Source of the DNA: a virus
IMG/VR virus record: IMGVR_UViG_3300028883_000031
Span: 1 to 12,173 of that record
Reading direction: 5' to 3' (one strand)
Length of the DNA: 12,173 nucleotides
Part shown: piece by piece, positions 1-12,173 of the stretch
Position numbering within the stretch: the stretch's first letter is position 1
Layout of the letters: each line of letters starts with the position of its first letter
Position numbers and translations under genes: made by a program
Notes under the pieces: model-generated
Told to the model about the DNA's origin: nothing
Seen by the model: only the letters and a program-made list of their open reading frames with translations
Databases searched by the model: none

Positions 1-127
1 ATTCCACTTAAACTTGGTGGTCTATTAAACTTTACTCTTATTGCTAATTGATTCCAAATGTCTTGTTCTAATAAAGTCTGCTCTTCAACATACACTGGTT
101 CAAAAGTCATATAACCCACTTTAGATG
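1..127. repeat. Terminal overlap copy 1, identical to 12047..12173 (circular-assembly signature or terminal redundancy)
   Basis: Base-by-base comparison of the first 127 nt with the last 127 nt shows identity; the unit length is therefore 12,046 bp. Confidence 0.97.
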
Positions 128-1010
128 CTGCCTCTGTGAAATCAGATGTATTGGCAATAGCTTTGGGAATACCCACAGCTTGATAAAAGAACCCTTCTAA
201 ATATCTAATCCAATCCAGGAAAGGTTGTAAAGGTGGAGTTGTGTAATCCATAACTTCAATGTCTTTGTTTTGCCTTCCAGGTAATACCAAAACTTCTCCA
301 TCCTTAATTGCTGTTTTCCATTGTGTTCTTAATTCTGATAATTTGGTTGGGTTATCAATATCACAATAAATAACTCTAATTGAACTTCTATGTGATATTC
401 TTCGCCAGTCTCTCATTGCTTCATTTCTTGCTTCAATAACCCACTTAACTGCTTCCCAAGATGGAGTTCCATGTATTTCAGATGCTATTCTATCATTAGA
501 AATATGAAATATCTCCTCTGGTTGCCATTTAACCTCTGTAGGTTTTCCATCCTTTCCTAATTCAGTGTATCCTTCTATTAATCCTTTTTTATTAAATAAA
601 ACTCTTATTTTTCTTGGATTTAGAGGAATTAAATTAACTAATCTACCATCTTTCTCATCTCTAATTATTTCAGCATAAGCATCACCATTTATTTTTTTAG
701 TAATAATTAAAGAAGTCATAATTGATTGAAAACTATCTTCACCCCATCCCTCAATATTATCTAAAGTAATTTTATCTTTATCTTGTTCAACATTATAACC
801 TCTTCCAATAGCCCATCTTGCTAATGCCCTAATGGCTTCTTTAAACTCTGGAATGTTTTTATAAATTCCTAATCCCTCAGACCAATAAGTATTATCCCAA
901 TAAGTTCTCTTTTGCTCTTCTGTATCGTCAATATGTTCTGAAGGAGTTTTATAGTCGAGCCCTGCTGAGTTTAGTTCTGTTGTTGTTGTGTTTGATAAAT
1001 TTCTTTCCAT
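1..1010 (-). CDS. Portal protein, 5' 1010 nt of a 1095-nt ORF (364 aa) that wraps across the window junction to a stop at 11962
   Basis: Hand translation from ATG 1010..1008 (TAATG overlap with the upstream stop) stays open to position 1. It reads MERNLSNTTTTELNSAGLDYKTP...INGDAYAEIIRDEKDGRLVNLIPLNPRKIRV...WQPEEIFHISNDRIASEIHGTPSWEAVKWVIEARNEAMRDW...AVGIPKAIANTSDFTEAASKVGYMTFEPVY. These blocks resemble conserved blocks of the HK97/SPP1-type Phage_portal family. The gene sits in a head-module context. No search was run. Confidence 0.8.
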   Translation of the reverse strand, partial: MERNLSNTTTTELNSAGLDYKTPSEHIDDTEEQKRTYWDNTYWSEGLGIYKNIPEFKEAIRALARWAIGRGYNVEQDKDKITLDNIEGWGEDSFQSIMTSLIITKKINGDAYAEIIRDEKDGRLVNLIPLNPRKIRVLFNKKGLIEGYTELGKDGKPTEVKWQPEEIFHISNDRIASEIHGTPSWEAVKWVIEARNEAMRDWRRISHRSSIRVIYCDIDNPTKLSELRTQWKTAIKDGEVLVLPGRQNKDIEVMDYTTPPLQPFLDWIRYLEGFFYQAVGIPKAIANTSDFTEAASKVGYMTFEPVYVEEQTLLEQDIWNQLAIRVKFNRPPSLSG

Positions 1011-1684
1011 TATTCTTCTATTCTAAAAGGAACATACACATTTAAATCTGAGTGTCCGTCATCTGCTACAACCCAATCAGGTGTGCCGCCAATATCTTCA
1101 TTTTTAGGATTAATAGGCAAATACATCTGACAAGTAACCCCGTCAGAAGAACGATGTCCATACATTTCAACTTTTAATCTTAAAATATCATCTTTTACAA
1201 ATTGTTTTTCAGTCATACTCACTTCTAAACAAAATGGAAAAGTAAAAAATTTTGTATAATTTCCAGCTAATGTTTCAGTTTGCACTGTCCCTATTGTAGT
1301 GGCAGTAGTTCCGTCATAATGTTCAAATGTAAAAAGAATATATCCTTGGCATTCATCATTTGGGTTATCAGGGCAGTAAAAACCCAAAGTTCCTTCAATA
1401 TATGCTGTTCCTTTAACATATTTAGCTTTATTAAATGGAGATAAAGCAAATGTAGCTGTCTTTTCTAAAGTAAAAGAAGGACCTGCTTCTGTTAAAGCAT
1501 CACTTAAAATAAACAAAGGGTCTCCGTTTAAAATCTGTTTTGACAACTTAAATGATTCTCCAGTGGAGTCAGTGCTTCCAAAACATTTAAGAGCAACAAT
1601 ACCAGTTCCATCTGAGATGTCCTCGTAATCATAATTAATTATTTGGTTTGAACCTACATTAAAGTCTTGTGAAATTGTTGCCAT
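1010..1684 (-). CDS. Hypothetical beta-rich virion protein (224 aa)
   Basis: Long ORF tightly coupled between the 122-aa gene and the portal (one base separates it from the upstream stop; TAATG overlap downstream). Composition suggests an all-beta fold. No recognisable motif. Confidence 0.6.
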   Translation of the reverse strand: MATISQDFNVGSNQIINYDYEDISDGTGIVALKCFGSTDSTGESFKLSKQILNGDPLFILSDALTEAGPSFTLEKTATFALSPFNKAKYVKGTAYIEGTLGFYCPDNPNDECQGYILFTFEHYDGTTATTIGTVQTETLAGNYTKFFTFPFCLEVSMTEKQFVKDDILRLKVEMYGHRSSDGVTCQMYLPINPKNEDIGGTPDWVVADDGHSDLNVYVPFRIEE

Positions 1685-1685
1685 T

Positions 1686-2054
1686 TTAACTAATTGTCAA
1701 ATATGCTTTAATATTTGAATCTTTAATTTGTGCTAATCCTTTGCTTAGATGTGTTTGAAGTAAATTAAGTCTTAATGCTGCACCATTTACACCAATAGAT
1801 TCTGGTTCATATCCTATAATTTTTTGAGCAATATAAGCACAACAGATAGTGCTTAATATTTCTTTTCCACTGGAAGTCAAGGAGGCATAATTAGTTATTA
1901 CATCATAATCGCATTCATTACAGACTAAAGATTCAGCTTCATCACTCCATTTGTCGAGAGTATCTTTACTACTTCCATAATTCACAATAGTAGTATTTGT
2001 ATTAGCACCAGCCGTATCTATTGCTGCTCCGCTTGTGCATAATGTCCAACTCAT
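1686..2054 (-). CDS. Hypothetical protein (122 aa), possible head-completion/connector protein by position only
   Basis: ORF starts one base after the TerL stop (TAACATG). No motif recognised. Confidence 0.55.
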   Translation of the reverse strand: MSWTLCTSGAAIDTAGANTNTTIVNYGSSKDTLDKWSDEAESLVCNECDYDVITNYASLTSSGKEILSTICCAYIAQKIIGYEPESIGVNGAALRLNLLQTHLSKGLAQIKDSNIKAYLTIS

Positions 2055-2055
2055 G

Positions 2056-3459
2056 TTAAAAGTAATATATACTCATATTTATATGTTTCTGATTTGCTAA
2101 CCATGCTGCTCTTGTCAATCCTTCAACTAAATCTGTAAATTTATGTTGTGCAGCAAAGATTTTAACCATTGTTTTTCTACCTTCTTCTCTTGGATATTCA
2201 TACTGGATAGCTCTCAGACATTCTATTAATTCTTCGTCATCTAATAATTGAATTTTACCTTTTTCCATTAGAGCTATCAAATTATCATACAAATCTTCTT
2301 TCAAAATTCTTCTATATTTCTCATTTCTACTATCTAAAGATTTCTTCAGATTATTTATAGCAACTATCTTATGTCTTATTCCAGGTTCTTTAATTAACCA
2401 ATCAAAAATTCCAACTCCAAGACTACCAGAACCAGCATCTATTCCAATTTTACGGAAATCCCATATTGCATCCATCATTAAAATATGGTCGTAAGTTTGA
2501 GTTGTTAAAGTCTTTCTTGTGTATTGGCTTTCTCTCTGTGCTAATCTTCCTTGTGGAAGTCTCTCTATAACTTCATAAGTAGAGGCATCATCTCCCATTC
2601 TTGCTATATCAACACCCAAATAGTAATCTCTATCTGGTATTCTTTGAGTTCTCTTTAATACACAGCACTTCTTTATGATTCTATCTGAGAATAAACGTCT
2701 AAAGTCAGATACAAATTCCCCCAAGTATTCCTGTGCATATTGTAATTCAGACATTCTTGCTTTTTCTCTATCTTGATGAGCCAACATATTCGAACTTTGT
2801 GGCTCTTCTCTTTGTTTGGCAATATCTTCTGCATTGATGTGCCATGTCTTAAAGTCTTTGTCAAAGAATCTATCGTGAAAATATCCTTTATCTCCCATTG
2901 GTGTTGAGAGTAAAATTATCTTTCCGCCTGTTGTTGCTAACATTGGAGTAATGGCAGGCCAAACACTCTCTGGAATAAATGCAGCTTCGTCAGCTATTAA
3001 TAAATCAACAGTGTATCCTCGTATCCCAAGACCATCCAATCCAGTTGGCAAACATCTGATTATACTTCCATTGTTCAGCTTTATTTCTGTCTTTGTTGGT
3101 CTGTCTTTTCCTTTCTTTATCCATGTTCGGTAGTTGTCGTGTAAATATGTTAATACCTTTGAGAAAAGCAAATAAGCTTGACGCTCTGTTGCTGATATTA
3201 TCATTATGGATTGCTTTTTGTTTAGAGCTGCGAACTTTCCTGCTTTTCTTGCTATGATTGTCGATTTTCCTACTTGCCTTCCTGCTCGAAGTGCTATGTT
3301 TCCGTCGTAATCCTCTACTTCTCGCTGCCATCTGTCAAGGGTAATCTTATCAGATTCTTTAATTTGTCCTCTGACATCTTTAGAATCATCTCGTTGATTT
3401 CCTTCTCTGCTTGCATTTGCAGAATGGACTTCTCCGACTTTTCTTTTATTTGTTGCCAT
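2056..3459 (-). CDS. terL: Terminase large subunit
   Basis: 467-aa ORF with Walker A GRQVGKST, Walker B-like VDLLIADEAAF and coupling motif LLSTP. The C-terminal half has acidic RNase-H-like nuclease motifs (YLGVDIARMGDD, IGIDAGSG). Confidence 0.93.
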   Translation of the reverse strand: MATNKRKVGEVHSANASREGNQRDDSKDVRGQIKESDKITLDRWQREVEDYDGNIALRAGRQVGKSTIIARKAGKFAALNKKQSIMIISATERQAYLLFSKVLTYLHDNYRTWIKKGKDRPTKTEIKLNNGSIIRCLPTGLDGLGIRGYTVDLLIADEAAFIPESVWPAITPMLATTGGKIILLSTPMGDKGYFHDRFFDKDFKTWHINAEDIAKQREEPQSSNMLAHQDREKARMSELQYAQEYLGEFVSDFRRLFSDRIIKKCCVLKRTQRIPDRDYYLGVDIARMGDDASTYEVIERLPQGRLAQRESQYTRKTLTTQTYDHILMMDAIWDFRKIGIDAGSGSLGVGIFDWLIKEPGIRHKIVAINNLKKSLDSRNEKYRRILKEDLYDNLIALMEKGKIQLLDDEELIECLRAIQYEYPREEGRKTMVKIFAAQHKFTDLVEGLTRAAWLANQKHINMSIYYF

Positions 3460-3509
3460 AACTCTTCTTCTTGATTACCGATAACAATTTCGTTATTATT
3501 TTTTTCCAT
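3315..3509 (-). CDS. Hypothetical 64-aa acidic/coiled protein; first, leaderless ORF of the structural operon; overlaps the terL 5' end by 145 nt
   Basis: Its ATG at 3509 lies 19-21 nt from the palindromic TATA box 3529..3538. The ORF reads in a different frame from terL (start 3459). Coding status is uncertain. Confidence 0.4.
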   Translation of the reverse strand: MEKNNNEIVIGNQEEELWQQIKEKSEKSILQMQAEKEINEMILKMSEDKLKNLIRLPLTDGSEK

Positions 3510-3528
3510 AATAAAAAAAAGAAAAAAG

Positions 3529-3538
3529 TATTTAAATA
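3529..3538. promoter_or_regulatory. Palindromic TATA box TATTTAAATA, promoter of the terL/portal operon, possibly bidirectional
   Basis: Lies 19-21 nt upstream of ATG 3509, matching the spacing at five other operon starts. Confidence 0.6.
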
Positions 3539-3560
3539 ATTTGTGTTTTCTCTGTGTAGA

Positions 3561-3605
3561 GTTGAGGGGGTTTATACTTTTCCCTCCTCGACTTTTTTCT
3601 TTTTT
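3561..3605 (+). other. Imperfect 10-bp hairpin (3561..3570 / 3583..3592) followed by T6CT6; candidate small RNA or oligo-T terminator
   Basis: The stem contains two G-T pairs, which are tolerated only in a plus-strand RNA. The T-run at 3593..3605 follows immediately. The stem starts about 22 nt downstream of the TATA box at 3529..3538. Confidence 0.3.
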
Positions 3606-3757
3606 AAAATAATAAAAAAAAATTTAAAAAATTTCGTTGAGGGGTAAGCACTTTTTATAAACTACATTTTTGAACGTCGGGGTTATTTGTAGTGTATAAA
3701 TAGAAATTGATTTGCGAGTTAGCCGGTATACCGATTAACTACACTGCCTCTGCGCCT

Positions 3758-3835
3758 AATTGAATTAAGTCCGCTTTGTGAAGCGGATTGCCTCTATAGA
3801 GGCAACTTTGCCCACAGGCAAAGCTTAATTCAATT
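3758..3835. other. Perfect 78-nt four-way-junction (cloverleaf-like) element: 12-bp closing stem plus three 7-bp hairpins with 4-nt loops
   Basis: Closing stem is 3758..3769 / 3824..3835. The hairpins are 3770..3787 (loop TGTG), 3788..3805 (loop TATA) and 3806..3823 (loop CACA). All 33 pairs are Watson-Crick and no junction nucleotide is unpaired. Confidence 0.85.
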
Positions 3836-3849
3836 CCTCCTCATCCTCC

Positions 3850-3978
3850 TCCTTTACCTGTATGCGAACGCAATGTAACCGAAAATTATATATATTATGA
3901 AAACTTAGTTTGAGGAACTCAAACTAAATTCTTAAGATAAATAAAGATGCGAACGAATGTGAGCATACAGGTAAAGGA
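3850..3978. repeat. 16-bp perfect inverted repeat (3850..3865 / 3963..3978) enclosing a 10-bp hairpin (3905..3914 / 3918..3927) and a direct repeat ATGCGAACG(C)AATGT (3862..3876, 3947..3960)
   Basis: All pairs checked by hand. The enclosed segment also carries a TA-alternating stretch near 3885..3898. Confidence 0.85.
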
Positions 3979-3998
3979 ACTATAACCTCGCTCCGCTC

Positions 3999-4053
3999 GG
4001 TAAATATTGAACTGGTAAATATTGAACTGGTAAATATTGAACTGGTAAATACT
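3999..4053. repeat. Tandem 15-bp repeat GGTAAATATTGAACT, three perfect copies plus a partial copy (iteron-like)
   Basis: Copies at 3999..4013, 4014..4028 and 4029..4043, with a partial copy at 4044..4053. Confidence 0.9.
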
Positions 4054-4062
4054 AAATTATTA

Positions 4063-4089
4063 AGTAGTTATGAAAAAGTAGTTATGAAA
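4063..4089. repeat. Direct repeat AGTAGTTATGAAA, two copies with 14-bp period
   Basis: Copies at 4063..4075 and 4077..4089. Confidence 0.8.
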
Positions 4090-4165
4090 GTTTAAATAAA
4101 AGGGGTATTGTGTATTAGTAGAATATGAGTATTTTACCTGTTTGTATATCTCATGGAGGGGGAAT

Positions 4166-4291
4166 GTGTGTTCTCTCTCTGTAGGAATTTGAATTACCTT
4201 AGTTGGAATTCTATTATATTGGTTTCTTTCTTTCTTTTCTTTTTGGTTCTTTTTCTTTTCTTTCTTTCAATATGACAGAGAGAGAACACAC
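4166..4291. repeat. 17-bp perfect inverted repeat GTGTGTTCTCTCTCTGT / ACAGAGAGAGAACACAC flanking a 92-nt spacer
   Basis: Arms at 4166..4182 and 4275..4291, all pairs checked. The right arm ends 7 nt before the TATA box of the plus-strand gene. Confidence 0.9.
4226..4268. repeat. Perfect homopyrimidine mirror repeat (19 nt, 5-nt spacer, 19 nt), an H-DNA/triplex-type motif
   Basis: CTTTCTTTCTTTTCTTTTT at 4226..4244 read backwards equals TTTTTCTTTTCTTTCTTTC at 4250..4268. The spacer GGTTC is at 4245..4249. Confidence 0.85.
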
Positions 4292-4298
4292 CAAAACA

Positions 4299-4306
4299 TT
4301 TAAATA
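4299..4306 (+). promoter_or_regulatory. TATA box TTTAAATA with upstream A-rich BRE-like CAAAACA; promoter of the leaderless plus-strand gene
   Basis: Exactly 21 nt separate the box from ATG 4328. Confidence 0.65.
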
Positions 4307-4327
4307 GTTTAATGTTTTAGTTTTGAT

Positions 4328-4567
4328 ATGAATATTAATGCAATAAGAGCTGAAGAAAGACATAGAAAGATAGTAGAAATATTAGCTACTATAAAAAAAG
4401 CTTTTGAGAATGGCTTAGAATTGAATTTTGAAGCGTTGATTAATCAAGCATGCTTTCAGCAAAGAATAGCAAGAAGGACAGCCATGGAATACATAAACAT
4501 AGCATTAAGCCAAGTGGAACATAAAATAGAAGGAAAAGGAAAAAATAAATTAATAATTAAGATTTAA
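4328..4567 (+). CDS. Small winged-helix-turn-helix-like DNA-binding protein (79 aa), candidate regulator
   Basis: This is the only plus-strand gene and it is leaderless. It shows a helix-helix-helix pattern with a recognition-helix-like RIARRTAMEYINIAL, then a basic beta-hairpin-like tail KIEGKGKNKLIIKI. Assigned by eye only. Confidence 0.5.
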   Translation: MNINAIRAEERHRKIVEILATIKKAFENGLELNFEALINQACFQQRIARRTAMEYINIALSQVEHKIEGKGKNKLIIKI

Positions 4568-4911
4568 AGAGGAATAACAGTGTATTTAGTCTTTAAACCT
4601 TCACCAGATTTCTTTACTTTAATATACGTTAGCTTTGGATTCTCTAACAATATATCTTGTAAAGCCATTAGCACAGACTTAGGAACTTTATACTTTTCCC
4701 CTTCAAGCATAAAATAGCTGTAAGGAAAATCAACATCGTTCTCTTCTTGAATTAGCACATCATCAATCTTAACTTTATCTAAATCTGCAATGTTCTTAAT
4801 TTTTGGTGCTTCATAGTTTTCAGCTGTTTCTTTGAGAGTTGCCATTTGTTCTACTACCTCCTTACATCTATATAAATATTCTTCTTCACTTAGTCCTTCT
4901 TTGTTTATCAT
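4564..4911 (-). CDS. Hypothetical protein (115 aa), last gene of the small-protein operon
   Basis: Clean ORF. It overlaps the upstream gene by 26 nt, and its stop overlaps the stop of the convergent plus-strand gene. Confidence 0.6.
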   Translation of the reverse strand: MINKEGLSEEEYLYRCKEVVEQMATLKETAENYEAPKIKNIADLDKVKIDDVLIQEENDVDFPYSYFMLEGEKYKVPKSVLMALQDILLENPKLTYIKVKKSGEGLKTKYTVIPL

Positions 4912-5092
4912 TTTCTATCATATCAGCTAACACATTATAAAAACCAAATACTATTGAGAGTACTATACAAAGTCTTAAAACCCAAAAAGCATAATACCAA
5001 AATGCAAAACAAATTAAAGCAAATATAATAAACAAAAGCAAAGCAGAATAAATAAAATTCTCTGTTGTTGTTAATTCTTTTGCATAATTCAT
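4886..5092 (-). CDS. Small membrane protein (68 aa, two predicted TM helices)
   Basis: Hydrophobic stretches FIYSALLLFIIFALICFAFWYYAFWVL and CIVLSIVFGFYNVL. SD cassette GTGGAGGATTTGAAATG lies at the start. Confidence 0.6.
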   Translation of the reverse strand: MNYAKELTTTENFIYSALLLFIIFALICFAFWYYAFWVLRLCIVLSIVFGFYNVLADMIENDKQRRTK

Positions 5093-5283
5093 TTCAAATC
5101 CTCCACTTTTAATTTTTGCATAGCTTCATAATTAATGGCCTCAACTTCTTCTTTTGTTAAAAAGTTAAATCTTCTTAAAATTGTAATTGCTGCATGCACA
5201 CCTTTTCTTATTTTGACAACTCTTTCTCCAGCTTCTTCGCCTGGATAATGCATGTGATGTTTTTGCCAAACTACTTTTTTCAT
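5089..5283 (-). CDS. Hypothetical protein (64 aa)
   Basis: ORF with ATGA start/stop coupling on both sides and an upstream GAAGGATTTAAAATG. Confidence 0.6.
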   Translation of the reverse strand: MKKVVWQKHHMHYPGEEAGERVVKIRKGVHAAITILRRFNFLTKEEVEAINYEAMQKLKVEDLK

Positions 5284-5528
5284 TTTAAATCCTTCTCGTC
5301 ACAAAAGACATCTTGATTAATAAGATTAAGTCTTTTCATCCATCTCTCTGTCAAAGTATCAAAATCACAAACATTTTCAAAATCATATTTCATCCACTTA
5401 ATAGCTTCTTGTTTTAGTAAATCTTCGGGTATTGCTCTTTTCTTTTTACATTCATCCTTTAAATAAAAAAGTGGAAACCAACAAAAACATTCTTTATCTG
5501 AAAAATCTTTTAAAGTTTTAAGTTTCAT
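5280..5528 (-). CDS. Hypothetical protein (82 aa), paralogue of 5525..5734; start moved to internal Met
   Basis: The start MKLKTLKDF is preceded by GAGGAGGATTTAGAATG and overlaps the upstream stop (ATGA). It shares MKLKTLKD and EAIKW with its neighbour. Confidence 0.6.
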   Translation of the reverse strand: MKLKTLKDFSDKECFCWFPLFYLKDECKKKRAIPEDLLKQEAIKWMKYDFENVCDFDTLTERWMKRLNLINQDVFCDEKDLK

Positions 5529-5734
5529 TCTAAATCCTCCTCTCTGATGTTGAAGAAATCTAACCAATCTCTACTTGATATTGCCCCACCATAATGTTTC
5601 CACCACTTAATAGCTTCTGCTTTTAGTTTTTTATAATTAATAACCAATTCATAATCATTACTTAGGGGAGGTCTTACTTTCCTTGTTTTAGTTGTTGAAT
5701 ACCGTTTTAAATCCTTCAAAGTTTTAAGTTTCAT
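5525..5734 (-). CDS. Hypothetical protein (69 aa), paralogue of 5280..5528
   Basis: Begins MKLKTLKDLKRY and contains AEAIKWWKHY. SD cassette AAAGGAGATTTAAAATG lies at the start. Confidence 0.6.
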   Translation of the reverse strand: MKLKTLKDLKRYSTTKTRKVRPPLSNDYELVINYKKLKAEAIKWWKHYGGAISSRDWLDFFNIREEDLE

Positions 5735-5955
5735 TTTAAATCTCCTTTTTCTTTTTTATCTTTTGAGAATATTTCTTTAATAGTTTCATCAATTTCAACT
5801 CTTCTTATAAAACCATCTTCACATTTAACCCCATTATGTAATCTTATTTTCAATTCCTCAATCTTTTTTTTAAAATCCTCTTGGGCTTTTTTGTAACCCA
5901 TTTTTAATCCTATTTTAAAATCTTCACTTACATTGGTTGTTATTTCTTTTTTCAT
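5731..5955 (-). CDS. Hypothetical protein (74 aa)
   Basis: ORF with the SD cassette TTGGAGGATTTAAAAAATG. Confidence 0.6.
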   Translation of the reverse strand: MKKEITTNVSEDFKIGLKMGYKKAQEDFKKKIEELKIRLHNGVKCEDGFIRRVEIDETIKEIFSKDKKEKGDLK

Positions 5956-6034
5956 TTTTTAAATCCTCCAAACTATCATTTACTACTTCTCTCCATTTTT
6001 TACATAACTTTTTATCTTTATATTCTTTTGTCAT
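5924..6034 (-). CDS. Possible 36-aa ORF (MTKEYKDKKLCKKWREVVNDSLEDLKNEKRNNNQCK)
   Basis: Hand-translated. ATGA coupling to the upstream 44-aa ORF. It overlaps the next gene by 32 nt. Below the track threshold. Confidence 0.3.
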   Translation of the reverse strand: MTKEYKDKKLCKKWREVVNDSLEDLKNEKRNNNQCK

Positions 6035-6165
6035 TTTTTAATTATTAATTGAATCCATTTAGTTATAATTCCAATAATCGCTAAAAAAATAATTATTCCC
6101 AATCTTACATTAATGGATTTCAACAAAGTGTATAAGGCAAAGCCATCATTTGTTAAAGGCATCAT
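6031..6165 (-). CDS. Possible 44-aa single-pass membrane protein (MMPLTNDGFALYTLLKSINVRLGIIIFLAIIGIITKWIQLIIKK)
   Basis: Hand-translated, with a hydrophobic core GIIIFLAIIGII. AGGAGGT lies about 17 nt upstream. Confidence 0.4.
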   Translation of the reverse strand: MMPLTNDGFALYTLLKSINVRLGIIIFLAIIGIITKWIQLIIKK

Positions 6166-6238
6166 TTTCTAAATCTATAACCTCCTGTATTGTTTTACAA
6201 TGTTCGCATATATATTCAAAACTAATTTCTGTTTCCAT
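6146..6238 (-). CDS. Possible 30-aa ORF with a single CxxC (METEISFEYICEHCKTIQEVIDLENDAFNK)
   Basis: Hand-translated. It overlaps the 3' end of the RHH-like gene. Confidence 0.25.
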   Translation of the reverse strand: METEISFEYICEHCKTIQEVIDLENDAFNK

Positions 6239-6380
6239 TTCGTTTTACACTTTCTCCCTTTGTGAGCGTTAAAATAAATTTGTGCCATGGATAACTTGGG
6301 TTTCCTTTGCTTTTTTTTCTTTTTGCTTTCTTTAACTTTTTATATTCCTCGTCGGTAAAAGTAACATTTATTGTTTTCAT
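6222..6380 (-). CDS. Ribbon-helix-helix (CopG/Arc-like) DNA-binding protein candidate, 52 aa, first leaderless gene of the small-protein operon
   Basis: Hand-translated as MKTINVTFTDEEYKKLKKAKRKKSKGNPSYPWHKFILTLTKGESVKRNGNRN. The N-terminal beta-strand plus helix pattern (INVTFTDEEYKKLKK) is typical of RHH proteins. A TATA box lies 21 nt upstream. Confidence 0.5.
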   Translation of the reverse strand: MKTINVTFTDEEYKKLKKAKRKKSKGNPSYPWHKFILTLTKGESVKRNGNRN

Positions 6381-6401
6381 ATACTTACTTAGTAACTAAC
6401 C

Positions 6402-6409
6402 TTTATAAA
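6402..6409 (-). promoter_or_regulatory. TATA box TTTATAAA with BRE-like AGAAACA; promoter of the small-protein operon
   Basis: Exactly 21 nt separate it from ATG 6380. The flanks resemble the promoter at 10501..10508 (TTTATAAA..TAAC/TAGTTA..CTAAGTATATG). Confidence 0.65.
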
Positions 6410-6414
6410 TGTTT

Positions 6415-6570
6415 CTATTTTTCCAAAGCATCCATTAATTCCTTAATTCTTTTAAGCTGAGCTTCTAAATTCTCTTTTCTTTGAAGAAGCTGAGACTTTC
6501 CAAAAATAGTTCTACTCTCTTTTATCAGCGCAACATTATTATCATCAACTTTAATAATTTTTTCTTCCAT
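6415..6570 (-). CDS. Hypothetical 51-aa coiled-coil protein (MEEKIIKVDDNNVALIKESRTIFGKSQLLQRKENLEAQLKRIKELMDALEK)
   Basis: Hand-translated. A strong SD (GGAAGGAGGTG) lies 7 nt before the ATG, which directly follows the LamG gene stop (TAGATG). Confidence 0.55.
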   Translation of the reverse strand: MEEKIIKVDDNNVALIKESRTIFGKSQLLQRKENLEAQLKRIKELMDALEK

Positions 6571-7398
6571 CTAAAACACCTCCTTCCAACTATCATCTAC
6601 ATTAACATAGGCATTGGCTACTTCTTTCCATGCATCATCTACATTAACATAGGCATTAGCTACTTCTTTAAAAGAATCATTAATATTTAAAGTGATGTTT
6701 GTTCCAGTTGGAAGAGGGTCAAAAGGATAGGCCCAACCATCACCACCATTATATAAACTATCTATATCAGCATCAGAAATCTCATCATCAAAAATTCCAA
6801 ACTCATCAAGGTAGCCATTAAAATAAGTAAAGTAAGGATGTCTGTCCCTTCCCATATATGAAATATCTGAACCAGTGGGTCTACTTCTATCATCCCCTAC
6901 ATAATGCCAACTAACACTCTTCTCACTTCCATCAATCCAAATCTGATAATTTCCTTCTCCGCCATCTCCACTACCTGTAACAACTACGTGATACCATGTT
7001 CCAGTAGATAAATTAGCATCTGTTGTAATGTATTGATTATTTGAACCTGGAGTTCCAACAGAAAAATAATATTCTATTTCATCTCCTACAATAGCAATGC
7101 TTTCTCTGACTGCTGTATTATCACTTCCTTTATAATAAATCATTGTTCCATCTCCAGCAGCTCCTAAATCATCAGTATTAAACCAAAAAGAATAACCTAC
7201 TGATGCAGTGAAAGCATCTGAACCAAAAGAAATATAATCAGAATTAGCAGATTCAAAATCATAACTATCATTAATAATTCCAGTTTCTCCATAAGTGCAA
7301 CCATTAACAGAACCATCTAAAGAACCTTCTGCATCAATTAAGTCTCCACTACTCTCGTCAAATTTATAGTAGTGAGTGCAGTCATCTATTAATGCCAT
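6571..7398 (-). CDS. LamG/concanavalin-A-like lectin domain protein (275 aa from internal Met), probable receptor-binding or fibre-associated protein
   Basis: Begins ALIDDCTHYYKFDESSGDLIDAEGSLDGSVNG. Contains GTWYHVVVTGSG, YQIWIDGSEK and FNGYLDEFGIFDDEISDADIDSLY, the Laminin_G_3-type pattern. The start is set at ATG 7398, just after the fibre stop (TAAAATG). Confidence 0.75.
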   Translation of the reverse strand: MALIDDCTHYYKFDESSGDLIDAEGSLDGSVNGCTYGETGIINDSYDFESANSDYISFGSDAFTASVGYSFWFNTDDLGAAGDGTMIYYKGSDNTAVRESIAIVGDEIEYYFSVGTPGSNNQYITTDANLSTGTWYHVVVTGSGDGGEGNYQIWIDGSEKSVSWHYVGDDRSRPTGSDISYMGRDRHPYFTYFNGYLDEFGIFDDEISDADIDSLYNGGDGWAYPFDPLPTGTNITLNINDSFKEVANAYVNVDDAWKEVANAYVNVDDSWKEVF

Positions 7399-7399
7399 T

Positions 7400-8146
7400 T
7401 TAAGCTGTGTATTTAAAATAGATTGTTCCTTGGTTATAAAGATTTGCTGGTCCAGGATTGTCCTCTGTTCCAACTAAAATATTTCTACAAATAGCAGCGC
7501 CGCTTGCATCATTATCAGATAAAGTTTTAATTGTAGCACCTGAAACAGCCGCACCAGAAAAATGACCTGTTGAAGTAATATTTGTTTGGGTTAGTGTCTC
7601 TCCATGAGGGTCAGTTGTATCTACAAAATGAGCAGCACCACTTGCTAAATCTGTGTTCCAACTTCCACTAAGAGATAAAGGCAAATAATCAGCAACAACA
7701 GAACCACTTAAAGCCAAGAAGATTGGGTCTGCTTCTGCTGTAATAAAGTTCCCACTTAATGCCAAAAACACTGGGTCTGTTTCTGTATAAGATGTTAAAA
7801 AATTTCCTGATAGTGCCAAAAATATAGGGTCTGTTTCAGCAGTGAGAAATCCCCCTGATAGTGCTAAGAAAACTGGGTCTGTCTCTGCTGTTAAAAATCC
7901 ACCTGACAAAGCTAAAAAGACTGGGTCTGTTTCAGTGTAAGAAGTAATATAACCAGAATCATTTGTTAATTGTGAAATATTATCGCCTGTTTGTAGAAAT
8001 GTAGCAGTAGAACCTTTTTTAGCAGCGTCTTTAATACCTGAAAAATTAGGAATTATAATTGGTTCTCCAGTAGATAACTCTATTAAATTATCTTTTGCCA
8101 CCATAGTTGCTTCACTTGGCCGCCTTCCACTTCTAAAGTTTCCCAT
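7400..8146 (-). CDS. Fibre/receptor-binding-type structural protein with five ETDP(V/I)FLALSG repeats
   Basis: 248-aa ORF with 16-18-aa repeats YTETDPVFLALSGGFLTA and variants. E-T-D-P-V-F repeats are familiar from tail-fibre proteins. It sits immediately upstream of the LamG gene. Confidence 0.6.
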   Translation of the reverse strand: MGNFRSGRRPSEATMVAKDNLIELSTGEPIIIPNFSGIKDAAKKGSTATFLQTGDNISQLTNDSGYITSYTETDPVFLALSGGFLTAETDPVFLALSGGFLTAETDPIFLALSGNFLTSYTETDPVFLALSGNFITAEADPIFLALSGSVVADYLPLSLSGSWNTDLASGAAHFVDTTDPHGETLTQTNITSTGHFSGAAVSGATIKTLSDNDASGAAICRNILVGTEDNPGPANLYNQGTIYFKYTA

Positions 8147-8292
8147 TATCTAAAATTCCCACTCGCAAAAGTTAAATCTTCAATAGGTTTTAAAGACATA
8201 CCCTCTGGTTTTTCTTTAGTTGTTTCTGCTGTAATCCCCTCGGTAATAGGCCAATCTTCTTTTAATTCTTTTTGTCCTAATGTTTCAGCCAT
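8146..8292 (-). CDS. Hypothetical 48-aa protein (MAETLGQKELKEDWPITEGITAETTKEKPEGMSLKPIEDLTFASGNFR), leaderless first gene of the fibre operon
   Basis: Hand-translated. A TATA-like box lies 21 nt upstream. TAATG coupling to the fibre gene. Confidence 0.45.
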   Translation of the reverse strand: MAETLGQKELKEDWPITEGITAETTKEKPEGMSLKPIEDLTFASGNFR

Positions 8293-8313
8293 ACAAATTA
8301 ATAGAATTAATAG

Positions 8314-8321
8314 TTTATAAT
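8314..8321 (-). promoter_or_regulatory. TATA-like box (ATTATAAA on the minus strand) with upstream GGAAAAA
   Basis: Exactly 21 nt separate it from ATG 8292. Confidence 0.55.
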
Positions 8322-8333
8322 TTTTTCCTATTC

Positions 8334-8408
8334 TTAGCTTTCAGAATCGCCAGTGATTTCTTCAACAATTTCTTTTTCAACTTCTTTAGTTTGTTCTTCT
8401 GTCATCAT
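8334..8408 (-). CDS. Possible 24-aa acidic peptide (MMTEEQTKEVEKEIVEEITGDSES)
   Basis: TAATG overlap with the capsid gene stop. Very short, so coding status is doubtful. Confidence 0.2.
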   Translation of the reverse strand: MMTEEQTKEVEKEIVEEITGDSES

Positions 8409-9271
8409 TAACATCCAGTAGTCATACACATAGCATTAGGGTCAGTTACAATAACTTCTCCATCTTCCCATACTCTAACCTTAACACCAATGCCAGGCTC
8501 TTCTTTAGTAATTGCAGTGATAGGTGTAAATGATTTCCATGTAGCACACCTTTGAGGAACTATTTGCATAATTATTCCAGTTGTAGCATTTGGACTTGAT
8601 ACTATTCTTTGCCCTGCTAAATTCATAATTACTCCATCTTGCACCTTCTGAGTTGCAAATCCAGGAACATAAGTTCCTTTTTGTGTTATAATCCAATCAA
8701 GTAATGCTTTCTTTTGGTTTGGATGCATTAACACCACCAAGTTAGAAGTATCATAATTTCGTTGTTCTATTAAATTAGCACCTGAAAGTAAATCTCTAAC
8801 TGGATTACATGACGCAATAGTATCCCAGTCAGCAGTAGCAGCACCACTTAAAGCAACTTGTCCACTTAATACATCGTAAATTCTATAATCAATTTGATTC
8901 TGAACAGCCCTTGTTAAATCTCTCACATTAATAGCCAGCATATCTAAATCACTATCTCTAATGTCTGCATAAGTAAACCATGGAGATTCAACTGAGAAAT
9001 GTTTAACATATGAAGTGTGTCTTGTTGCTGATTGTTCAGCAATAGGAGGCAAAGCACCAAAAGCAACTTTAGATATTTGAGATGCAGTTATTCCAGTTGT
9101 ATCAGTTGAATCTAATACACCTGATGTTTTCCTATACCATCTAATCTCACGAGCACTTGTAGGAGAGTTTGCTAAAAACTTCTTGAATATAAACATTTGG
9201 TCAGCATAACCTTTAGCTAATTTGTCTACATTCAATCCACGAAGGTCAGCTTGTCCTAATGTATCTGCCAT
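8408..9271 (-). CDS. Major capsid protein, HK97 fold
   Basis: 287-aa ORF directly downstream of a DUF2190-like gene, with a scaffold-like gene further upstream. It has a long helix-like segment INVRDLTRAVQNQIDYRIYDVL and overall resembles phage major capsid proteins. Assigned by eye. Confidence 0.8.
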   Translation of the reverse strand: MADTLGQADLRGLNVDKLAKGYADQMFIFKKFLANSPTSAREIRWYRKTSGVLDSTDTTGITASQISKVAFGALPPIAEQSATRHTSYVKHFSVESPWFTYADIRDSDLDMLAINVRDLTRAVQNQIDYRIYDVLSGQVALSGAATADWDTIASCNPVRDLLSGANLIEQRNYDTSNLVVLMHPNQKKALLDWIITQKGTYVPGFATQKVQDGVIMNLAGQRIVSSPNATTGIIMQIVPQRCATWKSFTPITAITKEEPGIGVKVRVWEDGEVIVTDPNAMCMTTGC

Positions 9272-9272
9272 T

Positions 9273-9686
9273 TTATACTGCGGCTCCTATGTTTAAAGTA
9301 TATCTAAATGTTTCTCCAGCAGCAGCAGCTTCTTTAGAGATTCCAATAGTATGACTACCTGAAAGTCCTGCTGTAGCAGCTTGTAAGTGATTAGGAAAAG
9401 CAGCATCGCAACTTGAAAGAGTATCTCCAATAGCAATAGCACCTGAAGCATAAGCTCTCAATTCATCACCAGGCCCGTTAAGAACTGCTATCTGAGTATT
9501 TCCATCATCAGCAATTTTTTCAGTGTAAGCAATACCTCCAACAACATCTTCAGCTGTATCATTAGCAGCAACAGTGTTTGGGTCAGTCATCTTTAAAACT
9601 GTCCCTTTTTCAATTCCAGTGCCATCTGCGCAAGTCATAGAAGTAGGAAAAGTCTTTTGTAACATTAATACATGTTCATTAGCCAT
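9273..9686 (-). CDS. DUF2190-like head decoration/cement protein (137 aa from ATG 9686)
   Basis: Pattern GTVLKMTDPNTVAA...VVGGIAYTEKIADDGNTQIAVLNGPGDELRAYASGAIAIGDTL, located immediately before the capsid gene. The track start at 9701 is a GTG, whereas ATG 9686 lies exactly 21 nt from a TATA box. Confidence 0.6.
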   Translation of the reverse strand: MANEHVLMLQKTFPTSMTCADGTGIEKGTVLKMTDPNTVAANDTAEDVVGGIAYTEKIADDGNTQIAVLNGPGDELRAYASGAIAIGDTLSSCDAAFPNHLQAATAGLSGSHTIGISKEAAAAGETFRYTLNIGAAV

Positions 9687-9707
9687 AAAAAACTTATACA
9701 CTACAAG

Positions 9708-9715
9708 TATTTAAA
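9708..9715 (-). promoter_or_regulatory. TATA box (TTTAAATA on the minus strand) with BRE-like CAAAAGA; capsid operon promoter
   Basis: Exactly 21 nt separate it from ATG 9686. Confidence 0.65.
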
Positions 9716-9727
9716 TCTTTTGTTTTT

Positions 9728-10219
9728 TTATAATCCCTCATGATTACCCAGTGCTGTTTGAATTGGAAGGTCAGGTCTCCATCCAATACCTAAAATATTA
9801 ACATGTTCCTTATATATTGGATTTCTCCAAAACCCTAATGAAGTGTCTTTAACTAATTTCTTTGCCTTTAACATTATTCTTAATGCTGATAAATAACCTT
9901 GAACTCCAAAACCACTTCTGAAAGAATTGCCAGTTCCTTCTTCTTTAGCACCAGTATCTAACCAGGTTTCACTTGTAGGAATACCCAAAGTATTACACAT
10001 AGGGCCTACATATTCGTCAGGAATTACATACTCCCATAATTGAATAGGTCTAATTGCACCTTCTACATTTGTAATAACTTCACTTTCTATTTCTTTACCA
10101 GTATCTTTATCTATAAATTTCTTTTTAGATTTAAAAGGAAAATATTGAGACTTTAAATTTTCAATTAACTTTCTTACATGGTCTTGATGTCCTCGTGTAA
10201 TAAAATATATTCCTGCCAT
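9728..10219 (-). CDS. Hypothetical protein (163 aa) in the head module
   Basis: Clean ORF sharing base 10219 with the upstream stop (TAATG). No motif recognised, and I cannot support a protease call. Confidence 0.6.
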   Translation of the reverse strand: MAGIYFITRGHQDHVRKLIENLKSQYFPFKSKKKFIDKDTGKEIESEVITNVEGAIRPIQLWEYVIPDEYVGPMCNTLGIPTSETWLDTGAKEEGTGNSFRSGFGVQGYLSALRIMLKAKKLVKDTSLGFWRNPIYKEHVNILGIGWRPDLPIQTALGNHEGL

Positions 10220-10479
10220 TAATATTCGCCCCTCTCTATTCTATCCACATAATCCGAGGGTGTTTCTTCTTTTTTTTCAGGTTCTTCTCCTCTTTCGCTT
10301 TTTCCACCGAGAATGTTCCGAGCAGCTAACTCTTCATTTCTCTCAACTAATTCTCTCATTTGTTCAACTGCTTTTTCATTTTTCTCAGCTAACTCACGAG
10401 CTTCTTTTAAAAAATCTGCTCTTGCAGGTTTCTTAACATCTTCAGGTTTAACATCTTCTTCAGAATTTTCTGTTTCCAT
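10219..10479 (-). CDS. Scaffolding-like protein (86 aa, acidic, coiled-coil)
   Basis: Highly charged helical sequence FLKEARELAEKNEKAVEQMRELVERNEELAARNILGG, upstream of the decoration and capsid genes. Leaderless, with a TATA box 21 nt upstream. Confidence 0.5.
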   Translation of the reverse strand: METENSEEDVKPEDVKKPARADFLKEARELAEKNEKAVEQMRELVERNEELAARNILGGKSERGEEPEKKEETPSDYVDRIERGEY

Positions 10480-10500
10480 ATACTTAGTTAGTTAGTTTAG

Positions 10501-10508
10501 TTTATAAA
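10501..10508 (-). promoter_or_regulatory. TATA box TTTATAAA with BRE-like AGAAAAA
   Basis: Exactly 21 nt separate it from ATG 10479. Confidence 0.65.
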
Positions 10509-10513
10509 TTTTT

Positions 10514-10603
10514 CTATAATAAGAAAGATAAAACTTTTAAAATAAACACTCCTAAGACAGCTCCTCCAAATGCTCTCCAAAAATCAATTTCTCCGTTTCT
10601 CAT
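10514..10603 (-). CDS. Possible 29-aa membrane peptide (MRNGEIDFWRAFGGAVLGVFILKVLSFLL)
   Basis: Hand-translated. ATGA overlap with the stop of the 386-aa gene. Confidence 0.3.
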   Translation of the reverse strand: MRNGEIDFWRAFGGAVLGVFILKVLSFLL

Positions 10604-11760
10604 TTTAAGTTCACCATATTGTTTGTAGATTGATTTGTTTGAGAAGTGAAATACAGCATATCATTAGGAATTATATCTTTCTCTCCAAGCATTAAAGTAT
10701 TTTCCACAGCCCTTAAAGTTTCAGCCATGTTATTTCTTGCAGTTGCTATTTCTTGTTGTAAAACTAAATATTCTTTTGAAGATTTAAATTTAATATTTGC
10801 TATTGAACGCTGTTTTAATATAGCTTCCCATTCTTGAATTTGTTGTTGTTGTTTTTGAATAGTCATAAAAATTGTTTGTGGTGGCATTCCAGCGTCTAAG
10901 TTTCCTCTTAATTGGTCTTGTGCACTATCTACTTCAGAAACATATTGTGATGCAATATCTATTTTATCTTGACCTAAAGAAGCTGGATTAGAACCTCCTA
11001 TTATTGCACCAAATGCAGCACCACCAGCAGCTCCCATTTTTCCAGTAGCCAACTTTGCAGCACCTAAAACCTCAGCTCCACCCAGAGCACCAGCAGCTAT
11101 TAAAGCACCACCTAACATCCCAATAACTTTTGCTCCTCTTAATCTTGCCAAGTCTTTATTATCAAAACCTAAACTCTTAAACATGAAATTCTGAGAAGAT
11201 GCAAAAGGCATCTGAGCAGTTAAAACCTTAGCAATATCTCTCTCTCCTAATCCTTCTAAACCTTCTAAAAATGTTCTGGCTAATTCAGGTTGATTAATAG
11301 CCATCTCTTCTAATTCTTGTGTAAGTGGTTGAACTTGTCCCTCAACAAATTCTTCTCTTGCTATTCTTTCTTCATCAGGTAGTTCATCTGTTGTGATTAT
11401 TCCCTTTTCTAATTTTGGAAATCTTGGGTCATCTTCTGGAATGCCTGCGTTTCTTGCTCTGGCTTGTGCTAACTCTAATTTATCTTTATCTGTTTTAACA
11501 TCTTTATTTTTAAGACTTTGTTCTGCTGTTATATTTGCAGCAGTTACTCTATTCTGTTGTATTTGCTTTTGTTCTTCACTTAAATTTTTAGGGTATCTTC
11601 TTGTAGGTTTAGCTGCTTCTGTTACATTATCCAAAGTGCTCATAGGTGCAGAGCTTCCGCCACCGCTGCTTTTCTTCTTCTTTTTCTTAAAGGGATTTCC
11701 GTAATCTTTAGCCGAAGATGTGCTTACTAAATTCCCTCTCTTATCAAATACGATTGCCAT
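10600..11760 (-). CDS. Large virion protein candidate (386 aa) with a central glycine-zipper hydrophobic segment; internal/ejection or tape-measure-like
   Basis: A K6-SSGGGSS low-complexity stretch is followed by helical charged regions. A segment VIGMLGGALIAAGALGGAEVLGAAKLATGKMGAAGGAAFGAIIGG follows, then a Q-rich coiled C-terminus. It lies downstream of the portal. Function is inferred from composition only. Confidence 0.65.
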   Translation of the reverse strand: MAIVFDKRGNLVSTSSAKDYGNPFKKKKKKSSGGGSSAPMSTLDNVTEAAKPTRRYPKNLSEEQKQIQQNRVTAANITAEQSLKNKDVKTDKDKLELAQARARNAGIPEDDPRFPKLEKGIITTDELPDEERIAREEFVEGQVQPLTQELEEMAINQPELARTFLEGLEGLGERDIAKVLTAQMPFASSQNFMFKSLGFDNKDLARLRGAKVIGMLGGALIAAGALGGAEVLGAAKLATGKMGAAGGAAFGAIIGGSNPASLGQDKIDIASQYVSEVDSAQDQLRGNLDAGMPPQTIFMTIQKQQQQIQEWEAILKQRSIANIKFKSSKEYLVLQQEIATARNNMAETLRAVENTLMLGEKDIIPNDMLYFTSQTNQSTNNMVNLK

Positions 11761-11767
11761 TTTTTAT

Positions 11768-11965
11768 TTACCAGTAATGTTTTTTTCTTCCCCAATATTT
11801 AAAAAACTCTAACCCAGCCCCCACAATAATGCAGAGGAATCCGAAATAGTCTCTTGCTTGAACCATTACAACACCCGATGCTGTTAAAGCCAAAGCACAA
11901 GTGTTAATAATAGTTTCTATTATTGGTTTATGAACTCCGTTTTCTTCTATTTGTTTCTTTGTCAT
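11768..11965 (-). CDS. Small two-TM membrane protein (65 aa), holin-like by architecture only
   Basis: Hydrophobic segments IINTCALALTASGVVMV and FGFLCIIVGAGLEFF, with a basic C-terminus GRKKHYW. ATGA overlap with the portal stop. Confidence 0.55.
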   Translation of the reverse strand: MTKKQIEENGVHKPIIETIINTCALALTASGVVMVQARDYFGFLCIIVGAGLEFFKYWGRKKHYW

Positions 11966-12173
11966 TCTGTTCGTTGTATATTTAATTCTGATTCGTTAGG
12001 TTGAAAACCTACTTGTCCTTGGTTCTTTTGTTCTTCTTCTTGCATCATTCCACTTAAACTTGGTGGTCTATTAAACTTTACTCTTATTGCTAATTGATTC
12101 CAAATGTCTTGTTCTAATAAAGTCTGCTCTTCAACATACACTGGTTCAAAAGTCATATAACCCACTTTAGATG
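11962..12173 (-). CDS. Portal protein, C-terminal segment; 12047..12173 duplicates 1..127, and unique sequence 11962..12046 carries the stop
   Basis: The 67-aa track ORF (M)GYMTFEPVYVEEQ... matches the in-frame continuation of the ORF leaving position 1. Its apparent M is a GTG inside the portal frame. Confidence 0.8.
   Translation of the reverse strand, partial: SKVGYMTFEPVYVEEQTLLEQDIWNQLAIRVKFNRPPSLSGMMQEEEQKNQGQVGFQPNESELNIQRTE
12047..12173. repeat. Terminal overlap copy 2, identical to 1..127
   Basis: Same comparison as for 1..127. Confidence 0.97.

What the first reader, a model, noticed from the sequence alone, without database searches (positions are those of the whole stretch)
1..12173. 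Very small HK97-type virus with archaeal expression signals and no recognisable replication, integration, tail-tube or lysis-enzyme genes
Recognisable genes are terL, portal, a scaffold-like gene, a DUF2190-like decoration gene, an HK97-fold capsid gene, a fibre gene and a LamG gene. The rest are ORFs below 120 aa, plus three unassigned proteins of 122, 163 and 224 aa and one 386-aa glycine-zipper protein. At 12.0 kb this lies at the lower size limit known for head-tail viruses. Together with archaeal-type promoters, it suggests an undescribed lineage of miniature archaeal head-tail viruses. Such a virus would depend on host replication proteins acting on the elaborate non-coding region. An alternative is a capsid-forming satellite that borrows tail parts from a helper.
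Basis: partly seen in the sequence, partly recalled or inferred. Interest (0 to 1): 0.85.

Follow-up and report, generated by a model that had tools for sequence, protein, structure and literature searches.

The report
Miniature 12-kb archaeal head-tail virus
The window is the complete 12,046-bp circular genome of a very small virus that builds a phage-type (HK97) capsid, uses archaeal-style gene start signals and carries no replication genes; it belongs to a large, widespread group known only from metagenomes, for which I found no description.

Summary
The window is one complete genome: an exact 127-nt end overlap gives a 12,046-bp circular map. It encodes TerL, portal, HK97-type capsid protein, an acidic scaffold-like protein, a DUF2190/cement-type protein, a fibre and a LamG protein.

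No replication, integration, tail-tube or lysis domain was found in the window. The Pfam scan of 137 accessory proteins from about 90 relatives found none either.

It is not a one-off. The capsid protein has 896 homologues. I collected 17 other distinct circular genomes of 10.3–12.3 kb, and no relative's contig exceeded 14 kb once a concatemer and a chimera were excluded.

Archaeal expression signals hold family-wide. A BRE-like AAA plus TTTAWAWA box ends exactly 21–23 nt before ATG at 116 gene starts, and these genes lack Shine-Dalgarno motifs. Sigma-70 sites and intrinsic terminators are at chance level.

TerL's best isolate match is a haloarchaeal virus. Capsid and portal match no deposited phage.

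Structure models of the 224-aa and 122-aa proteins gave a fibre-tip-like jelly roll and an unmatched helical bundle, so no tail parts were identified.

Most likely this is an autonomous, non-integrating archaeal virus replicated by host machinery. The host, the tail and the replication mode remain inferred.

The parts
1..127 (.). Terminal overlap, identical to 12047-12173. It marks a circular or circularly permuted genome of 12,046 bp.
   Evidence: Exact 127-nt direct repeat. The sister assembly L008 has a 141-nt overlap, which fits an assembler k-mer overlap.
2056..3459 (-). Large terminase TerL (467 aa), T4-type ATPase plus nuclease.
   Evidence: Terminase_6N 4.5e-11; phrog_2 1.6e-45 over residues 28-449. 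T4 gp17 in the PDB at 4e-7. Best isolate hit is Halogranum tailed virus 1: 29.8% identity, 90% coverage, E 3e-41.
3315..3509 (-). 64-aa leaderless ORF overlapping the TerL 5' end by 145 nt. Status uncertain.
   Evidence: A TATA box at 3529-3536 (-) lies 19 nt upstream of its ATG. No family hit. Not called as a gene in the sister assembly.
1686..2054 (-). Conserved 122-aa helical protein (family c5), always directly after TerL. Candidate head-completion or adaptor protein (inferred).
   Evidence: 235 representative clusters at E<=1e-3. AF2 pLDDT 88, pTM 0.83, helical bundle. No significant PDB fold match, best E 1.9. No PDB sequence hit.
1010..1684 (-). Conserved 224-aa all-beta jelly-roll protein (family c7). 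Likely a virion-surface or receptor-binding module.
   Evidence: AF2 pLDDT 85.7, pTM 0.83. Foldseek PDB: jelly-roll domain of CocE-type hydrolases, E 2e-7, TM about 0.5. BFVD: distal domains of tail-fibre/tailspike-like proteins and a fusellovirus end-filament protein, E 5e-9 to 1e-6.
1..1010 (-). Portal protein, N-terminal 336 codons. The ORF continues across the circular junction.
   Evidence: A 364-aa ORF appears on the circularised genome. Phage_portal 7.2e-11, Portal_Mu 1.2e-6, phrog_12 5.6e-13.
11962..12046 (-). Portal protein, last 27 codons plus the stop codon.
   Evidence: Same ORF as above. The sister assembly calls one 364-aa gene.
11768..11965 (-). 65-aa membrane protein downstream of the portal gene.
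   Evidence: Hydrophobic window at residues 15-37. A small TM protein sits in this position in relatives, families c16/c17/c29.
10600..11760 (-). 386-aa protein with a basic N-terminus, charged segments predicted by eye to be helical, and a Gly/Ala zipper (residues 211-256). Candidate internal or ejection protein (inferred).
   Evidence: No hit in any library. A fast-evolving 320-560-aa Gly-rich protein follows the portal in relatives. The only related signals are weak tape-measure or lysin PHROG hits in a few members of the pooled scan; which family those members belong to was not determined.
10501..10508 (-). TATA box of a leaderless promoter, 21 nt before ATG 10479.
10219..10479 (-). 86-aa acidic scaffold-like protein (family c6).
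   Evidence: 27 D+E against 17 K+R. Conserved between the portal block and the capsid gene in 53 loci. One member of the pooled scan hits a head-scaffolding PHROG.
9728..10219 (-). 163-aa protein (family c8), start overlapping the scaffold gene's stop. Function unknown.
   Evidence: Found in 34 loci; some relatives carry a 60-aa protein in this position instead. Invariant or near-invariant G10, P58, P67, R114, G146, D150, H160, E161. No PDB or family hit.
9708..9715 (-). TATA box, 21 nt before ATG 9686.
9273..9686 (-). 137-aa cement/decoration-type protein (DUF2190, Phage_cement_2), always directly upstream of the capsid gene.
   Evidence: 0.019 for the window protein alone. 17 members of the pooled scan hit Phage_cement_2, best 7.9e-9 (22 cement-family members were in that scan), and phrog_673 hits 13 members.
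8408..9271 (-). Major capsid protein, HK97 type (287 aa).
   Evidence: Phage_capsid_4 6.8e-10, phrog_1650 1.8e-12. 896 homologues. No PDB sequence relative.
8146..8292 (-). 48-aa protein that clusters with fibre-family proteins.
   Evidence: Clusters with the fibre family c0; equivalent small ORFs precede the fibre genes in relatives.
7400..8146 (-). Fibre protein (248 aa) with a conserved N-terminal anchor and five 16-aa repeats.
   Evidence: phrog_9729 tail fiber 8.6e-8 over residues 27-80. 48-nt tandem repeat. A cyanophage tail-fibre-like protein matches at 2e-5.
6571..7398 (-). LamG/concanavalin-like protein (275 aa from ATG 7398). Likely an adhesin.
   Evidence: Laminin_G_3 2.2e-18. Gene start as called in the sister assembly.
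4564..6570 (-). Variable block of nine small ORFs (44-115 aa). It includes an RHH-like 52-aa protein, two membrane proteins and a paralogous pair.
   Evidence: No significant family hit. A TATA box at 6402-6409 lies 21 nt before ATG 6380. TM segments in the 68-aa and 44-aa ORFs. The paralogues match at E 0.001.
4328..4567 (+). 79-aa protein, the only + strand gene. Candidate DNA-binding protein or small terminase.
   Evidence: TATA box at 4299-4306, 21 nt before its ATG. 37% identical (E 4e-11) to a 76-aa ORF that sits directly upstream of TerL in L003.
3510..4327 (.). 818-nt non-coding control region between divergent promoters. It holds a 78-nt four-way junction (3758-3835), a CCTCC-rich tract (3836-3853), a long hairpin (about 3851-3977), a 15-nt repeat x3.5 (3999-4051) and a 14-nt repeat x2 (4062-4089). 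Candidate origin and/or packaging site.
   Evidence: DNA fold of 3690-3990: -60.6 kcal/mol, z -11, 0 of 100 shuffles as stable. Tandem repeats. No Rfam match. Repeat copy number differs in the sister assembly. Structured, repeat-bearing regions upstream of TerL recur in relatives.

Best explanation
The window is the complete genome of an autonomous, non-integrating, miniature Duplodnaviria virus of an uncultivated archaeon. SHOWN: the 12,046-bp circular map; a T4-type terminase, a portal, an HK97-type capsid protein, a cement-type protein, a fibre with a tail-fibre anchor domain, and LamG and jelly-roll modules; five leaderless transcription units driven by BRE/TATA promoters; no detectable replication, integration, tube or lysin domain, both here and across the family; and membership of a large family whose circular genomes are 10.3-12.3 kb. 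INFERRED: (a) DNA is replicated by the host replisome, recruited to the structured, iteron-bearing 818-nt intergenic region, perhaps with help from small virus-encoded DNA-binding proteins. (b) Concatemers are cut and packaged headful by TerL, giving permuted, terminally redundant genomes that assemble as circles. (c) The capsid is about T=3, roughly 43 nm. It is built on the 86-aa scaffold, stabilised by the cement protein, and carries the 386-aa glycine-zipper protein as an internal or ejection protein. (d) The portal vertex bears a minimal, so far unrecognisable short tail made from the 122-aa and 224-aa proteins, with the fibre and LamG proteins as receptor binders. (e) Release uses the small membrane proteins rather than a known lysin.
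For: Completeness and size: the 127-nt overlap, and 17 other distinct circular relatives of 10,258-12,260 bp, median 11.76 kb. That median matches the 11.78 kbp predicted for a T=3 tailed-phage capsid (PMC7762592). Family: 896 capsid homologues, 195 IMG/VR contigs, at least 445 metagenome contigs, and the same gene order throughout. Archaeal signals: TTTAWAWA ends 21-23 nt before ATG at 116 coding-strand gene starts against 7 on the other strand. In the 71 unique sites with 21-nt spacing, the box is preceded by AAA at 83-96% and there is a pyrimidine at -1; only 2 of 71 carry an SD motif, against 211 of 640 internal genes. The window has 4 such sites against 0.28 expected. Sigma-70 sites (41 against 48 +/- 7) and intrinsic terminators (6 against 5.3 +/- 2.2) are not enriched. 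TerL's best isolate hit is an archaeal virus at 3e-41; the next best are Meiothermus and Thermus phages at 2e-22 and 2e-19. No replication or integration genes were found: for the window, for the family. Autonomy: the element has its own fibre, LamG and fibre-tip-like jelly-roll proteins. It was never seen integrated.
Against: No host link was found. There was no CRISPR data, and the six MAG bins holding relatives are taxonomically scattered: four bacterial, one CPR, one Pacearchaeota. One relative contig, L024, ends in a bacterial-type DnaE fragment. A few accessory genes in relatives (RusA, CcdA, Dam) have a bacterial/phage flavour. No adaptor, nozzle or tube fold was recognised in two confident models, so 'tailed' is assumed from the portal, terminase and fibre. 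The capsid fold rests on profile hits, not a structure. T number, packaging mode and replication mode are untested.
Confidence: 0.6

Rival explanations
1. A capsid-forming satellite, the archaeal counterpart of cf-PICIs. It makes its own small capsid and packages itself, but takes tails, and perhaps replication functions, from a larger helper virus.
For: No recognisable tail tube, adaptor, nozzle or replication gene, even after structure prediction. The genome size is typical of satellites.
Against: No integrase and never found integrated, although more than 600 contigs were seen across IMG/VR and metagenomes. It encodes its own fibre with a tail-fibre anchor domain, a LamG adhesin and a fibre-tip-like jelly roll; a tail-stealing element would not need these. 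No helper-interference or primase-type gene was found.
Confidence: 0.12
2. A miniature bacteriophage of an uncultivated small-celled bacterium such as a CPR/Patescibacteria member. On this view the AT-rich boxes are not archaeal promoters.
For: Contig L024 joins a family member to a bacterial-type DnaE C-terminus. Five of the six MAG bins holding relatives are bacterial, including Staskawiczbacteria. RusA, CcdA and Dam occur among relatives.
Against: The BRE-like AAA + TTTAWAWA + 21-23 nt + ATG architecture without SD motifs has no bacterial counterpart that I know of, and it is conserved family-wide, with variant TATA boxes at the same spacing in L024 too. Sigma-70 sites and intrinsic terminators are at chance level. 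TerL is closest to a haloarchaeal virus. All MAG-binned contigs are purely viral fragments of 6.8 kb or less with no host genes, so the binning carries no information.
Confidence: 0.12
3. A truly tailless HK97-capsid virus. The portal vertex carries only fibres and adhesins, and DNA is delivered through the glycine-zipper protein, so it is not head-tail in the usual sense.
For: The proteins conserved next to the portal gave a jelly roll and an unmatched helical bundle rather than tail folds. A membrane-active Gly-zipper protein is conserved after the portal.
Against: The fibre's N-terminus matches a tail-fibre family. Very short podovirus tails are built from fast-evolving proteins that often escape detection. 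Only two of the four unassigned proteins could be modelled.
Confidence: 0.13

Closest known systems
Haloarchaeal tailed viruses, e.g. Halogranum tailed virus 1 (archaeal Caudoviricetes)
   Same: HK97-type capsid, portal and T4-type TerL. TerL is the closest isolate match: 29.8% identity, 90% coverage, E 3e-41. Promoters are archaeal in type.
   Different: HGTV-1 is a 144-kb myovirus with full tail and replication modules. Here the genome is 12 kb with no recognisable tail or replication genes, and capsid and portal show no detectable tblastn similarity to any deposited phage.
Smallest isolated tailed phages (Mycoplasma virus P1, 11.7 kb; Salmonella phage astrithr, 11.6 kb; phi29-like phages)
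   Same: Genome size at the lower limit for tailed viruses. Size fits a predicted T=3 capsid (PMC7762592).
   Different: Those infect bacteria. From my own knowledge, they encode their own protein-primed DNA polymerase and recognisable tail parts, and phi29 uses a nuclease-less ATPase plus a packaging RNA. Here there is no polymerase, a full T4-type terminase, no Rfam RNA and no protein similarity.
Capsid-forming phage-inducible chromosomal islands (cf-PICIs) and other capsid-encoding satellites
   Same: A 10-15-kb element encoding capsid protein, portal and terminase, but no recognisable tail.
   Different: From my own knowledge, cf-PICIs are integrated, carry an integrase and a replication/primase module, and lack fibres. 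This family is never seen integrated, has no integrase or replication protein, and encodes its own fibres and adhesins.
Verdandiviridae (about 19-20-kb Asgard archaeal HK97 viruses)
   Same: Small archaeal HK97-type viruses known only from metagenomes.
   Different: About 60% larger. Relatedness could not be tested, because the one RefSeq accession I tried is not in the searchable collection.

Membership tests
Duplodnaviria / Caudoviricetes | HK97-fold major capsid protein | tested here: met
   Phage_capsid_4 6.8e-10 and phrog_1650 1.8e-12. This is a profile-level result; no structure model was made, and no PDB sequence relative was found.
Duplodnaviria / Caudoviricetes | Portal protein | tested here: met
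   Phage_portal 7.2e-11, Portal_Mu 1.2e-6, phrog_12 5.6e-13.
Duplodnaviria / Caudoviricetes | Large terminase (ATPase plus nuclease) | tested here: met
   Terminase_6N 4.5e-11; phrog_2 1.6e-45 over residues 28-449; T4 gp17 4e-7.
Duplodnaviria / Caudoviricetes | Tail (adaptor, tube or nozzle) | tested here: inconclusive
   Only a fibre with a tail-fibre N-domain was found. The 224-aa model is a jelly roll and the 122-aa model has no fold match. The 163-aa and 386-aa proteins were not modelled.
Archaeal virus (archaeal transcription signals) | BRE/TATA box about 25 nt upstream of the start site, with leaderless first genes | tested here: met
   116 coding-strand sites at 21-23 nt spacing against 7 on the other strand. 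Among the 71 unique sites at 21-nt spacing: AAA at -5 to -3 of the box in 83-96%, and SD motifs in 2 of 71. The window has 4 sites against 0.28 expected. Start sites themselves were not mapped.
Archaeal virus | Direct host link (CRISPR spacer, provirus, co-culture) | not testable with these tools
   No spacer database was available. MAG bins are uninformative. One conflicting DnaE junction exists in L024.
cf-PICI / capsid-forming satellite | Integrase and chromosomal integration | tested here: not met
   No integrase domain in the window or in 137 accessory proteins of relatives. No listed contig exceeds 14 kb apart from a concatemer and a chimera.
cf-PICI / capsid-forming satellite | No receptor-binding or tail genes of its own; helper tails are used | tested here: not met
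   The element has its own fibre (phrog_9729), LamG protein and fibre-tip-like jelly roll. Helper dependence itself cannot be tested here.
phi29-like phages (Salasmaviridae) | Protein-primed family-B DNA polymerase, terminal protein, packaging RNA | tested here: not met
   No polymerase domain. No Rfam hit at E<=1. TerL is a full T4-type terminase.
Verdandiviridae | Capsid, portal and TerL sequence relatedness | not tested
   Accession NC_074645.1 is absent from the collection.

The most novel reading that the evidence does not exclude
This window represents a globally distributed, family-level or higher lineage of archaeal Duplodnaviria that has not been described. Its genomes are 10-12 kb, the smallest self-packaging HK97 viruses of archaea that I am aware of and at the lower size limit for all tailed viruses. 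They would build T=3 capsids, encode no replication protein, and attach or deliver DNA through a portal-vertex device with no detectable homology to known tails. They may infect DPANN-type archaea.
Probability: 0.45. Interest if true: 0.8.

Novelty: new variant of a known kind. Interest (0 to 1): 0.68.

Why it matters
Tailed (HK97) viruses are thought to need fairly large genomes, and the small T=3 forms predicted by capsid models have been called the 'missing tailed phages'. From my own knowledge, described archaeal members are about 20 kb or more.

A widespread archaeal lineage of 10-12 kb would give a natural minimal gene set for a self-packaging HK97 virion: about eight conserved proteins plus fibres. 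Its median genome size falls almost exactly on the T=3 prediction, which makes that model testable.

It would also give a case of complete reliance on the host replisome, and a very compact set of consensus archaeal promoters. If the hosts are DPANN or other uncultivated archaea, it would add an abundant and overlooked part of their virome.

Tried and rejected
- **PDB sequence searches:** profile searches for the 224-aa, 122-aa, 163-aa, cement and capsid families found nothing significant.
- **Fold search, 122-aa model:** no match; best E 1.9.
- **Rfam:** nothing on the whole window at E<=1.
- **tRNA scan:** none in the window. One tRNA-Leu in relative L037 sits between viral genes, so it is not an attachment site.
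- **Host from MAG bins:** rejected. All six contigs are purely viral fragments.
- **Larger relatives:** the 18.4-kb contig is a concatemer. The 21.4-kb IMG/VR contig holds two different family members with TerL 57% identical.
- **L024 DnaE fragment as provirus evidence:** not accepted. It is a single contig, GC3 is the same on both sides, its viral genes still carry TATA-type boxes at 21-24 nt spacing, and DnaE-like genes also occur in phages.
- **Glycine-zipper protein as tape measure or lysin:** only scattered weak PHROG hits in a few pooled-scan members, none in the window protein.
- **Four-way junction as a family-wide element:** found only in the window lineage and L061.
- **First homologue search for the 224-aa protein:** gave 5 hits. 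Repeating it with an alignment gave 22, which was enough for a confident model.
- **Literature:** five full-text searches found no description of this family. Subscription journals are not covered.

Full report
**What is in the window**

Bases 1-127 are identical to 12047-12173. The unit genome is therefore 12,046 bp with a circular map. A second public assembly of the same virus (L008) closes with a 141-nt overlap. These overlaps are most simply assembler k-mer overlaps, not physical terminal repeats. GC content is about 33% and there is no tRNA gene.

All genes but one lie on the minus strand. Once the genome is circularised, a 364-aa portal ORF appears across the junction.

**Genes that can be named**

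| Gene | Coordinates | Evidence |
|---|---|---|
| TerL | 2056-3459 | Terminase_6N 4.5e-11; phrog_2 1.6e-45 over residues 28-449; T4 gp17 in the PDB 4e-7 |
| Portal | 1010..1 + 12046..11962 | Phage_portal 7.2e-11 |
| Capsid protein | 8408-9271 | Phage_capsid_4 6.8e-10; phrog_1650 1.8e-12 |
| Fibre | 7400-8146 | phrog_9729 tail fiber 8.6e-8 over residues 27-80 |
| LamG protein | 6571-7398 | Laminin_G_3 2.2e-18 |

- The 137-aa protein just upstream of the capsid gene is only a weak Phage_cement_2 match by itself (0.019). In the pooled family scan, which included 22 members of this family, 17 members hit that model, best 7.9e-9.
- The 86-aa protein at 10219-10479 is strongly acidic and sits in the usual scaffold position.
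- The 122-, 163-, 224- and 386-aa proteins and all the small ORFs have no significant hit in Pfam, PHROGs or NCBIfam.

**It belongs to a large family with a fixed, very small genome**

- The capsid protein has 896 homologues at E<=1e-3.
- 195 IMG/VR contigs and at least 445 metagenome contigs encode a relative. Sources include groundwater 0.1-um filtrates, TARA ocean samples and sulfate-methane transition-zone sediment.
- Among the fetched loci there are 17 further distinct circular genomes of 10,258-12,260 bp, median 11.76 kb.
- No listed contig is longer than 14 kb, with two exceptions. One is an 18.4-kb concatemer. The other is a 21.4-kb contig that joins two different family members.

Gene order is conserved:

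- small ORF, then TerL
- about 121-aa helical protein
- optional SNase-type nuclease, absent from the window
- about 210-aa beta protein
- portal
- small membrane protein
- variable 320-560-aa Gly-rich protein
- scaffold-like protein
- optional about 155-aa protein
- cement-type protein
- capsid protein
- fibres
- variable small ORFs

**Expression signals are archaeal in type**

In the window, TTTAWAWA followed by exactly 21 nt and then ATG occurs four times. The chance expectation is 0.28 +/- 0.54, and none of 200 shuffles reached four. Each site precedes a real gene start: 10479, 9686, 6380 and 4328. A fifth box lies 19 nt before ATG 3509.

Across the family:

- The box ends 21-23 nt before an ORF's first ATG 116 times on the coding strand and 7 times on the other strand.
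- Among the 71 unique sites with 21-nt spacing, AAA lies 3-5 nt upstream of the box in 83-96%, and a pyrimidine precedes the ATG in 84%.
- Only 2 of those 71 genes have a Shine-Dalgarno motif, against 211 of 640 operon-internal genes.

From established knowledge of archaeal transcription, this is the BRE plus TATA-box layout: the box is centred about 26-27 nt upstream of the start site, and first cistrons are leaderless. Sigma-70-type sites (41 against 48 +/- 7) and intrinsic terminators (6 against 5.3 +/- 2.2) are at chance level.

**What is missing**

A Pfam scan of 137 accessory proteins of 100 aa or more, from about 90 relatives, found no replication initiator, polymerase, primase, helicase, integrase or recombinase at E<=1e-4. 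The only hits were:

- beta-helix and glycosyltransferase domains
- Dam and Dcm methylases
- one RusA and one CcdA
- one DnaE fragment

So the lack of replication and integration genes is a property of the family, not of this one genome. No lysin domain was found. Three small membrane proteins are the only lysis candidates.

**Search for tail parts**

| Protein | Model quality | Result |
|---|---|---|
| 224 aa | pLDDT 85.7, pTM 0.83 | A jelly roll. PDB matches are the jelly-roll domain of CocE-type hydrolases, E 2e-7, TM about 0.5. Viral matches are distal domains of tail-fibre or tailspike-like proteins and a fusellovirus end-filament protein. It is a surface or receptor-binding type of fold, not a tube or nozzle. 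|
| 122 aa | pLDDT 88, pTM 0.83 | A helical bundle with no significant structural match; best E 1.9. |

Profile searches of PDB sequences found nothing for these proteins or for the 163-aa family. 'Head-tail' therefore rests on the portal, the terminase and the fibre's tail-fibre anchor domain.

**The non-coding region (3510-4327)**

This region lies between divergent leaderless promoters. It contains:

- a perfect 78-nt four-way junction (3758-3835): a 12-bp stem enclosing three abutting 7-bp hairpins
- a CCTCC-rich tract (3836-3853)
- a long hairpin (about 3851-3977)
- a 15-nt repeat x3.5 (3999-4051)
- a 14-nt repeat x2 (4062-4089)

The fold of 3690-3990 is far more stable than shuffled sequence: z -11, with 0 of 100 shuffles as stable. 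The sister assembly has one fewer 15-nt copy.

Many relatives also carry GC-rich palindromes and iteron-like tandem repeats in non-coding DNA upstream of TerL. The exact four-way junction recurs, with a different sequence, only in L061. Nothing matches Rfam.

Reading this region as an origin and/or packaging site is inference from its position and anatomy.

**Host**

No direct link was obtained.

- *For an archaeal host:* the promoter architecture, and TerL's best isolate hit. That hit is Halogranum tailed virus 1 (29.8% identity, E 3e-41); the next best are Meiothermus and Thermus phages at 2e-22 and 2e-19.
- *Against:* relatives were binned into four bacterial MAGs, one CPR MAG and one Pacearchaeota MAG. 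All six contigs are purely viral fragments, so this says little. Contig L024 also ends in a bacterial-type DnaE C-terminus. Its viral genes still carry TATA-type boxes 21-24 nt before the ATG, so I regard the junction as probably chimeric, but this is unresolved.

**Most likely mechanism**

The most likely reading is an autonomous, lytic or chronic, non-integrating virus. All steps below are inferred.

1. The host replisome copies the genome from the structured intergenic region.
2. TerL packages it by the headful mechanism.
3. The capsid is about T=3. The family's median genome of 11.76 kb falls on the 11.78 kbp predicted for T=3 (PMC7762592).
4. The capsid is built on the small scaffold and stabilised by the cement protein.
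5. The glycine-zipper protein is a candidate internal or ejection protein.
6. The 122-aa and 224-aa proteins, with the fibre and LamG proteins, form the portal-vertex attachment device.

The satellite alternative is weakened by the element's own receptor-binding genes and by the absence of integrase and of any integrated copy. It is not excluded.

**Comparison with what is known, and novelty**

Capsid and portal have no tblastn match in 50,697 deposited phage genomes. Five full-text literature searches found no description of such a family. A 2025 preprint on small HK97 genomes describes a different group: gut-derived, temperate, and lacking portal and terminase.

The element meets the defining features of Duplodnaviria, apart from an identified tail. 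It fails the defining features of cf-PICIs and of phi29-like phages. Relatedness to Verdandiviridae could not be tested.

I rate it a new variant of a known kind: an apparently undescribed, minimal archaeal branch of the HK97 viruses.

Noticed in passing
window 3758-3835; L061 95-172: A perfect 78-nt four-way junction: a 12-bp stem enclosing three abutting 7-bp hairpins with 4-nt loops. A distant relative (50% capsid identity) has the same 78-nt architecture with a different sequence. It was not found in other loci or in shuffled controls. It could be a DNA cruciform at an origin or packaging site, or a small RNA.
   Followed up: partly
window 3836-3853: A CCTCC-rich tract (TTCCTCCTCATCCTCCTCC) directly follows the junction. 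It has several copies of the anti-Shine-Dalgarno core, or of GGAGG on the other strand. A TTTATAAA box at 3654-3661 could drive a transcript through this region.
   Followed up: no
window 3999-4051; L008: The 15-nt tandem repeat GGTAAATATTGAACT has 3.5 copies here and one fewer in an independent assembly of the same virus. Iteron-like repeats upstream of TerL recur in L003, L022, L061, L063, L076 and L091.
   Followed up: partly
L024 7340-8026: A relative contig (59% capsid identity) ends, 340 nt after its fibre gene, in the C-terminus of a bacterial-type DNA polymerase III alpha subunit (HHH_6 + OB fold; 31-36% identical to bacterial and phage DnaE). This is either an assembly chimera or a host junction. 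It is the only bacterial signal found.
   Followed up: partly
L037 6808-6890: A tRNA-Leu (anticodon TAG) lies between the capsid and fibre genes of a relative. No other family member scanned carries a tRNA.
   Followed up: no
IMG/VR contig 3300028920_000300 (L174, L176): This 21.4-kb contig contains two different family members joined together, with TerL copies only 57% identical. It is either a co-assembly artefact or a real heterodimer.
   Followed up: partly
relatives, between the 121-aa and 210-aa genes (e.g. L003 4163-4558, L087 2051-2521): Many relatives carry a roughly 150-aa staphylococcal-nuclease-type gene inside the structural block (Pfam SNase in 15 members, phrog_452 in 19). The window lacks it.
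   Followed up: partly
window 4328-4567 (+); L003 2342-2572: The only + strand gene (79 aa) is 37% identical (E 4e-11) to a 76-aa gene that sits directly upstream of TerL on the same strand in L003. This suggests a small-terminase or DNA-binding role, with an inversion in the window lineage.
   Followed up: partly
window 3315-3509 (-): A 64-aa ORF starts 19 nt after a TATA box and overlaps the annotated TerL start by 145 nt in another frame. Either TerL has a 45-nt leader plus an unusual basic N-terminal extension, or both are translated.
   Followed up: no
window 5280-5567 and 5525-5734 (-): Two adjacent small ORFs are paralogues; both begin MKLKTLKD and match at E 0.001. Their ribosome-binding regions are duplicated as well.
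   Followed up: partly
relatives L029 3674-4042, L070 1664-1936: A roughly 90-120-aa gene directly upstream of TerL in some relatives gives weak hits to the archaeal Holliday-junction resolvase Hjc and to Mrr-type nucleases (E 0.012).
   Followed up: no

Follow-up and report, generated by a model that had tools for sequence, protein, structure and literature searches.

Fixed-distance TATA-like boxes suggest leaderless archaeal promoters in a 12-kb HK97-type virus genome

The window, the whole 12,173-nt stretch of IMG/VR record IMGVR_UViG_3300028883_000031 analysed here, is the complete genome (~12,046 bp, with a 127-bp terminal overlap) of a small HK97-type virus. Bases 12047-12173 repeat bases 1-127, giving the circular junction, which is spanned by the portal gene, and terminase, portal and capsid genes are all present. 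The A+T content is 67%, and neither an RNA polymerase nor transcription factor B is encoded. Its genes are arranged in five minus-strand units and one plus-strand gene (Table 1), the latter probably a regulator; in relatives, the same position is occupied by a CcdA/RHH-like gene. In unit 5, GGAGG-type Shine-Dalgarno motifs precede most internal starts. This unit layout agrees with the first-pass annotation, which had divided the genome into five minus-strand operons and one plus-strand gene, but the term 'operons' is less secure: because no terminator-like elements lie between the co-directional units in the window, they may be nested read-through units.

Table 1. Transcription units and candidate promoters in the 12,173-nt window, with scores of a position weight matrix (PWM) trained only on relatives; the 7-mers listed before the TATA boxes are BRE-like
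Feature	Position	Strand	Genes or elements	PWM score (bits)
Unit 1, first part	1..3509	-	64-aa gene, TerL (2056-3459), 122-aa gene, 224-aa gene, portal start (ATG 1010)	
Unit 1, second part	10514..12046	-	portal end 11962, then 65-aa and 386-aa genes, 29-aa membrane ORF	
Unit 2	9728..10479	-	86-aa and 163-aa genes	
Unit 3	8334..9686	-	137-aa gene (9273-9686), major capsid protein (8408-9271), small acidic ORF	
Unit 4	6415..8292	-	48-aa gene, 248-aa tail-fibre-like gene, LamG-domain gene, 51-aa gene	
Unit 5	4564..6380	-	at least 8 small genes (44-115 aa)	
Unit 6	4328..4567	+	lone plus-strand gene, 79 aa	
P1	3507..3545	-	palindromic TATTTAAATA 3529-3538, T-rich 19/21-nt spacer, ATG 3509 (64-aa gene, then terminase large subunit)	11.3
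P2	10477..10515	-	AGAAAAA 10509-10515, TATA TTTATAAA 10501-10508, 21-nt spacer, ATG 10479 (86-aa gene, then 163-aa gene)	16.0
P3	9684..9722	-	CAAAAGA 9716-9722, TATA TTTAAATA 9708-9715, 21-nt spacer, ATG 9686 (137-aa gene, then capsid gene)	20.4
P4	8290..8328	-	GGAAAAA 8322-8328, TATA ATTATAAA 8314-8321, 21-nt spacer, ATG 8292 (48-aa gene)	12.5
P5	6378..6416	-	AGAAACA 6410-6416, TATA TTTATAAA 6402-6409, 21-nt spacer, ATG 6380 (52-aa gene, heads small-gene block)	16.1
P-plus	4292..4330	+	CAAAACA 4292-4298, TATA TTTAAATA 4299-4306, 21-nt spacer, ATG 4328 (79-aa divergent gene)	18.3

The first-pass annotation had reported six TATA-like boxes with their ATGs, five purine-rich 7-mers directly upstream, and a box-to-ATG distance of 21 nt at five sites and 19-21 nt at the sixth; a base-by-base check reproduced the coordinates exactly, and the 7-mers and both distances were borne out. 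At P1, the gap is 19 nt, or 21 nt with the box read as TATTTAAA. T occupies position -1 at all six sites. Five of the ATGs each open an ORF directly after a gap, and these are the sole non-coding gaps on the coding strand; counting two small ORFs, the intergenic gaps that hold the promoters measure only 34-41 nt, with 34 nt to the upstream gene at P5, and at P2 the putative TFB-recognition element (BRE) is overlapped by the stop codon of the upstream 29-aa ORF (10514-10603).

The relation between box and ATG is real and is not due to chance. WTTAWAWA-N21-ATG occurs five times in the window versus 0.56 expected, and none of 200 shuffles reached five; a second shuffle test gave 0.53 expected and again no case, now among 2000 shuffles. 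With any gap of 0-60 nt allowed, P is ~0.0095, and WTTAWAWA matches overall number 36 in the window versus 28 expected.

The same arrangement recurs in relatives of the virus, for which the comparison set comprised 91 related loci (~90 genomes) with major capsid proteins (MCPs) 38-76% identical. In the gap histogram of the coding strand of these loci, 102 sites fall at 21 nt, 42 at 22 nt and 23 at 23 nt versus a background of ~14, counts that do not represent independent events because the relatives share ancestry. On their lower side, the distances meet a hard wall at 21 nt, the histogram of the other strand is flat, and the spike survives one mismatch (261 versus ~100). The family logo, built from 96 unique sites, consists of mGAAAnr, TTTAAATA, an unconserved 21-nt spacer, a pyrimidine and ATG. 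Within its BRE region, A makes up 80, 75 and 89% at positions -34 to -32, preceded by G (50%) and A/C, and no spacer position exceeds 0.32 bit; the last 10 nt of the spacer are AT-rich (A+T ~0.77 over -11 to -2), with T at 55% at -10 and a pyrimidine at 73% at -1. The Inr/PPE signal is weak, as it also is in mapped promoters. Each family genome additionally contains a 0.6-0.9-kb highly structured non-coding region, which may have a promoter of its own.

Logos made from homologous sites with no pattern imposed recover the same box, with T at 64-80% at -29 to -27 and A at 62-75% at -26 to -24. Among homologues of the 137-aa gene (P3), the strict pattern places the box at 21 nt in 36, 22 nt in 16 and 23 nt in 5 cases, and the pattern-free start-anchored logo reads aAAa..TTtAAata at -34 to -22, with the box at -29 to -22; for P4, 40 upstream sequences from homologues give a start-anchored logo that reads agaaaa.Ttt.taaA at the matching position. 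Two further genes give comparable cases: the 79-aa gene has homologues in two relatives, one of which (L003) has TTTATATA-N21-ATG, and the 64-aa gene is kept in five relatives, one of which (L005) has TATTTAAA-N21-ATG with a likewise T-rich spacer. Homologues of the 86-aa gene keep the box in a minority of relatives only, and 28% of them have a Shine-Dalgarno motif. No box appears in the pattern-free start-anchored logos of the capsid and portal starts, which belong to internal genes. When the window was scored with the PWM from relatives, the six sites of the first-pass annotation ranked 1, 2, 3, 4, 6 and 8, with P3 as the top match and P-plus second; P5 exceeds the 95th percentile of shuffle maxima (15.3 bits), and the boxes at 8314 (P4) and 3529 (P1), two of the six, score under the shuffle maximum; P4 is not significant by score alone.

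These comparisons bear on the idea that the motif is not a promoter at all, being instead an operator to which a DNA-binding protein of the virus would attach, or else a side effect of common descent and of AT-richness between genes. The high A+T content of the genome and the overall number of WTTAWAWA matches would fit such an origin, as would some matches in relatives that are coding by-products, such as the ones behind FKY of the 65-aa protein and the C-terminal KH(L/I)N of TerL. Against it, the spike appears on one strand only and goes with ORF starts, and it persists in relatives with 42-51% GC, where nine of 28 motifs have an ORF of 50 aa or more beginning 21-23 nt downstream; moreover, the spacer sequence is unconserved whereas the box, its distance and the GAAA upstream persist, and five matches were never reached in shuffles. 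We thus regard a non-promoter motif as highly improbable.

The genes behind the boxes also differ from the internal genes in their translation signals. GGAG or GAGG is present at -18 to -4 in 5% of the 137-aa gene homologues and 2% of the 48-aa gene homologues versus 25-53% for internal genes (capsid gene, 49%), and this split, together with the wall at 21 nt, supports the earlier proposal that the transcripts would be leaderless. An ATG 21-23 nt after the box, with this wall, is compatible with archaeal geometry only if the start site lies at about -2 to +1 of the ATG. A variant of this model would have archaeal promoters that are not strictly leaderless, with transcription starting several nucleotides upstream or with the boxes acting as mere boosters of read-through. 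It draws on the ±2-nt variation of TATA-to-start spacing in mapped archaeal promoters, the tolerance of 22 and 23 nt in relatives and the lack of terminator-like elements between the co-directional units, but a start more than 2-3 nt before the ATG would need a TATA spacing below 19 nt, outside the mapped range, and the TATA-fronted genes are without Shine-Dalgarno motifs; we consider it quite improbable. The start of the 137-aa gene, which the first-pass annotation had moved from GTG 9701 to ATG 9686, is supported as revised: among homologues, 80 distinct upstream sequences (from 90 loci) have an ATG-GCA start that lines up with ATG 9686, 37 of the 80 have an in-frame stop shortly before it, and public gene calls for the gene give 137 aa.

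Bacterial promoters were weighed as the source of the boxes, which would then be -10-like elements (TAAATA/TATAAA) read by a sigma-70-family factor, for example in a CPR/Patescibacteria host, with a ~14-nt leader that lacks a Shine-Dalgarno site. TAnAnA-like hexamers do occur within the boxes, the 0.1-µm groundwater fractions that yield the family are rich in CPR bacteria, and MAG bins assigned to Patescibacteria, Staskawiczbacteria or Pacebacteria contain several relatives, but the relatives in all these bins are stand-alone viral contigs. The sequence pattern itself also argues against this origin. The box ends in A where a -10 element needs T, the -35 position 17 nt upstream is conserved at no more than 0.14 bit, and nothing in bacterial promoters corresponds to the conserved GAAA two bases upstream; a fixed ATG distance with a wall at 21 nt would be unexpected with a 14-nt leader in between, and a leaderless version would put the -10 element at -12 to -7, yet A at -11 reaches just 19%. 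Sigma-70 consensus-like sites are not enriched (41 versus 50.2±7.6 in shuffles), and none is placed to serve the gaps. We consider a bacterial origin improbable. Two specific architectures were rejected in the same comparison: the sigma-70 promoter (-35 TTGACA, 16-18-nt spacer, -10 TATAAT), for which, besides the low A at -11, T at -7 is 32% and the -35 is unconserved, and the Bacteroidota promoter (-33 TTTG/-7 TAnnTTTG), for which no spacer position carries more than 0.32 bit and G never exceeds 36%. The earlier statement that neither geometry fits is therefore upheld, with no conserved -35 or TAnnTTTG.

We consider it likely that six host-type archaeal core promoters drive the genes of this virus, the first genes being leaderless and the internal ones translated through Shine-Dalgarno sites. 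The arrangement of BRE, TATA, PPE and Inr, as read from the logo, is that of archaeal promoters, and the archaeal interpretation of the first-pass annotation gains support from these four core elements and from a geometry like that in Sulfolobus virus SSV1 and in line with the 23±2-nt rule of M. jannaschii; the binding of TBP and TFB and the exact start site are what we infer from it, and therefore the archaeal host as well. In this model, which follows a known textbook mechanism, the purine-rich TFB-recognition element (mGAAAnr) would abut an 8-bp TTTAWATA-like TATA box bound by the host TBP, and the TBP/TFB complex would position RNA polymerase so that transcription begins ~22 nt after the box. 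The first transcribed base would thus be the A of the ATG or lie 1-2 nt ahead of it, so that the mRNA for the first gene of each unit would be leaderless, and later genes would be translated from GGAGG-type Shine-Dalgarno sites; five co-directional units and one divergent regulator gene would cover the genome, with the promoters filling the short gaps. The family PWM found no sites of the same geometry in four other archaeal viruses, and it is therefore not a generic archaeal detector.

The recurrence of the layout in ~90 related genomes suggests that a widespread virus family has an archaeal host. Public data contain >2,800 terminase relatives and ~900 capsid relatives, the family comes from groundwater 0.1-µm fractions, marine samples and sediments, and the GTDB/NCBI bins that hold relatives, always as free viral contigs, are assigned to Thaumarchaeota and Pacearchaeota and also to Patescibacteria, Pacebacteria, Anaerolineales and others. 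With somewhat less than even confidence, we suggest that the ~12-kb genomes belong to the smallest archaeal HK97 (head-tail type) viruses and form a lineage of worldwide distribution that is as yet undescribed, possibly with DPANN or Nitrososphaeria hosts, in which five to seven host-type leaderless promoters run the whole expression programme. If true, the promoter grammar would be the first and sole domain-level host marker for the family, and its value would lie in assigning a host domain to a large family of ~12-kb HK97 viruses uncharacterised so far.

Among isolates, TerL comes closest to the archaeal Halogranum tailed virus 1 (E = 3e-41; 29.8% identity, 90% of the protein covered), which counts in favour of the archaeal reading; a Thermus phage follows (2e-19). 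Halogranum tailed virus 1 differs in its 144-kb genome and halophilic host. The capsid protein has no match to isolates at E <= 1e-3, and the portal protein has a single marginal match, to a Microbacterium phage (E = 4e-3, 24% of the protein covered). The smallest known tailed-phage genomes are cited as 11.6 kb, for Salmonella phage Astrid and satellite P4 (bioRxiv 10.1101/2025.06.18.659913); by that account, the 12.0-kb genome lies at the lower size limit of HK97-capsid viruses that have a terminase and a portal, whereas Astrid and P4 are bacterial viruses or satellites and the promoters here are of archaeal type. No sequence similarity was found between the 12-kb family and Astrid or P4.

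The core elements of archaeal promoters are BRE, TATA, PPE and Inr, and in M. jannaschii transcription starts at A or G after a T at -1, the PPE covers -11 to -2 with -11/-10 most conserved, and the spacing rule is 23±2 nt (PMC2699501). The virus resembles M. jannaschii in having a BRE, an 8-bp TATA box, an AT-rich PPE and an Inr purine preceded by T at -1, but the TATA box is TWTATATA there (PMC2699501) and TTTAAATA/TTTATAAA here, and most mRNAs there have leaders with an RBS whereas the box here is locked to the start codon. A parallel in translation is offered by Sulfolobus operons, in which the first gene is leaderless without an RBS and internal genes have Shine-Dalgarno sites (PMC2699501), similar to the 2-5% versus 25-53% GGAG/GAGG split described above, which was measured here through sequence statistics. 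SSV1 is a fusellovirus unrelated to the HK97 capsid virus described here, and its core-promoter BREs are G+C-rich (AGGCCC) rather than A-rich (mGAAAnr); the host of the 12-kb virus is probably mesophilic. The fusellovirus TATA consensus is TTTAWAWA (PMC6080066), and the SSV1 leaderless promoters T3, T4 and T9 place the 8-mer 21, 20 and 23 nt from the ATG (NC_001338, mapped starts, Reiter et al.), with the start site 1 nt before the ATG and hence leaderless mRNAs. SSV1 shares with the 12-kb virus a TTTAAA/TTTATA-type box, its spacing, promoters squeezed among packed co-directional genes and a small circular viral genome.

The first-pass annotation had described six TATA-like boxes at a nearly constant distance from an ATG, and its strings and coordinates all proved correct when checked against the sequence. 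At five sites a WTTAWAWA 8-mer is followed by exactly 21 nt and then an ATG (4328, 6380, 8292, 9686 and 10479); at the sixth, the palindromic TATTTAAATA (3529-3538), the gap is 19 nt if the box is read as TTTAAATA and 21 nt if it is read as TATTTAAA, and one relative has TATTTAAA-N21-ATG before its homologue of the 64-aa gene, with the same T-rich spacer as at ATG 3509. The purine-rich 7-nt strings quoted upstream of the boxes are present, and T stands at -1 at all six sites. Shuffling confirmed that the spacing is non-random: WTTAWAWA-N21-ATG occurs five times in the window against 0.56 expected, a count reached in none of 200 shuffles and, in a separate test, in none of 2000, with P ~0.0095 once any gap of 0-60 nt is permitted. 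The bare 8-mer is barely enriched (36 versus 28), and thus the spacing is what sets these sites apart. Each of these ATGs begins an ORF that follows one of the only non-coding gaps of the coding strand; since two apparent gaps of 115-120 nt are largely filled by small ORFs (at 8334-8405 and 10514-10603), the true gap lengths are 34-41 nt, with room for 7 + 8 + 21 nt and little more. A position weight matrix (PWM) built only from the sites of relatives ranked the six sites 1, 2, 3, 4, 6 and 8 among all window positions, and four of them scored above the 95th percentile of shuffle maxima. A candidate seventh promoter with the box TATAAATA is uncertain, because it scores 8.5 bits and coincides with codons for a conserved peptide, KH(L/I)N; TTTAAAT(A/C) stands at this 21-nt distance in a few relatives, and the box may be an embedded promoter or a coding by-product.

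Positions of promoter boxes, genes and structural elements in the window
Feature	Position	Strand	Basis or remark
Box of P2, promoter of the 86-aa gene	10501-10508	-	ATG 10479
Box of the 137-aa gene	9708-9715	-	ATG 9686
Box	8314-8321	-	
Box	6402-6409	-	
Box	4299-4306	+	
Palindromic box of the 64-aa gene	3529-3538	-	ATG 3509
Candidate seventh promoter, box TATAAATA	2076-2083	-	Preceded by CAGAAACA; 21 nt before ATG 2054 (122-aa gene), inside terminase 3' end
BRE/TATA match	3616-3630 (TATA 3623-3630)	+	Relatives-trained PWM, rank five, 14.3 bits; no ATG downstream
Portal	ATG 1010, across junction to 11962	-	Profile search
Terminase large subunit (TerL)	2056-3459	-	Profile search
LamG/ConA-like protein	6571-7473		Profile search
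Tail-fibre-like repeat protein, 248 aa	7400-8146	-	Tail-fibre PHROG match at N-terminus
Small acidic ORF, 24-31 aa (MMTEEQTKEVEKEIVEEITGDSES)	8334-8405	-	
HK97-type major capsid protein	8408-9271	-	Profile search
Hydrophobic 29-aa peptide ORF (MRNGEIDFWRAFGGAVLGVFILKVLSFLL)	10514-10603	-	Stop codon overlaps P2 BRE
Cloverleaf-like four-way junction	3758-3769 / 3824-3835		12-bp stem closing three 7-bp hairpins
Perfect 16-bp inverted repeat	3850-3865 / 3963-3978		
Three tandem 15-nt units GGTAAATATTGAACT	3999-4058		

The genome is a member of a very large uncultured family: public data contain 896 relatives of the capsid protein (E ≤ 1e-3) and 2,802 of the terminase (E ≤ 1e-10), and among the best 120 listed for each of the two proteins the longest contigs cluster at ~11-13 kb. 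The source samples are ENA ERZ27252208 and JGI 3300030616; relatives come from 0.1-µm fractions of Hainich well H14, for which there are metatranscriptomes. In 91 related loci with capsid identities of 38-76 %, the distances from WTTAWAWA to ATG on the coding strand number 102, 42 and 23 at 21, 22 and 23 nt, respectively, with a flat level of ~14 elsewhere and a flat histogram on the opposite strand; when one mismatch is permitted the spike is 261 versus ~100. Ten relatives with 42-51 % G+C hold only 28 coding-strand motifs, and in nine cases an ORF of 50 aa or more begins 21-23 nt further on. Across 96 unique sites, the logo shows A/C-G-A-A-A-n-R directly 5' of TTTAAATA, a spacer in which no position exceeds 0.32 bit, T at -10 (55 %) and a pyrimidine at -1 (73 %). 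An alignment of the homologues of the 137-aa gene, anchored at the start and made without reference to any motif, recovered the same box at -29..-22 and AAA at -34..-32, and the same check of the capsid and portal starts, which belong to internal genes, found no box. Only a minority of relatives retain the box of the 86-aa gene. Retention of box, upstream element and distance, and not of the sequence in between, is the mark of promoter selection rather than of mere shared ancestry. The distribution has a hard lower wall at 21 nt and a tail to 23 nt; such a wall is expected if the start site lies on the A of the ATG with the spacing at its minimum, because a shorter spacing would remove the start codon.

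If the box were instead a bacterial -10 element, leaders of ~14 nt without a Shine-Dalgarno sequence would be implied, though the internal genes use strong ones, and the constant distance to the start codon would be left unexplained. The family logo has A at only 19 % at -11 and T at 32 % at -7, with nothing conserved where a -35 element would be expected. The earlier statement that the geometry fits neither sigma-70 nor Bacteroidota promoters was borne out, as sigma-70-like sites are not enriched in the window (41 versus 50.2±7.6), none is placed to serve the gaps, and the TTTG-type element of Bacteroidota is absent from the logo. The plain 8-mer spacing histogram separates the family from two AT-rich bacterial phages, which show no spike near 21 nt; SIRV2 is also without a 21-nt spike. 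The family PWM found essentially no same-geometry matches in either the archaeal (SIRV2, SSV1, PAV1 and psiM2) or the bacterial (Staphylococcus 44AHJD and Pelagibacter HTVC010P) controls, a comparison that does not discriminate host domain, given that BREs vary from one archaeal lineage to another; the result in the four archaeal viruses makes the motif lineage-specific and not a universal archaeal detector. GGAG or GAGG within -18..-4 precedes 5 % and 2 % of the homologues of two promoter-proximal genes versus 25-53 % of internal genes, and the internal genes of the window carry GGAGG, AGGAG or AAGGAGG. Motif, spacing, relatives and Shine-Dalgarno contrast together support the archaeal interpretation, and we consider it quite probable that the six boxes are archaeal promoters giving leaderless mRNAs.

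The last 127 bases of the window copy the first 127, which marks it as a complete genome of ~12,046 bp, circular or terminally redundant, with 33 % G+C and nearly all genes on the minus strand. The proposed shift of the start of the 137-aa "decoration" gene from GTG 9701 to ATG 9686 is upheld by a homologue with an aligned ATG-GCA start in 90 of the 91 loci, by an in-frame stop at most seven codons upstream in 37 of 80 distinct upstream sequences, and by public gene calls of 137 aa; the protein has no family match in Pfam, PHROGs or NCBIfam, which leaves its decoration role putative. Dividing the genome into five operons on the minus strand and a single plus-strand gene gives a reasonable map. 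No terminators lie between the co-directional units, however, which makes nested or read-through transcripts likely. Scans of 20 of the 24 listed ORFs against Pfam, PHROGs and NCBIfam identified only the portal, terminase, capsid, LamG and tail-fibre-like repeat proteins, none of them host-diagnostic. Profile searches recognised no polymerase, integrase or transcription factor among the window's ORFs, and neither a tRNA search nor an Rfam search of the window gave a match. By tblastn against isolated phages, the capsid had no match and the portal one marginal match, in a Microbacterium phage; when the capsid profile and the terminase were searched against PDB sequences, only generic T4/Thermus terminase matches appeared. 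The 248-aa protein carries about five tandem copies of the 18-aa motif TETDPVFLALSGGFLTAE, and is followed by the LamG/ConA-like protein; the archaeal virus PAV1 also has annotated ConA-like lectin proteins.

The two small ORFs at 8334-8405 and 10514-10603 are absent from the public gene calls of the same contig (L008, its ENA copy). The 64-aa ORF at ATG 3509 is a real conserved gene, present in five relatives with the common motif IGTxEExFW, and its product could be an analogue of the small terminase subunit. This gene (3315-3509, minus strand) shares 145 nt with the terminase ORF, read in a different frame. Because terminase homology starts only at about residue 38, the true terminase start may lie further in, at a codon other than ATG; alternatively, the two genes may truly overlap. 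The 115-aa ORF (4564-4911, minus strand) probably starts at an internal ATG to give 93 aa, as in the public record; AAGGAGG precedes this ATG, and 23 nt 5' of the ATG is a TATA-like TTTATATA (4869-4876).

Between the divergent promoters lies a non-coding region of 818 nt (3510-4327), of which 3650-4000 is extremely structured when folded as RNA (-107.4 kcal/mol, z = -8.5). At the corresponding position relatives have 630-900 nt of non-coding sequence, in which z falls as low as -8.8 and perfect hairpins form arrays; nhmmer detected no sequence conservation of the region among them. The structured region could be a replication origin, a set of protein-binding palindromes or a non-coding RNA (ncRNA). 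In this region L008 aligns over 801 nt versus the window's 816 nt, which suggests one 15-nt repeat unit fewer. The plus-strand BRE/TATA match at 3616-3630 is a possible ncRNA promoter, because its predicted start at ~3652 directly precedes the structured region. The palindromic TATA has a plus-strand score as well (10.9 bits), and 3' of it on that strand come the hairpin GTTGAGGGGG...CCCTCCTCGAC and a T-run (3560-3605). Directly 5' of the BRE at both divergent promoters (3542-3555 and 4275-4291) is the element ACAGAGA(GAG)AACACA, with a perfect 17-nt inverted copy at 4166-4182; it looks like an operator for a shared regulator, perhaps the product of the 79-aa plus-strand gene; the protein encoded at that position in relatives is CcdA/RHH-like.

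Assigning a host is the chief obstacle in the study of metagenomic viruses. The bin labels of relatives conflict (Thaumarchaeota and Pacearchaeota versus Patescibacteria, Staskawiczbacteria, Pacebacteria, Anaerolineales, Richelia, Bacteroides and others), and a scan of GTDB genomes returned nine relatives, all stand-alone viral contigs in bins of inconsistent taxonomy; because each relative is a free viral contig, these labels carry little weight either way. Longer contigs (18 kb) were considered as proviruses and rejected as concatemers: the related locus L098 (ENA ERZ27315667 k141_367485, 18,355 nt) has a terminase gene at both ends and is thus a concatemer or an assembly wrap-around. The nearest isolate to the terminase is the archaeal Halogranum tailed virus 1 (3e-41 versus 2e-19 for the next match), which is the only hint of lineage. 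A BRE/TATA grammar that is conserved and fixed relative to start codons is a cis-acting mark of the host transcription machinery and therefore argues for an archaeal host of this very abundant HK97 family, whose ~12 kb genome is near the smallest known for the realm. We found no description of the family or its promoters in the literature searched. The promoter set also yields a transcript map: it defines six units, some of them candidates for early or late expression, and corrects gene starts.

The promoter mechanism itself is textbook archaeal biology. The surprise is in the virus and not in the promoter. The 131 mapped promoters of M. jannaschii have a BRE, an 8-bp TATA box and an AT-rich PPE that spans -11..-2 and is most conserved at -11/-10, with start sites at A or G and T at -1 (PMC2699501); the fusellovirus TATA consensus is TTTAWAWA (PMC6080066). 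According to the mapped starts in the SSV1 GenBank record, the leaderless transcripts T3, T4 and T9 begin 1 nt before the ATG, which lies 21, 20 and 23 nt after the 8-mer, and the family reproduces this geometry. The family also shows the same contrast as the Sulfolobus-type pattern, in which a leaderless first gene is followed by internal genes led by Shine-Dalgarno sequences (PMC2699501).

Follow-up and report, generated by a model that had tools for sequence, protein, structure and literature searches.

Introduction

The inverted terminal repeat (ITR) of AAV, in which two small palindromes are nested within a stem palindrome, is an origin that occurs in flip and flop forms (PMC1131931). It is terminal in a genome that is linear and single-stranded, it primes DNA synthesis itself, and it requires the viral Rep nickase with GNGC repeats and a terminal resolution site. 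The loops of its arms read AAA and TTT, and the change between flip and flop swaps the stems and leaves the loops in place. Simpler inverted repeats are present in other origins, such as IR-II of pT181, the hairpin of herpes simplex oriS and the single-strand origins of rolling-circle plasmids and filamentous phages. Such hairpins and cruciforms form by intrastrand pairing upon unwinding or supercoiling and aid initiation; they are single or simple cruciforms, often restricted to one strand and often served by an initiator that the element itself encodes. Archaeal origins consist of Orc1/Cdc6 boxes around an A/T-rich tract (PMC1904270), and in oriC1 of Haloarcula hispanica a G-rich inverted repeat beside ORB boxes enhances firing (PMC4010727). 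Known cos and pac sites of phages are located next to terminase genes and are recognised by the small terminase subunit as duplex sequence, not as branched palindromes.

Here we describe a branched palindromic module from the genome of a small virus with a head and a tail, which was analysed over a window of 12,173 nt (the whole of the DNA considered here, positions 1 to 12,173 of IMG/VR record IMGVR_UViG_3300028883_000031). Its closest structural analogue is the T-shaped multipalindromic origin hairpin of the parvovirus AAV2. Like the ITR, the module is a multipalindromic sequence that folds into a branched hairpin, and AAV, like this virus, relies on host polymerases. Unlike the ITR, it is placed internally in a circular or circularly permuted double-stranded genome that is packaged by a terminase. 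From the known origin hairpins it differs in being branched, with three to four helices that meet without spacer, in being symmetric on two strands and in belonging to a virus without an initiator gene, although the intrastrand pairing upon unwinding or supercoiling that we propose for it is the same. The branched module belongs to no described ORB. We found neither a description of this virus group nor one of a similar branched origin element in the literature.

Results

The virus and its genes

The first 127 bases of the window recur exactly at its end, so the contig closes into a circle of ~12,046 bp, and the window comprises the complete genome, circular or circularly permuted, of a head-tailed virus. 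Among its products are a large terminase subunit (TerL) with a nuclease of RuvC/RNase-H type, an HK97-type capsid protein, a fibre, a protein with a lectin fold and a portal protein, whose gene runs over the ends of the contig; all genes except one of 79 aa are on the minus strand. When all ORFs of the window were compared with Pfam and PHROGs, none matched families of replication, recombination, integration or the small terminase subunit. There is no HUH Rep nickase among these ORFs, unlike in parvovirus ITR systems, and no orc1/cdc6 gene in the genome, unlike in ORB origins with an adjacent initiator gene. A telomere-resolution site and an integrase att site were both rejected as identities of the element, since the window encodes no protelomerase and no integrase; relatives gave no tRNA or att clues either.

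The first genes of the transcription units are preceded by TTTAAATA or TTTATAAA, ending 19-21 nt ahead of the ATG, and the operon-internal genes carry GGAGG ribosome-binding sites. Apparently leaderless first genes combined with internal GGAGG sites are the archaeal pattern. Scans of the window for bacterial sigma-70 promoters and intrinsic terminators remained at chance level. The closest annotated terminase is that of the archaeal Halogranum tailed virus 1 (30% identity, E = 3e-41). Neither the capsid protein nor, by blastn, the non-coding region had a match among GenBank phages, an exact look-up of TerL returned no record, and a search of GTDB genomes with the capsid protein detected no proviruses. 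In metagenomes, 896 capsid homologues were found, on contigs that reach at most ~12-13 kb; many contigs of relatives likewise circularise, with differing cut points. The viruses of this family probably infect archaea.

The element and its fold

Positions 3758-3835 of the window read AATTGAATTAAG [TCCGCTT TGTG AAGCGGA][TTGCCTC TATA GAGGCAA][CTTTGCC CACA GGCAAAG] CTTAATTCAATT. The first-pass annotation, made from the letters, had described this stretch as a perfect cloverleaf-like element, and both the sequence and the folding confirm it: the 78 nt form, on both strands, a four-way junction in which a 12-bp stem closes three abutting 7-bp hairpins with 4-nt loops TGTG, TATA and CACA. All 33 pairs are Watson-Crick, and there is not a single G-T pair, mismatch or junction nucleotide. 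The loop of hairpin 3 is the reverse complement of the loop of hairpin 1, and the apex of hairpin 2, CTCTATAGAG, is the best conserved part of the module. The arm CTTTGCC of hairpin 3 was found again in relatives.

Folding of both strands, which had been proposed as a check, returned the same four-way junction for each. With RNA parameters it is the minimum-energy fold of either strand (-37.6 kcal/mol; z -8.0 for the plus and -7.6 for the minus strand), and none of 200 shuffles folded equally well; with DNA parameters the energy of the element is -29.6 kcal/mol (z -10.5). Fold and structure screens of the 12-kb window detected no second structure comparable to the junction. A scan against Rfam 15 (E <= 1), likewise proposed beforehand, gave no match on either strand of the whole window, and ARAGORN predicted no tRNA gene. 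A tRNA is also a four-helix junction, of ~76 nt, and the earlier description of the element as tRNA-sized and yet not a tRNA was correct: its loops have 4 nt, nucleotides linking the helices at the junction are missing, as are an anticodon-type 7-nt loop and a T-loop motif, and the opposite strand is identical in structure.

Perfect inverted repeats that give the same intrastrand fold on both strands are the property of cruciform-type sequences. By a rough energy balance, the conversion of the 78-bp duplex into two folded strands costs ~43 kcal/mol and relaxes 7.4 superhelical turns, from which break-even in a 12-kb circle can be roughly placed at a superhelical density of ~-0.05. Spontaneous extrusion from the duplex is thus predicted to be marginal, and folding after strand opening, or under negative supercoiling between divergent promoters, to be easy. 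Such marginal energetics fit folding after opening rather than spontaneous extrusion.

Variation of the element was examined in its own population, that is, in the window and six further contigs that carry it and are ~98.7% identical. Apart from loop 3, the hairpins are unchanged in all seven. The perfection claimed for the element holds in the window but not in five of the seven contigs, where loop 3 is CGCA instead of CACA and T3835 is replaced by G, which leaves a closing stem of 11 bp and an A.G mismatch. This indicates that the 12th stem pair and the exact complementarity of the loops are not fixed features. Among the same contigs, the 15-mer GGTAAATATTGAACT is present in 1.5, 2.5 or 3.5 copies, and a 6-nt indel adjoining the element also varies. 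An exact search for the element had no hits in IMG/VR, where this virus is represented by a partial contig that lacks the region.

The non-coding control region

The junction is situated in the only sizeable non-coding stretch of the genome, 3510-4327 (~820 bp), between divergent promoters (Table 1). A bidirectional terminator was rejected, since the flanking promoters diverge and do not converge.

Table 1. Features of the window's non-coding control region, in order of position.
Feature	Coordinates	Strand	Basis or remark
TTTAAATA box, terminase-operon promoter	3530..3537	-	~20 nt upstream of first ATG (3509); archaeal-type, apparently leaderless
A/T-rich tract	3593..3634		candidate unwinding element and/or oligo-T terminator; relatives have an equivalent
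Conserved block CCCCGACGTT...GCTTACCCCTCAACGAAAT	3631..3683	-	between palindrome and A/T-rich tract
22-bp palindrome GTTAGCCGGTATACCGATTAAC	3718..3739		conserved; 18 nt from junction; TATA-like box before it (terminase orientation)
Closing stem, 5' arm AATTGAATTAAG	3758..3769		folding, RNA and DNA parameters
Hairpin 1, TCCGCTT-TGTG-AAGCGGA (plus-strand reading)	3770..3787		folding; compensatory variation at homologous positions in relatives
Hairpin 2, TTGCCTC-TATA-GAGGCAA, perfect 18-bp palindrome	3788..3805		folding, comparison with relatives
Hairpin 3, CTTTGCC-CACA-GGCAAAG	3806..3823		folding, comparison with relatives
Closing stem, 3' arm CTTAATTCAATT	3824..3835		folding; contig comparison
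TCC/GGA-rich run beside junction	3835..3853		6-nt indel polymorphism; in the place of relatives' module-flanking C7/G7 strings
Second large inverted repeat	3850..3978		perfect 16-bp arms, 3850-3865 and 3963-3978
Iterons, 15-mer GGTAAATATTGAACT x3.5	3999..4051		repeat detection; contig comparison
TTTAAATA box	4299..4306	+	21 nt upstream of ATG (4328) of the divergent 79-aa gene

The 22-bp palindrome is probably a protein operator. In one subgroup it is located directly upstream of the TATA box of the capsid operon instead, which suggests the operator of a regulator. The conserved block that follows the palindrome does not have the look of a conserved RNA fold, and the second inverted repeat contains an internal hairpin and direct repeats of GATGCGAACG. 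The module itself is found outside the A/T-rich tract, at a distance of ~125 bp or more. The octamer TATAAATA at 3695-3702, which the first-pass annotation took for a promoter, is present as described. Its promoter role was not supported, because it is absent from relatives and is not accompanied by the A-rich upstream stretch of the real promoters of this genome; it overlaps an opposite-strand motif, TATACACTACA, of which relatives have repeated copies as iterons.

The usual order in the family, read in terminase orientation, is repeats, then the module (often flanked by C7/G7), then a TATA-like box directly followed by the adjoining 22-bp palindrome GTTAWTCGGTNNACCGAWTAAC. In many genomes a dyad of TTTCCAGTGGAAA type comes next, followed by a CGACGTT or GAGAGTT motif and, ~30 nt on, by GCTTAWCCCC.CTGACAAA; the A/T-rich tract and the terminase-operon promoter close the layout. 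The ORB-type TTTCCAGTGGAAA dyads and the G/C strings which relatives carry in this same non-coding region agree with published Orc1/Cdc6 boxes, for example ORB1 of Pyrococcus, CCCCCCAGAGTTTCATTTCCACTGGAA (PMC1904270, PMC4010727). Many relatives possess such archaeal dyads, but the window's non-coding region has none within 3 mismatches, its best match being intragenic (1864-1876), and has iterons and an A/T tract. An origin is therefore assigned to the window from the layout that it shares with relatives, from its iterons and A/T tract, and from the fact that the genome has no further non-coding DNA.

Conservation of the structure in relatives

Relatives were gathered by means of TerL, the conserved 22-bp palindrome, capsid homologues and a covariance model. 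A branched module, three-way or four-way, is present in 12 divergent lineages with TerL proteins 35-60% identical (the window, L031, L048, L084, L096, L137, L148, L161, L044, L060, L081 and L167). It is situated 110-430 nt upstream of the terminase operon in relatives and 249-300 nt upstream in the window. Each genome has a single copy, and the 1.3 Mb of sequence searched contained no copy outside the family, so a MITE/REP-type repeat was rejected.

The four-way module of L096 has the hairpins [CTTGGCC TTCTT GGCCAAG][TGGGCTC TATA GAGCCCA][TCCCTTC AAGAA GAAGGGA]. Loops of the other four-way members are TTAGT / TATA / ACTAA in L148, TTCTT / TATA / AAGAA in L161, TTCGT / TATA / ACGAA in L137 (with a closing stem of just 3 bp), TCTTAGTTC / TATA / ACTAA in L031, TTCTT / TATA / ACGAA in L084 and TCTA / TAGA / CACA in L048. 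The three-way class comprises L044, which reads TTTATTTAGTCA [CCGAACTC TCGA GAGTTCGG][GGCAAAGTC TCGA GACTTTGCC] TGACTAAATAAA, together with L060, L081 and L167. The layout of the AAV ITR is exactly that of these three-way relatives, to which the window adds a third arm. The length of the closing stem varies from 3 to 12 bp across lineages, and the TATA middle loop is present in seven of the eight four-way members.

In 10 of the 12 lineages, ~275 stem pairs are all Watson-Crick without any G.T pair. The hairpin detector permitted G.T, and allowing it yielded no further modules; a looser, G.T-tolerant hairpin census was swamped by chance matches, after which the settings were tightened. Screens with a sliding 90-nt fold and with local folding pointed to structured regions in relatives and were too noisy to define the module. 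As MAFFT misregistered members with 4-nt loops against those with 5-nt loops, a manual register of seven lineages and a gap-free alignment of four sequences were used instead. When the seven lineages are compared in the register of the structure, the 144 hairpin pairs are Watson-Crick without exception, and at least two types of pair occur at 20 of the 21 positions. Swapping the 3' arms between lineages leaves 17-30 complementary positions, compared to the 46-49 observed.

The gap-free alignment of four genomes, the kind of homologue comparison that had been proposed as a check on the structure, gave an equally clear picture: each of the 96 cells pairs, both partners have changed in 17 of the 24 pairs, and in no pair has one partner changed alone. 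None of 500 shuffles matched this pairing, and slid registers also fall far short of it. Change across lineages that is exclusively compensatory indicates that the structure is selected. Two observations had been named in advance as speaking against the element, uncompensated substitutions in the stems and its absence from related genomes. The former did not occur in the four-genome alignment; the latter did, because ~80% of related genomes are without the branched module.

Among 40 near-complete related genomes, the branched module was found in eight (~20%). At the equivalent place the others have single long hairpins with C7/G7 loops, ORB repeats, or none of these. With such a distribution it cannot be the indispensable core of an origin; it is one among several structure-prone forms that are interchangeable. 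No viral gene correlates with the presence of the module in the 40 genomes, and any partner should thus be a host protein or a core protein.

Strand symmetry

In five of seven four-way lineages loops 1 and 3 are reverse complements of each other and the loop between them is self-complementary, and in three of the four three-way lineages both loops are the self-complementary TCGA. As a consequence of this rule, reading the bottom strand 5' to 3' gives the same succession of loops, and only the outer stems swap places, which is the rule of flip and flop in AAV. The symmetry is broken in L048, in L084 (at one of five positions), in L167 and in the five contigs of the window's own population mentioned above. 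Covariance-model scores of the two strands are nearly equal (e.g. 85.9 vs 68.2 bits and 78.9 vs 71.8 bits), the module of L084 is inverted relative to the terminase gene, and relatives have no promoter box at a constant distance from the module. A structured RNA is expected to show conservation specific to one strand and to tolerate G.U pairs and one-sided changes, and this was not the pattern found. Because G.T pairs are absent from the ~275 examined, the loops are symmetric, the scores of the strands are nearly equal and no promoter stands at a fixed distance, the module most likely acts as folded DNA and not as a transcript. The annotation had proposed selection either on a structure open to both DNA strands or on a very rigid RNA; the exclusively compensatory changes, the lack of G.T, the symmetric loops and the near-equal covariance scores bear out the former, and the both-strand symmetry and the missing G.T pairs speak against the latter.

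Discussion

The element is real, conserved and unusual, and it belongs among the structure-forming palindromes of viral control regions; as for its function, we infer a role in replication rather than packaging, and extrusion in vivo. Origin element and packaging site were among the roles proposed at the outset, and they are the two leading readings here as well. The explanation that we prefer, with a probability of roughly 40%, is that the element is a conserved strand-symmetric DNA module, an origin accessory whose folding follows the opening of the duplex. Its context is in accordance with this: the sole non-coding region of a genome without replication genes, with iterons, an A/T-rich tract and divergent promoters. 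Upon opening or negative supercoiling of the duplex, either by an initiator binding to the nearby origin-type repeats or by the two flanking divergent promoters, each strand would fold into the same three-hairpin junction, and both would display identical loops in identical order. The folded strands could hold the region open and thereby stabilise the open state, and they could offer an identical landing site, in both directions, to a host helicase, primase or junction-binding factor, as the virus would depend wholly on host replication proteins.

If the origin-accessory reading holds, it describes a cis-element defined by shape in what are apparently some of the smallest head-tailed viruses (~12 kb), and extends the parvovirus-style rule of the branched hairpin to a site inside a double-stranded genome that a terminase packages. 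The module would then offer a handle on the recruitment of host machinery by minimal viruses without replication genes. Its signature of exclusively compensatory changes, no G.T and symmetric loops can serve as a marker with which the control region is found and oriented in an undescribed virus family.

A packaging signal, at which the terminase would bind or cut the folded junction symmetrically and so begin headful packaging, is possible, if doubtful. The location of the module suits a packaging site as well as it suits an origin. It is next to the terminase genes and, as with cos and pac, immediately upstream of the terminase operon, always within the 110-430 nt given above; this applies even to L048 and L084, in which the intact 22-bp palindrome lies elsewhere (L084 keeps a degenerate copy with 2 mismatches ~60 nt from the module). 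Profile scans of all ORFs revealed no recognisable small terminase subunit, a packaging site must be nearby since there is only one non-coding region, and strand symmetry would fit a cut of both strands. In HK97-like phages the gene order HNH-terminase brackets the cos site, and in L048 a gene for an HNH endonuclease (PF01844) is placed immediately upstream of the module and TerL, in the order HNH-module-TerL. However, HNH genes are rare in the family, being present in just two or three lineages, ~80% of the relatives have the same terminase and no module, and nothing ties TerL to the recognition of junctions. The points at which contigs of the family circularise are arbitrary, and no contig end coincides with the module, so that nothing indicates fixed ends at this place.

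Somewhat less probable still is that the module is an internal, parvovirus-like hairpin origin, a strand-symmetric "double cloverleaf" without a protein gene, at which host enzymes would start or process the genome. Host primase or helicase would load on the two identical folded strands, or else host Hjc or the nuclease of the viral terminase would cut the junction mimic and generate ends for replication or packaging. If this were true, the module would represent a new class of origin or packaging signal, defined by the shape of DNA and the symmetry of loops and not by sequence.

The module could also be attributed to a by-product or a selfish palindromic insertion without function, its arms perfected by template switching and its copies spread by recombination. 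Template switching is known to homogenise the arms of inverted repeats and to invert their spacers (PMC8604942). The patchy distribution, with the ~20% of genomes that carry the module scattered across the family, is in accordance with this, as are the position of the module between two C/G strings that adjoin in other genomes and the tandem duplication of one flank in L060. Nevertheless, we hold this explanation to be improbable: the module is confined to one copy per genome and to this family, its position is constant, the arms keep a length of 7-9 bp and abut exactly, the CTC-TATA-GAG apex is conserved, and the loop-symmetry rule spans lineages whose terminases are only 35-45% identical.

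There is little chance that the module is an array of duplex palindromic operators which never folds and which binds dimeric regulators of the divergent promoters. Every hairpin is, as duplex, a palindrome of 18-19 bp, the module is located 40-130 bp upstream of the TATA-like box adjoining the 22-bp palindrome, and small unannotated proteins are encoded beside the region. Yet the arms differ between hairpins and between lineages and their self-complementarity stays perfect, which would require many co-evolving regulators; no viral gene co-varies with the module; and the closing inverted repeat and the zero-nucleotide junctions would be meaningless for binding of the duplex.

Least probable of all is a structured ncRNA, a tRNA-like four-way junction with a kissing contact between loops 1 and 3 and transcribed from a nearby promoter, for in spite of its cloverleaf-like size and shape, outer loops that are complementary and could in principle pair, and the presence of TATAAATA, one mismatch from the TTTAAATA boxes of the genome, such an RNA is hard to reconcile with zero G.U in ~275 pairs, zero one-sided changes, a structure and loops equally good on either strand, the lack of any Rfam or tRNA match, relatives without a promoter box at a fixed distance and the inverted module of L084, and the kissing model leaves the self-complementary middle loop unexplained and relies on loops of 4-5 nt that are too short for full-length pairing.

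As regards the hosts, the 22-bp palindrome was also detected in contigs from Woesearchaeota and Nanoarchaeota MAGs, in one case adjoining an integrase, which is a weak lead to hosts that are perhaps DPANN lineages.

Conserved elements and repeats

The palindrome GTTAWTCGGTNNACCGAWTAAC is kept throughout the virus family and is found in two settings, either adjoining the junction module, the 78-nt four-way junction, or immediately upstream of the TATA box of the capsid operon. It is also present in MAG contigs of Woesearchaeota and Nanoarchaeota, in one case in two copies next to a tyrosine integrase. The palindrome is probably an operator, putatively of a host or shared regulator, and its presence in DPANN MAG contigs gives a weak lead towards DPANN archaea as hosts.

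A conserved block on the minus strand starts with CCGACGTT, which may be replaced by GCGAGAGTT in relatives, followed by about 30 variable nt, then GCTTAWCCCC.CTGACAAA and finally an A/T-rich tract. In some genomes the variable stretch holds two G8 runs. A conserved fold was not found in this block, which is probably a two-part site for protein binding. Within the 122-aa gene downstream of the large terminase subunit gene (TerL), CTTCCAGTGGAAA differs by one mismatch from the core dyad of the archaeal origin recognition box (ORB); about 0.015 such matches per genome are expected by chance.

The non-coding region also holds several repeats. Contigs nearly identical to the window differ in the number of copies of the 15-mer GGTAAATATTGAACT (1.5, 2.5 or 3.5), and both this repeat and the 14-mer AAGTAGTTATGAAA are iteron-like. 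The second large inverted repeat has perfect 16-bp arms spaced 97 nt apart, with a hairpin and two direct repeats GATGCGAACG inside it. A TTTC-rich tract lies between the arms of the perfect 17-bp inverted repeat, just 5' of the 79-aa gene, and two related genomes (L002 and L044) carry similar CACAC/GAGAG repeats at the matching position.

Positions of features in the window and in related genomes (L-numbers)
Feature	Sequence	Position
ATGs with upstream promoter box	TTTAAATA or TTTATAAA	window 3509, 4328, 6380, 8292, 9686, 10479
22-bp palindrome	GTTAWTCGGTNNACCGAWTAAC	window 3718-3739; L175 4630-4651; L178 2511-2576
15-mer, 3.5 copies	GGTAAATATTGAACT	window 3999-4051
14-mer, two copies	AAGTAGTTATGAAA	window 4062-4089
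Second large inverted repeat		window 3850-3978
Hairpin inside it		window 3889-3943
17-bp inverted repeat	GTGTGTTCTCTCTCTGT / ACAGAGAGAGAACACAC	window 4166-4182 and 4275-4291
Conserved block		window 3631-3683
ORB-like match	CTTCCAGTGGAAA	window 1864-1876
HNH endonuclease gene		L048 1891-2247
C7/G7-loop hairpins		upstream of palindrome in L143, L054, L057, L170, L176, L114, L159
Fibre gene repeat	TETDPVFLALSGGFL (peptide)	window 7806-7935
End repeat		window 1-127 and 12047-12173

Arrangements in relatives

Relatives without the branched module possess 10-12-bp hairpins whose loops are strings of C7 or G7, whereas in module-bearing genomes the C/G strings are situated at the flanks of the module and not in loops; the same components are thereby arranged in two alternative ways. 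In L048 an HNH endonuclease gene (PF01844) stands directly 5' of a three-hairpin module and TerL, as is typical of the gene order in HNH-assisted cos packaging; it was detected only in this genome and in L141. A distant member of the family, whose TerL is 37% identical, occupies one end of the 49,360-bp contig L009 / L039; it may be an integrated provirus and could then identify a host.

Genome organization and variability

In each transcription unit of the window a TTTAAATA or TTTATAAA box ends 19-21 nt 5' of the first ATG, and GGAGG sites precede the internal genes. Such a layout is the archaeal-type leaderless promoter pattern, here in a head-tailed virus of just 12 kb.

Near-identical genomes share 98.7% identity with the window up to position 5296, then about 84-96% at 5296-5501 and onward to about 6600, and small genes are exchanged there. 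Called products there are 93 vs 115 aa, and this set, together with products of 83, 56 and 91 aa, stands for window ORFs of 95, 69 and 74 aa. The stretch forms a hypervariable cassette of small ORFs, for which no database matches were found. A 48-nt tandem repeat (2.7 copies) in the fibre gene encodes a repeated peptide.

The end repeat is an exact direct repeat of 127 bp, so that the contig can be closed on itself to give a circle with a length of about 12,046 bp; its junction is crossed by the portal gene. End overlaps of k-mer size are present in many related contigs, at different genome positions.

Follow-up and report, generated by a model that had tools for sequence, protein, structure and literature searches.

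What can an inverted repeat that encloses a homopyrimidine mirror repeat be for, when the two lie together against a promoter in a very small viral genome? The case studied here comes from a stretch of 12,173 nucleotides (hereafter the window), which assembles completely as a circle of about 12 kb (overlap 127 nt) and belongs to an archaeal-type tailed virus. The best match of its large terminase (TerL) is that of a haloarchaeal tailed virus, at 30% identity. A megablast of the window against a phage database and a capsid protein search gave no match, as did Rfam (E ≤ 1) and tRNA scans of the whole window, in which sigma-70 promoters and terminators were at background level. The element, which we call the module, spans 126 bp (4166-4291) just upstream of the promoter of a gene named p79. 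It lies in one 820-bp intergenic region (3510-4327) that contains four of the five perfect inverted repeats of at least 12 nt (loop up to 200 nt). The features concerned are these:

3531..3555, minus strand: divergent promoter of a minus-strand unit of about 11 kb (a small ORF and TerL come first)
4087..4098, plus strand: possible second promoter P1, BRE/TATA-like GAAAGTTTAAATA, reading into the module; its TATA box TTTAAATA is at 4091-4098, and its orientation is judged from the purine-rich side
4166..4182, plus strand: left arm of the inverted repeat, GTGTGTTCTCTCTCTGT, with the composition (GT)3 T (CT)4 GT
4199..4212, plus strand: asymmetric box TTAGTTGGAATTCT, consensus TTAGTYGGnRRTCT from a MAFFT alignment of 14 modules; candidate protein site
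4223..4244, plus strand: homopyrimidine tract A, an uninterrupted pyrimidine run with the mirror arm CTTTCTTTCTTTTCTTTTT at 4226-4244
4245..4249, plus strand: mirror-centre spacer GGTTC, the predicted loop of the triplex
4247..4268, plus strand: homopyrimidine tract B, an uninterrupted pyrimidine run with the mirror arm at 4250-4268
4275..4291, plus strand: right arm of the inverted repeat, ACAGAGAGAGAACACAC
4292..4306, plus strand: P2, putative promoter of p79, BRE-like CAAAACA followed by the TATA box TTTAAATA at 4299-4306
4328..4567, plus strand: p79, 79 aa, predicted three-helix HTH-like protein (AlphaFold2 model and family homologues)

The two arms of the inverted repeat are complementary at 17 of 17 positions, with 92 nt between them, and the mirror arm of tract B is the exact reverse of that of tract A (19/19); both repeats and the spacer are precisely as an earlier note on this DNA had described them. 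That note had also attributed to the mirror repeat the sequence required of an intramolecular triplex (H-DNA), and it does have it: the mirror arms are 100% pyrimidine on the plus strand and are separated by 5 nt. The element passes the default settings of H-DNA searches, which are an arm of at least 8, a spacer of at most 10 and a purity of at least 0.9 (PMC13404959), and the motif definitions used here follow PMC13404959 and PMC9171763. The pyrimidine tracts consist of about 80% T and about 20% C, and the core is 78% A+T. Just upstream of the module lie tandem repeats of 15 nt (3.5 copies, varying in number between strains) and of 14 nt (2 copies).

Repeats of this length are not expected by chance. 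None of 1,000 first-order Markov randomisations of the window produced an inverted repeat of at least 16 nt (17 observed), and none produced a mirror repeat longer than 15 nt (19 observed). When bases were shuffled within the tracts, the mirror symmetry of the window had a p of about 0.0006; when only the blocks of T-runs were permuted, it had a p of about 0.05, and the block-shuffle values of individual modules are modest (0.001-0.2). The presumed uniqueness of the mirror repeat also holds, as it is the only long homopyrimidine mirror in the genome. The one other perfect mirror of at least 12 nt (13 nt, at 8354-8390) is of mixed sequence, and no purine tract elsewhere in the genome could serve as the target of a pyrimidine clamp acting in trans. 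A scan of 185,579 cellular genomes for the 14-nt centre pattern gave 70 matches, all of them with short tracts and none with the long mirrored ones; the single match among them in Promethearchaeota is not the module. The exact 17-mer of the arm has 14 matches in IMG/VR, all in unrelated contexts without the module.

The module is present in 19 distinct viral sequences, which are related to one another and thus not fully independent. It is always located just upstream of a TATA box that heads the gene of a small DNA-binding protein, usually followed by the large terminase gene. Eleven modules were found through protein homology, independently of any DNA pattern (the window, L004, L056, L061, L062, L065, L067, L069, L070, L071 and L072), and eight by a scan whose pattern enforces TTTT-GATTAC-TTTT and pyrimidine flanks (L075-L077, L080, L082 and L084-L086). 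The near-identical strains L029 and L057-L060 have an identical module and are uninformative; they differ among themselves only in how many copies of the 15-nt repeat they carry and in a TCC repeat. All 19 sequences show the same order of elements: left arm, about 20-40 nt that include the conserved box, pyrimidine tract, spacer, pyrimidine tract, right arm and TATA box. The module occurs once per genome, and nothing else in the big intergenic region is common to the relatives.

Within this constant arrangement the sequences differ and the symmetries are kept. In all 19 modules the coding strand of the tracts is purely pyrimidine, across 40-60 bp, and the spacers of the relatives have 5-8 nt, mostly GATTAC or GGTTAC. 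The lengths of the T-runs toward and away from the centre are 3,3,4,5|5,4,3,3 in the window, 1,1,3,2,4,4|4,4,2,3,1,1 in L061 and 3,2,1,4|4,1,2,3 in L062. Perfect mirrors extend over 19 nt in L070, 22 in L082, 21 in L085 and 23 in L072, and L065 matches at 30 of 31 positions. In 12 of 17 modules the tracts match over a longer stretch as mirror images than as direct repeats; the mean mirror identity is 0.954 within a module versus 0.82 between modules, and a tract finds its best match in its own partner in 14 of 17 cases. The symmetry is weaker in L056 (0.78) and L067 (0.72), and it is trivial in the (TTTC)n-like tracts of L071 and, in part, L072. The arms behave likewise: they vary between (CT)n, (AT)n and (GT)n among viruses with their complementarity kept, and the complementary partner is conserved, with differing sequences, in 13 of 16 modules. 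In the relatives 70-117 nt separate the arms, whose centres are 94-116 bp apart. The position of the module and both of its symmetries are therefore conserved through compensated change, and it was on the persistence of the symmetry and the arms in relatives that the earlier note had made its case depend.

One part of the module's interior, the box at 4199-4212, is conserved in sequence and not in symmetry (14 modules aligned). It had been overlooked in the earlier note. This box, TTAGTYGGnRRTCT, is a better candidate for a protein site than the arms.

In archaea the centre of the TATA box is about 26 nt before the start site, and a purine-rich BRE directly precedes the box. P2 looks like a real promoter of this kind, judging by its A/T-rich box and the purine-rich BRE before it. 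Its TATA box begins 7 nt past the right arm, exactly as reported before, and it starts 29 nt ahead of the p79 ATG at 4328. The BRE-like CAAAA is conserved in relatives; in those that we checked no more than about 16 nt separate the right arm from the TATA box, and the distance from this box to the start codon is 27-33 nt, and exactly 29 nt in most, which implies a leaderless mRNA. This AT-rich genome shows no significant enrichment of generic TATA-like words, and the promoter calls therefore rest on conserved position and not on motif counts. P1 has a counterpart in L004, L062 and L070, where a near-identical GAAAAGTATTTAAAGA precedes the module by 55-105 nt. A partial third copy of the arm, ACAGAGAAAACACA (3542-3555), lies just upstream of the minus-strand TATA box, in the same orientation relative to its gene as at P2, giving four overlapping matches at two sites (both promoters), versus 0.04 expected by chance.

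The earlier note placed the element against the promoter of a regulator gene. The promoter looks real, given its conserved BRE and TATA box, and "regulator" proves to be an incomplete description, as the p79-type gene is the first of the terminase (packaging) operon in most relatives. The module heads an operon that contains TerL in at least nine relatives, and the order of module, small DNA-binding protein, small ORFs and TerL is seen in L056, L063/64, L065, L075, L076, L077, L082, L085 and L004. Among these small ORFs are an HNH-like one in L056 and L009 and an Hjc-like one in L082 and L004; several are unassigned. Where the gene is inverted relative to TerL (the window and L070), the module remains beside p79. 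The mirror core is kept where the first downstream gene encodes a non-homologous RHH/zinc-ribbon protein (L004, L076 and L084), and GT-type arms and the box track the p79 family.

p79 is the only plus-strand ORF found to have homologues, consistent with its earlier description as the sole plus-strand gene. We regard its family (39 representatives, 63-126 aa, with a conserved RRTAxEY(L/I)xxAL helix) as a new family of small HTH-like proteins tied to the module. That p79 is a winged-helix protein, as had been suggested, is weakly supported: the AlphaFold2 model (pLDDT 79) has three helices, and the best Foldseek match (E=0.6) and the best profile match (E=0.048) are both weak, and both are to the winged-helix domain of KAT6A. 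There was no match of p79 to Pfam, PHROG or terminase families. A search for related loci with a closer subset of the 41-sequence p79 alignment led to one locus. We disfavour a reading of the arms base by base by p79, because its recognition helix stays the same in viruses whose arms have turned from (CT)n into (AT)n or (GT)n.

Our preferred reading, to which we give a probability somewhat short of even, is that the module is a conserved composite cis-acting DNA element whose core has been selected for its capacity to form a pyrimidine-purine-pyrimidine (Y-R-Y) triplex at the promoter. The argument is that strand-pure homopyrimidine and mirror symmetry together are the rule for a triplex, and no rule of protein symmetry needs both. 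Such a triplex requires protonated cytosine and negative supercoiling, two demands that weigh against the reading. The module at 4166-4291 would then be the upstream control region of the p79 promoter and, in most relatives, of that of the whole terminase operon. Its core, two T-rich tracts mirrored about a spacer of 5-8 nt, would be kept by selection for the triple helix, most probably in the form of intramolecular H-DNA in negatively supercoiled DNA. The spacer would act as a hinge, and the fold there could bring the left arm, the TTAGTYGG..TCT box and a bound protein beside the right arm and the BRE/TATA. The fold may also absorb supercoils generated by transcription, and the output of the promoter would come to depend on DNA topology and on the bound factor, which would make the module a hinge or switch; a switch responsive to supercoiling or protein is what the earlier note had supposed. 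Triplex formation, the approximation of the arms and the effect on transcription are all deduced here from the arrangement of the DNA.

Ordinary cruciform extrusion can be set aside, the arms being too distant (92 nt here, 70-117 nt in relatives), as can DNA looping with strict helical phasing, since the centre-to-centre distances of 94-116 bp are not whole helical turns. H-DNA alone does not account for the kept complementarity of the flanking arms.

Unlikely, yet the strongest of the other explanations, is a packaging recognition site (pac or cos) at which the terminase complex would recognise, and perhaps cut, the DNA. It arises because the p79-type gene heads the terminase operon in most relatives. 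p79, or the RHH protein elsewhere, would be a small-terminase-like subunit that binds the box and the arms, with the DNA folded at the mirror centre. The succession of module, small DNA-binding protein and TerL is the classical terS-terL position, and packaging sites also lie just upstream of terminase operons. The 12-kb genome has no other terS candidate, and the rest of the big intergenic region shares nothing among relatives. However, with a conserved TATA box at a constant 29 nt from the start codon, at least a promoter function is present. Contig ends do not fall preferentially at the module, the assembly being circular with arbitrary break points. p79 is moreover very small (its family spans 63-126 aa) and has no match among terminase families, and we know of no packaging mechanism that requires mirror symmetry.

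An element acting at the level of RNA has a low probability in our estimate, all versions considered, and there are three. In the first, the T-rich tracts would be intrinsic archaeal terminators that insulate P2 from upstream transcription; runs of T5-T9 on the coding strand are archaeal termination signals, and here they are found only on the coding strand, in fixed orientation. In the second, read-through RNA would form a long hairpin closed by the arms. An RNA fold does close the 17-bp stem (z = -2.7), and arm mismatches on the plus strand are G-T in 10 cases, A-C in 3 and others in 11, a wobble bias that is not significant (p about 0.05, one-sided). This second version is close to the proposal in the earlier note of a long structured leader starting from 4091..4098, which appears unlikely in view of the termination signals, and neither this version nor the first explains the mirror symmetry. 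The third supposes a short RNA from P1, whose BRE/TATA-like sequence is present in the window and conserved upstream in L004, L062 and L070. Its copy of tract A would lie as a parallel third strand on tract B, while its copy of the left arm would pair with right-arm DNA at P2. The tract A RNA would be an exact parallel Hoogsteen strand for the duplex of tract B. The right arm lies 6 nt past tract B, and its plus strand is a perfect complement of the left-arm RNA. An RNA-DNA triplex and a short hybrid would thus come to lie just upstream of the BRE/TATA. This version has the merit of accounting jointly for mirror symmetry, arm complementarity and orientation. At its 5' edge, tract A carries an additional T7-T9 run without a mirror counterpart in L056, L062, L069, L080 and L085, and most P1 transcripts should stop there, ahead of tract A; this weakens both this version and the second. 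That such a transcript clamps the DNA beside the BRE/TATA and sets the activity of the p79/terminase promoter is a long shot. The lack of an Rfam match counts against RNA-level function in general. The T-runs of the coding strand could, for their part, double as archaeal terminators.

The core of a replication origin is likewise improbable. The arms would be initiator-binding sites around an easily unwound pyrimidine tract of 78% A+T. The genome of 12 kb has a single large non-coding region, without a recognisable replication protein, and the origin must lie in that region; the tandem repeats just upstream, of 15 nt (3.5 copies) and 14 nt (2 copies), and the inverted arms with 94-116 bp between their centres would suit it. 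Strand purity and mirror symmetry, however, are not needed in an unwinding element. The arms consist of simple dinucleotide repeats, differ from virus to virus and are without a known ORB consensus. No orc1/cdc6 or rep gene was found in the genome, GC skew merely mirrors gene orientation, and the constant orientation and short distance relative to the TATA box favour a coupling to the promoter.

We see very little prospect for a symmetric dimeric architectural protein (histone-like, or a minor-groove binder) that reads the shape of the DNA with no triplex involved. A homopyrimidine mirror repeat is a palindrome in the weak/strong (W/S) alphabet, and the conserved GATTAC/GGTTAC spacer suggests that the centre is read, but such a protein does not require pyrimidines on one strand across 40-60 bp, as seen in 19 of 19 modules, and we know of no candidate for it. 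Finally, it is scarcely credible that the module is a chance product of low complexity or the decaying remains of a mobile element (MITE) bounded by terminal inverted repeats: arms and tracts are indeed simple sequence, and the 17-mer arm alone occurs in unrelated viral contigs, but none of the 1,000 randomisations reaches the observed repeats, the module keeps one genomic position across 19 sequences with compensated changes, and it is single-copy, with no target-site duplication in its flanks (GGGGGAAT and CAAAACAT).

Whether H-DNA and other triplexes have a selected biological function has been debated since the 1980s, and the evidence consists mostly of enrichment statistics, in-vitro probing and instability phenotypes. 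Under the preferred reading, that of a core selected for triplex capacity, we have here a compact, single-copy natural element whose mirror symmetry has survived many independent sequence changes within a virus family. RNA secondary structures were established by an argument of this type, and a symmetry kept despite sequence change would be rare evolutionary evidence of selection for a triplex-type structure. Even without an RNA clamp, the data would be the first comparative (covariation-type) evidence of a selected potential for a triple helix; should the clamp be true, the module would be a triplex-based riboregulator in an archaeal virus. The element makes the question of triplex function directly testable. 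It also constitutes a previously undescribed control region (arms, conserved box, mirror core, GATTAC-like centre and TATA box), which heads the packaging operon in archaeal-type tailed viruses of very small genome size (about 12 kb) that form an uncharacterised group.

Several known systems resemble parts of this arrangement. The nuclease-sensitive CT element of human c-MYC is an H-DNA-forming mirror repeat upstream of a promoter. It shares with the viral element a strand-pure pyrimidine tract, mirror symmetry, a short spacer, the site upstream of a promoter and an expected dependence on negative supercoiling. The viral element differs in being T-rich (about 80% T) and not C/G-rich, in belonging to a virus with an archaeal-type host, and in having a covarying inverted repeat and a conserved box around it. 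To our knowledge, compensated change across lineages has not been reported in support of the symmetry of any H-DNA motif.

Packaging sites offer a second parallel. At lambda cosB, gpNu1 binds the inverted R3/R2 sites across an IHF-induced bend, next to the small terminase gene, and in SPP1 there is looping between pacL and pacR. As in these systems, about 100 bp separate the inverted sites of the module, between which the DNA is expected to fold sharply, and packaging genes follow immediately downstream; as at cosB, the first gene encodes a small (w)HTH protein (predicted for p79). Unlike at cosB, the proposed fold would be intrinsic to the viral DNA (a triplex) and not protein-induced, a TATA promoter lies between the site and the gene, and p79 matches no terminase family.

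Archaeal origins have inverted ORB elements around an A/T-rich unwinding element, usually beside orc1/cdc6, and iteron plasmids are laid out as iterons, AT-rich region, operator and initiator gene. The inverted arms around an AT-rich core, the tandem repeats nearby and the adjacent gene of a DNA-binding protein recall both. Archaeal origins differ in their ORB consensus and Orc1/Rep gene, which are missing here, and mirror symmetry and strand purity are foreign to unwinding elements.

The DHFR minor promoter gives rise to a non-coding RNA that forms an RNA-DNA triplex on the major promoter. In a similar way, a possible upstream promoter here reads toward a purine-pyrimidine tract beside the main promoter, and RNA of tract A fits tract B. 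In contrast to DHFR, the viral RNA is hypothetical, T7-T9 runs may end transcription before tract A, and the machinery is archaeal.

A further comparison is with the intrastrand triplex motifs of bacteria (ITxF database). The motif studied in PMC4666352 is G/C-rich, folds into an intrastrand triplex, has numerous copies in each genome and is associated with genome instability. The viral element and the ITxF motifs are alike as conserved, triplex-capable simple repeats in prokaryote-type genomes, and the viral element is set apart from the motif of PMC4666352 as a single-copy duplex mirror repeat in a fixed regulatory position.

Both ends of the window carry one and the same 127-nt sequence (1–127 and 12047–12173), and L059 (12,172 nt), another assembly of this virus, is a rotated version of it. 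The assembly must therefore be circular and complete, at about 12,046 bp, an unusually small size when both a large terminase (TerL) and an HK97-type capsid protein are encoded. In the database, TerL comes closest to its counterpart in Halogranum tailed virus 1 (30% identity), and neither the capsid protein nor the window DNA matched any of 50,697 phage records. We recognised no replication protein or integrase in the window, and no match to tRNA or Rfam families. The minus strand carries every gene except one as a single unit of about 11 kb, which starts at a TATA box (3531–3538), has TerL among its first genes and ends at 4564, tail to tail with the gene of p79, a 79-aa protein. This agrees with the description of p79 in the earlier note as the only plus-strand gene.

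Two observations concern the coding part. A 64-codon ORF (3315–3509, minus strand) overlaps, in another frame, the first 145 nt of the annotated TerL ORF (start 3459) and has a same-position counterpart (33% identical) in the related viral locus L002. Either this ORF is a genuine overlapping gene, or the true TerL start lies further downstream. Coding tandem repeats at 7806–7935 (48-nt unit, 2.7 copies, giving TETDPVFLALSGGFL repeats in a 248-aa protein) and 6592–6680 (42-nt unit, 2.1 copies, C-terminus of a Laminin_G_3 protein) are of a kind typically seen in fibre or receptor-binding proteins.

The only sizeable non-coding region (3510–4327) holds the module together with tandem 15-nt and 14-nt repeats, and contains four of the five perfect inverted repeats of at least 12 nt in the genome.

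Main features of the window
2056–3459, minus strand: large terminase TerL (Pfam Terminase_6N)
8408–9271, minus strand: HK97-type capsid protein (Phage_capsid_4)
3999–4051: tandem repeat GGTAAATATTGAACT, 3.5 copies
4062–4089: tandem repeat AAGTAGTTATGAAA, 2 copies
4166–4182, plus strand: left arm GTGTGTTCTCTCTCTGT, pairing perfectly with 4275–4291 (sequence reading, repeat finder)
4226–4244, plus strand: mirror repeat CTTTCTTTCTTTTCTTTTT, exact reverse at 4250–4268, centre GGTTC
4299–4306, plus strand: TATA box TTTAAATA, 7 nt after the right arm

The region has further structures. The segment 3750–3835 is cloverleaf-like, with a 12-bp stem (AATTGAATTAAG / CTTAATTCAATT) around three consecutive 7-bp hairpins with 4-nt loops (TGTG, TATA and CACA, the last of which reads CGCA in L029, a near-identical strain). 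A second perfect inverted repeat of 16 nt (3850–3865 / 3963–3978, 97 nt between arms) has nearly the geometry of the module arms and an internal palindrome (3889–3943); its L002 equivalent is 23 nt long, with arms of different sequence 101 nt apart and an internal hairpin, and both have GAACGCA just inside the left arm. The sequence TTGAACGTCGG is common to the window (3668–3682), L002 (4709) and L040 (177) amid divergent intergenic DNA, and is followed in the window and L002 by the hairpin-like GCGAGTTA...CGGTATA. The TerL-unit TATA box is enclosed by a 15-nt inverted repeat (AAAAAAGAAAAAAGT / ACTTTTTTCTTTTTT, 3514–3529 / 3590–3605), along with a G+C-rich hairpin and then T-runs; the L002 counterpart is 14 nt long, with arms 66 nt apart.

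Reading positions 3900–4700 and running a repeat finder bore out all the coordinates proposed earlier for the module's inverted repeat (arms 92 nt apart), mirror repeat and TATA box. First-order Markov randomisation of the window, repeated 1000 times, gave no inverted repeat (loop of at most 200 nt) and no mirror repeat longer than 15 nt. When we conditioned on low complexity by shuffling bases inside the tracts, the mirror had p ~0.0006, and p ~0.05 when T-run blocks alone were permuted. It is, as the uniqueness check suggested in the earlier note was meant to establish, the sole long homopyrimidine mirror repeat of the sequence, and no purine tract matching the module tracts occurs elsewhere in the window.

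Near-identical strains carry an identical module and are uninformative. We gathered informative relatives by three routes: contigs with p79 homologues, a generic scan of fetched loci, and an exact pattern scan of IMG/VR. In L056 (p79 homologue 68% identical), arms matching at 15/18 positions enclose two pyrimidine tracts around GATTAC; the module spans 125 nt (126 in the window), and the remaining intergenic DNA is unrelated. The mirror of L061 is a perfect 20 nt, of a sequence unlike the window's, and L062 combines a perfect 18-nt mirror with a perfect 17-nt inverted repeat changed on both arms relative to the window. The mirror matches at 30/31 positions in L065 and 25/27 in L069, where the outer arm is TTTTG/CAAAA in place of GTGTG/CACAC on both sides. 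L070 has a perfect 19-nt mirror and arms built on (AT)n, the L071 tract is (CTTT)5, and the L067 module is cut by the contig end. The generic scan of all fetched loci added L072 (perfect 23-nt mirror) and L004 (13/14, spacer GGTTC as in the window). The exact IMG/VR scan for YYYYYYTTTTGATTACTTTTYYYYYY returned 16 loci, half of them with the module architecture (L075, L076, L077, L080, L082, L084, L085 and L086), including perfect 22-nt and 21-nt mirrors. This makes 19 distinct module sequences. The distant L002 and L063 have a GT-rich inverted repeat adjoining the TATA box, without the pyrimidine mirror.

Tract sequences are nearly all different between modules, and each matches its own partner: T-run lengths are 3,3,4,5 / 5,4,3,3 in the window, 1,1,3,2,4,4 / 4,4,2,3,1,1 in L061 and 3,2,1,4 / 4,1,2,3 in L062. 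Mirror identity averages 0.954 within modules, against 0.82 for any between-module comparison, a tract's best match is its own partner in 14 of 17 modules, and the mirror gives a longer maximal match than the direct repeat in 12/17 and an equally long one in 3/17, in counts where the modules are related and not fully independent, where (TTTC)n-type tracts are trivially symmetric, and where the innermost 4 nt and pyrimidine flanks of the eight pattern-derived modules are fixed by construction. The mirror is imperfect in two modules (L056 and L067). Because we know of no replication or recombination process that generates reversed but uncomplemented copies, maintenance by selection is the simplest reading of the symmetry. 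Its preservation in relatives strengthens the structural reading first made from the window.

In all 19 modules, the pyrimidines lie on one strand over 40–60 bp. Such strand purity, combined with mirror symmetry and a 5–8-nt spacer, is the sequence rule predicting a pyrimidine-purine-pyrimidine triplex. The tracts are ~80% T, and a high T content minimises the need for cytosine protonation. The window element also passes the defaults of a current H-DNA finder (arm at least 8, spacer at most 10, purity at least 0.9; PMC13404959). The classical H-DNA sequence requirement that the earlier note had recognised here thus stands.

The arms, too, are preserved in relatives: a significant inverted repeat surrounds the mirror core in 13 of the 16 modules tested, with arm centres 94–116 bp apart. 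They are simple dinucleotide runs, (GT)n, (CT)n or (AT)n, which vary between viruses and remain complementary, the outer TGTGTT/AACACA being most constant. Among plus-strand arm mismatches, G-T accounts for 10, A-C for 3 and other types for 11, which weakly suggests pairing on the plus strand. In the stretch separating the left arm from the left mirror tract (tract A) there is an asymmetric, sequence-conserved box, TTAGTYGGnRRTCT (4199–4212), the strongest candidate protein site; GT-type arms and the box go with the p79 family. A partial third arm copy, ACAGAGAAAACACA, stands just upstream of the divergent TerL-unit TATA box, in the same orientation relative to the gene, and the arm pattern has four overlapping matches at two sites in the window (0.04 expected). 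The distant L009 group has arm-like AGAGAACACACA between TATA box and ATG at at least three promoters (L009 2229–2251, 2386–2405, 2993–3010 and 7600–7629; L012 3840–3862), which suggests a promoter-proximal element shared across this virus assemblage.

The right arm lies at most ~16 nt from the TATA box, which a BRE-like CAAAA precedes in most relatives. From the first TATA base to the start codon there are 29 nt in the window (4299 to the ATG of the 79-codon ORF 4328–4567), L061, L065, L069, L071, L063, L075 and L085, 27–32 nt in L067, L070 and L077, and, by hand count, 29 nt in L056 and L082 and 33 nt in L062. Archaeal TATA boxes are centred near -26 from the transcription start, so transcription from P2, the p79 promoter, would start at the ATG and yield a leaderless mRNA. 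In L056, L063/64, L065, L075, L076, L077, L082, L085 and L004, the module precedes a gene for a small DNA-binding protein, after which come one to three small ORFs (one HNH-like in L056, one Hjc-like in L082 and L004) and then TerL; in the window, L070 and L002, the module and p79 form a unit of opposite orientation to TerL. Since the first gene after the module encodes either a p79-family protein or a non-homologous RHH plus zinc-ribbon protein (L004, L076, L084), the mirror core stays with the operon head whichever DNA-binding protein comes next.

The p79 protein itself has no sequence match in Pfam, PHROG or PDB. An exhaustive HMMER search gave a family of 39 cluster representatives (63–156 aa) with a conserved helix, (A/S)RRTAxEY(L/I)xxAL. 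AlphaFold2 predicts three helices plus a disordered tail (pLDDT 79), and the winged-helix domain of KAT6A is the best match both of this model in Foldseek (E=0.6) and, among named matches, of the family profile against PDB sequences (E=0.048). These matches being weak, the winged helix-turn-helix candidate of the earlier note becomes an HTH-like DNA-binding protein, a reasonable but weak prediction. The same recognition helix occurs in viruses with (CT)n arms and in those with (AT)n arms, and base-by-base reading of the inner arms by p79 is improbable.

From this anatomy and its conservation we infer, with slightly less than even confidence, that the module may be a triplex-capable hinge or switch upstream of P2. 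Under negative superhelical stress, which the two divergent transcription units might for instance supply, one half of the pyrimidine strand would be driven to fold back, with the spacer as the turn; the resulting kink would bring the box and left arm beside the right arm and BRE/TATA, and P2 activity would depend on topology and on a factor occupying the box. A regulatory switch is thus plausible but unproven, and the setting at the head of a packaging operon adds serious rivals. A packaging site would suit the classical terS-terL position of the module, but we consider it unlikely: the assemblies are circular with arbitrary break points, and packaging is not known to need mirror symmetry. 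Roles at the RNA level (T-run termination, a read-through hairpin, or an RNA–DNA triplex from an upstream-promoter transcript) seem improbable, even with a hairpin fold of z = -2.7 and a conserved putative upstream promoter (GAAAAGTATTTAAAGA in L004, L062 and L070; window 4087–4098); the RNA–DNA triplex would account for both symmetries at once, but five modules have unmirrored T7–T9 runs on the 5' border of tract A, which weakens it. A replication origin core is, if anything, a shade more doubtful; the 3999–4089 tandem repeats, whose 15-nt unit has 3.5 copies in the window and 1.5 in L029, are iteron-like and may belong to an origin or a regulator array. A symmetric protein reading DNA shape is very improbable: twofold-symmetric proteins recognise inverted, not mirror, repeats, and a reader of the AT/GC pattern would see the mirror as a palindrome without needing one-strand pyrimidines. 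Coincidence or a MITE is scarcely credible.

A hairpin with the conserved loop TGGGCTRCCT and a covarying stem (AGGCCTG, GCCTG or GAGCTG), absent from the window, lies in GC-rich intergenic regions of L056 (3519–3541), L063 (125–150) and L009 (2742–2762). A separate IMG/VR phage group (L074, L083, L087, L088, L089) carries TTTCTTTTTTTT GATTAC TTTTTTTTCTTT, a 12-nt mirror without mismatch that precedes a TTGACA-type promoter-like sequence; a 69-aa ORF and a 125-aa HTH-like protein, possibly a small terminase, lie downstream. This mirror could be a coincidence or the analogue of the module in bacterial phages. Many Gastranaerophilales genomes also contain the TTTTGATTACTTTT centre pattern (L091, L094, L098, L111, L113 and other Gastranaerophilales/Melainabacteria MAG contigs), with pyrimidine runs of 13/12 nt and a 10-nt mirror; its flanks there are short and do not vary, suggesting a family of dispersed repeats.

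Our literature searches found no description of the module and no covariation-type support for H-DNA; on neighbouring ground, they turned up general non-B motif surveys in prokaryotes and bacterial intrastrand-triplex motifs (PMC4060949, PMC4666352). Set beside these, the module is, on its sequence, a putative H-DNA-type promoter-upstream element in a new composite, evolutionarily supported form, and makes the long-standing question of H-DNA function directly testable.
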